This document shows positions 1 through 45,577 of a DNA stretch of 45,577 nucleotides, in pieces. Numbering within the stretch: position 1 is the first letter of the stretch; each line of letters begins with the position of its first letter. The stretch comes from Acidobacteriaceae bacterium. GTDB lineage: Bacteria; Acidobacteriota; Terriglobia; Terriglobales; Acidobacteriaceae. The position numbers and the translations under genes are program-made. Below the pieces are notes generated by a model. That model had not been told where the DNA came from and did not search any database. It saw nothing but the letters and a program-made list of their open reading frames with translations. The stretch lies in the NCBI GenBank assembly GCA_030038115.1, contig JASHPM010000493.1:1-45577 (forward strand). The letters are read 5' to 3'.

Positions 1-311
1 TTCCCATCCTGCCCGCCAGTATCGCCCTATGTGACAGCGCACCGTAACCGCTGGGAACATGGGAAGGATGGCTCCTTTTCAGCAGGCCTGGGGACCCTGC
101 AGTAACCGTTCTTGTGTCCTCATCGTGCCCGCGGCAGATATGCGTCAAATAAGCCTTGGGAACCGCGTCCTCAAGACAGACCCCCCGGAAAATGCAGTAC
201 GGCCTGACAGGGCAGACTTGAAGGGTAAAGAACCTGATGCCCGCTGCTCGCGTTCAGGGCAGCGGGTCTTCTGGGGCAGGAGCAGGTGAGGTAATTTTGG
301 CCCCCCTGGCT

Positions 312-574
312 TTACCAGCGATAGATGGTCAGGTTATCCAGATAGACGATGGACGACCCGCTGGCACCCAGTCCGCCCACCTGGAAGTTGGTTAACAGTG
401 TGGGCGCCCATCTGAGCGCGAAGGCCGACGGCACGGTGGCATTGATGTTCTCCTGGAGGGTGTCGAGCCACACGCAGTGACAGGTGACGTTGCCTGAATC
501 GTCACGCCCACGACGGTTTCAACATCCGAGCAGGAATCTGCATCTGTATATGTAACTGACAGCGGCGCCAACAT
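312..574 (-). pseudogene. possible frameshifted small gene / gene remnant
   Basis: The ATG ORF 574->392 starts plausibly (MLAPLSVTYTDADSCSDVETVVGVTIQ) and then turns R/P/S-rich. A second frame is open from 518 to the TAA at 312-314. It encodes a protein-like C-terminus (...CHCVWLDTLQENINATVPSAFALRWAPTLLTNFQVGGLGASGSSIVYLDNLTIYRW*) but has no ATG, only a GTG at 471-473. Confidence 0.25.
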
Positions 575-604
575 CGCCGGGACTTATCGGAGAGCATCCA
601 CTTC

Positions 605-1672
605 ATGCAACGAGAATGGATCGTGAAGCACTGCATTCGGCTGTTCCTGGTGGTGTTGACTGCATTTCCGGCTTTTTCAGCCGCATACGGCGATTCCTGC
701 ACGACCCAGGCGCAGATGACGGCTGCGCAGCGAGAGGACTATGCGCAGGCAGCGCGCCTGGTCGCGGCCGATATCCAGAACGGGGACCTCCAGCGGCTTC
801 GCGACGATATCCTTCCCGCCGCAGCATCCGACTTCAGCGGGATCGAGCAAACAGCGGAGGCGCTGCGGCCACAGATCGAGCAGGCGGGCATTACCGTTGA
901 CAGTCTTTACGGCTTCGAGGCTTTAGCGGCCAACGGGAATAACCATGGGGCGCAATTCTTCTGCAGCCTGCCAGGCTCACCGATGACCGTGGTGCTGACC
1001 CTATCCAATCTGCCGCCGGGGGCCTATGTGCTGGCGATTCTTCATGCGACCGGCGTACCCAAGCCGCAGCAGATTTCGCTGCTTCTGGCGGAGACGCCGG
1101 GGAAACAGTGGAAGCTGGCGGGAATCTTCAGCAGGCCGCTGATGATGGCGGGGCAAAACGGGGTGTGGTACTGGAGCCACGCGCGAAACTATGCACAAAG
1201 AGGGATGGATTGGGCGGCGTGGTTCTATTACAGGATCGCGGATTTTCTCGTCCAGCCTGCGAGCTTTCTTTCCAGTCCGAATCTGGACCGGCTCAGGCAG
1301 GAGACGGAGCGAGTGCATCCACAGAACCTGCCCGGGGACCGGCCGATCACGCTCAGCGCAAACGGCTATCGATTCGATGTGACGCGAGTGGATACGACCG
1401 CCGAACTGGGTCCGCTGGATCTTGCGGTGCACTACTCGCCGGATGCGACAGAGGCGGTGGAGTTGCGAAATCCGGCGGCGGCTCGCCGGCAGGTGGTGAA
1501 CCTGATGGCGGGGATTCTGGCGCTGCATCCTGAGCTGCGCGAGGCGTTCAACGGGATGTGGGTCTATGCCGACGAGGGGACGACGACAGCATTTGCGCTG
1601 GAACTGCCGATGAACGAGATTCCGGGCGGGGCACAGGCCTCTGAATCGAAATCGAATTCCGCGGGGCTGTAG
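605..1672 (+). CDS. exported hypothetical protein
   Basis: 355-aa ORF with an ATG start. The N-terminus MQREWIVKHCIRLFLVVLTAFPAFSAAYG looks like a Sec signal peptide. No catalytic motif is recognised. The opposite-strand ORFs here are R/P-rich shadows. Confidence 0.7.
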   Translation: MQREWIVKHCIRLFLVVLTAFPAFSAAYGDSCTTQAQMTAAQREDYAQAARLVAADIQNGDLQRLRDDILPAAASDFSGIEQTAEALRPQIEQAGITVDSLYGFEALAANGNNHGAQFFCSLPGSPMTVVLTLSNLPPGAYVLAILHATGVPKPQQISLLLAETPGKQWKLAGIFSRPLMMAGQNGVWYWSHARNYAQRGMDWAAWFYYRIADFLVQPASFLSSPNLDRLRQETERVHPQNLPGDRPITLSANGYRFDVTRVDTTAELGPLDLAVHYSPDATEAVELRNPAAARRQVVNLMAGILALHPELREAFNGMWVYADEGTTTAFALELPMNEIPGGAQASESKSNSAGL

Positions 1673-1689
1673 GAGTGTGACCGGCCGAT

Positions 1690-2376
1690 TCAGGCAGCAG
1701 CGCCCAGACTGCGAGGGAGGATCCGAGGCAGAACATATGCAGCGACCTGGTCCGATACTTCCTGGATAGGCGCGGAGGGTATGACCGTGAAACCACCAAG
1801 CGCGTCGCTGAGCCTGAGGTATGAATCGCGACTGAGACACAGGAAGGCAATGGGATATTCCGGCTTGCGAGCGCGGGCAGCGACGGGATCGGCGTCGAGC
1901 AGGAAGCTGATGTCCGGGCGTGGCGCCAGGCGCATGATTCCGTGAACGCAGGCTCGCGTGATGGGGTTACGCAGACTGAGATTGGCCAGTTCATCGTAGA
2001 GATAGCGATCGAAGATGACGACGCGAGCCGCAGAATGACGCGACCTTCTCTCAATCCTGCGGAGGGAGAGAGCGTCCAGGAGATAGATACCGAGCCGGAT
2101 AGCAGTCATCAGAGGCGAGCGGACATTCTTATCACGCCGCTGTACGGGAGATTCCGGCGTACCGACGCCCCGATCGCCTTTGAAGAGCCAGAATCCAGCG
2201 CCTTCGCGCACGCTGCGTAGCCGGGCGACGTCATCCCAGAAAGCAATGATTTCGGTCTGGAAGCCGGCATCGCGCAGACGCGCGCAGAGACTGGCAATCT
2301 GAGTGCTTTTTCCGGCGCCGTCGATGCCGGAGAAGCTGACGAGCAGCGGCCGCGGAATGATGTAGTTCTGGCGCAC
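1690..2376 (-). CDS. thymidylate-kinase-like P-loop protein (Tmk family paralogue)
   Basis: 228-aa ORF with a GTG start. It has a Walker A motif FSGIDGAGKST near the N-terminus and an FDRYLYD motif as in dTMP kinases. It is the last gene of the minus-strand unit 5324->1690. Confidence 0.6.
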   Translation of the reverse strand: MRQNYIIPRPLLVSFSGIDGAGKSTQIASLCARLRDAGFQTEIIAFWDDVARLRSVREGAGFWLFKGDRGVGTPESPVQRRDKNVRSPLMTAIRLGIYLLDALSLRRIERRSRHSAARVVIFDRYLYDELANLSLRNPITRACVHGIMRLAPRPDISFLLDADPVAARARKPEYPIAFLCLSRDSYLRLSDALGGFTVIPSAPIQEVSDQVAAYVLPRILPRSLGAAA

Positions 2377-2405
2377 GGATCGGCTCCAATCGGTTCAAGA
2401 AGTAC

Positions 2406-2843
2406 CTAGTGCGGGTGGCTGGGGCTGCCAGCGGAAGCGGCGGCGACGGTTCCAATGGCGATGGCAGCGCCGACCAGCAGGCCGACACGGATGGCAATGG
2501 AGCGGATGCGTCTTTGCTTTGCGGGTGCGATGGCGGCTCCGGCGGGCCGCGAGGCGGGAACACCCTCGGGCTTGAGATACGGTGCGGCCGCAGTACCCAC
2601 GGGCTGTTGCGTGGAGTTTTGCTGCGCGGCGGATGGAGGAGGCTGAGGAGCATCCGGCTGCGCGTTCTGGCCGGCGGATTGAGCCGGCGCCGGAGCGGCA
2701 GCGGCGGGAGCTGGCTGAGGAGCATCCGGCAGGGGCGTTGTTGCGGTTGCGGCGCCTGCGAAGGGCTCGGCCAACAGCACGACAAGACAACAGACAACTT
2801 GCCGAGCGATCTGCCGTTTTAGCCAGGAAAACGAGATTCTCAT
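2406..2843 (-). CDS. Pro/Ala/Gln-rich membrane-anchored hypothetical protein
   Basis: 145-aa ORF with an ATG start. It has an N-terminal hydrophobic segment (VVCCLVVLLAEPFAGA), a long P/A/Q low-complexity spacer and a C-terminal hydrophobic helix (IAIRVGLLVGAAIAIGTVAAA). Confidence 0.55.
   Translation of the reverse strand: MRISFSWLKRQIARQVVCCLVVLLAEPFAGAATATTPLPDAPQPAPAAAAPAPAQSAGQNAQPDAPQPPPSAAQQNSTQQPVGTAAAPYLKPEGVPASRPAGAAIAPAKQRRIRSIAIRVGLLVGAAIAIGTVAAASAGSPSHPH
2641..2730. repeat. 18-nt perfect direct repeat, in frame, inside the P/A-rich CDS
   Basis: ggctgaggagcatccggc occurs at 2641-2658 and again at 2713-2730. The offset is 72 nt (24 codons). On the minus strand each copy encodes the repeated PDAPQP peptide. 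Confidence 0.8.
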
Positions 2844-2900
2844 GACTTACCCCCGGGACTTATCCCTGTATGAAAAGTTCAACCTGACTACCAGAGAGAG

Positions 2901-3299
2901 TTATGCCGCGCTTTCCGACTCGCCCTCGGGACCTCCGGTTTCGCACTGCGCAGACATGAGGCCGCCGGGGCGATGGCGGAAACTCTGGACTGCCTCTGCA
3001 GCGCTGGAATACCTCTCAAAGAGGCAGTCGACTCCCAGAGTCCGAAGCACCTCCTCAGCCTCGGCGTGCAACGCTGCGAGCTTCACATCGCCGTTGCGCT
3101 TAAGAGCCTCTTCAAGGCAGGAGAGCAGCAGATGAACGGCGGCATCATCCATGCTATGAACGCCGGAGCAATCGAGCACGATACGGGGGCGCTCGACATC
3201 AAGGCACGGCTGCAGATCGCACAGGAAGTTCCGCTCCACGGTTCCGGTAACCGTGGCCGGAAACCCGTGCACCATTACGACAGGCATTCTGACCAACAT
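2901..3299 (-). CDS. STAS-domain protein (anti-sigma-factor antagonist family)
   Basis: 132-aa ORF with a SpoIIAA/RsbV-like pattern: RPRIVLDCSGVHSMDDAAVHLLLSCLEEALKRNGDVKLAAL. It lies directly downstream of the MOP-fusion gene. Confidence 0.7.
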   Translation of the reverse strand: MLVRMPVVMVHGFPATVTGTVERNFLCDLQPCLDVERPRIVLDCSGVHSMDDAAVHLLLSCLEEALKRNGDVKLAALHAEAEEVLRTLGVDCLFERYSSAAEAVQSFRHRPGGLMSAQCETGGPEGESESAA

Positions 3300-3362
3300 T
3301 CCATTTGCTCCTTCATTGAAGCGATTTGAGCATCGAAACCTTGCCTCACGTTGACTCCCGAC

Positions 3363-5324
3363 CTATCCGGAATTCTCAAAGAGACGCGCCAGCTCAGCTT
3401 CCGGATGGTGCATGACATGGCGCAGGGTGTTCCGTCCATACAGCATGAGGGTGAGCAGGTTCGTCCTGTACCAGCAACATCGCACCATCCGCGGAGAGAA
3501 GCCGCAGAGGAAGCGAAGGCGATGGGCCTTGCCCTCCAGCACGGCCGCGACCAGGCGGTGATTTCCATCAAGGACGGTCAGCGGCTCCGATTGATTGATA
3601 CCGATGAGGACGATCGAGCCGGGTATGGGCTCGTCTCGAGCCAGGCGCCGCCGGAGTACGTCAATCTTCGCCTGAAACAGATGATCAATGGCCGACGGGC
3701 GGCTCAGCATGCGCTGGACGACACCGGTGACGGCGAAATCGCCGCGCGCGATTTTTCGCCAGTGCGCTCGCGGGAACACCCGAATCTGGCCGAGGCCCGC
3801 GGTTCCGACCTCGAACTCATACCACTCGGTGTCGGAGGGGAGTTCCTTCCACAGAGCGAAGTGACGCATGAAAAGGAGAGCGCGACGCCTGTCGTTCTCA
3901 CCGGGATCATCGAAATCGGGGGAGAAGACGAGGGCGCGCCGCGCTGCCTGGTACGCATGATAAGCGGGATTCTCGAAGTCGCTCTGGAGAAACCCCGCGA
4001 TGACTTCATCCTCCGAAATGCGCCGAATGAGCCGGATGGAGTGCAGGACGGCGGGGGTGCGGACAGCGGCGTTGCGCGAGGCGGTAGCAAGGAACGGCAC
4101 CCCAACCAGCACGAGCAGAACGATCATGAGCAGAAACTGCACCACGATCACCTGCTGCAGGGAGGAATGGAAACGGCAAATGCCCGCGACCACCACGGCG
4201 GTGAAGGCAAATTGCAGCCAGCTGGCATGGGCGATCCGGTACGACATTTCGTAAGCGATGATGACGGCACTGAGGGAGTAGATGACAGTAGCGACGGCCT
4301 TGAGCGCCAGGAGATACGAGAGTCCGTGGGGCCCGGCGATGCGGAAGCCGGAACCGAAGAGGGTGGACCACAGCGACTCAGGCGCGAGGCGGAGGCCGAT
4401 GGCCAGTATGGAGCCGATCAGCAGCACGAGCGCAAGAGAGGTAGCGATGAGCGAGAGGCCTCGGCGTTCCTCGTCACGTGTGCCGGCGACCACCGGGAAC
4501 ATGCCGTTCATCACAGCAGAGGAAAAGGAGAACACGACGCGGCCGACCATAGCCACGGCAGCGTAGAGGCCCGCGGCGGTGGGCGCGAAGTAGTGCTTGA
4601 CGAGGACGATGTCGCAGTTGTTGATAAGCATCTGCCCGGAGAAGAAGACCAGGGCCTGGAGGGATTCCCGCCACGCAAGCCGGAAGCGAAGCGGGCCGGG
4701 AGGCGGCGGCGCGAGCCTGGGTGCAATGGCGGCCCATGCTACGGCCATCGCCGCGGCGTTGGCAGCGATGACGCCGGTGACACCAAAGCCGGCAGCGGCC
4801 ATGAGCACCGATCCTCCAAGGCGAACCGCTCCCTCAAGAACGAGATTGGAAGCGAGGCGGCGGAAGCCGCAGGCGCCCTGGGTATAGCCGCGGCGGGTTC
4901 CGAGGGGGATGTAAAACGCCGCGCCCGCCGCGAGAAGAACGATGAGCAGGGGGCTGGGAAGATTCAGCCAGGCCGAAATACCGCGCCGGAAAAGCAGCAA
5001 CGCGAGTGCGACGAGGATGCCGCTGGTCCATGCGGCGCGGTGGAGATCGCGATAGGCAGCGCCTTTGCCGTCGGCGGAATTCTGCTGGGCAACGACTTTC
5101 GCGGAGACGATCTGAAAAGAGAGCGTTACCGCCGAGATGATGGTGAGCAGGGTGTAGACGACGGTAGCGTGACCAAAGCCCGTGGGGCCGAGGAAGCGCG
5201 CGACTGCGACGTTGTAGGCAAGATTGACCGCGGTGGCGAGAATAGAGCCTGACAGGAGGACGACGCTGCCGGAAACGATGCGCGCCTGAAGGGTTCTCGA
5301 ATTGCCGGACGGGCTGCTCAACAC
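3363..5324 (-). CDS. MOP/Wzx-family polysaccharide transporter fused to a C-terminal soluble domain with a ParB/Srx-like DGNHR motif
   Basis: 653-aa ORF with a GTG start and GGAG 10 nt upstream. Residues 1-~425 are about a dozen hydrophobic helices with the typical flippase N-terminus (LAYNVAVARFLGPTGFG). Residues ~430-653 are hydrophilic and contain PLTVLDGNHRLVAAV (codons at 3555-3569). Confidence 0.8.
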   Translation of the reverse strand: MLSSPSGNSRTLQARIVSGSVVLLSGSILATAVNLAYNVAVARFLGPTGFGHATVVYTLLTIISAVTLSFQIVSAKVVAQQNSADGKGAAYRDLHRAAWTSGILVALALLLFRRGISAWLNLPSPLLIVLLAAGAAFYIPLGTRRGYTQGACGFRRLASNLVLEGAVRLGGSVLMAAAGFGVTGVIAANAAAMAVAWAAIAPRLAPPPPGPLRFRLAWRESLQALVFFSGQMLINNCDIVLVKHYFAPTAAGLYAAVAMVGRVVFSFSSAVMNGMFPVVAGTRDEERRGLSLIATSLALVLLIGSILAIGLRLAPESLWSTLFGSGFRIAGPHGLSYLLALKAVATVIYSLSAVIIAYEMSYRIAHASWLQFAFTAVVVAGICRFHSSLQQVIVVQFLLMIVLLVLVGVPFLATASRNAAVRTPAVLHSIRLIRRISEDEVIAGFLQSDFENPAYHAYQAARRALVFSPDFDDPGENDRRRALLFMRHFALWKELPSDTEWYEFEVGTAGLGQIRVFPRAHWRKIARGDFAVTGVVQRMLSRPSAIDHLFQAKIDVLRRRLARDEPIPGSIVLIGINQSEPLTVLDGNHRLVAAVLEGKAHRLRFLCGFSPRMVRCCWYRTNLLTLMLYGRNTLRHVMHHPEAELARLFENSG

Positions 5325-5547
5325 GTTCGTGAGTCTCCAGCTGCGAGGGGATGGGTCCGGAGGTTTTTCCGCTGCAACAGAGAAACCCGGGCCGCCGGAA
5401 GTGGCTCAGAGACGCGGAAGACGTGCGGTTCTGTACCGCGACTACATCATCCGATGCGGAATTGCGCAGGGTGGCTGCTCGCGTCCGGTGAAATGCCGCC
5501 GTCGCGACAACCTCTGGTATTCCTGCGCGACTCTAACGAGTATCTTT

Positions 5548-6540
5548 ATGGCCGGTCGCATAGCCGCTGCATCGCTATTTCTTCTCCTGCTGCTCCACGG
5601 ATGCCCCGGCACACCTCGCCCAGTGCAACTGAAATACAGAGCCGCGGGAAATTCGCCGGAAATACTGGCGGTGTACGAACCATGGTTTGGGCACCCAGGG
5701 CACATTTCCGTGGGCTATTCTTCGCACGATCCCGCCGAGTTGCGCCGGCAGATGGAGGATGCGAAGCGCATGGGAATCTCGGGATTCGTGGTGGACTGGT
5801 ACGGGAACCGCGACCCGTTCAACGGCGAGACTTACACGCTGATGCAACCTATCGCCGCCGATGAGAAATTCACAATCGCCATGATGTACGACGAAACCAA
5901 CGTAGAGGACGGGGCAACGGATGAAGCGATCGCGGAATTCACGATGTTCCACGATAGGTACCTGACAGCGGCCGCGTCCGGGCAGGAGGCTTACCTTACG
6001 TATCTGGGCCGCCCAGTCATCTTTGTCTTCCCCAAAGGCGGATATACGGACTGGAATAAGGTGCGCGACGCGACCCGACGCTGGAATCCGGCGCCATTGC
6101 TGATCGACGAGAACCTGCCCGGCAAGTATGCCGATGCTTTCGACGGCTATTACGCGTGGATTAGTCCCGGATCAAAAGGCTGGGCAGCGGATGGCAGTAA
6201 CTGGGGCGAGGATTATCTGAGCAACTTTTACGGCACCATGGCGACAAAGTATCCTGACAAGATTATCGTCGGGGGTGCGTGGGCGCAGTTCAACGACAGT
6301 AAAGCATCGTGGGGTCTGAACCGGCATATTGCGGCACGTTGCGGCCAGACCTTCCGAGATACGTTCAACTTCTGGCGACAATACTTTCCAAGTGGACAGG
6401 TCATTCCTTTCATGCTGGTTGAGACATGGAACGACTACGAGGAGGGATCGGACATGGAGCCGGGGCTGCCCGGCTGCGGGGGACAGCCTGCGCCCACCTC
6501 GCTGGAGGGCGAAGAGGAAACAGCTACGGGGCCGCGGTGA
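5548..6540 (+). CDS. exported glycoside-hydrolase-like TIM-barrel protein (GH99/WbsX-like), possible lipoprotein
   Basis: The ATG at 5548 gives MAGRIAAASLFLLLLLHGC (signal peptide plus Cys). Motifs VYEPWFGHPGH, GYSSHDPAELRRQMEDAKRMGISGFVVDWYG and the C-terminal ETWNDYEEGSDMEP resemble the GH99-type YxxWYG / NEWxEG pattern. The upstream part of the 5302 ORF overlaps the divergent gene and looks non-coding. Confidence 0.6.
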   Translation: MAGRIAAASLFLLLLLHGCPGTPRPVQLKYRAAGNSPEILAVYEPWFGHPGHISVGYSSHDPAELRRQMEDAKRMGISGFVVDWYGNRDPFNGETYTLMQPIAADEKFTIAMMYDETNVEDGATDEAIAEFTMFHDRYLTAAASGQEAYLTYLGRPVIFVFPKGGYTDWNKVRDATRRWNPAPLLIDENLPGKYADAFDGYYAWISPGSKGWAADGSNWGEDYLSNFYGTMATKYPDKIIVGGAWAQFNDSKASWGLNRHIAARCGQTFRDTFNFWRQYFPSGQVIPFMLVETWNDYEEGSDMEPGLPGCGGQPAPTSLEGEEETATGPR

Positions 6541-6553
6541 GGATCGCGCGGGA

Positions 6554-7540
6554 TCAGGCGATGCGCAATCTGTAGCCAGCGGCGGGTTCGGAGGCGTCCG
6601 CTGCGCCGGTCTGTGCGGCGACTATTTCTTCGGAGTAGTAAACCTTATTGATGATGGAAAGCGGCCGGGCGCGCACTTCGTCGTAGACGCGCCCGAGATA
6701 CTCGCTCATCACGCCGAGGCAGAAGAGCAAAATGCCTCCAACCAGGAGAATGACGGCGGAGAGAGCGAGGCCAAGGGTGTCAACAGGGTTTGTGGCAAAG
6801 AGGGAGCAGGCAACCAGGATGACAACCATACACTCAAGGAAGCAGGAAAGGGCAAAACAAAGGCGCAATGGCTTATAGCTGAAGCTGGTGATCGCATCCA
6901 TCGCATACTTAATGCGACTAACAAAGGATAGCTTGCCGTCTCCTGCAAGGCGATCCTGGCGATCGTAATACACGACGTCATTCCGATAACCAATCCAGGC
7001 GCGCAACCCGGGCAGATAGCGGTTGCCTTCGCGCAAGGCATTGACGGAGTCCACGGCCTGACGATCCATTAGTCCGAAGATGCCGGCATCGAGCGGGATG
7101 GGGTAATCGGAGAGCGCGGCAAGAACACGATAGAAGACAGGAAAGAGCTTTGCGAGCAGCCGACGGCGCTCCTGACGGCTTCGCCTGACCGCGACGACCA
7201 CCTGGGCGCCTGCGCGCCAGGCATTGATGAGCTGGGGCAGAACTTCGGGGGGATCCTGAAAATCGCCGTCCATGACGATGACTGCGTCGCCGCGGGAAGA
7301 GCGAAGCCCCGCGGAGATGGCGCCCATGTGGCCCCAGTTTCGCGTCAAGTCGACGACGACGACATGCGGATCAGCGGTCTGGAGATCGAGGAGTAGTTCC
7401 AGGGAAGAATCTGTCGAGCCATCATTGACGTAGATGACCTCCCACTCTTCGCCGATGGTCTTCAATTCGCCGGCAACGGCTTCATTGAACCGGTAAATGA
7501 GTTCTTCTTCGTTATAGATGGGCACGACTACGGAAATCAT
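6554..7540 (-). CDS. GT2 polyprenyl-phosphate glycosyltransferase (ArnC/GtrB/CsbB/Dpm1-like)
   Basis: ISVVVPIYNEE, VNDGSTDSS and VMDGDFQDPPE (DxD) form a GT2 catalytic core, followed by two C-terminal TM helices. This is the architecture of polyprenyl-P sugar synthases. The ATG at 7540 has AGGAG 8 nt upstream. An alternative GTG lies at 7624. Confidence 0.85.
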   Translation of the reverse strand: MISVVVPIYNEEELIYRFNEAVAGELKTIGEEWEVIYVNDGSTDSSLELLLDLQTADPHVVVVDLTRNWGHMGAISAGLRSSRGDAVIVMDGDFQDPPEVLPQLINAWRAGAQVVVAVRRSRQERRRLLAKLFPVFYRVLAALSDYPIPLDAGIFGLMDRQAVDSVNALREGNRYLPGLRAWIGYRNDVVYYDRQDRLAGDGKLSFVSRIKYAMDAITSFSYKPLRLCFALSCFLECMVVILVACSLFATNPVDTLGLALSAVILLVGGILLFCLGVMSEYLGRVYDEVRARPLSIINKVYYSEEIVAAQTGAADASEPAAGYRLRIA

Positions 7541-7636
7541 TTTTGTAACTCCTGGGCCGTATGGAGGGGGAATTCCGGCATTGCTGCCGAGTGTCGTGCG
7601 CTCCCCTTCTTTTGATGCGTGCACGTGCAGGCAGGT

Positions 7637-8137
7637 CTACTGTTCAGATGCCGATTGGAAGATGCGTACCTTCCAGCGCGCGGCGGCAGGTGTGAGGACC
7701 ACGAGATAGCGGGTCCGCACGCGCTGGGTTGCGAGAACTTTGTCGCCGGCGAGCACCTGGTCATCGAATTCGGCGTGGTCGACCATCTGGATGGATAATC
7801 CGTCGGGCGAGTAGAAAACGATTTGCAGGCGGTGAATGGGATTCAGGAAGCGAGTGTGGATTCCGAGACCCACCTGCCCGGCAATGGTGTTGGCGAGCCT
7901 ATCCTGGGCGATTCCGACAAAGTCCTGATTGAGAAGCTGCGGCTGGTTCCAATCGAGAGCCGCCTGAAGTTCCTGCCAGGACTGCAGATAGTCGCGAACG
8001 ACAGCCGACTGCGTGAGTTGCTCGAGGGGCCGAGACCCCTGGAGGTCCGCAGGCTCAACCTGTACCGGCGACTGACCGAGGCAAGCTGCCAGTGGCGCGA
8101 ACAGGAGGCAGAACAGAATTGGAATGCGCCAGGTCAC
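7637..8137 (-). CDS. exported hypothetical protein (putative lipoprotein)
   Basis: The GTG at 8137 overlaps the upstream stop as GTGA. The N-terminus (M)TWRIPILFCLLFAPLAACLGQS is a signal peptide with a lipobox-like LAAC. An alternative GTG lies at 8152. No known motif was found. Confidence 0.6.
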   Translation of the reverse strand: MTWRIPILFCLLFAPLAACLGQSPVQVEPADLQGSRPLEQLTQSAVVRDYLQSWQELQAALDWNQPQLLNQDFVGIAQDRLANTIAGQVGLGIHTRFLNPIHRLQIVFYSPDGLSIQMVDHAEFDDQVLAGDKVLATQRVRTRYLVVLTPAAARWKVRIFQSASEQ

Positions 8138-9012
8138 CGGCTTCCCCCCCACCGAATCTGATTACCCGCGACCACTCCGCTCGCGGCCGAGATGGTGGCG
8201 CCGATGAAGGCGGGCATATCGACGCGCGCAACGTCGTGGCGGAGGGGAACGTCAACGGTGGACTGCATGCCGTTGTAGTTCTCAGTAAAGGTGACGATGG
8301 TGCCGTCAGGAATGGGATTGCCACTGCAGTCGCGCAGCGGAGCCGTCTCGATCCTCACCTGCTGGCCATCGGGCTGCGCGGTGATGGTGAGGTTGCAGGG
8401 GTCTCCGGGAACTTCCTGGATGACACGGGTAGCGGCTGCGGAATCCGCGCGGGCGACGAAGGTAGCGGCACCCTCTTTGGACGCGGAATTCATGCGGGTC
8501 CATGCCACGCCGTTGCGGGTGGTGACAGTCTGCGTCTGCGGCGAGCCGGAGGCCTGCTCGAGCTGAAAGGTGACGGGCAGGGGTGCGACGATCAGGTTGC
8601 GCCAGGCGTCGAAAACATATGCCGTGCCGCTGACGCCGCCCTGGAGTTCGACGGGAAGACGCGAGGGCTCGGCAAGAAAGCTGAGCGAAGCGGGCGGGCC
8701 GGCGGGCACTACGTCAAACTGGCCCGCATCGAGCGAAGAGCCCTGAGCCACGAGGATGGCGAGGTAGTGGCCGGCGTTAAACAGCACTCCGGCGGGAAAG
8801 GAGACGGGTTCTCCGAGCTGCACATCACGCCGCAGAGCCTGAGCGGGCCCAACGATGTAGAGCACCGCTTGTCCGCTGCCGGCGGTTGGAATCGAGAAGG
8901 CGCTGCCCGCTGCGATGCTCTGAGGCAAACCAAGGCTTCCGCTTTGCGCAGTCAACGCGGGTGCCGCGGTCATTAGAAAAGCAGCCAGCAGCAATGGGAG
9001 CGCGGATTTCAC
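8134..9012 (-). CDS. secreted protein with Ig-like (Big_1-like) beta-sandwich repeats
   Basis: 292 aa with a GTG start overlapping the upstream stop (GTGA). The signal peptide is MKSALPLLLAAFLMTAAPALTAQ. Segments such as VTFQLEQASGSPQTQTVTTRNGVAWTRMNSASKEGAATFVARA resemble bacterial Ig-like domains. Confidence 0.6.
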   Translation of the reverse strand: MKSALPLLLAAFLMTAAPALTAQSGSLGLPQSIAAGSAFSIPTAGSGQAVLYIVGPAQALRRDVQLGEPVSFPAGVLFNAGHYLAILVAQGSSLDAGQFDVVPAGPPASLSFLAEPSRLPVELQGGVSGTAYVFDAWRNLIVAPLPVTFQLEQASGSPQTQTVTTRNGVAWTRMNSASKEGAATFVARADSAAATRVIQEVPGDPCNLTITAQPDGQQVRIETAPLRDCSGNPIPDGTIVTFTENYNGMQSTVDVPLRHDVARVDMPAFIGATISAASGVVAGNQIRWGGSR

Positions 9013-10130
9013 TCAGAATCCTCGCTGAAGGTTGCCACTTCCGTGCGTTCACTGCTGACCTGGCCGGCGAGGTCCTGAGGCACGGAGATACGGAAATCCA
9101 TGGGGGTCTGTGGCAGCAGAGCGCGGGACATATACTGGCCGGCGATCCAGACCAGTTGTCCATTCCTGTCGTAGAAGGTGGAGAGGACATGCGCGAAGCC
9201 GATGACCTCACCGCTTTGGGAGGAGAGCTGGCCGGTCAGCGAGGCGTCCGGCGCGGGATTGTATTTCTGGTTCTGAATCTCGATCACCGGATCCGCGGAT
9301 GCGCTCACCAGCTCGGCTGAGGGATCCATGCGGATTTTGTCCACCTGGGAAAGATCGACATTGGGAAAGCGAATGAGGAAGGGCGTGACCTGTTTGGGCA
9401 AAAGCCTGTGCAGGATCATGTCGAAGCTGCCCTCGCTGGCGATAGCGGCGCCGTTTTTCGCAACGAGGGTAGCACGCACGGAGACCCAGGCGGGAACCAC
9501 ATCGTCGTTGAGGAGCTCACCGAGGACGAACACGCCCTCGGCGCGATTGATGGGGCGCATGTCAACAATGCGGACATGAGGAGCGGCGACATTCTGCGCT
9601 CCCCAGTCGTCTCCGGGGCCACGGTTGATGACGTCCCAGCGCATGTAGTCGACAGGGATGACCTGGGGCGGGACGTGGCGCTCCTTGACGAGGGGCCATT
9701 CCACCAGCCAGCGATCGCCCTGGCGGACAAGGTGGAGTTGACGCGACTCTTCAAAAGGCCCGACGACAGAGGCCCAGTACAGTTTCATCAGGACGTCGGC
9801 ACCGTCGGCGGACTCGTGAAGGGGAAACACCTCGAAGTTGTCGAGCATTGCGTAGGTGCGCAAGCTGAGGAAATAACCGGTGAGGTCGTGAACGAACTCA
9901 GGCTCAGTGAACTGGGCTTTATTGGCGAGGCTGGACCAGGCTTTCTGCCACTGCTGCAGACGAATCTGATCGCCCAGGTTTTCGACTGCCGCTTCGGGGG
10001 TAGAGGGCGTGCGCAGCAGGGTTTCGCCGCCAGCGTAGGCAAGAGCGGAAGGAATGGGCCGCAGAGTACCGTCCACAATGAGCGCGACGGTGGCGGCGGC
10101 GATGAAGAGAGCCAGAAGGGCGCCTTTCAT
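9009..10130 (-). CDS. membrane-anchored periplasmic hypothetical protein
   Basis: The ATG at 10130 overlaps the stop of the upstream GT-C-like gene (ATGA). The N-terminus MKGALLALFIAAATVALIV is a signal anchor and the remainder is soluble and beta-rich. The longer 10340 start would lie inside the upstream CDS and is R/P-rich. Confidence 0.65.
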   Translation of the reverse strand: MKGALLALFIAAATVALIVDGTLRPIPSALAYAGGETLLRTPSTPEAAVENLGDQIRLQQWQKAWSSLANKAQFTEPEFVHDLTGYFLSLRTYAMLDNFEVFPLHESADGADVLMKLYWASVVGPFEESRQLHLVRQGDRWLVEWPLVKERHVPPQVIPVDYMRWDVINRGPGDDWGAQNVAAPHVRIVDMRPINRAEGVFVLGELLNDDVVPAWVSVRATLVAKNGAAIASEGSFDMILHRLLPKQVTPFLIRFPNVDLSQVDKIRMDPSAELVSASADPVIEIQNQKYNPAPDASLTGQLSSQSGEVIGFAHVLSTFYDRNGQLVWIAGQYMSRALLPQTPMDFRISVPQDLAGQVSSERTEVATFSEDSE

Positions 10131-11878
10131 GCGACCAGACCTCCGGATACGAAAGACTCCTCGGGAACCGAGGGTGTGTCGACGGAAGCCGCGCGGCGGC
10201 GCTTCTCTGGGATCAGTACCACCAGGATGGCGAGGATCCCGCTGCCGAAGGGAAGGGTGCCCCAGAGAATGCCCTGCCAGCGGGGAGGACGCTGCGGCGC
10301 GTTGACAGGCGCGGCAGGGGGGACACTGTCCTTGCTCCACACGGTAATGGTGCGGTCATTGAGATGGTCGACGGGCCGCCAGCCGGCGAAGTCGAGAAGC
10401 GGATCATAGTAGGGGTCGCGGACGAAGACCCAGCGGAGACCATAGCGATTGGCGTGCATGAGCATGGCGCGGAGAGACTGGAGACCATCGATGCCGAAAT
10501 ATTTGGAACTGGTGAGCGCGGCGCCGCCGTAGCGGTTCAGTTCCGGAAGGCGCCGGCCGGAATTCCATTCGCCGTCGACGCTGCCGGCATCGGTCATCAC
10601 AGCCAGGCGCGAAATCTTGTTGCCGAAGCCCAAAGTCAAATATCTGAAATCGTCGTGGCCGTCACGGTTGAGCCATGCGGCGACGGAGTCCACTTTGAAG
10701 TCGCTGGCATCGGCGGGGTGGAACGTGGACCACGCGACTGCGGCGGCACAGGTAAGGGCGGCGGCCACAGTGAGAGGGATGGCGGCCCTGATGCGGAAGC
10801 GCGTGACCAGCTCAGAGGCGAGAAGGCCGACAAAAGGCAAAGCCAGCAGCGATGCCCAATAGCTGAAGCGTTCCATGGTGAGCACTTCGAAGGCGCGCCC
10901 GAGAAGCCAGTGACCTGCCGGAGTTGTGCCGCCGAGGCCGATCAGGAAGGCGACCCAGAAGCCGAGCAGCAAAGGGCGCAGCCGAACAACGCTGGAACCA
11001 CGGATCAGGATGAAGGGCAGGACGAGGATGAGAGCTCCGTAGGGAATGATGAAGTAATTCATGCCCCACTGCGGGCTGAGGATGTAATTAGCGCGGCTGG
11101 GATGCGGGATGGGTGTCTGGGTTACGGGATAGCGAAGCAGCGCGATCCAGAAGGGAAGCAGGACGGCCGCAATAGCGGCGCCGGCGGTGATCGCGATGGC
11201 GACGGTTCGCGCCACGAAGGCCGGAACAGATGTCGCTTCGCCATCCTCGCGGTCGAGGAGCACGAGGACAGCGACGGGCACGGCAAAGAGAAGCGATCCG
11301 AAGAGCAATGTCGCGTGATGGGCGGCGGCAGCCGCCGCGAACAGGACGGTCGCCTTGATGAAGGATCGCCATCCGCCGCGGCGGAGCCACTCGAAGAGAT
11401 AGGGAAGCGCGTTCAGATAGATCGGAGCGGAGCAAGTGGTTGCCAACTGACCCGCGGAGTAGACGAGAAAACTTTCCGCACCGAGGAAGACGCTGGCGAG
11501 AGCGGCGAACGACGCGGCGCGCGGGCTCAGCCAAAGTCTGGAAAAACGATAGACGCCGACGACGAGCAACAGGATCCCGGCGAACTGCACCGCCATGTAC
11601 GCCATATTGAGGCCGAGAACTCTGGAGAGGACTGCGATCCATTGCTGAGGAAGCGGCGGATAGGTGGTCTGCGAAAAGCCCGCGTACCATTTGGCATTCC
11701 AGGGATCGAACCAGTGGTGAAGGTAATGGGAAGCGAAGAAGATATGGAAATTTGTGTCGTAGGACTTCAGCGGCAGCTGCATGAGCAGCAGGGGGAGATG
11801 AACCACAACCGCCGCCATGAGAATCACACTCATCGGGATGGGGCGTTGTGAAGCTGGAACGGTTTCGGTTCTCGGCAA
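10127..11878 (-). CDS. GT-C-fold-like integral membrane glycosyltransferase (putative; ArnT/PMT/YfhO-type logic)
   Basis: 583 aa with a TTG start and GAGG 5 nt upstream (alternative ATG at 11833). It has at least 10 hydrophobic helices and an acidic/aromatic first loop (LKSYDTNFHIFFASHYLHHWFDPWN). A soluble domain of about 150 aa lies near the C-terminus, followed by a last TM helix. It is co-operonic with the polyprenyl-P GT2. Confidence 0.5.
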   Translation of the reverse strand: MPRTETVPASQRPIPMSVILMAAVVVHLPLLLMQLPLKSYDTNFHIFFASHYLHHWFDPWNAKWYAGFSQTTYPPLPQQWIAVLSRVLGLNMAYMAVQFAGILLLVVGVYRFSRLWLSPRAASFAALASVFLGAESFLVYSAGQLATTCSAPIYLNALPYLFEWLRRGGWRSFIKATVLFAAAAAAHHATLLFGSLLFAVPVAVLVLLDREDGEATSVPAFVARTVAIAITAGAAIAAVLLPFWIALLRYPVTQTPIPHPSRANYILSPQWGMNYFIIPYGALILVLPFILIRGSSVVRLRPLLLGFWVAFLIGLGGTTPAGHWLLGRAFEVLTMERFSYWASLLALPFVGLLASELVTRFRIRAAIPLTVAAALTCAAAVAWSTFHPADASDFKVDSVAAWLNRDGHDDFRYLTLGFGNKISRLAVMTDAGSVDGEWNSGRRLPELNRYGGAALTSSKYFGIDGLQSLRAMLMHANRYGLRWVFVRDPYYDPLLDFAGWRPVDHLNDRTITVWSKDSVPPAAPVNAPQRPPRWQGILWGTLPFGSGILAILVVLIPEKRRRAASVDTPSVPEESFVSGGLVA

Positions 11879-12033
11879 GGTCCCCTCGCGTAGAGGCTTG
11901 GATTCGGAAGACGTAACGGCCGGTTGCCTCTTTGCCGCGGCGCTATGGGACCGTGACGGTTATGCGAGGAAGAAGCGAGCCATACAGCCAACGCAGAAGG
12001 CGTTGAAGTGAATCAAAGGGCCTGTAACTTGCA

Positions 12034-15000
12034 TTGGTCGTTGGTGACAGGTTGATCGCCAGAAATGATTGTCTGAAACTTGCCTGTGCGATTGCGTTCA
12101 TCGTGTTCGCTCGTCCACTACGCCCACAAACGTACCAAGTGGGCTCGGATGCTCAAGTGAAGCCTGAGACTCAAAAAGGCGAGACCCCAGCTACCGGGCA
12201 GCAGCTGGGATGGGGATCGAACATCGAGAACGCCCGACTAGCGCACGCCGCGCAGCTTGCGCTCATGCGTGGAGATTACGCCGTGGCCCTTGATTATGCG
12301 CAGCGTGCGGCACAATCCACGCCGAACAATCCTCAGCTGTGGTTCCTGCTGGGCTACGTGGCGCGTCTGGATGGGAGATATGACGAATCCATCGGCGCCT
12401 TCAAGCACGGGCTTCGCCTGGATCCTTCTTCGCTGAGCGGCATGTCCGGTCTTGCGCAGACCTATAGCGTGATGGGGCGGACCGCGGAAGCGGAGCAATT
12501 GCTGAAGCAGGTTCTCGCTTCTGACCCACGACAGGTGGACGATCTGATGGTTCTGGGAAATCTCTGCGTCGAATCCGGAGATTACACCGCCGCGCTCGAA
12601 TGGCTGGAGAGAGCGGAACAGGCGCAGCCAAACGCGCGCGCCGAGGTGCTGATGGCAATTTCGTATGAGCACCTGAAGCAGATGGATCAGGCGAGCCACT
12701 ATCTCGATCTGGCCAGGAAACGCGCCCCGAACAATCCCGATGTGGAGCGATCGCTGGCGGGATACTATCGTGCCACCGGCGACTATGGCAAAGCTATTAA
12801 CGAGCTGAATGCGATTCGGACTCGATCCCCGGAGGTGGTGGCGGAACTGGCCGACACCTACCAGCTGGACGGGAAAGCGAAAGACTCCGCGCAGCTTTAC
12901 GAGCAGGCAGCCAACGCCATGCCGAAGGATCTCCAATTGCAACTCTCGGCGGCGCAGGCGGAGGTGAGCGCGGGTTCGATGGAGAGCGCGAATAGCTTTT
13001 TGGCGCGAGCAACGCAGATCGATCCAAACTACTACCGCCTGCAGGCGATTCGCGGAGAGATTGCGCAGCAGCAGGATCGCTTCAGCGAAGCGGCAAGCGA
13101 CTACGCCAGAGCGGTGGAGCAACTGCCGGCGTCCCCGTCCGAAGGGCCTCTGTACGGGATCCAGCTGCACATGGATCTTGAAGAACTGTACGACGACCTC
13201 AACGAGCCGGACCGAGCCCGCGAGCAATTTCAGATTGCGCAGGCGGCGATCGGGAAACTCGACGAGCGCGGAACAGCCCGGCCGGCATTCCTGCGTCTGC
13301 GAGCCCTCATCCGAATGAAAGCGGGCCAGCCAGCCAGCGCGCTGGAGGATGCGAGGGCGGCCCTGGCGCTCAACCCCCACGATCCGAATAATCTGCAGTT
13401 GGACGGCGACGTGCTGATGAAGCTGGATCGCGCCGAGGACGCGATCACGGTGTACAAAAAGGTTCTAGCCATCGATCCGCGGAACCGATTTGCGCTGACT
13501 TCTCTCGGATATGCGTCGCGTGCAGCGGGAAAAGAGGACGACGCCGAGAGGTATTTCGATCTGCTGGCAAAGGATTACCCCAGTTCGTATATTTCCTACC
13601 TAGCTCTGGGGGACCTGTACACAGCCCGCAGAGAGTACCGCAAGGCGCAGGAGTCCTACAGCCGGGGCTACGCGCTGAATCCACAGATAGGGTTGATCGT
13701 GGCCGGAGGGATCAACGCAGGTATCGAAGCACACAATCTTACGTTGGCGGGTATGTGGCAGCACCGCGTGACGGCGAACATGGAGGCAGTGCCGGAGGTG
13801 TTGCGGGAAGAGGAAAGGTATTTCAGTTTCAAAGGAGACTACGGAAGGTCGGCCGGTTTCGGGCAGGAAGCGATCAGGAGTATGCCCGACGATCGGGATG
13901 TTGTCGTCTACCTTGGCTACGATTTTCTATATCTCAACAAGTATGAGCAGCTGCTGGCACTAACAAAACAGTATGATACGATCCTGCCGCACGAACCGGA
14001 TATTCCATTGCTGGCGGGGTATGTGGAGAAGCACGACGGACATCTCGAAGAGGCCCTGCAGGATTTCACGAAAGCGCTGGATCGCGATTCCAGTGTGGAG
14101 ACAGCGTACGTGAACCGGGGTTACGTGCTCAACAGCCTGCACAGGCCTGGTGACGCGGCGGCCAGCTTCGAGCAGGCGCTGCAGCGCGAACCCAGGGACG
14201 GCCAGGCTCATTTGGGGCTGGCCTACGCCGAGCTGGACCTGGATCACCCCGAGGCAGCGATTCGGCAAGCCGGACTTGCGGAAGAGGCGTCAGGAGACTC
14301 GCAGCTGATCCATGCGATTAAGGCAACCGCCTATGGAAGAGAGGATATGCTGACCAGGGCGGCGGAGGAGTATCGCGCCGCGTTGCGATTTACTCCGAAT
14401 GACCCGGTGCTTCATCTTGGTCTCGGCAATACGCTGTTCGGGGAACGCCGCTATCGCGAGGCCATTGACGAGCTGCTGATCGCGGAGCGGATGGCCCCTG
14501 CAGATCCGCAGGTGGATGTCCTGCTTGCCCGCACTTACGCGAACCTGCAGGATCGTCAGAACACTTACCACTATGTGCAGCTCGCAGAGCAGCGCGCAGC
14601 GGCGGCGTCTCGAACCGGAAATGCGGCGGAGGTTCTAAGTGAAACTTACATGGCAACGGGACAAGCTCTGAGCGCGCTTGGAGACCAGCAGGCGGCCATG
14701 GAGCGATTCAGCGACGCGCTGGCCGAGTCGCACAGCAATCGTGCCGGGATTCGTCTTGCGATTGCGCAGCTGATGACTCAACAGGGCAATGCCGAAGGCG
14801 CGGAACGCCAGATTGCGCTGGCGCAGATGGAAGCCGAAGCGGGAGACGCCAAGCCGGTCACAGGCAACCAGTATGTTGACGCTGCCGATGTCCTGCGGCA
14901 ATTACACGAATATCAGCTATCGCAGAATTATCTGCAACGGGCGCAAGCGGCAGGAGCCCCGGACATCCCGGTACGGGTGGGATTTGCCAGCAATTACCTG

Positions 15001-16365
15001 GCGCTGGGCGACACGGCCAGGGCCGCAGCCGAACTAACCGGCGCCGCCCAGGACCCTGACAGCCAGTCGAATTACCAGTTTTTGCTGGCAGAGGCGAATG
15101 TCTACCAACAGGAACATCGCGGGCCGCAGGCGCTCTCCGCCTTCGCACAAGCAGCCAGCGCTGCCGGAGACGATCCGACCGCGATGCAGGGCCTGCTGCA
15201 GGCGGGAGGAGATGAAGGTTACCGGATCAACGGCAGGGTCAGCACGCTGTCGGATTTTACGGTTCAGCCAATTTACGAGGACAGCACAGTCTATGTCTTA
15301 GATGCGAAGACATTCGGCAATCCGCCCGCGGTGGTGGGCAACAGCGTAAACGTCACGGAACTCCCGCGGCCACGCTCCTCGATTGAAACGCAATGGACGG
15401 CGGCTTACCACCTGCACCTGGGGAATCTGGCTACTCCCGCGGGCTTCTTCCAGATACGGAACGCTCGCGGCACGATCTCCGACCCCGCGACACTTACCAT
15501 CGTGAACCGAAGCACCACCGATTTCGTCATGAATTTCGGCGTGAATCCGACTCTGCGTTTCGGCAGCAACGATCTGACCTTTAACAGCGGCATTCAGGGC
15601 ACGATTCGGCGCGACTCAATCTCGCCGGTGCAAATGGATCAGAACCTATTTCGCGTCTTCACCTACCTGCAAACAACATCTTTCATGAATGCTGTTTCGG
15701 CCAGTGGCTACGTTGTCCGCGAGGCCGGTCCCTTTACCAGAAGCCCGATCGACGAGACGTCGCTTGCCGGAGCTATCGATTTTCGCGTGGGTGCTCCGTG
15801 GGGAAAGACGGCCTTGATAACCGGCTGGGGCATGAACGATCAGGATTTCGCGCAGCACTTTACGCCGTCAGTATCGGGAACAACGGAGAACTACTATACG
15901 TCGTCTTACATCGGCTTGTCGCACCGCTTTGCCGGGCGCTTGAACACGGAAGGGCTTGTAGAGGATCTGCGTACCTGGCGCGTGGTACCCTCGTTCACTT
16001 CGTCTTCGGGGAACGTCGTCTATTCCGGAACCGCGCAGGCACTGCGGCCCGCCGCACAAATCGACTTCACTCCGGCACGGAATTGGGAGATTCAGGCAAA
16101 CGGGGCTTTTGAGAGCACACGGAGCTTCCATCTCTACGACATGAACCAGGACGGGATTTCCCTTGCTTTTACCCTGCCGTTCAGCCGAACTTTCAATGAT
16201 GAGACCGGAGAAGTGCGCCTGCGATACCCGATTCGTTTTTCCGGAGGCATACAGGCGGAGACCTTTTCGAACTTTCCCGATCTTCCCAGCGTGCCCGGGG
16301 TGCCCTATCTGACTCAGACCCAGGACATGCGCGTCCGTCCCTATGTAAGCATCAATATCTTTTGA
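12034..16365 (+). CDS. giant TPR-repeat protein with C-terminal outer-membrane beta-barrel (PelB/BcsC/PgaA-like exopolysaccharide export scaffold)
   Basis: 1443 aa with a TTG start and an N-terminal hydrophobic signal. About 1050 aa are TPR-like repeats (many A..Y..AL..DP.N motifs). The last ~380 aa (15220-16362) show alternating hydrophobic beta-strand periodicity and end in ...RPYVSINIF, a terminal Phe as in OMP C-terminal signatures. Confidence 0.75.
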   Translation: MVVGDRLIARNDCLKLACAIAFIVFARPLRPQTYQVGSDAQVKPETQKGETPATGQQLGWGSNIENARLAHAAQLALMRGDYAVALDYAQRAAQSTPNNPQLWFLLGYVARLDGRYDESIGAFKHGLRLDPSSLSGMSGLAQTYSVMGRTAEAEQLLKQVLASDPRQVDDLMVLGNLCVESGDYTAALEWLERAEQAQPNARAEVLMAISYEHLKQMDQASHYLDLARKRAPNNPDVERSLAGYYRATGDYGKAINELNAIRTRSPEVVAELADTYQLDGKAKDSAQLYEQAANAMPKDLQLQLSAAQAEVSAGSMESANSFLARATQIDPNYYRLQAIRGEIAQQQDRFSEAASDYARAVEQLPASPSEGPLYGIQLHMDLEELYDDLNEPDRAREQFQIAQAAIGKLDERGTARPAFLRLRALIRMKAGQPASALEDARAALALNPHDPNNLQLDGDVLMKLDRAEDAITVYKKVLAIDPRNRFALTSLGYASRAAGKEDDAERYFDLLAKDYPSSYISYLALGDLYTARREYRKAQESYSRGYALNPQIGLIVAGGINAGIEAHNLTLAGMWQHRVTANMEAVPEVLREEERYFSFKGDYGRSAGFGQEAIRSMPDDRDVVVYLGYDFLYLNKYEQLLALTKQYDTILPHEPDIPLLAGYVEKHDGHLEEALQDFTKALDRDSSVETAYVNRGYVLNSLHRPGDAAASFEQALQREPRDGQAHLGLAYAELDLDHPEAAIRQAGLAEEASGDSQLIHAIKATAYGREDMLTRAAEEYRAALRFTPNDPVLHLGLGNTLFGERRYREAIDELLIAERMAPADPQVDVLLARTYANLQDRQNTYHYVQLAEQRAAAASRTGNAAEVLSETYMATGQALSALGDQQAAMERFSDALAESHSNRAGIRLAIAQLMTQQGNAEGAERQIALAQMEAEAGDAKPVTGNQYVDAADVLRQLHEYQLSQNYLQRAQAAGAPDIPVRVGFASNYLALGDTARAAAELTGAAQDPDSQSNYQFLLAEANVYQQEHRGPQALSAFAQAASAAGDDPTAMQGLLQAGGDEGYRINGRVSTLSDFTVQPIYEDSTVYVLDAKTFGNPPAVVGNSVNVTELPRPRSSIETQWTAAYHLHLGNLATPAGFFQIRNARGTISDPATLTIVNRSTTDFVMNFGVNPTLRFGSNDLTFNSGIQGTIRRDSISPVQMDQNLFRVFTYLQTTSFMNAVSASGYVVREAGPFTRSPIDETSLAGAIDFRVGAPWGKTALITGWGMNDQDFAQHFTPSVSGTTENYYTSSYIGLSHRFAGRLNTEGLVEDLRTWRVVPSFTSSSGNVVYSGTAQALRPAAQIDFTPARNWEIQANGAFESTRSFHLYDMNQDGISLAFTLPFSRTFNDETGEVRLRYPIRFSGGIQAETFSNFPDLPSVPGVPYLTQTQDMRVRPYVSINIF

Positions 16366-16376
16366 GGTGTTCATCT

Positions 16377-17714
16377 GTGAAGATTTGCTTAGTTGCGACC
16401 TTTCCCCCGAGCGGGCGGCAACTGAACGAGTATGCATTTCATCTCGCGAGAGAACTGCACAGGCACAGGGGCGTGGAATTGACAATTCTTGCAGATGAAC
16501 TCGCGGAGTACGAGTTTGCCACGGACGAATACGGCAGTCCGTTGAGCGGCGAGAGGCAGAAGGAACTGCCTGGCTTTAACGTGATTCGGTGCTGGAAATT
16601 CGGAAGCCTGGCGACTCCGGTGCGTCTGCTCCGTGCTTTGCGACGGATACAGCCCGATATTGTGTGGTTCAACCTTGTCTTTTCAAGCTTCGGCACCCCG
16701 GAAAACCCGCTGGCCGCATTTGCCGGGCTATCAGCGCCTGCGCTCGCGCGAGCTGCGGGTTTTTACACGCACATTACTTTGCACCACATTCTCGAGGAGG
16801 TGGACTTTGCTGTGGCAGGTGTGCGACGCGAGCGGCTTTATCGGCTGGGTACCGATATGGCAACGAGAGCGCTGCTCCGGGCGAATTGCGTTTCTGTGCT
16901 TTTGTCGGGATATCGCCGAAGCCTGATCAGGAAATATTCCGCGAACAACATAGTGCTGCGCACTCATGGAACCTTCGCTTCGACGCCGAGCATGCCCGAC
17001 TTTGCCGGGCGGGGCAATCCGGATATGCGAATCCTTGCGATCGGGCATTGGGGGACCTACAAACGGCTTGAAACGCTGATGGAGGCCTTTCCAAAAGTGC
17101 TGCAAGCCGTGCCGAAGGCAAGGCTGGTCATCGCCGGAGCGAACCATCATACAAAGCCGGGCTACTGGGAGTCCGTTCGTCAGGCTCAGCCTCGGGGGTT
17201 GCCGATTGACTTCCGCGGATATGTGCGCGAGGAGGATATCCCGGAACTTTTTCGGACGGCTTCGGTGGTTGTGATGCCATACGACTCGGCGACCGGGTCA
17301 AGCGGGCCCGCTCACCAGGCATGCGAATACGGGGTTCCAATCGTATGCGCCGACATCGACGACTTCCGGTGTATGGCGTCAGACGAAGGCATGGCGATCA
17401 GCTTTTACAGAACCGGCGATGCCAGCGATCTGGCGCAAAAGCTAACCACATTGTTGCAGAACTCCGGACTGCAGCGGCAGATGGCTGAGCATAACTACGA
17501 GGCCGGAGTTCAGATGACGATGACGCGCGTGGTCCGCGACTATCTGCGATGGTTTGAGCTGCACAAATGCAAAGAGGCGCTGCGACGAGACAGACTCAAC
17601 GCGGGCCAACGGCGGAGGGTAAGCGATTCGCAGCAGGAGTGGACGCTGGGTACGGACCTGCAGCCGAGCGGCGCGGACAGCAGGAGACAAAGCGAGGAGG
17701 CTAGTGCTGCCTGA
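16377..17714 (+). CDS. GT4-family glycosyltransferase
   Basis: The N-terminus KICLVATFPPSGRQLNEYA and the C-terminal Glycos_transf_1 region (RLVIAGANHH..., VVVMPYDSATGSSGPAHQACEYGVPIVCADI) support the call. The GTG at 16377 has GAGG 8 nt upstream, overlapping the TGA of the TPR-porin gene. An alternative TTG lies at 16362. Confidence 0.8.
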   Translation: MKICLVATFPPSGRQLNEYAFHLARELHRHRGVELTILADELAEYEFATDEYGSPLSGERQKELPGFNVIRCWKFGSLATPVRLLRALRRIQPDIVWFNLVFSSFGTPENPLAAFAGLSAPALARAAGFYTHITLHHILEEVDFAVAGVRRERLYRLGTDMATRALLRANCVSVLLSGYRRSLIRKYSANNIVLRTHGTFASTPSMPDFAGRGNPDMRILAIGHWGTYKRLETLMEAFPKVLQAVPKARLVIAGANHHTKPGYWESVRQAQPRGLPIDFRGYVREEDIPELFRTASVVVMPYDSATGSSGPAHQACEYGVPIVCADIDDFRCMASDEGMAISFYRTGDASDLAQKLTTLLQNSGLQRQMAEHNYEAGVQMTMTRVVRDYLRWFELHKCKEALRRDRLNAGQRRRVSDSQQEWTLGTDLQPSGADSRRQSEEASAA

Positions 17715-17798
17715 GGCGGAATACGTTCCACTCCCGCCTGACTGTGAGCCGTAAAACGCCGGTTAACCGACAGCGAAGAGAACCAAGTACGGCCCCAG

Positions 17799-18665
17799 CT
17801 ACTCTATCGAGATTTCGCTGGCTATGTAGCGCGAACCGTCGAAGTGCGCGGTTACTCTCACGTGCGAGCCTTCGCGCAGTTGTGGGTTTTCGGGAAGGAC
17901 TGAGGGATTGAAAAAGACCTGATAACTGGTTTTGTCGCGCGGGTCAACGATCACCAGTCGGCCGGAATGGATGTCGAGGAAGGAAAGATCGCCGCTGAAG
18001 ACATAAGACAACCCCGGGGTCGACAGGATATCAATGCGGGTAGCCACGGCCATACCGTCGCGGCCAGAGTCAAACTTCACGTCGACCACTTCGCCGCGGA
18101 ACGGATCATGTGGAACGCTCGCGGAATGCGCATCCTGACCGACGAGCGCGACCGGCGTGCCGACGGGAACGCGGAGCGTCACAGGTTCGCGCGAAAGGAC
18201 TGTGTTGATCGTCAGTTTGCCGGTAACCGGGTCGTAGCTGAGAACCTGCCCCTCACACTCGCCCTGCGGGTGTTGCGACAACATGTGAATGTCAAGCGCA
18301 AAGATGCTGGCGCCATCGAGCGTGGTTTCGACGGATGCGTGCTCTGCGGGGCGCAGATTGAGGACCGAAATCCTCGCTCCATCGCGATAGACTCGAGTGC
18401 GCTCGTCGAAAAGAATCCTGACGGGCCGGCCGCCAAAGACGCGCAGAGTGAATCGATCGCGCACCGGGTCGACATCCTGAATCTCGCCGCCCATGACGGT
18501 ACTCGGGCCAGGAGGCGGAGGCGGGAGAGAGCTTGAGGCAACCATTGCACCTGCGCCAGGAGGGACCTGCGCGGAACCATGCGGCGACGGCTGCGCAAAT
18601 GCCACGCTGCTGAGAGTGGCGAGCACGAGCCATCGAACCATTTTGCGCACTATGCCTGAAGTCAT
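17799..18665 (-). CDS. secreted protein with three tandem small beta-barrel (DUF5666/OB-like) modules
   Basis: 288 aa with signal peptide MVRWLVLATLSSVAFAQP and a Pro-rich linker. This is followed by three modules of about 70-80 aa with the same pattern (G.v..vD......l.v......v.v...T.v.......). Confidence 0.6.
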   Translation of the reverse strand: MTSGIVRKMVRWLVLATLSSVAFAQPSPHGSAQVPPGAGAMVASSSLPPPPPGPSTVMGGEIQDVDPVRDRFTLRVFGGRPVRILFDERTRVYRDGARISVLNLRPAEHASVETTLDGASIFALDIHMLSQHPQGECEGQVLSYDPVTGKLTINTVLSREPVTLRVPVGTPVALVGQDAHSASVPHDPFRGEVVDVKFDSGRDGMAVATRIDILSTPGLSYVFSGDLSFLDIHSGRLVIVDPRDKTSYQVFFNPSVLPENPQLREGSHVRVTAHFDGSRYIASEISIE

Positions 18666-18816
18666 CGTGCGCTTATTAGATGTTTAGCGAGAACGCAGGG
18701 TGGTCTGAGATTCTTTCGCCCCCACAGCGCCATCGTGCGAGGCGCGGCAACACGTAGCCACGCGGTGCATCAAAACTGTATGCCTGAGCGGTTCTGTTGA
18801 AAGCCGCAAGGGCAAG

Positions 18817-20019
18817 GTGACCCAGTCCCCAATGTCCTCTCCCTGGCCACGCTTCAGGTTGCTTCCAGCTTTGTTGGTGGTGCTTTGCGCAACAGGTTCA
18901 GCCGCTTCAGCCGCCTGGGCAGGAGATCTTCGAATTACCATCCCGCGGCACAGCGAACTAACGCCCGTGCAGAGGCTGAATCGACAGGGTGTGGAGGCTA
19001 TCCGGAAGGGCAATTACGACAAGGCCGAGGCGCTCTTTTACCAGGCGTATCTCTACGATTTCTCCGACCCATTCACGCTAAATAATCTGGGCTACGTTGC
19101 CGAACTGAAGGGCGATCTTGAGCAGGCGGAGAAGTTCTATCAGCTCGCGGAGAAACAGGAGTGCGGCGCTGTGATCGCCCTGAGCAGTGCGAAGCAACTG
19201 CAGGGACAGCCGATGATGTACGCGCTGGGGACGATCGAGAACCAGCCCATGCGCGTGGATCGCATGAACGTCGAAGCAGTGGGGTTGCTGTCGCAGGGCA
19301 GGAACGTTGAAGCTGAGTTACTTCTTCGCCAGGCACTGGCGTTGCAGCCAAGGGATCCCTTCACGCTGAACAATCTTGGAGTGGCGGATGCGGCCAGCGG
19401 AAACCTGCAGGGCGCATTGAGTTACTACGACGCGGCCGCCGCCACGAGATCGATGGAACCGATCATAGTCACGGCGAATCGCTCGTGGCGTGGGCGACCA
19501 GTCAGTGAGGCGGCCGCGGACAGCGCGCGCGATCTGCGCCAGCGAATGCGCGGCACGAACTTTTCTGAGTCGCAAGCCGCGATGCTGGCGGTGCAGGGAG
19601 TTTCCGCAGCAAACCAAAATGACTGGAACTCGGCTGAGCAGGATTTCATGAAAGCTTACCGGCTGGATCCGAACAACGCCTTTGCGCTGAATAATCGCGG
19701 ATATGTGGCCGAAAAAGAGGGTGACCTGGAGACAGCGCAGTTTTATTACGCAAAAGCGCGCAGGGCGTGGAATGGGAGCACGCACGTAGGCCTCGCGACA
19801 AAGATTTCCGCGGAAGGGGAGAGCATCGCCGCCGTTGCCACCGACAGCAACGGGAAGGTGGACGGCGAACTGGATGCTTACAGTCTGGGCCGGCGGGGAC
19901 AACCCGGTCCGGTCGAGCTGATTCCCAGAGGCGCTAACTCAGGTGAACCTGGTGTAACTCCAGTTCAACCTTCGCAGGGGAGCCGGCCCGGCTCTTCTTC
20001 AACACAGCCGCAGCAGTGA
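18817..20019 (+). CDS. secreted TPR-repeat protein
   Basis: 400 aa with a GTG start (alternative ATG at 18832). The signal peptide is LLPALLVVLCATGSAASAAWA. There are repeated TPR units (NNLGYVAELKGDLEQAEKFYQLA, NNLGVADAASGNLQGALSYY, NNRGYVAEKEGDLETAQFYYAKA). Confidence 0.75.
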   Translation: MTQSPMSSPWPRFRLLPALLVVLCATGSAASAAWAGDLRITIPRHSELTPVQRLNRQGVEAIRKGNYDKAEALFYQAYLYDFSDPFTLNNLGYVAELKGDLEQAEKFYQLAEKQECGAVIALSSAKQLQGQPMMYALGTIENQPMRVDRMNVEAVGLLSQGRNVEAELLLRQALALQPRDPFTLNNLGVADAASGNLQGALSYYDAAAATRSMEPIIVTANRSWRGRPVSEAAADSARDLRQRMRGTNFSESQAAMLAVQGVSAANQNDWNSAEQDFMKAYRLDPNNAFALNNRGYVAEKEGDLETAQFYYAKARRAWNGSTHVGLATKISAEGESIAAVATDSNGKVDGELDAYSLGRRGQPGPVELIPRGANSGEPGVTPVQPSQGSRPGSSSTQPQQ

Positions 20020-20023
20020 GATT

Positions 20024-21133
20024 ATGAGCCCCTTTCCCGACGCACAAAAGACAGTGACTCCATGCGCCGCCGACGAGTCAATGAAAGCTCTGTCGCAGCT
20101 GTTGCTCTCGTCGCGAAAGGCTGGGCCCCTGCCACCGGCGCTCTACGACATCGACAGGAAGGACTTCGACGATCTGGTGGAGCTGGCCAAAACGAATCAT
20201 GTAATCGTCCGCGGTCTGGCCATTGTCGCCGCGACGATGATCGATGCACGGGATACGGTACGCGCCGAATGGGTGGAGAGTGAGCTGGCTGCCGAGCGAT
20301 CCCGTATCGCGCAAGCGGTTGAATGCCTGCATTTGGTGTGTGCTGCTTTTGACGGAGAGGGTTTCGACGCAACGGTGATCAAATCGCTTGACCACTGGCC
20401 CGATCTAGGAAGCGATCTCGACCTTTATACAAACGCACCCCCGCGGCAGGTTTGCGCGCTGATGCGAAAGCGGTTTGGAGCGGAAACCGCACCTCGAAGC
20501 TGGGGAGACCGGCTGGCATGCAAATGGAACTTCAAGGTGCCGGGACTGCCGGAGCTGGTGGAGATTCATATGGGCCGGCTGGGTCAAACGGGGGAACAGG
20601 TGGCGATGGCTACAAACCTGCCGCGTCGCGCGCGGAGCGTGGAAATCGACAAGAGAGAGTTTCGGGTACCTTCACCCGCGGACGGCATCATGATCTCGAC
20701 GCTGCAACGCATGTACCGTCATTTCTTTTTCCGCTTGTGCGACATCGTCGATACGGCGGAGCTGGCCGCTTCCGGCATACTCGACTACGGCGAGCTGCGG
20801 TATTCGGCTCAGCGGGCCAGTATCTGGGAAGGCGTGGCGACCTACCTCATCATAGTCTCGGATTATGTTTTGAAGTTTCGCGGGACAGACCTCGGATTGC
20901 CGGCATTTGTAACAGAGGCGGCGCGGTTCGGCGGCGATCTCGTTCATCTCGGCGGGGACTTCCTGCGGGTCCCGGTTCTGCCCTGTGGCGCGCGGCTCTA
21001 TGGCTCGCAACTGGGCGGGCTGCTGCGCCGGCGAGAACTGCACAGCAGCGCAAGGGTTGGATTGCTTCCGTGGCTGGCCACGGCAGCGTTCGTGGGCGAA
21101 AAACTGACTGGCAACGACAAGGGTATTTGGTAA
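20024..21133 (+). CDS. uncharacterised nucleotidyltransferase-family protein (NTP_transf_5-like)
   Basis: 369 aa. The ATG lies 4 nt after the TPR gene stop. The motif IKSLDHWPDLGSDLDLY resembles the G[SD]x[DL]D[LI] nucleotidyltransferase signature of PF14907-type proteins that accompany polysaccharide/peptide-modification loci. Confidence 0.5.
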   Translation: MSPFPDAQKTVTPCAADESMKALSQLLLSSRKAGPLPPALYDIDRKDFDDLVELAKTNHVIVRGLAIVAATMIDARDTVRAEWVESELAAERSRIAQAVECLHLVCAAFDGEGFDATVIKSLDHWPDLGSDLDLYTNAPPRQVCALMRKRFGAETAPRSWGDRLACKWNFKVPGLPELVEIHMGRLGQTGEQVAMATNLPRRARSVEIDKREFRVPSPADGIMISTLQRMYRHFFFRLCDIVDTAELAASGILDYGELRYSAQRASIWEGVATYLIIVSDYVLKFRGTDLGLPAFVTEAARFGGDLVHLGGDFLRVPVLPCGARLYGSQLGGLLRRRELHSSARVGLLPWLATAAFVGEKLTGNDKGIW

Positions 21134-21242
21134 GTGCTTTGTAACTGCGGGAGGCCGGAGAAAACACATCGCCGGCATCTTCGTACTTAACCTAGTTGTT
21201 TGACACCACCATGGAGGTGCCGGGCTTTCTGCCTCCCGGCAA

Positions 21243-22286
21243 ATGGTTATGGGCTATTACGCGGTATTGAAGTCATCGCAGCTGGAAGCGAAGCAGGAGC
21301 GTCCGGCCGCCGCCACAAACAGCAGGCTGTTTTTGTACCCGAAGCCGTTTACCTTCGGACAGGGATTGCCCGAGGAGTCGCTTCTGGCGCGGTTGTGCGG
21401 CAGCCTGCTGGACGCATTATTTCCGCAGAAGTTTCCTCCCCTGAGGCTGACATCCCGGCCAGTGGCGGTCGCAGATCCGCTGTCAGAAAAGCGGAGCCGG
21501 GCAACCAGCGTGGCTTCGTTTGCGATTCATGGGGCGGTTATTGCCGCGATGTTGTGGGTGGCGCTGCAGCCGCGTCCCCACGTTGTAGCTGCCAAACAAC
21601 AACAGATCATTACTCCGATCACGTTCCATCCGTTCATCCCGCCGACGCCGCCAGCTCCGAAGCCGATGGCCGGGGGAGGCGGAGGCGGACTTCATGAAGT
21701 GGTGGAGGCCAGCAAGGGGCGCATCCCTCCCGTGGAGAAGCTCCGGGTTACGCCGCCTCAGATCCTCAGGATCGCTCACCCGATGCTGGCGACTCCGCCC
21801 GCGGTCGAGGCGCCGCGGCAGATCAATATCCCCAATAACACCATGCCCAACCTCGGCGTGCCGCAGTCTCCGATGATTGCGATGGCTTCGCAGGGATCCG
21901 GCGGCGGTTCGGGATTCGGCCAGGGTCTCGGCGGAGGCATCGGAGCAGGACAGGGCGGCGGCGTAGGCCAGGGGATGGGAGGTGGTTACGGCGGGGGCGT
22001 GATGAGCGTCGGAGGAGGCGTCTCCGCTCCGCAACTCCTCCATTCGGTCGAGCCGGAGTTCACCGACGCCGCGCGCCAGGCAAGATACCAGGGCGTAGTC
22101 TCCATTCAGCTCATTGTCGATACCTCGGGCAATCCGGAAAACATCCAGGTGGTTCGCCATCTCGGCATGGGGCTGGATGAGAAGGCGATCGACGCGGTGC
22201 GGCAGTACCGGTTCCGTCCGGCGATGTATGGCGGACATCCAGTTGCGGTGCGCCTTATGGTGGACGTGGACTTCCGCCTGTTCTGA
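21243..22286 (+). CDS. TonB-family energy transducer
   Basis: 347 aa with a single TM (FAIHGAVIAAMLWVAL) and Pro-rich then Gly-rich spacers. The canonical TonB C-terminal domain is present (PQLLHSVEPEFTDAARQARYQGVVSIQLIVDTSGNPENIQVVRHLGMGLDEKAIDAVRQYRFRPA). Confidence 0.85.
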   Translation: MVMGYYAVLKSSQLEAKQERPAAATNSRLFLYPKPFTFGQGLPEESLLARLCGSLLDALFPQKFPPLRLTSRPVAVADPLSEKRSRATSVASFAIHGAVIAAMLWVALQPRPHVVAAKQQQIITPITFHPFIPPTPPAPKPMAGGGGGGLHEVVEASKGRIPPVEKLRVTPPQILRIAHPMLATPPAVEAPRQINIPNNTMPNLGVPQSPMIAMASQGSGGGSGFGQGLGGGIGAGQGGGVGQGMGGGYGGGVMSVGGGVSAPQLLHSVEPEFTDAARQARYQGVVSIQLIVDTSGNPENIQVVRHLGMGLDEKAIDAVRQYRFRPAMYGGHPVAVRLMVDVDFRLF

Positions 22287-22292
22287 GGGGGA

Positions 22293-22315
22293 GGCTTTCT
22301 TTCAGGAGAAAGGCC
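22293..22315. terminator. weak hairpin between convergent tonB-like and VWA genes
   Basis: ggctttct / agaaa(g)gcc forms an imperfect 8-bp stem with a 6-nt loop. No U-tract is present on either strand. Confidence 0.2.
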
Positions 22316-22343
22316 GAACAGCAGGCTGAGAGAGGCTCCCAGC

Positions 22344-23504
22344 CTACTTCACTGTATATTCGGCTTCGGTCGGGTGCGCCGGGCGTATCTGCTGCGGATA
22401 GTATCCCCGGCGTGTTCTTACGGTCAGTCTGCCGTGCCCCGGCGCCTGTGCTTCGACATGCACGGTGCGGAATCCACCCATGTCCGGGGATTTTGTGGAA
22501 TGATAGCCGACGATGTACTGATTGCGGATATCCCGCGCCACCTCCGCGGCAATCGCGTCCACTTCATCGGGTGAACGCGGGAAGAAGGCAAGGCCGCCAG
22601 TATCGTTCGACAGCGTTTCCAGTGCGTCTCTGGCCTGCTGCGCTTCCTGCCTGCTTTCGGAGTCGTAGAGCAGGCCGATGGAATAGACAACCGGAGCGCC
22701 GAGCCTCTGCACGCGCTGCACGGCCTGCGCCAGAGTGAGGCGCGAAGCATTGTCAGCTCCGTCCGTAATGATCAGCAGCACTTGCCGCGGCCACTTTGCG
22801 TGGCCAGCCAGTTCGTCGGCGGAGGCGGCAATGGCGTCGTAGATGGCGGTCGTGCCAGTGGCGTCGAAATGGGCAAGGCCGCGCTGCAGGTCGGCGACGT
22901 TCGAGGTGAATCCCTGATCGAGGTAGGCCTTATCGTTGAAGTTCACGATGAAGGCCATATCCCGCGGATCGGAAGCGCGCACCAGATTCAAAGCGGCCAC
23001 ATTGGCAGTCTCACGTTTATCGCGCATGGAGCCGGAATTATCAACCAGAATTCCCAGCGAAACCGGGACATCGCCATGCTGAAAGGAAGCGATGGTCTGG
23101 GGAACGCCGTCCTCCCACACGCGAAAATCACCCGCCTTCAGATCCCTCGCCAGACGACCCTGGTCGTCGACAACGGTGCAGTCCAGCAGCACCTCGTTGA
23201 CGTTTTCGTGCAGGGTGTACACGTTGGCCCCGGATTTCGCGATGGGTGCGCCCTGCGCCGCAGGGCTTACCGGCAGGTTGTTCGCCGCATCCGGCGACAG
23301 CACCGGATCGCGGTCCACATCAAGGGCGGGTTGAACTTCGCGCTTCGTGTAATCGACGTTCGGGGCAGAGGCTGGCGCCGCCTGCGTGGAAGCCGCAGGC
23401 TGGTTCTGGGCCAGAGATGCCCGCGGACAACAAGCGAACGCGAGAACGACCGCCGAGAGAATCGGCCGGAGAACGCTGGATCGCAGGGAAATCGTGGCGA
23501 GCAT
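22344..23504 (-). CDS. secreted VWA-domain protein (acidobacterial VWFA-related type)
   Basis: The ATG at 23504 gives signal peptide MLATISLRSSVLRPILSAVVLAFACCPRASLAQ. A MIDAS motif is present (LGILVDNSGSM), and the remaining VWA features (IITDGADN) follow. Confidence 0.8.
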   Translation of the reverse strand: MLATISLRSSVLRPILSAVVLAFACCPRASLAQNQPAASTQAAPASAPNVDYTKREVQPALDVDRDPVLSPDAANNLPVSPAAQGAPIAKSGANVYTLHENVNEVLLDCTVVDDQGRLARDLKAGDFRVWEDGVPQTIASFQHGDVPVSLGILVDNSGSMRDKRETANVAALNLVRASDPRDMAFIVNFNDKAYLDQGFTSNVADLQRGLAHFDATGTTAIYDAIAASADELAGHAKWPRQVLLIITDGADNASRLTLAQAVQRVQRLGAPVVYSIGLLYDSESRQEAQQARDALETLSNDTGGLAFFPRSPDEVDAIAAEVARDIRNQYIVGYHSTKSPDMGGFRTVHVEAQAPGHGRLTVRTRRGYYPQQIRPAHPTEAEYTVK

Positions 23505-23604
23505 AGAGATTCGGCAGGGATCGGGGACTCCCTCGACGCTATGACACTCAGATGCAAAACGCGGGTCTCGGGAAAGCCGCAAAGACTCCCTGCAGGGACA
23601 AATT

Positions 23605-25662
23605 TCAATCAGCAGCAACGACACGAATGTGTGCCATCATGCCGCTGTCCTGATGCTCGCCGATGTGGCAGTGATAGACGAAGTCGCCCGGCTCGGAGAA
23701 GGGAATTCTCACCACAACGGTTGAAACCCGGCAGCGTCCCGCCCGCCACTTCGCAACCGTACCATCGCAGGCGGCTCCTCCGTTGGGCAGCGCCACGTTA
23801 TCCATCAGCTGGCCGGCATCGCCCGGCGTCGCATTCTGCGGCAGCACGTAGAATCTGGCCTGGTGAATGTGGAAGTTATGCGCCTCAGCGGACACGTTCA
23901 CCAGTTCCCACTCCTCAGTGACCGGAGTATTGTGGGGGCCAAGCGGCAGACAAACGCTGATCAGTGACGGGTCGAAGGGCGCTATGTCCCTGAACGTGCC
24001 TGGCACAGGATGGTCACTCGCATCGACCTCCTCATACCCAAGGCCGTACGCGTTGGGATTGGAAGAAGGAACCCCGAAGAAGATGCGGCGGCGATGGCCC
24101 TGGGGCAGAGCTGTGCACTGCTGCGAAGCGCGAACAGGATCGCCTGGGCCGTTGGAACTGGAGATCCGGTCCACCAGCGGTCGAGCGTCCTGCAAAATCG
24201 CCTCGGCGACGGGCCGAACATCAAGCAGAGAAGCACGGGCAGCAGCATCGGGCGGCCCGGCAGCGATGTGGGCGAGATTCGCCTGAGGCCAACGGTCGCC
24301 TGCCGGACCGGTAGAGACCATCTCTGTGAGCAGAGTTGCGGAATGGGGTTGCGGAGCGACCCAGATCTCCGCGCGCGCGCTGGGGAACATCACCAGGTGC
24401 GTGGCGCAGACGGGCGGTATGGACCCTGCCGTGTGGCCCTGGCACGGAACCGTGTCCGCTGCGTTTGCCGTTGCGGTTGGTATCCCGACTGCGGTGGTTC
24501 CGGCCGGAGGAGCCAGGGCAGCACCGTTCAGCGAGACGATCTGAAAGGGGAGGGGATCTTTGGTCTGATCGTCGCGCAGGACCAGGTCGTAGGTACGGCT
24601 TGCCCCGGCATTGAGGATGCGCCACAGTTCCCCCGATCCCGAAGGTGCGGGGATTTGAGGATAAACCTGACCATTGACCGTGAAGAACCAGAGTCCCCCG
24701 GTGTAGTCGGCGCCGGTGCTGCCCGGGTGATGCGGTCCCGGACGTGCGGGCCGCAGAAGTCCGGGTGGAGGGCGGAAATCGCCGTCGCCTCCGGAAGTGT
24801 TCCGGCCCTGGCAGGAGCCATTCCGCTGGACATACACCAGCTGATAGGGCTCACAAAAGGTAGAGTCCTCCTGATCGACAACCTGATTGTTGCCCATCAC
24901 CTGGATATCTTTCAGGATGAAGTAGCGTTCCGGAATCGCTGAACCATCGGGCACGGACGCATAATCTGTAACCCGGCCGATGGTGATGATCCCGGAGAGT
25001 CCCTCGGAGATCTGGTTGATGTTCAGCCCGTGAACATGGGGATGAAACCAGTAGATGCCCGAAGGGTGATGCGGCGGGATGTAGATGTCATATTGAATCG
25101 GCTGGTCGGTTGCCGTTTCGTCCGGGGATACCATGGGCGGCAGCTTTCCTGCCGGATACCCCAGCACGTAGACGTAGTCGCCCCAGGTGGGGTCAGTATT
25201 GTCCGCCTTCCGTGGCTGAACGATCAGACCGTGGGTATGGATGTTCACCGGATTTGCGGCCAGCATCGCGTTCATCATCGGATCGCTTCCGTGCGCGTAT
25301 ATGGCGTCGGCGGGCGCAGGCGGCAAACGATTGATGAGCTGCATGCGCAGGTGATCGCCTGGATAGAGTTGCAGGCGGATTCCGCCGTAGGGAGCGAATG
25401 TCTGCGAACCTGGCGGGCAGTTGCTCTTCCGCGCCACGGCTATTCTGCACATTTCGAAAACCCAGGCCACAGGGTGGCGGTCGCCGAGCATGATGGTGGA
25501 AGGTTCAGCGATGACCAGCAGGTCGAGCAGATGGTGCGAACTGGTAAAGACAGGAGGCTCAGCGGGGGGTGGAGCGGCCGCAATCGTCTTTCCGAAACTG
25601 TTCACTAAGACGAGAGAACCCAGGCAAATAAGGCCAGCCAGCGCAGCGACGGCACGCTTCAT
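23605..25662 (-). CDS. multicopper oxidase
   Basis: The ATG at 25662 gives signal peptide MKRAVAALAGLICLGSLVLV. All four copper-binding motifs are present: NIHTHGLIV, WFHPHVHGL, HNFHIHQ and YHCHIGEHQDSGMMAHI. Confidence 0.85.
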   Translation of the reverse strand: MKRAVAALAGLICLGSLVLVNSFGKTIAAAPPPAEPPVFTSSHHLLDLLVIAEPSTIMLGDRHPVAWVFEMCRIAVARKSNCPPGSQTFAPYGGIRLQLYPGDHLRMQLINRLPPAPADAIYAHGSDPMMNAMLAANPVNIHTHGLIVQPRKADNTDPTWGDYVYVLGYPAGKLPPMVSPDETATDQPIQYDIYIPPHHPSGIYWFHPHVHGLNINQISEGLSGIITIGRVTDYASVPDGSAIPERYFILKDIQVMGNNQVVDQEDSTFCEPYQLVYVQRNGSCQGRNTSGGDGDFRPPPGLLRPARPGPHHPGSTGADYTGGLWFFTVNGQVYPQIPAPSGSGELWRILNAGASRTYDLVLRDDQTKDPLPFQIVSLNGAALAPPAGTTAVGIPTATANAADTVPCQGHTAGSIPPVCATHLVMFPSARAEIWVAPQPHSATLLTEMVSTGPAGDRWPQANLAHIAAGPPDAAARASLLDVRPVAEAILQDARPLVDRISSSNGPGDPVRASQQCTALPQGHRRRIFFGVPSSNPNAYGLGYEEVDASDHPVPGTFRDIAPFDPSLISVCLPLGPHNTPVTEEWELVNVSAEAHNFHIHQARFYVLPQNATPGDAGQLMDNVALPNGGAACDGTVAKWRAGRCRVSTVVVRIPFSEPGDFVYHCHIGEHQDSGMMAHIRVVAAD

Positions 25663-25847
25663 GGGAAACACATTAGATACAAGGGAGCCGTGAGTGGTTG
25701 TATGTCCACGTGGATCCGGAAACCGCGGGATGCATGTGGCTGTTTCAATGCAGGTATCAGTTCCGGCTGCCGATGACAGCCACGTAAACCAGCGGCCGAG
25801 GATCACGCATCTAAGCTGGCGTCCTCCACAAGAGGATCGGAGTGGTC

Positions 25848-27380
25848 ATGCGAACTGTTGTTACCGCAAAGTATGCCCTCGCCTTTTGTTTTTTGACCTC
25901 TCTCACTCTGGCACTTTGCGGCTGCGGAACCTCCAACGGCACCGGGGCTTCCTCCGGGTCCGGAGGATCGACGGCGGGCCTGTCGTCGATTAATCACATC
26001 ATTTTCCTCTCGCAGGAGAATCGCTCGTTCGACCACTACTTCGGAGCGCTGCGCGAATACTGGGCGCAGAATGGGTATCCGGATCAGTCGTACGATGGCC
26101 TGCCGCAGTTCAACCCCACATCGGGGGCATCGCCGCTGGCCGGTCCGGCTCCGTCAATTCCGGGGTGCGATCCAAGCCAGCCTCCGCCCGCCGACTGCGC
26201 TTTTGATCCCAATAACTCCATCACCTCGTACCACCTGATCACGCAGTGCATAGAGAACCCGAGCCCATCGTGGAATGAAGGGCACGTTGACTGGGACTAC
26301 AACGATCCGACGGGGCAAAGTGCTGCGACCCTGAACGGGTTTGTCTATACCGCCGGGCACGATGCGCGGACGAATGACCCGCCCTACAACGACACCGACG
26401 GTATCCGCGCGATGGGGTACTACGACGGGACCGACCTGAACTACTACTACTTCATGGCGTCAAACTTTGCCACGTCGGACCGGTTCTTCAACCCGGCGAT
26501 GACGCGCACCCACCCGAACCGCGAGTACCTGGTTGCGGCCACGTCGGGCGGCTACGCTTATCCGGAGGGAACCGATGCCGCGGACTCGAAGCAACTGACG
26601 CAGACGACGATCTTTCAGGAGCTTCAGAACGCCGGGATCACCTGGAAGATATACGTGGACCCCACCAACAGCGGCTGCGCCGGACCGCCGTATGCCGCTT
26701 CGTGCCTGATTGGGCTGAGCTACATTCAGAACTTCACCTTTGCGAATACCATCGTGTCGCAGTACCCGCAAAACATTGCGCCGATCTCACAGTATTTCAC
26801 CGATCTGCAGAATGGGACGCTGCCGCAGGTGGCGCAATTCGAGCCGGCAACCGATGCGGGCCTCGATGAACACCCGACGGTCGATGACTCCGCACCGGAC
26901 AATATCCAGTCGGGAGCTGCCTACGTTGAGTCACTGATTAACGCACTGATGCAGAGCTCGTACTGGAAGGACTCCACGTTCATTCTCACCTGGGACGAAA
27001 ACGGAGGGCTCTACGATCACGTATCGCCACAGCCGGCAGTGAGCCCGGATGGAATCAAGCCGGTGGACCTGTTGCCGGGCGATATTTGCACCACGAGCAC
27101 AGGGCCGACGTGCGATTTTGTTTACACCGGGTATCGGATTCCACTGATCGTGGTGTCGCCGTACACGAAGAAGAACTACGTTTCGCACACGGTCATGGAC
27201 GCGACAGCGATCCTGAAACTGATCGAGACGCGCTTCAACCTGCCGGCTCTTACCAAGCGGGACGCGGCGCAGCCGGACATGACGGAGTTTTTCGATTTCA
27301 GCTCGCCGCCGTGGATGACTCCGCCAACGCCTCCCGCGCAGGCGACGAACGGGGCCTGTTACGTGGATCATTTGCCGTGA
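25848..27380 (+). CDS. phosphoesterase-family protein (PlcN/AcpA-type phospholipase C / acid phosphatase), putative lipoprotein
   Basis: The ATG at 25848 has GGAG 5 nt upstream. A lipobox-like LTLALCGCG is present. The family hallmarks INHIIFLSQENRSFDHYFGAL and TWDENGGLYDHV are both found. Confidence 0.85.
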   Translation: MRTVVTAKYALAFCFLTSLTLALCGCGTSNGTGASSGSGGSTAGLSSINHIIFLSQENRSFDHYFGALREYWAQNGYPDQSYDGLPQFNPTSGASPLAGPAPSIPGCDPSQPPPADCAFDPNNSITSYHLITQCIENPSPSWNEGHVDWDYNDPTGQSAATLNGFVYTAGHDARTNDPPYNDTDGIRAMGYYDGTDLNYYYFMASNFATSDRFFNPAMTRTHPNREYLVAATSGGYAYPEGTDAADSKQLTQTTIFQELQNAGITWKIYVDPTNSGCAGPPYAASCLIGLSYIQNFTFANTIVSQYPQNIAPISQYFTDLQNGTLPQVAQFEPATDAGLDEHPTVDDSAPDNIQSGAAYVESLINALMQSSYWKDSTFILTWDENGGLYDHVSPQPAVSPDGIKPVDLLPGDICTTSTGPTCDFVYTGYRIPLIVVSPYTKKNYVSHTVMDATAILKLIETRFNLPALTKRDAAQPDMTEFFDFSSPPWMTPPTPPAQATNGACYVDHLP

Positions 27381-27412
27381 TGACGGGCGGCCAGACTTTC
27401 ACTTAATCGTTA

Positions 27413-29746
27413 TTAGCGGACGGTCTTGCCCGGCAAGGCTTCCCCCTTACTCCGCCTGGTCTGCTTGATTACGTACATGGCAGCATCCGCAGCGCTCAGC
27501 AGGCTGTCGCGGGTGGTTCCGTCCGCGGGATAGATGGCGATCCCGATGCTTGCGGTGCCGAACACCGTGCAGCCTTCCCGAGTGAAGGACTGCTCAAAGC
27601 TGCGCTCGAGGCGCAGAGTAATCTCCTCCACGTCGGTGCGGCTGCGTACGTGGGGCAGAATGACGGCAAACTCGTCGCCGCCCAGCCGCGCCAGGATGTC
27701 GCCCGGGCGCAGTTGACCCTTCATGCGCAGGGCCACTTCCTGCAGGTAGAGATCTCCGATGTGGTGGCCGAACCGGTCGTTGACGTCCTTGAAATCGTTG
27801 AGGTCGATATAGAGCAGCCCGAAGATGCCAGCCGACTGCCGCGCAGCCTCAATCGCGATTTCGATCTGCTTTTCGAACGAGAACCGGTTGTGACTGTCGG
27901 TGAGCAGGTCGAACTCCGAGCGATGCACGAGATCGGAGTAGAGCCGCGAGGTCTCGATGGCCAGCCTGGCCAGTCCCGCCGCCTGTGCCAGAGACCCGGT
28001 TTGAACGGCGTCCGGCCTGGTGTGCGGGCCGAAGGCAGCGCAGATGGCGCCCAGCGCAGGCCCAGAGCGGGAGAGAATCGGCTCCTCGACGACGCGCAGC
28101 CCGGCCCGGGAGTTCCCGGATACGAAATTGCCGAGCGTGGCGCCGTCCTTTACCTGAATCCAGCATGGCACCTCGCCCAGCCCTTCTGAAACCAACTCGT
28201 TGATGTTCTCCAGAATCTCCGCCAGCGGCCGGGAATTGTTGATGTCTTCAAGAATCTTCCCGCGCCGGCGTTCGAGATCGGCCATTGTTGCGTTGTGGAG
28301 GCGGGCCTGACGCTCAGTCCATATCACACGGATGCCGATGATGAAGATGACACCCAACAGGATCCCGACCACCCAGGTGAGGTTGTGCACGTTCAGCCAG
28401 GACGGCCTGGCTACCACCTCGATGTCGTCGAAGGAACGCAACAGGACATCGAAGCCGGCGGGGCCCTCAAACGGATTGGAACCGTACGACACCGACGTAA
28501 TGCCGGTGACACGAACCGTGGCGCCCACAGGAATCTGCTTCATGGGCGGCAGCTGGAAGCCCAGATCCTCGTCGATATGCCGGTAAACAACTGTGAAAAG
28601 ATGGCCTCCGGTGGTGAGCAGATACTCGTCCTGGTACTCTTCCCGACCTTCCTTGACCACCTGACCTTCAGTCGAAATCAGGTTGAACGCATTCGTGCCA
28701 GCATACAGGTCGTCCCATCCGACTCCTCGCGGCGTCAGGGGCGATCGCTGCCTGCTGTCCTCCACCTCGGCGTTGGCGAGGGTCAGCACGCCATTGCGGA
28801 CTGCGGGGTAACCCGACGCGGTTGCCCGGTCGCCGATCGTGAGGGGCTGCTCGTCCCTGGTCTCGATCCACAGGCTCCTGGTGCCGTTCTGCAGTACCGC
28901 TGCCGCGCCGGGCAGGTAGTACGTGATCGTTCCCTCCACTCGCACCCGCTCGGAAAGGTCCCGAACGTAAGAGTGCCCGAAGATCTCATCCATCGGGGTG
29001 AAGGGGAGCGCATCCGGGCTGCTGGGAGCCTCCTGAAGAACCCTGAGATCGGAGATCGCAGGCACTTTCAGGATGATTCCGGTCAACTGCTGTTTGCTGT
29101 CGAATATTGCTGCCGTGGATCCGGCCACTTCCACTTCGGCGCCAGGCAGTTTTCCGAGAATGCTGCTGTCGCTGCTGTTGAGGATGACGTCGATGGGTCC
29201 ACCCTCCATCGACAGCTCCAGATAAAGGTTCGCCACCTTCCCGTAGGTGACCAGGTCGGCGCTTCTCACCGTTCCGCGCACGGCTACGCGCACGCAGTCG
29301 AAGTCGCCGCGAACCAGCTGCGTATAGCTGGCGGGCACGGGCGCGGGCACCTCTCCGTGGCCCAGGACCGTAACGCTTTCGGCCTCGATGTCGGGGCGAA
29401 AGCCGGGCGCGGTCTTTCCGCGCACCAAAACGCGATCACCCGGCGTCAGCGTCGCGTTCTGCGGCGCGTCAGCATAAATGGCAAAACCGCCGTCCTGTAC
29501 GAAAAGTCCGACGCTGCCCGGGATGTGATACGTGACCGTGGCCTCGAAGGCGACCGGGATCGATTGAGCCGCCTCATCGTTGGTCAGGGAGTGAAGCGCG
29601 GCCAGGGAAGTAATCGTGGCAGGCGGCGCGGCAACGGCGGACGCGGCGCATGCGGTCACCATCGCCACGCCAGAGGCGTGGACGCAGAACCGGAACCACG
29701 CCAGGATTCGCGCGCCGTGTTGCCGGGTTCCTCGCCGGTGGATCAT
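27413..29746 (-). CDS. membrane diguanylate cyclase with large periplasmic sensor region (GGDEF)
   Basis: 777 aa with a signal/TM segment and a ~440-aa extracytoplasmic region of repeated beta-barrel-like modules. A TM helix follows (VVGILLGVIFIIGIRVIW), then a GAF-like linker. The GGDEF motif is intact (RLGGDEFAVIL, codons 27668-27682), with an RxxD I-site (RPGD) five residues upstream. Confidence 0.85.
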   Translation of the reverse strand: MIHRRGTRQHGARILAWFRFCVHASGVAMVTACAASAVAAPPATITSLAALHSLTNDEAAQSIPVAFEATVTYHIPGSVGLFVQDGGFAIYADAPQNATLTPGDRVLVRGKTAPGFRPDIEAESVTVLGHGEVPAPVPASYTQLVRGDFDCVRVAVRGTVRSADLVTYGKVANLYLELSMEGGPIDVILNSSDSSILGKLPGAEVEVAGSTAAIFDSKQQLTGIILKVPAISDLRVLQEAPSSPDALPFTPMDEIFGHSYVRDLSERVRVEGTITYYLPGAAAVLQNGTRSLWIETRDEQPLTIGDRATASGYPAVRNGVLTLANAEVEDSRQRSPLTPRGVGWDDLYAGTNAFNLISTEGQVVKEGREEYQDEYLLTTGGHLFTVVYRHIDEDLGFQLPPMKQIPVGATVRVTGITSVSYGSNPFEGPAGFDVLLRSFDDIEVVARPSWLNVHNLTWVVGILLGVIFIIGIRVIWTERQARLHNATMADLERRRGKILEDINNSRPLAEILENINELVSEGLGEVPCWIQVKDGATLGNFVSGNSRAGLRVVEEPILSRSGPALGAICAAFGPHTRPDAVQTGSLAQAAGLARLAIETSRLYSDLVHRSEFDLLTDSHNRFSFEKQIEIAIEAARQSAGIFGLLYIDLNDFKDVNDRFGHHIGDLYLQEVALRMKGQLRPGDILARLGGDEFAVILPHVRSRTDVEEITLRLERSFEQSFTREGCTVFGTASIGIAIYPADGTTRDSLLSAADAAMYVIKQTRRSKGEALPGKTVR

Positions 29747-30214
29747 GAGACCATGCTCTGTTTCTCAATTTCCCCAGAACGGCGGCGGCAATGTCAATCC
29801 CAAGTCCGTATCGGCGTCAAAAACCGCCCTGCGCCCCGGTGCGGATGCTGGCAATGCGGTAGCAACTGCTGGAATCACTTTGCGGGCACGGCTGCCGGGC
29901 CGCGAGCCGGCGGCACGCCTGGATGTGAAAAGCGTGTTTGCCCAACGGGAGTTGCCCGCGCTGATGAAGCTCCTTCCAGGTTGAGAGATGGCGGGAGGAA
30001 TAAACCCTCCGTACGTATTATCGGCAGTTTGTCCCTACGAATTACAGGTTATGCTCTGTGAGGCCTGCCGTCCGAAAATCACTCGGGGTTTGACCCTTGA
30101 ATGGATGTCGGTGACCGGAGGTTTCGGGCAGCGGGCAGGTGATCTGCCCGTGCCACCGAGCGTGATTCATGCCCTGGGGCTGAGCGGAGATGTTTGATAA
30201 GGCCGTCTCAACGA

Positions 30215-30790
30215 TCAGGCCAGGATCGAATCGCCCTTTGGGAATTTGTCCATCCTCTCAAGGTCGCTGCACTCCACCTCAAGGGAAAAGCTCTGCCGGA
30301 CTGGGGCAAGGGAGATGACCACTTTGCATTGCCGGCGAAACTCTGCCACGATTCCCTCTGCGCCAGCAAAGACTCCGTTGCGAACTCGCACTCGCGTCCC
30401 CACTGAAACATGGGGATGCGGGCGCAACAGAAGGCCGCTGCCGAGCCCTTTGCGAATCCGGTCGAGTTCCGCATCGCTGATCATGTTTCCAGGATCGTCG
30501 CCCAGCGAACGCACTACGCCGGGAGTGCTAATTACAGCGATCCTGGACTGGGCCAAAAACCGGGCGAACACGTATCCCGGAAACAGCGGTCGCTCGGTGA
30601 CGACAGTTCTGTCGGTCCACTTCACGCGCTCCTGGTAAAGCGGCAGGTACTGCTCAATCGTGCGTACGCTGAGACTCTGCGCGACCCGCTTTTCATAATT
30701 CGAGCGGACGTGCAAAACGTGCCAGGGGCTATCCAGAATGGCCGCCTGCTTATGAGGCTCTTCGATGCAAACTTGTTTCTGACGAGACAT
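30215..30790 (-). CDS. NusG-paralogue transcription antiterminator (RfaH/UpxY-like; NGN + KOW)
   Basis: The ATG at 30790 has AAGGA about 9 nt upstream. The NGN motif is WHVLHVRSNYEKRVAQSL...RPLFPGYVFARF. The KOW-like region is VGTRVRVRNGVFAGAEGIVAEF. Confidence 0.8.
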   Translation of the reverse strand: MSRQKQVCIEEPHKQAAILDSPWHVLHVRSNYEKRVAQSLSVRTIEQYLPLYQERVKWTDRTVVTERPLFPGYVFARFLAQSRIAVISTPGVVRSLGDDPGNMISDAELDRIRKGLGSGLLLRPHPHVSVGTRVRVRNGVFAGAEGIVAEFRRQCKVVISLAPVRQSFSLEVECSDLERMDKFPKGDSILA

Positions 30791-31212
30791 TCCGATTTTT
30801 CCTTGCGTATTTGCCCCGTGACCGCCAAAACTTGGGGCCCGCACGTTTTTGTGCAGGGGAACCGAAAATCACGCTAAAGTACGTAACCAATGATAGACAA
30901 AATTCACCGTTGTTTGACATTCGTGATGCGTTTTATCTTGCTCGCCCTCCACCGGGTTGCTATGCTGAACGCAGCTCGCAGCTTTAGCTCTGTTGAGGAT
31001 GGTTCACATCCGGACGGATCCCCTGGTACGTTGCCATGTCGCCAGGTGCTCGTTTGGCTGCAAGGGCAACGTGTGCGGTCTTGCTGAGTGTCAATCCTGA
31101 CGCTGGGACCGAAGGGGGCGGAGCTTACCTCGAAACCATTCTCAAACTCTCCTCTGTCACGCGTAGGCGACGCCCTTCGGGCTCCAATTTACCCTGACAT
31201 CCGAGGCTATTC

Positions 31213-31515
31213 GTGTCGGTTCTTGTCCCACGGCAACGCACGATCGGCGTACGGCTCTCTGAAGCGGAGTACGCGGAGCTGGAGCGTTTTTGCGTCCAAA
31301 GCGGGGCGCGCAGCATCTCCGATCTTGCACGTATCGCAATCTCGCGCTACCTGAATCGCGCCACCGAAGAGACTTCATTGATTTTGGCTGTGAGCCAGAA
31401 TGCCGCGCAAGTCAAAGAGCTAGAGGAAAAGATAGCGAAGCTGTCTTCAGAAATCGCGGTACTCAGAGCCGGCCCGCAGGCAGGCGCAGACCCAGTCGAG
31501 GGGGAAATCAGTTAG
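31213..31515 (+). CDS. ribbon-helix-helix (CopG/MobC-like) DNA-binding protein with C-terminal coiled coil
   Basis: 100 aa with a GTG start and GAGG 6 nt upstream. RTIGVRLSEAEYAELERFCVQSGARSISDLARIAISRYL fits a beta-strand/helix/helix RHH pattern. A heptad-like segment VKELEEKIAKLSSEIAVLR follows. Confidence 0.65.
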   Translation: MSVLVPRQRTIGVRLSEAEYAELERFCVQSGARSISDLARIAISRYLNRATEETSLILAVSQNAAQVKELEEKIAKLSSEIAVLRAGPQAGADPVEGEIS

Positions 31516-31625
31516 AACTGGTCTCATATTAGGCTCGTGGCTTCGACGAGCAGCGTGAGTCCCGCTTCGGCGGCGGGTCTCATCCGTTGGCGTTCGGGCA
31601 TTCGGCGTTTATGAGACCAGTTCTA
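31513..31625 (+). promoter_or_regulatory. 113-nt structured element bounded by a perfect 16-bp inverted repeat (RNA leader switch or MITE-like insertion)
   Basis: tagaactggtctcata (31513-31528) is the exact reverse complement of tatgagaccagttcta (31610-31625). The element encloses a 6-bp hairpin (31533-31551) and a C(UUCG)G hairpin (31562-31573). A third copy of ggtctcat (31576-31583) could pair alternatively with the right arm. The left arm supplies the TAG stop of the RHH gene. Confidence 0.6.
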
Positions 31626-31861
31626 TCTGGAAGAGAGCAAGGGAAGGGCGGAAGGAGCGGAGGTACCCGCAGTTTAATCGAGACCGCGCCAAGCTTAGCC
31701 TCAAGAAGGCCGTCCGACGGGTCAGCGGGTCTCGGTTGGGCTGCACCGTGGCCCTACGCACCTTATCCAGCCAGGTCCCCGGAGTCCTGTAGGTTCTCAA
31801 AGCCAATTTCCACTGCGGCCCTAAAGCACTCGGCCCGCTCATCTAGATTGTCATCCCCCAC

Positions 31862-33331
31862 ATGGCGCGAAATCTGACCGGCAACGAGAACGAAATCGCC
31901 ATTGAGATCCCCATGGAAAACGCGGGCGCGTTGATGGAGGAAAACATCATCGCCGCGCGGTCCGACTTGCCCCCGGAGCCCGCGCCAGCCCCGCTTCGGG
32001 GGCGCTTTTCCACGCGGCGTGCGTACGCGCATACCTTCACGGCTAGCGCGGCCGCTCGCTGTCTGGGAGTGGTTTCCGGAGTGCTTGCGGCGCGGCTGCT
32101 CGGTCCCATGGGCCGCGGTGAACTGTCGGTGATCGTCTTCCTGCCGATGCTGCTGGTGCCTATCGGCGAGCTGGAATTGCCACGCGCCCTGGCTTTCGAA
32201 ACGAGCCGCGTCGATGAAATTCCGCGGGCGCTCATCGCCACCAGCTTCTGGTTAGGGCTTTTTCTCGGCTGTATTCAGGCGGTGATCCTGGCCCTGGCGC
32301 TGCCCTTTTATTTGCCAGCGGACAAGCTGCACCTGCTGGGTGACTCGCGCTGGTTCGTGCTGTATCTTCCCGCCACGCTGGTGATGACCACTATGATGGG
32401 CAGCGATCAGGGGAAGGGCCGCTTCGGGCGCTTCAGTTTCCTTCTTGCGTTGCCGACCGCGCTCTATGTGACGGCGGTCCTCGCGGCGTGGGCCGGCGGT
32501 TTTGCTTCGCCGCGCGCTTTCGCCGCAGGATGGCTCATCGCGACCCTGATTACCTTTGCTGTACGCATCTGGATGGATTGGGACGGAATCTCCGGCGCCA
32601 GGCCAGAGTGGGAGATCGCCTTGCGGTTGCTCAGGCGTGGAGTGGGCTACTATCTGCCGGCAGTTGCAGGTTTTGGGCTGGCTCGCGCGGATATGTTCCT
32701 GCTGGTGCGGCTGGTTCCCAGCGAAGGCGTGGGACTTTATGCCGTTGCGCAGGCCATCGCGCTTGGACAGCTTGGAGCGATCAATCCGTTCATTTATGTG
32801 AGTTTTTCCGCCGTGGCGGGAGAAATCAAGCCGCGACAGGCACTTGAAACGCTGGCGCAGCATTTTCGCTTGGCGCAACTCGCTGCCACAGCAGCTGGGT
32901 TGCTGACTGCAGCGGTTACTCCGTGGGTGATCCGGCTGATGTTCGGCGCGCAATTCAGCGGCGCAGAGTCTACGGCCTGGCTGCTGACTGGCGCAGCGAC
33001 CGTTTGGGGCATGGAGCAGGTGCTGGAGTTCGGCCTGCGCGCTGCCGAGCACACGTGGCCGGGTATCGTTTCCAATTTGGCCGGCCTGGTGGTGCTTGTG
33101 GGCGCCGGCATTCCGGCGTGTCTCCATTACGGCATCGCAGGACTTGCCGCTTCTGTACTGGCCGCGCAGACGCTCAACCTGGCGATCCTGATCGGCTTTT
33201 GCATCTGGCGGCTCAATATGCCGCTACGCTTGTTTAACGCGTTTCATGGCGACAGCATTGCGCAATTCGCGGGCGAGATCGCATCGTTCCTGCGCAAGTT
33301 CGGGTTTCGCGAAACCCGGGAGAATTCTTGA
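31862..33331 (+). CDS. Wzx-type oligosaccharide flippase (MOP superfamily)
   Basis: 489 aa with an ATG start. After a ~55-aa hydrophilic N-terminus there are about 12-14 hydrophobic helices, with a flippase-type start (ARCLGVVSGVLAARLLGPMGRGE). It is the first gene of the plus-strand glycan operon. Confidence 0.8.
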   Translation: MARNLTGNENEIAIEIPMENAGALMEENIIAARSDLPPEPAPAPLRGRFSTRRAYAHTFTASAAARCLGVVSGVLAARLLGPMGRGELSVIVFLPMLLVPIGELELPRALAFETSRVDEIPRALIATSFWLGLFLGCIQAVILALALPFYLPADKLHLLGDSRWFVLYLPATLVMTTMMGSDQGKGRFGRFSFLLALPTALYVTAVLAAWAGGFASPRAFAAGWLIATLITFAVRIWMDWDGISGARPEWEIALRLLRRGVGYYLPAVAGFGLARADMFLLVRLVPSEGVGLYAVAQAIALGQLGAINPFIYVSFSAVAGEIKPRQALETLAQHFRLAQLAATAAGLLTAAVTPWVIRLMFGAQFSGAESTAWLLTGAATVWGMEQVLEFGLRAAEHTWPGIVSNLAGLVVLVGAGIPACLHYGIAGLAASVLAAQTLNLAILIGFCIWRLNMPLRLFNAFHGDSIAQFAGEIASFLRKFGFRETRENS

Positions 33332-34704
33332 TTCATCGGCGCGCCACTAACAATCACAGGAGCCTCATCAAAGGTGTGGGGTCATCCGCAGAACAAGCGA
33401 CTATGACAAGAACTGAGTCAAAACCACTGTTCACCGTAATCATCCCGACGAAGAATCGGGCGGAATACACTCACCACACGTTGCGAACCTGCTCAAATCA
33501 GGACTATGAGAATCTGGAAATTATCATCTCCGATGATGGCAGTTCCGATAACACGAAAGAGGTCGTGCTGGAGGCCGCGCGGAAGGATCCGAGAATCAAA
33601 TACATCACACCGGGTTCGGTGGGGATGCGAGACAACTTCGAGTTCGCGCTGGATCATGTGAAGCCAGGGTATCTAATCGCCTTGGGAGGCGACGATGGCA
33701 TTCTCCCCTATGGCATCAGCCAGATGTCGAGGAAATTGCAAGAGACGGGAATGGATCTCCTGACCTGGGGCGTTCCTATATTTACCTATTCCGGTGTCCG
33801 AGATTCCAACGGGCAGTTGCGCCTGAGCCGGCCGCGTAAATCAAAGCTGGTGCGCTCGAGCGAATATCTGGCAAGGCAGGCCACCAATTTGCATTATCTC
33901 GGCGATAGCGAGACTCCCATGTTTTATATCAAGGGAGTAGTTGCCACCACGCTGGTTGAACAGGTTCGAAGTCGCACGCCGGACGGCCGATTTTATGTCT
34001 GCCCCACACCAGATGGGTTTTCTGGGATCGTTTTGGCAGGAGAGGTCGAGCAATATGCCTTTTCAGGCATGCCGCTTACCATCGCGGGGGAATCCCCGAC
34101 TAGTCAGGGCATGGCCTATCTGTCGAGGAATCACGAGGGCAAAGAACTTTCGGAGTCCTTTTATCGCGCCGTTTCCGACGTCCCCATGCACCGGGATCTA
34201 GCCTCGCAGCCATACTCCCCGTTGATATCGATTATGACCGCCGATTACCTGCTTACTGTGAAGGACCTTCCCGGGTGGCCAGGGCACGTCCCAGACATCG
34301 ACTATAAGAGCCTGCTGCTGAAGGGCCTGACGGAGTTAGCGAATGGATTGTATGCGGCGGATCGGGTCAACCGGGAACTCGGCATTTTGCACAACATAGC
34401 GCAGCACCATGGGCTGGACACATTCTTCAGGCGGAAGGTCAGGCAAATGAGGCGCGGCCGATCGCGAAAACCTTTTGCGGGAAACTGCATCACGCCCAGC
34501 CAGGTTCTTCTGGATTGTGACATGTTCGAGATTCACAATGTCTTCGATGCCGCCTATGTCTGTTACTTTGTGTATCAGCTTCTATCGAAGTTCAATGTGG
34601 CCGCCGTCAAAAGGCTCGTCGCTGATTCACTGAAATACAAAGTACAACAACTCCAAAAAGGTGACTCATTTGCCCCGGAGTCCGAATGGGCCCTAGAAGC
34701 CTGA
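33328..34704 (+). CDS. GT2-family glycosyltransferase with C-terminal extension
   Basis: A GT2 core is present (LFTVIIPTKNRAEY, IIISDDGSSDNT, ALGGDDG). The TTG at 33328 has GGAG 5 nt upstream and overlaps the flippase stop (TTGA). An alternative ATG at 33403 would give MTRTESKPLF. Confidence 0.8.
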   Translation: MIHRRATNNHRSLIKGVGSSAEQATMTRTESKPLFTVIIPTKNRAEYTHHTLRTCSNQDYENLEIIISDDGSSDNTKEVVLEAARKDPRIKYITPGSVGMRDNFEFALDHVKPGYLIALGGDDGILPYGISQMSRKLQETGMDLLTWGVPIFTYSGVRDSNGQLRLSRPRKSKLVRSSEYLARQATNLHYLGDSETPMFYIKGVVATTLVEQVRSRTPDGRFYVCPTPDGFSGIVLAGEVEQYAFSGMPLTIAGESPTSQGMAYLSRNHEGKELSESFYRAVSDVPMHRDLASQPYSPLISIMTADYLLTVKDLPGWPGHVPDIDYKSLLLKGLTELANGLYAADRVNRELGILHNIAQHHGLDTFFRRKVRQMRRGRSRKPFAGNCITPSQVLLDCDMFEIHNVFDAAYVCYFVYQLLSKFNVAAVKRLVADSLKYKVQQLQKGDSFAPESEWALEA

Positions 34705-34710
34705 AAATGC

Positions 34711-36180
34711 GTGCTTCAGTTTTCGTGGAGATCTAAAGTGCAACTCAGTCTTGAAATGGGTTTGCCCTCAAGAGGAGGCCAGTTAAGCATTGCAAAATGG
34801 ATTTCTGCTTACATTTTGATTTGGTTTTTCGCGTTCCTGTTCGAGCAGGCCTTCTTCATTGACAACCTCCAGATTTTGCTCCCAGCTTTTGCGACAATAG
34901 GGATATTTCTCTATTTTTCATTGCGGCTCAGGTCCCAGATCCAGGGCAACATTTTCGGAGAAATCGGCTTTGCTTATCTGGCATTCGCGGTCGCATATAC
35001 GGTGTTTCCGGCTTACGGGTTCCTGGCTCAAGATACCCTTCGATCCTGGGTCGGGGTTCCGATTCTTGAAACACTCCTCCCGGACAGGAACGCGCTGGGT
35101 CTTCAACTCTGGCGCCAGGTTCTGTTCATAGTCGCTGTAGCGGCCGGATATCTGCTCTTTCGTGGCAGGCGTACGCCGACATTCAGTTCGTCCGATACCC
35201 TGGGTGGTGCGGAAAAGCTGATCATCTGTTTTTTGTTTGTTAGCACCATAGTCAGTGTAATTGTGCTCTGGTGGCTTTCGGCGCCCGTACACGAGTACAT
35301 CGATAACTATACACGGTACGACCATCTTTCATGGATAGGGCTGCGCATAGTAGCCATTTGCACCTTCCTTAAAACGGGCGGCACTTTTGTGCTGTTGCCT
35401 ATTCTCTTCAGAAGATACAAGCGATATCGGAAGTATATCTGGTCCTTTGTTCTGTTGCGAACTGTTCAAGAGATTCTGGGGTCATTCGGCGCCAGAATCG
35501 ACGCATTCGTGATTCTGATCGCCGCAACGGTCCTATATCACTATTGTGTAAAACAAATCACTCTAAGGAAAGCACTTATAGTGACGTTGGCGGTGGTATT
35601 GGGTTTTTCAGCTATTGCTACGGTTCGTTTCGGAGGCTTCGACTCTTCCAAACAAGGTGCAATTCCAAACCTGGATCTCGGGGAGCTAGGGGCTGTCTTC
35701 ATTCCAGGATTTCATCTGTACACGGAGCGCTCCATGGGCACACTACCGCCGGTTCCATGGCAACTGTTTTTCGATGATTTCATTTCCATAGTGCCGTTCG
35801 TGAACGATAAGGAGTGGCAGCCAATGTATTGGTGGACCGATAATTATGCTCCTGACGCAGTGGTGCCACCGATAACACTAGGCCCAATTGCCATGAGCGC
35901 CTTGTGGGGAGGCGAGTCTTTCTTGTTTGTAGAAGGCTTCATCAACGGCATCTTATTCGCATGTCTCATGCGATGGTTCGCAAAAAGCGGCGGGAACTGG
36001 CGGGTAATGGTAGTTTATGTGTTTTGCTACTCGACATGCATCATGTGCCTGAAGTACTCAATATTTTTTCACCTTGCGCCCCTTGTGAGAACTATTGTGC
36101 CATTGGTGATTATTGTTTCAATTCTTGCGAAAAGCATTCAGCGAGGCACTAAGCTGGCGCGCGTTGAGGTGTCGGTGTAA
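34711..36180 (+). CDS. Wzy-like polysaccharide polymerase / O-antigen-ligase-like polytopic membrane protein (putative)
   Basis: 489 aa with a GTG start (alternatives at 34738 and 34756). It has at least 10 hydrophobic helices and is the most AT-rich gene of the window. It sits between glycosyltransferases in a flippase-containing locus. No diagnostic sequence motif was found. Confidence 0.55.
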   Translation: MLQFSWRSKVQLSLEMGLPSRGGQLSIAKWISAYILIWFFAFLFEQAFFIDNLQILLPAFATIGIFLYFSLRLRSQIQGNIFGEIGFAYLAFAVAYTVFPAYGFLAQDTLRSWVGVPILETLLPDRNALGLQLWRQVLFIVAVAAGYLLFRGRRTPTFSSSDTLGGAEKLIICFLFVSTIVSVIVLWWLSAPVHEYIDNYTRYDHLSWIGLRIVAICTFLKTGGTFVLLPILFRRYKRYRKYIWSFVLLRTVQEILGSFGARIDAFVILIAATVLYHYCVKQITLRKALIVTLAVVLGFSAIATVRFGGFDSSKQGAIPNLDLGELGAVFIPGFHLYTERSMGTLPPVPWQLFFDDFISIVPFVNDKEWQPMYWWTDNYAPDAVVPPITLGPIAMSALWGGESFLFVEGFINGILFACLMRWFAKSGGNWRVMVVYVFCYSTCIMCLKYSIFFHLAPLVRTIVPLVIIVSILAKSIQRGTKLARVEVSV

Positions 36181-36257
36181 GTAACGTTCATCACCGTTGA
36201 ATTACACGCGACAAATGCAGAGAACGCCGTAAATCAACGCTTGGGAGAACACCCCGC

Positions 36258-37382
36258 TTGGCGAAGAAGATCATTATCACAAGAGCATGTGACGTTCCTC
36301 CCGACGTGCGTGTCGAGAAGATCGCGGACTCGCTTTGTGCACTGGGCCACAATGTGTCCGTGTTTGCCTGGAACAGAGGGGACAAACTGCCGGAGCGGGA
36401 GGCCAAAAGCTTTGGCGAGGTCAGGCGCTTTGGAACCCGAGCGGGGTACGGTTCTGGGCTGAGACTGATGCCGAAAATGCTCTGGTTTTGGATGGTGCTT
36501 TTTGCAAGTCTGCTTAAGGAACGCTTCGATGCGCTCCATGCCTGCGATTTCGATACGCTTCCACCGGCGCTCTTGGCTGCAAAGCTAAAGGGCAGGAAAC
36601 TTGTCTACGACATTTTTGATTTTTACGCGGAAGGCGGAAGCATCCCAGGGTCGTTGCGGCCGGCAATTCGGTTCGCAGAGAAACTGCTTATGCGGCTGGC
36701 TGACTCCGTCATTGTGGTTGACGAAGTCAGGCTTCCCTATCTGCCAGATGGAGTGAGAGCACGGACCGAAATCGTGTATAACTCGCCGCCTGATATGCTC
36801 GACAAGCTGCGGGTGTCGTCTTTCTCCCGAGTGCCTGCCAAAAGTTCGAAATTCAGGGTGGTTTATTCAGGCAATTTGATTGAACGGCGTTACATCCTGG
36901 AGCTGGCCGAGGCGGTGGGCCGCTCTGATGGAACAGAGATGATCATCGCGGGTTTCGGGCCGAAACAGTTTGTGGATAAGCTCGTTGCCAAGATCAGCGG
37001 ATATGAAAACGTCTCGAATACGGGTAGACTCTCGTTGACGGAGTCGCTGGCGCTGGTTTCCACTGCGGATGTGGTTTTCTCCCTTAATGATCCCGCGGTC
37101 CCTAACAACAAGATGGCCAGTTCGAACAAGCTTTTCGAGACGATGATGCTTGGCAAGCCAGTCGTCGTGAACAAGGGTACGTCAATGGAGGAGAAGGTTA
37201 GGAAACTCAATTGCGGACTGGTAGTAGAAGACGGCAGCCCTAAATCACTCGCCAGTGCGCTGCGTTTCCTCAGGGAAAAGCCTATCTTGGCGCGACAGAT
37301 GGGAGAAAACGGCCGTCGTGCTTATGAAAGACTCTACGATTGGAAATTCATGGCGGAGAGGCTTGCGAAGCTTTATCAATGA
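36258..37382 (+). CDS. GT4-family glycosyltransferase
   Basis: 374 aa with a TTG start. The N-terminus is KKIIITRACDVPPDVRVEKIADSLCALGHNVSVF. The C-terminal Glycos_transf_1-like region includes VVYSGNL and SNKLFETMMLGKPVVV. Confidence 0.75.
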   Translation: MAKKIIITRACDVPPDVRVEKIADSLCALGHNVSVFAWNRGDKLPEREAKSFGEVRRFGTRAGYGSGLRLMPKMLWFWMVLFASLLKERFDALHACDFDTLPPALLAAKLKGRKLVYDIFDFYAEGGSIPGSLRPAIRFAEKLLMRLADSVIVVDEVRLPYLPDGVRARTEIVYNSPPDMLDKLRVSSFSRVPAKSSKFRVVYSGNLIERRYILELAEAVGRSDGTEMIIAGFGPKQFVDKLVAKISGYENVSNTGRLSLTESLALVSTADVVFSLNDPAVPNNKMASSNKLFETMMLGKPVVVNKGTSMEEKVRKLNCGLVVEDGSPKSLASALRFLREKPILARQMGENGRRAYERLYDWKFMAERLAKLYQ

Positions 37383-37520
37383 GAGTCCCCGTGCAGGGGT
37401 GACCTGCCTGCTTCCCAGCCCAATGCGAAAACACCTCCGTCCTGAAAGAGGAATAGGACAATGGCAGATCCTCACCGACGAGGAACCCTTAACCAAATCA
37501 GAATGAAAGTGAACTAAATA

Positions 37521-38660
37521 ATGCCCCTTAGAGTTCTAGTGGTCTTTGGCACAAGACCGGAAGCCATCAAGATGGTGCCAGTAATAAAGGTCCTACAAGC
37601 AAAGCCAGAACTCTATCAGGTAACAGTATGTGTAACCGCACAGCATCGAGAGCTACTTGACCAGGTTCTCGAAGCATTTTCCGTGAAACCGGACTTCGAT
37701 CTTGACCTGATGTCAGCGCGACAGGACTTGTACGACGTGACCGCACTGGTCCTAAAAGGCATGAAGACCGTCATTGGGAAAGCTGAGTCAGACCTCGTCC
37801 TGGTTCAGGGCGACACGACTACTACGGCAGCAGCAAGTCTATCTGCTTTTTATGCCCGAATCCCAATCGGGCATGTCGAGGCTGGATTGCGCACTTTTAA
37901 TAAACGCTCTCCGTTTCCAGAAGAAGTTAATCGTCGGATCACAGGGGCGGTAGCGGACTTGCACTTCGTACCTACGAAAAGGGCCAGGCAGAATCTTTTA
38001 GACGAACATGTATCTGACAGCTCGATATTTGTAACCGGGAATACCTCAATCGACACTCTCAAGATGGCGCAAGAGTTGATGGGGCTGAAAGGGCGGCGGC
38101 CAGGCTGTCGCATCCTTGTTACCGCACATCGTCGGGAGAATTTCGGAGAGGGAATCGCAAACATATGCGACGCATTAAAAATTATCGGATCCCGGTATCC
38201 GGGTTTAGAGATAATCTATCCTGTACACCCTAATCCAAACATATGCGATCCTGTGAGGGCGCGACTGCATGGAATTCCTAATATCAAGCTGTTGCCCGCA
38301 CTAGATTATTTTGAGTTTGTTAGGGAAATGTATCATGCGACGTTGATTCTATCCGATTCTGGCGGAGTGCAAGAGGAGGCGCCGGCGTTTGGAAGGCCTG
38401 TGTTGGTGCTTCGCGATACAACCGAGCGTCCAGAAGCAGTTGAGGCTGGCACCGCGAAGCTTGTTGGTACGGGATGCGAAAACATCGTACAGTCCGTATC
38501 TGGATTGCTGGAGAACAAAGATTTGTATTCGTCTATGGCGTGCGCCAGGAACCCATTCGGTGACGGAACCGCGGCAATTCATATAGAAGCTGCTATCCAT
38601 GAGTGGGTTCGCCCCCGGAAGAATGGCTTAAGGCCATTGACTGACGGCTCGGAAAGATGA
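37521..38660 (+). CDS. wecB: UDP-N-acetylglucosamine 2-epimerase (non-hydrolysing)
   Basis: 379 aa. The sequence LRVLVVFGTRPEAIKMVPV, QGDTTTTAAASLSAFY, IGHVEAGLRT, PEEVNRR and SDSGGVQEEAPAFGRPVLVLRDTTERPE matches WecB/MnaA hallmarks throughout. Confidence 0.9.
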   Translation: MPLRVLVVFGTRPEAIKMVPVIKVLQAKPELYQVTVCVTAQHRELLDQVLEAFSVKPDFDLDLMSARQDLYDVTALVLKGMKTVIGKAESDLVLVQGDTTTTAAASLSAFYARIPIGHVEAGLRTFNKRSPFPEEVNRRITGAVADLHFVPTKRARQNLLDEHVSDSSIFVTGNTSIDTLKMAQELMGLKGRRPGCRILVTAHRRENFGEGIANICDALKIIGSRYPGLEIIYPVHPNPNICDPVRARLHGIPNIKLLPALDYFEFVREMYHATLILSDSGGVQEEAPAFGRPVLVLRDTTERPEAVEAGTAKLVGTGCENIVQSVSGLLENKDLYSSMACARNPFGDGTAAIHIEAAIHEWVRPRKNGLRPLTDGSER

Positions 38661-38793
38661 AGCGACGAATTGTGGTGTTCTCCGGCTGGTCTTTGCCGGA
38701 CTCGAAGACGGGGCGGAACGGCAACCGCGCTTGCCACCGTTCACCATTCATAAACTGTGACAATTCACCAATTCAGAGTTAGGAGCAAAGGAA

Positions 38794-39771
38794 ATGAACA
38801 TACTTGTTGCAGGCGGGGCAGGTTATATCGGGGGCGCCGTCACTGACGCTTTGAGCAAACAGGATCACCACGTTCGCGTTTATGACTCCCTCTTGTACGA
38901 AGAAGCCTATCGAAAGCCAGGCGACTTCGTGTTTGGCGATGTGAGAGATTACGAGCGGCTCAAACCTCACCTACAGTGGGCCGATGCCGTGATATGGTTG
39001 GCGGCGCTCGTGGGCGACGGCGCATGCCAGCTCAATCCGGAGATCAGCGTTGAGGTAAACCAGGAGACGGTAAGATGGCTGGCCGACGGCTACGACGGCC
39101 GTATCGTGTTCATGTCGACCTGTTCGGTTTATGGTGCACAGGACAAGGTCACTCTCGACGAGACGTCACCAACTAACCCATTGTCCGTATATGCTGCCAC
39201 CAAGCTGGCGGCTGAGCAGTACCTCGCAGAAAAGAACGCCATTATCTTCCGTCTCGGAACCATCTTCGGCATTGGAGATGAGTTCTCGCGTCTGAGATTG
39301 GACCTGGTGGTGAACACTCTTACCGTGCGCGCATGGCAAAACGGCAAGATCACAGTTTTCGGAGGTGACCAGTTCCGTCCTCTGCTGCACGTGAGAGACG
39401 CCGCCCAGGCGGCCGCCGAAAACGTCACGACGACCGCTACCGGAATCTTTAATCTCCATCGGCAGAACGTTCGCATCGCGGACCTGGCTTATCAGGTTCG
39501 CAACCATTTCCCGGACGTGGTGATCGAGGAGACGCCGATGAAGTTTCAAGATTCGCGGAATTACCGCGTCTCCAGCACGAAAGCTCGTGAAATCCTGGGA
39601 TTTTCGCCGCAGTATTCGATCGACGCGGGGATAGAAGAGTTGAAAGTACTGCTGGAAGCCAACCGCATGCGGGATCTCTCCAATCCTCGGTATACGAACC
39701 AGGCATTCCTGTCGAGGAACGGAATCCATAAAGAAGTGGCGAGGAGAGTTATGGCGGAGGTGGGCCAGTGA
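38794..39771 (+). CDS. NAD-dependent sugar-nucleotide epimerase/dehydratase (extended SDR)
   Basis: 325 aa with AGGAG upstream of the ATG. The Rossmann motif is ILVAGGAGYIGGAV. The catalytic elements are S (MSTCSVYG) and YxxxK (YAATK). Confidence 0.85.
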   Translation: MNILVAGGAGYIGGAVTDALSKQDHHVRVYDSLLYEEAYRKPGDFVFGDVRDYERLKPHLQWADAVIWLAALVGDGACQLNPEISVEVNQETVRWLADGYDGRIVFMSTCSVYGAQDKVTLDETSPTNPLSVYAATKLAAEQYLAEKNAIIFRLGTIFGIGDEFSRLRLDLVVNTLTVRAWQNGKITVFGGDQFRPLLHVRDAAQAAAENVTTTATGIFNLHRQNVRIADLAYQVRNHFPDVVIEETPMKFQDSRNYRVSSTKAREILGFSPQYSIDAGIEELKVLLEANRMRDLSNPRYTNQAFLSRNGIHKEVARRVMAEVGQ

Positions 39772-40220
39772 CCTTGGAGGGCCAACTTCCCACCCTTATG
39801 GAAGGGCAAATTCGGCTTGACGACCGCGGCTCCGTCTCGTTTGTCAATGATTTCGATTTTCATGGCGTGAAACGCTGTTACCTTGTCAGCAATCACCGGA
39901 CAGGTTTTGTACGAGCCTGGCATGCACATCGCAAGGAAGCGAAATACGTGACGGCTGTGCAAGGGGCTGCAGTGGTTGCAGCGGTGAAGGTCGACAATTG
40001 GGAGACACCGAGCGTCACGGCGAAGGTTCACCGGTATGTGCTTTCGTCGGCGAACCCCGGCGTGCTTTTCATTCCTGCTGGTCATGCCAACGGTTTCATG
40101 TCTCTGACCGAAGATGCCAAGCTCATGTTTTTTTCCACCTCGACCCTTGAGGAAAGCCGCGACGACGACGTTCGCTACGACGCACGGCACTGGAACCCAT
40201 GGGACGTGGTGGAACGCTGA
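39768..40220 (+). CDS. cupin-fold sugar-nucleotide epimerase/isomerase-like protein (RmlC/WxcM/Cap5F-C-terminal-like)
   Basis: 150 aa with a GTG overlapping the upstream stop (GTGA). DDRGSVSFVNDF, GFVRAWHAHRKEAKYVTAVQG and LFIPAGHANGF fit the RG.H.H ... G..HG cupin pattern of sugar 3,5-/3,4-epimerases and isomerases. Confidence 0.65.
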   Translation: MTLEGQLPTLMEGQIRLDDRGSVSFVNDFDFHGVKRCYLVSNHRTGFVRAWHAHRKEAKYVTAVQGAAVVAAVKVDNWETPSVTAKVHRYVLSSANPGVLFIPAGHANGFMSLTEDAKLMFFSTSTLEESRDDDVRYDARHWNPWDVVER

Positions 40221-40249
40221 CCTCAAACCAGACACAGGAGCTCGGAATA

Positions 40250-41185
40250 ATGACGGATGTACTCGTGATAGGCGGCAGTGGAATGCTCGGATCGATGGTC
40301 GTGGACGTGCTTCGGCGCGAACCAGGGCTTAGAGTCTCTGCGACGGTCCGGAGTCAGGCAGCGGCTGCGAGACTCGGCGGCATCTTTCCGGAGGTCGACT
40401 GGCGCATGCTGGATGCCGGCTTCTCAGATCGAATTCGGGAGGCTATTGCCGGGGCGCGCTGGATTGTGAATGCAGTAGGGATCACCAAACCTTACGCCCA
40501 CGATCAGAACGCAGGGGAGGTCGAGAACGCTATCCGCATCAACTCGGTTTTTCCCTACGAGCTTTCCGCCGCCGCAAGGCATAATGGCGCAACGGTCCTG
40601 CAGATTGCAACCGATTGCGTGTACTCGGGGCAAAAGGGGGCCTACTCGGAGAAGGATCCTCACGACCCGCTGGACGTCTATGGCAAAACCAAGAGCCTGG
40701 GGGAGACCTTGCACTCCGAGACGCAGTGCATTCGCTGCTCGATTATCGGTCCCGAGCTGGGTGCGCGAGCCTATCTCTTTGAGTGGTTCCGATCTCAGGC
40801 TAAATACGCGGAGATTAAGGGTTATGTGAATCATCAGTGGAATGGGGTTACGACCCTGCATTTCGGGAAGTTGTGCGCTGGACTTATTAAGTCCCGCATA
40901 GCACTGCCTCATGTCCAGCATGCCATCCCCACGGCAACCATTTCGAAGTACGAGCTGCTGAAATGTTTCGCAGAGCAGTTCGACCGGCGTGACATCACAA
41001 TCACCCCCACCGAAGCCAGCACAGTAGTAGACCGCACCCTCTCGACTGCCCATCATGACGCGAACCGGGAACTGTGGCGGGCGGCAGGATACGACCAGCC
41101 TCCAACGGTTCCGCAGATGGTTTCTGAGCTTGCCAAGTTTATGCAGACGGGACCGTGGACCGAAAAAACATCCGTCGCAGCTTAG
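40250..41185 (+). CDS. RmlD-like NAD(P)-dependent sugar-nucleotide 4-reductase (SDR)
   Basis: The ATG at 40250 has AGGAG 9 nt upstream. The Rossmann motif is VLVIGGSGMLGS. YxxxK is YGKTK. The layout is RmlD-substrate-binding-like (IATDCVYSGQKGAYSEKDPHDPLDVYGKTK). Confidence 0.75.
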   Translation: MTDVLVIGGSGMLGSMVVDVLRREPGLRVSATVRSQAAAARLGGIFPEVDWRMLDAGFSDRIREAIAGARWIVNAVGITKPYAHDQNAGEVENAIRINSVFPYELSAAARHNGATVLQIATDCVYSGQKGAYSEKDPHDPLDVYGKTKSLGETLHSETQCIRCSIIGPELGARAYLFEWFRSQAKYAEIKGYVNHQWNGVTTLHFGKLCAGLIKSRIALPHVQHAIPTATISKYELLKCFAEQFDRRDITITPTEASTVVDRTLSTAHHDANRELWRAAGYDQPPTVPQMVSELAKFMQTGPWTEKTSVAA

Positions 41186-41246
41186 TTAGGGACTGCGTGT
41201 CCGCTTGCCGGTGTGCACGTCCGTGTTGGGGGGGAGGAGCCATGAG

Positions 41247-42389
41247 ATGCCGCTTAAGGTGATGACAATCGTGGGCACGCGCCCTGACCTGATCAAGTTG
41301 TCGCGGGTTATCAGTGAACTCGACCTGCGTACACAGCACGTGCTCGTGCACACCGGCCAGAATCACGATTATGAGCTGAATGGAATTTTCTTCGAGCAGT
41401 TGGAAATTCGAAAGCCCGACCACGTGCTCAATTCGGTCGGCAGCACTACAGCCGAGACGATCGGCAACGTGATCGCGAGATCCGACGCGGTTATAGCCGC
41501 GGAGCGCCCTGACGCAGTTCTGATTTTGGGTGACACGAACAGCTCGCTTTCGGTGATCGCGGCAAAGCGGCGCAAGGTACCGGTATTTCACATGGAAGCG
41601 GGCAACCGTTCGTTCGACGAGCGGGTTCCCGAGGAAATTAACCGTAGGCTGGTCGACCACCTCAGCGATATCAATCTTCCGTACACTGAGCACGCCCGCC
41701 GCTATCTCCTGAGGGAGGGACTGCGACCGGAAACTGTCATCAAGACCGGCTCTCCGATGAAGGAGGTGCTGGAGCACTACCGCCCAAAGATCGAGGCCTC
41801 GGATGTGCTGCGTCAACTGAACCTCGTGCCAGGCGGATATTTCCTGGTCAGCAGCCACCGTGAAGAAAATGTTGACAGTGAAGTAAATTTCGGAGACCTC
41901 CAGGAGTCCTTAGGGTGCATCGCGGAGAAGTACCAGAAACCAGTCATAGTGTCGACTCATCCCCGTACTCGCAAACGCCTTGAAGAATTAGGCGTTCGGG
42001 ACGTTCACGACTCTGTCCGGTTCCTTAAGCCGCTAGGTTTTTTTGAGTACGTAAGGCTTCAGATGAACGCTTATTGTGTGATCTCCGATAGCGGAACTAT
42101 CACGGAGGAATCCTCCATCCTGGATTTTCCGGCGGTTACTATCCGGCAAGCGCACGAGCGGCCGGAGGGCATGGACGAGGGAACGCTCGTTATGTGTGGC
42201 CTGAGGGCCACACATGTGTTGCACTCCATTGATGTGGTGACCTCTCAGCGGCGGCCGGGAGAGCGTGCCTTCAGGCTGGTACCCGATTACGACGTAGACA
42301 ATGTCTCGCAAAAGGTTGTGCGGATAATCATGAGCTATACCGATTATGTAAATCGCACTGTGTGGAGAAAGCCGACCTGCGAGGGATAA
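41247..42389 (+). CDS. UDP-2-acetamido-2,6-dideoxy-hexose 2-epimerase (FnlC/Cap5G/WbjD/WbvD type)
   Basis: The ATG at 41247 has GGAGGAG upstream. LKVMTIVGTRPDLIKLSRV, HVLVHTGQNHDYELNGIFF, LGDTNSSLSVIAAKRRKVPVFHMEAGNRSFDERVPEEINRR and IKTGSPMKEVL closely follow the Cap5G/FnlC subfamily rather than WecB. Confidence 0.85.
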   Translation: MPLKVMTIVGTRPDLIKLSRVISELDLRTQHVLVHTGQNHDYELNGIFFEQLEIRKPDHVLNSVGSTTAETIGNVIARSDAVIAAERPDAVLILGDTNSSLSVIAAKRRKVPVFHMEAGNRSFDERVPEEINRRLVDHLSDINLPYTEHARRYLLREGLRPETVIKTGSPMKEVLEHYRPKIEASDVLRQLNLVPGGYFLVSSHREENVDSEVNFGDLQESLGCIAEKYQKPVIVSTHPRTRKRLEELGVRDVHDSVRFLKPLGFFEYVRLQMNAYCVISDSGTITEESSILDFPAVTIRQAHERPEGMDEGTLVMCGLRATHVLHSIDVVTSQRRPGERAFRLVPDYDVDNVSQKVVRIIMSYTDYVNRTVWRKPTCEG

Positions 42390-42462
42390 TAACTACGCCC
42401 CCATTTTGCTCCGTTCTTGTGACACCCACTATTGCACCCTAAGCTCGCAGTGAACGAATTCC

Positions 42463-43653
42463 GTGCGCATCTTGATTCTGATCGACGATTATCTGCCCAG
42501 CATGAAATCAGGGGCGAAAATGATCCACGATCTGGGCCTGGAGTTGCTCCACCAAGGGCACGAGGTAATTCTGCTAACGCCCAGCCCAGTGATCGGCGCC
42601 ACGGTGGAAGTCTCTGGGGAGCACGGACTGCAAGTCGTCCGCGTGAAAACGGATAAGCTAAAAGGCGTATCCAAGCTGCACCGCGCGTGGGCCGAGATTA
42701 CGCTGTCCTCAACTCTCTGGCGGCGTGCCGGCACATTTCTTAAGGAGAACCCGTGCGATCTGATCATTTACTACTCTCCTACAATCTTTCTTGGAGCATT
42801 GGTCAGGAGGTTGAAGTTGCTCTGGCGTTGCCCTTCTTATCTCGTGCTTCGGGACATTTTCCCCAAATGGGCGGTGGAAGCCGGGGTCCTTCGCAAGGGG
42901 CTTCCGTATTGGTACTTCCGCTACAAGGAACTTGCTCAGTACAGAGCGGCCGACATGATCGGAGTGGAGTCGGCGGGCAATCTTGCCCATTTCTCCGGCG
43001 GACTGGGGGGTAGGAGGTTCTCAGTTGAGGTCCTGCCTTCCTGGGCATCAGTAAACGCCAACGGCGCAGGCAAGAGCGGATATCGCCGGCAACTTGGACT
43101 GGAGAACAAGGTCGTTTTCTTCTACGGCGGTAATATTGGCGTGGCGCAGGACATTGACAACATTGTGCGCCTCGCGAACGGCCTGAGAGAACACGACAAC
43201 ATCTTCTTCTTGCTCGTGGGAGAGGGGAGCGAGATAGTCCGCCTGAATCAATCTATTCGCGCTCTCGGGCTGCACAACATCAAGATTCGGCCGGCCGTGC
43301 CGGAGGAACATTATCTCGCCATGCTGCATGAATTCGATGTGGGTATCCTCAGCCTGCATCGAAACCTTACGAGCCACAACTTTCCGGGCAAGATGCTCGG
43401 TTACATGTCCTGCGGAAAGCCGGTTTTGGCGAGCATTAATCCCGGAAATGACATCCGCCGCGTTCTGGAGGAAGCCGGGGCTGGGTTGTGCTGTGATAAT
43501 GGTGATGACGAGCAGCTCCGCGAGGCTGCCGTTCGGTTGGCGTATGACCCCACAATGCGCGAAGCGATGGGCAGAAATTCCCGCCTCCTCCTGGAGACCA
43601 AATACTCTGACCGGGCGGCCGCTGACCAGATCCTGAGCCACTTTCGCACTTGA
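42463..43653 (+). CDS. GT4 glycosyltransferase, WbuB/WcaI-like (typical partner of FnlC-type epimerases)
   Basis: 396 aa with a GTG start. The supporting segments are RILILIDDYLPSMKSGAKMIHDL, VVFFYGGNIGVAQD and FPGKMLGYMSCGKPVLA. Confidence 0.8.
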   Translation: MRILILIDDYLPSMKSGAKMIHDLGLELLHQGHEVILLTPSPVIGATVEVSGEHGLQVVRVKTDKLKGVSKLHRAWAEITLSSTLWRRAGTFLKENPCDLIIYYSPTIFLGALVRRLKLLWRCPSYLVLRDIFPKWAVEAGVLRKGLPYWYFRYKELAQYRAADMIGVESAGNLAHFSGGLGGRRFSVEVLPSWASVNANGAGKSGYRRQLGLENKVVFFYGGNIGVAQDIDNIVRLANGLREHDNIFFLLVGEGSEIVRLNQSIRALGLHNIKIRPAVPEEHYLAMLHEFDVGILSLHRNLTSHNFPGKMLGYMSCGKPVLASINPGNDIRRVLEEAGAGLCCDNGDDEQLREAAVRLAYDPTMREAMGRNSRLLLETKYSDRAAADQILSHFRT

Positions 43654-43936
43654 TCAGCATCGGCCTGAGTCTCGGGGATGCGAGCAGCGCTGGGCTGAAA
43701 TGGTTAGCAAAAACCGCCGTGATTGATTCGAAGCTGAGATTGAAGCCTGCTCAGGGAGTATTTTTCTCGTCGGCGGAGGTTGTCGTCGAGTTGCTGCGCG
43801 AGCGGCTGGTGAAGTTGGCAGGGGAGAAGCCGCGGTTTGGCTCAGGTCAGCACCACTGGTTGTGCCGAATGTTCCGGGTAGGCCAATGGCGAGTTAGCGT
43901 CTAAGACACTCTCGCTTTCGATCAACGGAGATATAA

Positions 43937-45172
43937 ATGTACGATTATGCCGTCATAGGAGGCGGTATCGTGGGGGTTTCGACCGCGATGCAGCTTCTGG
44001 AAGCACGGCCGGGCAGGTCGCTCGTCTTGTTGGAAAAAGAAAGCGCCCTCGGCAAGCACCAAACAGGGCACAATAGCGGCGTCGTTCATGCCGGTGTGTA
44101 TTACTCGCCGGGCAGCCTGAAGGCGCGATTCTGTAAGCAAGGGGCAGCTGCCACAGCCCGGTTCTGCGAAGAGAACAATATTCCCTTCGAACGATCTGGA
44201 AAGCTCATTGTGGCCACGGACGAGTCTGAGGTCGGCGCTCTCAACGCTCTGGCCGCTCGGTGCGACGAAAACGGCATCGAGATCGAGATGCTCGATGCAT
44301 CGGAACTAAAGCGGAGAGAACCGCACATCCGTGCCGTCGCAGGTTTCCTGGTTCCCGCCACAGGAATTACCGATTATGTTGCGATTGTCAAAGCAATGGG
44401 TACCAGGATCACGGCGTCCGGAGGCGAGATTCGCCTCAACACCTCCGTTGTGAACATCCGCGAGAGCAGCGAAGTCGTCGATGTAATAACGTGTTCCGGT
44501 GAGATCCGGGCCAGGTTCGTCATTGTTTGCGCAGGAATTCAGGCAGACCGGCTGGCGCGCATGTGCGGCATTGAAGCGGATTTCCGTATGGTGCCGTTCC
44601 GCGGCGAGTATTATCGGCTGCCTGCTTCGAAAAACGGCCTCGTGCGGCACCTGGTCTATCCCGTGCCTGATCCGGACCTGCCTTTCCTCGGTGTTCACCT
44701 GACCCGGATGATCGGCGGCTACGTGACTGTGGGGCCGAACGCGGTCCTGGGCATGGCGCGCGAAGGATATCCGCGCTTCTCATTCAATCAGCGAGACACG
44801 CTGGAAACTATTTCCTTTCCTGGCTTCTGGGCGATGGCCAGGCAGCATTTCGGCTTTGGCGTGAAGGAGATGTGGAACGCGATCTACCGGCGCGGCTATC
44901 TAGCGGTCTGCCAGCGCTATTGCCCCGAGCTGACATTGGACGACCTCGAGCCTTATCCCGCCGGCATCCGCGCTCAAGCGATCATGAAAAACGGCACGTT
45001 GGTGCACGATTTTCTGATTCGTCAGACCACTCGGACATTGCACGTCTGCAACGCGCCATCCCCGGCAGCAACTTCAGCTATCCCTATTGGCCAACATATT
45101 GTGGATTTGGCTCTTGGTGGCCGGCAGGATAAGCTCAACAACTCAGGAGTGCAAACGAGGGAAATTCAGTGA
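43937..45172 (+). CDS. lhgO: L-2-hydroxyglutarate oxidase/dehydrogenase (FAD-dependent)
   Basis: 411 aa. The sequence MYDYAVIGGGIVGVSTAMQL, LEKESALGKHQTGHNSGVVHAGVYYSPGSLKARFC and the C-terminal LHVCNAPSPAATSA match the LhgO/YgaF family along the whole length. Confidence 0.85.
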   Translation: MYDYAVIGGGIVGVSTAMQLLEARPGRSLVLLEKESALGKHQTGHNSGVVHAGVYYSPGSLKARFCKQGAAATARFCEENNIPFERSGKLIVATDESEVGALNALAARCDENGIEIEMLDASELKRREPHIRAVAGFLVPATGITDYVAIVKAMGTRITASGGEIRLNTSVVNIRESSEVVDVITCSGEIRARFVIVCAGIQADRLARMCGIEADFRMVPFRGEYYRLPASKNGLVRHLVYPVPDPDLPFLGVHLTRMIGGYVTVGPNAVLGMAREGYPRFSFNQRDTLETISFPGFWAMARQHFGFGVKEMWNAIYRRGYLAVCQRYCPELTLDDLEPYPAGIRAQAIMKNGTLVHDFLIRQTTRTLHVCNAPSPAATSAIPIGQHIVDLALGGRQDKLNNSGVQTREIQ

Positions 45173-45214
45173 AATAACTCGTGACCCGGGCAGTTCAGCA
45201 GCCGGTTAAAGTCG

Positions 45215-45250
45215 AAGATGCCCTTGCGAGAGCGAGGGCATTTTTGTTTG
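45215..45250 (+). terminator. Rho-independent terminator downstream of lhgO
   Basis: A 10-bp stem pairs 45218-45227 (atgcccttgc) with 45232-45241 (gcgagggcat), including one G.U pair. The loop is a GAGA (GNRA) tetraloop. It is followed by tttttgtttg. It lies 46 nt after the stop codon. Confidence 0.75.
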
Positions 45251-45577
45251 TGAGCTTTATTTAGGTCAAGGGGCGGAGTCAGGCACGTTGTTTTCAGTGG
45301 TTCTAAACGGCTGACACTTTAGCGGAGAGGAACTGAAGTAAGGTAACAGGGCGCGGTAAATTGTCATTGAGCACACCGACCGCATATGCGACCGTGCCCT
45401 GCGAATTGATGCGTGTGGCGCGAATATTCCCGGTGCGAGCTCGTCGACAGTTTTATGACGTTGTTGATCGACTTCATTCAGGGTCAGGCGGGTGCGGGCC
45501 GCTCTGCATGCGAACCATGATAGCGCTAAAGGACGGGGGGCGATGTCCGCTAAGTCGTTGATTTTATTTGGCGTCCC

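Follow-up and report, generated by a model that had tools for sequence, protein, structure and literature searches.

A strongly conserved, putative sugar-polymer locus of soil Acidobacteriaceae combines a candidate GT-C glycosyltransferase with a TPR-barrel outer-membrane protein

The window analyzed here is a stretch of 45,577 nucleotides from an Acidobacteriaceae bacterium, and three adjoining units of genes lie in its left part. The first begins with the gene of a Wzx-like MOP flippase that carries an extra domain, after which come genes for a STAS protein, a small membrane protein rich in P and A, and a Tmk-like protein with a P-loop. In the second, a candidate GT-C of PF10131 type is translationally coupled to periplasmic partners of 373, 292 and 166 amino acids, a GtrB-type GT2 comes last, and the unit faces the gene of a GH71/99-like lipoprotein. 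In the third, a gene whose product combines TPRs with an outer-membrane barrel of ~16 strands is coupled to a GT4 gene. All genes that a preliminary description had listed for this interval are present, either as delimited there or a few codons off.

The flippase module occupies positions 1690 to 5324 of the reverse strand. Its first product (3363-5324, 653 amino acids) comprises a MOP part (amino acids 1-421) and an alpha/beta domain (~430-650). The best PDB match of its AF2 model (pLDDT 78.6) in Foldseek is WzxE (9g9p; TMt 0.70, E 1.5e-6), and 16 of 40 orthologues match PF01943, which bears out the proposal of a MOP-family transporter with an extra domain. That domain, ~230 amino acids long, carries invariant DGNHR and CCWY motifs; it has no match in Pfam or PDB, and its PHROG matches are faint and ParB-like (E ~0.1). 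The stand-alone STAS protein (2901-3299, 132 amino acids) is correctly labelled (Pfam STAS, 1.3e-11), and it matches the NCBIfam anti-sigma-factor antagonist superfamily below cut-off (5e-7). In L089, L090, L092, L093 and the P0368 locus, a STAS gene adjoins the orthologous MOP gene or is one GT2 gene away from it. The P/A-rich protein (2406-2843, 145 amino acids) has hydropathy segments at its N and C termini (12-30 and 112-131) and found no match in family searches, and its gene keeps company with the MOP module in relatives. The module ends with the Tmk-like protein (1690-2376, 228 amino acids; Pfam Thymidylate_kin, 1.7e-8), whose Pfam match is confined to the P-loop. Similarity to thymidylate kinases of the PDB exists (E 1.6e-6) but is only faint, and this label is one of the weaker ones. 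The gene moves together with the P/A-rich, STAS and MOP genes in L025, L034, L059, L037 and L080, and is also found in L093 and the P0368 locus.

The second unit is headed by the 563-amino-acid candidate GT-C-type membrane glycosyltransferase (10127-11818, reverse strand), whose conservation (76-79% identity across Acidobacteriaceae) exceeds that of every other gene in the locus. It is predicted to have ~9-10 TM helices, with an invariant YD...H motif immediately behind TM1 and, ahead of the last TM, a soluble domain of ~150 amino acids. We know of no characterized member of PF10131 (PTPS_related). Assignment of the protein to GT-C rests on its relatives: the window protein itself reaches E 0.18 against PF10131, whereas this family is matched by 8 of 27 distant members and by a few of the close relatives, and P0441 exceeds its threshold. 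Pfam places PF10131 in clan GT-C and lists its function as unknown (PMC7801869). An hhalign comparison with ArnT, which is a low-power test, gave no match.

Overlaps of 4 nucleotides link the GT-C gene and the three genes that follow it on the same strand. The first of these encodes a membrane-anchored periplasmic partner of 373 amino acids (9009-10130) without Pfam or PDB matches; its homologue forms the C-terminal part of a GT-C fusion in many distant relatives, and amino acids 685-1038 of P0378 align with its amino acids 30-351 (E 6e-20). Next is a secreted protein of 292 amino acids (8134-9012) with a faint Ig-like signal (Big_1 and Invasin_D3, 5e-4 and 1e-3, under the Pfam cut-off), a weak homologue of which (u409) is encoded after the GT-C fusion in 37 of the 40 long loci from distant lineages. 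The third is a predicted lipoprotein of 166 amino acids (PLAAC; 7637-8137) for which family searches returned no match and whose start overlaps the upstream gene. The final gene encodes a polyprenyl-phosphate hexosyltransferase of GtrB/ArnC type (6554-7540, 328 amino acids), and the earlier GT2 label is thus borne out (Pfam Glycos_transf_2, 1.5e-32). Its top NCBIfam matches are PgfS (4.7e-69) and ArnC (8e-43), among solved structures GtrB is its closest relative (5ekp, 2.3e-64 along the whole protein), followed by ArnC, and it has two C-terminal TM helices, with TM segments at 223-283. The gene is absent from its slot in the Acidipila rosea subclade. On the forward strand, positions 5548-6540 encode a (beta/alpha)8 hydrolase that is a predicted lipoprotein (LLLLHGC). 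The previously suggested GH99/WbsX-like character holds as GH71/GH99-like similarity, but the scores are under the Pfam thresholds (GH71 8.8e-7, 28.5 bits against a cut-off of 34; GH99 0.012; WbsX 0.013); the L093 orthologue matches GH71 strongly.

The 1443-amino-acid outer-membrane protein of the third unit (12034-16365, forward strand) has a signal sequence, ~1000 amino acids of TPRs that are matched by Pfam and NCBIfam, and a C-terminal barrel that begins at about nucleotide 15220; the protein ends in INIF. In an AF2 model of amino acids 1000-1443 (pLDDT 71, pTM 0.70), the last ~380 residues form an outer-membrane barrel of ~16 long antiparallel strands. All Foldseek matches of this model are outer-membrane barrels, AlgE and PgaA included, although it resembles generic porins about as well and query-normalized TM scores are only 0.3-0.4. 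The description of this product as a TPR and beta-barrel protein is therefore sound. The barrel matches no Pfam family, whether BCSC_C, PgaA-barrel, alginate-export or DUF560/Slam, and hhalign alignments with E. coli PgaA and BcsC end before the barrel strands. A weak TPR_Slam match was seen. Species-representative genomes contain ~500 relatives of this protein, the best 80 of which are all from Acidobacteriota and nearly all labelled Acidobacteriaceae or Terriglobales. The downstream GT4 gene (16377-17714, 445 amino acids; Pfam Glyco_trans_1_4, 7.5e-19) truly starts at the GTG at 16377, and the reported overlap of the barrel gene's stop codon with the SD is real, in that the TGA at 16363-16365 lies inside GT4's GAGGTG. 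The two genes are translationally coupled.

The same genes adjoin each other in 82 related loci of Acidobacteriaceae, all from one family-level clade, and their grouping is therefore far above chance. The TPR-barrel gene and GT4 occur together in 81 of these, with GT4 immediately downstream, and every locus for which flanking DNA is available also has the GT-C operon, the GH gene and the MOP module. Presence of the individual genes ranges from 81 loci for GT4 through 71 for GT-C, 70 for the 373-amino-acid partner and 66 each for the 292- and 166-amino-acid partners to 59 for the GH gene at the same position. The layout recurs in genomes of cultured relatives, and identity within the locus is 50-79% throughout the family. 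Cultured carriers include Acidipila rosea DSM 103428 and Alloacidobacterium dinghuense. Thus the earlier claim of one co-conserved, non-canonical glycan assembly and export locus is supported, and this gene set is a strongly conserved, uncharacterized and putative sugar-polymer locus of soil Acidobacteriaceae. No product scanned has a PilZ/BcsA-type synthase, Wza, Wzc or phosphoglycosyl-transferase domain, and the lack of an adjoining synthase, Wza or Wzc extends to the 3.7 kb left of the window, where a poly-HAMP protein is encoded, to every flank of the 82 loci and to complete genomes of relatives.

Common ancestry within one family might by itself hold the units together as independent neighbours with no single function, and the restriction of the syntenic loci to one clade is what such an explanation expects. 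Genes to the right behave in this manner. A DUF5666-like protein (17799-18665, reverse strand), a TPR protein (18817-20019, forward) and an NTP_transf_5-like protein (20024-21133, forward) are encoded in 58, 54 and 51 of the 82 relatives; the first two have weak Pfam matches, and the third stays below its cut-off of 31.2 bits with a score of 28.2. This block is sometimes inverted as a unit in relatives, is not found in distant loci and, together with TonB and VWA genes, is linked loosely, as descent alone predicts. The TPR/NTP_transf_5 pair that had been counted as part of the system therefore exists but is a family-level neighbour and not core; all three genes are frequent neighbours whose membership is uncertain. 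For the three units themselves we judge mere proximity to be very improbable. Flanks change between genomes while core genes do not separate, and the MOP module shifts as one block between positions yet never leaves the locus.

The evidence from distant lineages argues in the same direction. A remote search with the GT-C candidate recovered 861 cluster representatives, and L089, L090 and 80 metagenome loci carry GT-C, often fused to the homologue of the 373-amino-acid partner. GT-C is present in every distant locus. Accompanying genes encode specific orthologues of the window's GT4 (35-37% identity, E 1e-66 to 1e-80) that match none of its other GT4s, specific orthologues of the MOP protein (E 1e-31 to 1e-39) and a DPMS/ArnC/GtrB-like GT2; a STAS gene is often present. 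GT4 and MOP genes are adjacent in most of these loci, and in the P0368 lineage a MOP-STAS-Tmk module stands back-to-back with the GT-C operon. Gene order differs from that in Acidobacteriaceae, and a GT-C+GT4 fusion protein was seen once. Distant GT-C loci show a homologue of neither the TPR domain nor the barrel. Because GT-C, GT4, MOP and GT2 (often with STAS) cluster in loci that show no barrel homologue, the conserved core is not Pel-like. The GT2 and GT-C operon is confirmed (GT-C through its relatives) and is not an accessory but belongs to the part kept across distant lineages. The locus matters because this lipid-carrier glycosylation core (flippase, GT2, GT4 and GT-C), found in other bacteria too, is combined here with a giant outer-membrane barrel protein with TPRs, and the resulting layout is outside every textbook pathway.

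A core that occurs without the barrel could instead modify a fixed component of the cell, glycosylating proteins (as in Pgf, PMT and archaeal Agl systems), lipid A/LPS (ArnC/ArnT) or a lipoglycan, with the TPR-barrel in another outer-membrane role such as surface placement of the glycoconjugate or of lipoproteins. The top families of GT2, PgfS (protein glycosylation) and ArnC, are consistent with this, as are the very high conservation and invariant gene content compared with variable EPS and O-antigen loci, the co-encoded secreted proteins and lipoproteins, which are possible substrates, and the weak TPR_Slam match. A locus conserved family-wide to this degree could make a fixed envelope glycoconjugate and not a secreted polymer. 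However, ~1000 amino acids of TPRs with a 16-strand barrel are a hallmark of secretins for polysaccharides, the top structural matches include AlgE and PgaA, a glycan hydrolase lipoprotein is co-conserved, and the barrel falls outside DUF560/Slam as outside other Pfam families. We therefore regard a role confined to fixed components as unlikely.

The proteins PelB, BcsC, PgaA and AlgK/AlgE share with the locus a signal or anchor at the N terminus, TPRs in a very long array in the periplasm, a C-terminal ~16-strand barrel with an aromatic last residue, and a periplasmic glycan hydrolase nearby. The window barrel lacks sequence membership in these families by Pfam and hhalign. Synthase-dependent secretins are served by a processive inner-membrane GT2 synthase and a c-di-GMP receptor, neither of which was found in the 82 loci; the inner-membrane partners here are MOP, GT-C and GT4. 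A separate, classical bcsAB-bcsZ-bcsC locus exists in Acidobacteria (PMC9693552).

Resemblance to the Pel system (PelA-G), on which the preliminary description had drawn, lies in the kinds of parts: both have a GT4 and a TPR-porin, a membrane protein of the MOP superfamily, and a hydrolase in the periplasm. PelF and PelG are thought to polymerize and translocate a chain directly from nucleotide sugar. By analogy, GT4 and MOP might do so here, with export through the TPR-barrel as through PelB, the hydrolase in the role of PelA, and GT2 and GT-C adding only periplasmic side-branches, as Gtr does on O-antigen. The barrel architecture, the translational coupling between barrel and GT4 genes in 81 of the 82 loci, the adjacency of GT4 and MOP in most distant loci, the encoded hydrolase lipoprotein and the lack of a phosphoglycosyl-transferase at any locus, consistent with a carrier-free polymerase, are all in keeping with such a system. 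However, MOP and its 40 orthologues match only PF01943 or PF13440, never the PelG model, and its structure is nearest WzxE; GT4 matches generic GT4 models only; the hydrolase is GH71/99-like and not PelA-like; and equivalents of PelC, PelD and PelE were not found. The GGDEF (DGC) gene proposed as c-di-GMP input is present at 27413-29746, but in none of the 82 relatives does it lie within 10 kb of the barrel, and it is without link to the locus. Moreover, the locus adds the GT-C operon and the polyprenyl-P-sugar GT2, the very core kept in distant lineages, and such conservation of GT-C would be unusual for a decorating enzyme. A Pel-like mechanism is accordingly doubtful, and the analogy is architectural only.

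Pairs of a GtrB/ArnC/DPMS-type GT2 and a GT-C occur in GtrA/GtrB/GtrC, ArnC/ArnEF/ArnT, CsbB/YfhO and AglD/AglR/AglS. The last of these, a trio of GT2, MOP and GT-C that glycosylates outside the cell, also includes a MOP/Wzx-type transporter and is a precedent for the core (PMC3871713). Compared with such three-component systems, the locus adds a conserved GT4, three periplasmic partners and STAS-type regulators, its GT-C is of PF10131, and Acidobacteria further add the secretin-like outer-membrane protein and the hydrolase. Wzx/Wzy pathways of Myxococcus (WzpX/S/B) use PgaA-like beta-barrel porins (bioRxiv 10.1101/2022.02.11.480155) and are a precedent for a flippase-dependent pathway with exit through such a barrel instead of a Wza channel. 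Unlike this locus, they retain an OPX protein as well as Wzy and Wzc; their barrels are without TPRs, as opposed to ~1000 amino acids of them here. In assembly of mycobacterial and corynebacterial lipomannan and arabinan, the GT4s PimA/B prime a lipid, the GT2 Ppm1 makes polyprenyl-P-sugar, and the GT-Cs MptA, MptB and Emb polymerize outside. The same logic is proposed for the locus, although its GT-C belongs to another family, there is no sequence sign of orthology, and a MOP flippase, STAS and an outer-membrane secretin are present.

Our best model, to which as a whole we assign a probability of roughly 0.45, is that the interval encodes a single envelope-glycan machine, conserved in Acidobacteriaceae by vertical descent, in which a lipid-carrier pathway would finish with periplasmic transfer by GT-C and export through the TPR-barrel. 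GT2 would place a hexose on polyprenyl phosphate at the cytoplasmic face, and the retaining GT4 would make or lengthen a lipid-linked acceptor. MOP may then flip the lipid-linked intermediate or intermediates under control of STAS and the cytoplasmic extra domain; a regulatory role is also conceivable for the Tmk-like protein. At the periplasmic face, GT-C and its partners would build the glycan with sugar from the polyprenyl-P-sugar. The long TPR scaffold would take up the presumably polymeric chain, the barrel would move it over the outer membrane, and the GH lipoprotein might trim the product or free it. Two results speak against this model: neither a phosphoglycosyl-transferase nor a recognizable Wzy was found in >120 loci, so that the lipid-linked acceptor has no defined source, and one subclade of Acidobacteria has no GT2 gene in the locus. 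GT2 and GT-C enzymes invert, whereas GT4 enzymes retain. The product is therefore predicted to be an alpha-linked glycan, a hexan of alpha-glucan or alpha-mannan type. An alpha-linked product also fits a hydrolase of GH71/GH99 type.

Open reading frames in the locus agree with the gene calls on identical public contigs from MAGs (e.g. GCA_030045405.1). A four-gene minus-strand unit running from 5324 to 1690 encodes a 653-aa membrane protein (3363-5324), a STAS protein (Pfam E 1.3e-11), a 145-aa P/A-rich protein that is hydrophobic at both ends, and a 228-aa P-loop protein with faint similarity to thymidylate kinase. Next to it, at 5548-6540 (+), is the gene for a predicted lipoprotein with matches to GH71, GH99 and WbsX, each under threshold. 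A five-gene minus-strand unit (11818 to 6554) encodes a 563-aa polytopic membrane protein (10127-11818), exported proteins of 373, 292 and 166 aa, whose genes each start with a 4-nt overlap of the preceding stop, and a 328-aa GT2 (6554-7540). The gene for a 1443-aa TPR protein occupies 12034-16365 (+), and its TGA stop (16363-16365) lies inside the sequence GAGGTG, 8 nt ahead of the GTG start (16377) of a GT4 gene (16377-17714, +). DUF5666-like, 400-aa TPR and NTP_transf_5-like genes follow, all with weak matches.

Domain scans detected no BcsA/PilZ-type synthase, Wza, Wzc, Wzy or phosphoglycosyl-transferase domain in any product of the locus. For the 166-, 292-, 373-, 145- and 355-aa proteins, and for the barrel fragment of the 1443-aa protein and the C-terminal domain of the 653-aa protein, Pfam and NCBIfam gave either no matches or sub-threshold ones only, and PDB sequence searches with the single GH, 373-aa and NTP_transf_5-like proteins returned nothing useful. 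The preliminary description, based on sequence alone, listed these genes and saw no synthase, Wza or Wzc domain among their products, and that account is correct, although some of its family labels, such as those of the weakly matching GH and NTP_transf_5-like proteins, are softer than stated. Antisense ORFs opposite the genes for the 653-aa protein (3351-5252, +, 633 aa) and the 563-aa protein (10364-11851, +, 495 aa) are typical high-GC shadow ORFs, not genes.

Approximately 500 relatives of the C-terminal barrel domain of the 1443-aa protein are present in species-representative genomes, and synteny was tallied over 82 loci. The 80 best of these ~500 relatives belong without exception to Acidobacteriota, with labels that nearly always read Acidobacteriaceae or Terriglobales; Acidipila rosea DSM 103428 is one of them. 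The TPR part is found in 81 of the 82 loci, as is a GT4 gene directly downstream of the barrel. The gene for the 563-aa protein, here termed GT-C, is present in 71 loci, those for its 373-, 292- and 166-aa partners in 70, 66 and 66, the GH gene in 59 and the GT2 gene in 52. Counts short of 82 mostly reflect truncated contigs, with the exception of GT2, which is truly missing from its slot in one subclade; in A. rosea the gap between the GH and 166-aa genes is 183 nt. The genes for the Tmk-like, P/A-rich, STAS and 653-aa flippase-like (MOP) proteins relocate as one block but remain in the locus (relatives L025, L034, L059, L037 and L080). The layout is the same in the complete genome of Alloacidobacterium dinghuense (CP060394.1), where the flanks contain signalling genes and neither a synthase nor Wza/Wzc. 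This tally bears out the earlier proposal that the gene set is co-conserved in related genomes, and no canonical synthase or Wza/Wzc set is found next to it, be it in the 3.7 kb that adjoins the window on the left or in the flanks of the relatives. The DUF5666/TPR/NTP_transf_5 block is a frequent neighbour (51-58 of 82 loci).

Input from c-di-GMP through the GGDEF gene at 27413-29746, also proposed in the preliminary description, has been abandoned, since this gene is syntenic in 0 of 82 relatives. In none of these relatives does the GGDEF gene, the NusG paralogue or the right-half Wzx cluster (31862-43653 in the window, judged by its flippase gene) come within 10 kb of the barrel. As the cluster is unlinked in all of them, it was rejected as a source of Wzy or Wzc. 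A very large signalling protein of the poly-HAMP kind, with 12 or more HAMP repeats, is encoded left of the window in the source MAG (L001, 3-3596, -) and in A. dinghuense (L092, 17000-21971). In 65 of 82 relatives, a PF04185 phosphoesterase gene (phospholipase C/AcpA family) occurs right after GT4, +3 to +4 kb from the barrel; in the window PF04185 is absent from this slot, and a family member lies 8 kb further, at 25842-27380. An EEP-family phosphatase adjoins GT-C in distant loci (L089, L091) or is fused to it (distant family protein P0441), and the pathway may include a phosphodiesterase step.

A remote search extended the GT-C family to 861 cluster representatives. Many distant relatives are 1000-1100 aa long and consist of GT-C fused to a homologue of the next gene product, the 373-aa protein (E 6e-20). 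In two distant loci, L089 and L090, the GT4 is a specific match to that of our locus (35-37% identity, E 1e-66 to 1e-80) and does not match any other GT4 in the window. Their MOP protein matches the 653-aa protein (E 1e-31 to 1e-39) but not the Wzx encoded elsewhere in the window. The closest solved relatives of their GT2 are Dol-P-Man synthase, ArnC and GtrB. Both loci carry STAS genes, and genes for an anti-sigma-type kinase and a SpoIIE phosphatase are also present in L089. Of 40 metagenome loci that are 15 kb or longer, 36 have GT2, 35 MOP, 35 GT4 and 37 a 292-like gene, and all 40 encode a further 590-aa protein. The usual order in long distant loci is GT2, GT-C fused to the 373-like part, 292-like, 590-aa, GT4 and MOP. 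One other lineage has Tmk-like-...-MOP-STAS back-to-back with GT-C-364-286-176, another has the order GT2-TPR-214-GT4-GT-C, and one distant GT-C member is from an Acidimicrobiales MAG.

Because these genes re-cluster in distant lineages, the conserved heart of the system, as judged from gene content, is GT-C with its partners, the polyprenyl-phosphate-sugar GT2, MOP (with STAS) and GT4. Their re-association, along with the fusion proteins, in practice excludes a chance neighbourhood of separate units, which we regard as very improbable. The TPR-barrel and GH are found almost only in acidobacterial loci: among 80 distant loci, the barrel and its TPR domain have no homologue and GH has one. Between GT2 and the GT-C fusion, L089 (4135-7003) carries genes for a STAS protein, a SpoIIE-type phosphatase, an HATPase_c_2 kinase, a second STAS protein and a response regulator, a set that hints at partner-switching control of the pathway. 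Single-protein fusions of GT-C with a GT4, with an O-antigen-ligase/polymerase domain (Wzy_C) and with the EEP phosphatase occur among P0362, P0508 and P0441, at one to three sequences per cluster, and could be assembly artefacts.

The GT2 resembles GtrB (PDB 5ekp, E 2.3e-64, aa 2-301) and ArnC (3e-41), matches the NCBIfam models PgfS and ArnC, and has two C-terminal TM helices (223-283). This full-length relationship and the two helices identify it as a polyprenyl-phosphate glycosyltransferase of the GtrB/ArnC/DPMS type. Similarity to PgfS and ArnC, like the occurrence of the core without the barrel, would be expected if the core modifies proteins, LPS or lipoglycan, and the high conservation of the locus would equally suit a fixed envelope glycoconjugate. 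However, such a role fits poorly with a secretin-like barrel and a co-conserved hydrolase; we consider it distinctly unlikely.

GT-C is the most conserved gene of the locus, with 76-79% identity across Acidobacteriaceae. Its product has 9-10 TM helices and, in alignments of both close and distant homologues, an invariant Asp/His motif (YD..H) right after TM1. The catalytic acid of GT-C enzymes sits in the stretch directly following TM1, in the first extracytoplasmic loop. PF10131, which is listed in the Pfam clan GT-C (PMC7801869), is matched by 8 of 27 distant members (best 1.4e-5), by P0441 above threshold, and by some close orthologues; the window copy reaches E 0.18 only. One family member matches PMT_2. 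With a multi-TM N-terminal domain, an acidic residue in the first extracytoplasmic loop and matches to a model of this clan (CL0111) in its family, the 563-aa protein is a candidate member of the GT-C superfamily. Its profile found nothing useful among PDB sequences, and hhalign against ArnT, a comparison of low power with a single-sequence template, was uninformative. GT4 matches only generic GT4 models (21-33 bits vs cut-offs of 260-460), in libraries where a PelF-specific model is unconfirmed, and a single-sequence search of the PDB gave no match.

The last ~380 residues of the 1443-aa protein, which ends in INIF, are modelled as ~16 long antiparallel strands (AF2 pLDDT 71, pTM 0.70), in agreement with the C-terminal barrel anticipated earlier. 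In Foldseek, all significant matches of this model are outer-membrane barrels, with AlgE third and the PgaA barrel fifth (TMt 0.60), and generic porins score about as well as these two. The protein is therefore predicted to combine an N-terminal TPR array and a ~16-strand outer-membrane barrel in one polypeptide, an architecture of the BcsC/PgaA/PelB class, whose barrels have 16-18 strands. Residues 1000-1443 match no Pfam family at E up to 10, including BCSC_C, the PgaA barrel and alginate-export. In hhalign comparisons with E. coli PgaA and BcsC, which had low power with single-sequence templates, only the upstream helical TPR-like sequence aligned (probability 2-29%). No processive GT2 synthase, co-polymerase or c-di-GMP receptor lies beside the TPR-barrel in this half of the window, in the 3.7 kb to the left or within 10 kb in relatives. 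Membership in PEP-CTERM/PrsT was rejected: the 194 bits of the PrsT model (cut-off 312) stem from general TPR similarity, and no exosortase was recognised in the scanned products. A Slam-like translocator was also rejected, as the sole TPR_Slam match is generic and no Pfam family, not even DUF560, is matched by the barrel. Two separate barrel-GT4 loci (L041 and L069) occur in one MAG, Terracidiphilus sp. SPRUCE 169, and may be paralogous copies or a strain mixture.

The AF2 model of the 653-aa protein (pLDDT 78.6) has an N-terminal MOP fold whose top solved match is the lipid III flippase WzxE (9g9p, TMt 0.70, E 1.5e-6), with MATE and MurJ ranking next. PF01943 is matched by 16 of 40 orthologues (best E 3.8e-8), and the window's own copy is below detection in Pfam. 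On the basis of this fold and of the PF01943 matches among its orthologues, the protein is predicted to belong to the MOP (Wzx/MurJ/MATE) superfamily, which is marked by a 12-14-TM two-lobed fold and by the PST-family sequence models PF01943/PF13440. The PelG model matched neither this protein (E up to 10) nor the 40 orthologues (E up to 5), and a profile of the fusion found nothing useful among PDB sequences.

Residues ~430-650 of the MOP protein form an alpha/beta domain that has invariant DGNHR and CCWY motifs and no Pfam or PDB relative. The DGNHR motif lies at a strand-to-helix junction and may resemble the phosphate-binding strand-DGxHR-helix of ParB/Srx; matches to ParB-like PHROGs in two orthologues are sub-threshold (E 0.09-0.19). 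In tblastn searches, phages gave nothing better than E=3, and plasmids gave only stand-alone hypothetical proteins on Streptomycetaceae megaplasmids, in uninformative contexts. One such homologue of ~193 aa is encoded on Kitasatospora sp. NBC_00039 plasmid NZ_CP108290.1 (L174, 9028-9609), and others are on Streptantibioticus cattleyicolor megaplasmids. These proteins are 24-25% identical to the flippase domain over 190 aa (E ~1e-5), and together they look like a domain family without annotation.

The locus appears to lie outside Pel, Bcs, Pga and Alg, because it has no synthase and no family-level match, and the classical acidobacterial bcs locus is a different one (PMC9693552). Unlike the Wzx/Wzy pathway, it has only a Wzx-like protein and is without Wzy, Wzc (PCP), Wza (OPX) and a phosphoglycosyl-transferase; no product of the interval matches Wzy_C, Wzz, Poly_export, Bac_transf or Glycos_transf_4. 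The parallel with Pel drawn in the preliminary description does not extend to membership in that system. No product of the interval matches the PelC lipoprotein ring, the PelD c-di-GMP receptor, PelE or the PelA hydrolase/deacetylase, in whose place the locus has a GH71/99-like protein, and there is likewise no PelG match and no syntenic GGDEF gene. A Pel-like route, in which GT4 and MOP polymerise and export directly and GT2 and GT-C only decorate, would account for the coupling of GT4 to the barrel and for a locus that has no primer, but no Pel-specific family is matched, MOP is Wzx-like and GT-C is central to the locus. We therefore consider this route unlikely. The locus also has more parts than a Gtr/Arn-type modifier. 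Each part comes from a known superfamily, yet the combination matches no described system, and we found no published description of this locus in the literature.

Of the readings considered, a lipid-carrier pathway whose last steps take place outside the inner membrane has the best support; we infer the order of its steps, the sugar and whether the product is a polymer. GT2 would charge polyprenyl phosphate with a hexose, and GT4 would build or extend a cytoplasmic lipid-linked acceptor. MOP would flip the intermediates, and GT-C with its partners would transfer sugar on the periplasmic face. The TPR scaffold and barrel could then export the product, which the GH lipoprotein might trim. The STAS and Tmk-like proteins and the extra MOP domain might be regulatory. 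In CAZy, GT2 and GT-C enzymes are inverting and GT4 enzymes retaining, and an alpha-linked product is therefore predicted. Such a linkage agrees with the similarity of the hydrolase to GH71 (alpha-1,3-glucanase) and GH99 (endo-alpha-mannosidase). Precedents exist for a trio of GT2, MOP and GT-C that acts outside the cell, namely AglD/AglR/AglS (PMC3871713), and for a flippase pathway with its exit through a PgaA-like barrel, in Myxococcus (bioRxiv 10.1101/2022.02.11.480155). A weak point of the lipid-carrier model is that neither a priming transferase nor Wzy was found in the locus.

A new route, to which we assign a tentative probability of about 0.3, would have the PF10131-type GT-C and its periplasmic partners use polyprenyl-monophosphate sugars to polymerise an alpha-linked chain on the periplasmic side of the inner membrane and pass it directly to the PelB/BcsC-like TPR-barrel. 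The Wzx-like flippase, with its new nucleotide-binding-like domain, and STAS would gate the lipid-linked substrate. The core would be of ancient origin and common to distant lineages that include at least one actinobacterial group (Acidimicrobiales). The same logic of GT-C polymerisation from polyprenyl-monophosphate sugars underlies the synthesis of mannan and arabinan in mycobacteria.

Acidobacteriaceae are among the most abundant soil bacteria, and soil aggregation, desiccation tolerance and carbon retention have been attributed to their surface glycans; to our knowledge, their glycan machineries are almost entirely unstudied. Relatives of the locus occur in ~500 stretches of species-representative genomes, and its conservation, far above that of typical EPS and O-antigen clusters, points to a core function in the envelope. 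The system is widespread, strongly conserved and mechanistically hybrid, and with the function that we infer it would join two usually separate worlds, lipid-carrier GT-C glycosylation outside the membrane and the secretin-type TPR-barrel export of synthase-dependent systems. It also defines families that are now without annotation, namely the barrel, the PF10131-type GT-C with its 373-, 292- and 166-aa partners, and the flippase C-terminal domain. The model is directly testable in the cultured carriers A. rosea DSM 103428 and A. dinghuense.

The right half of the window contains an ordinary Wzx-type surface-polysaccharide cluster (31862-43653), with a Polysacc_synt_3 flippase, a GT2, two GT4s, two UDP-GlcNAc 2-epimerases, SDR epimerases/reductases and a cupin. 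The cluster also encodes a 489-aa 8-TM protein without a Pfam match, which is possibly a Wzy. GC content drops to 0.50-0.53 at 33-39 kb vs ~0.60 elsewhere, which suggests horizontal acquisition. Divergent from the cluster is the NusG paralogue (30215-30844, -), of the UpxY/RfaH antiterminator type (NCBIfam UpxY 9e-27, 94 bits vs a cut-off of 100), which is probably a regulator of the Wzx cluster.
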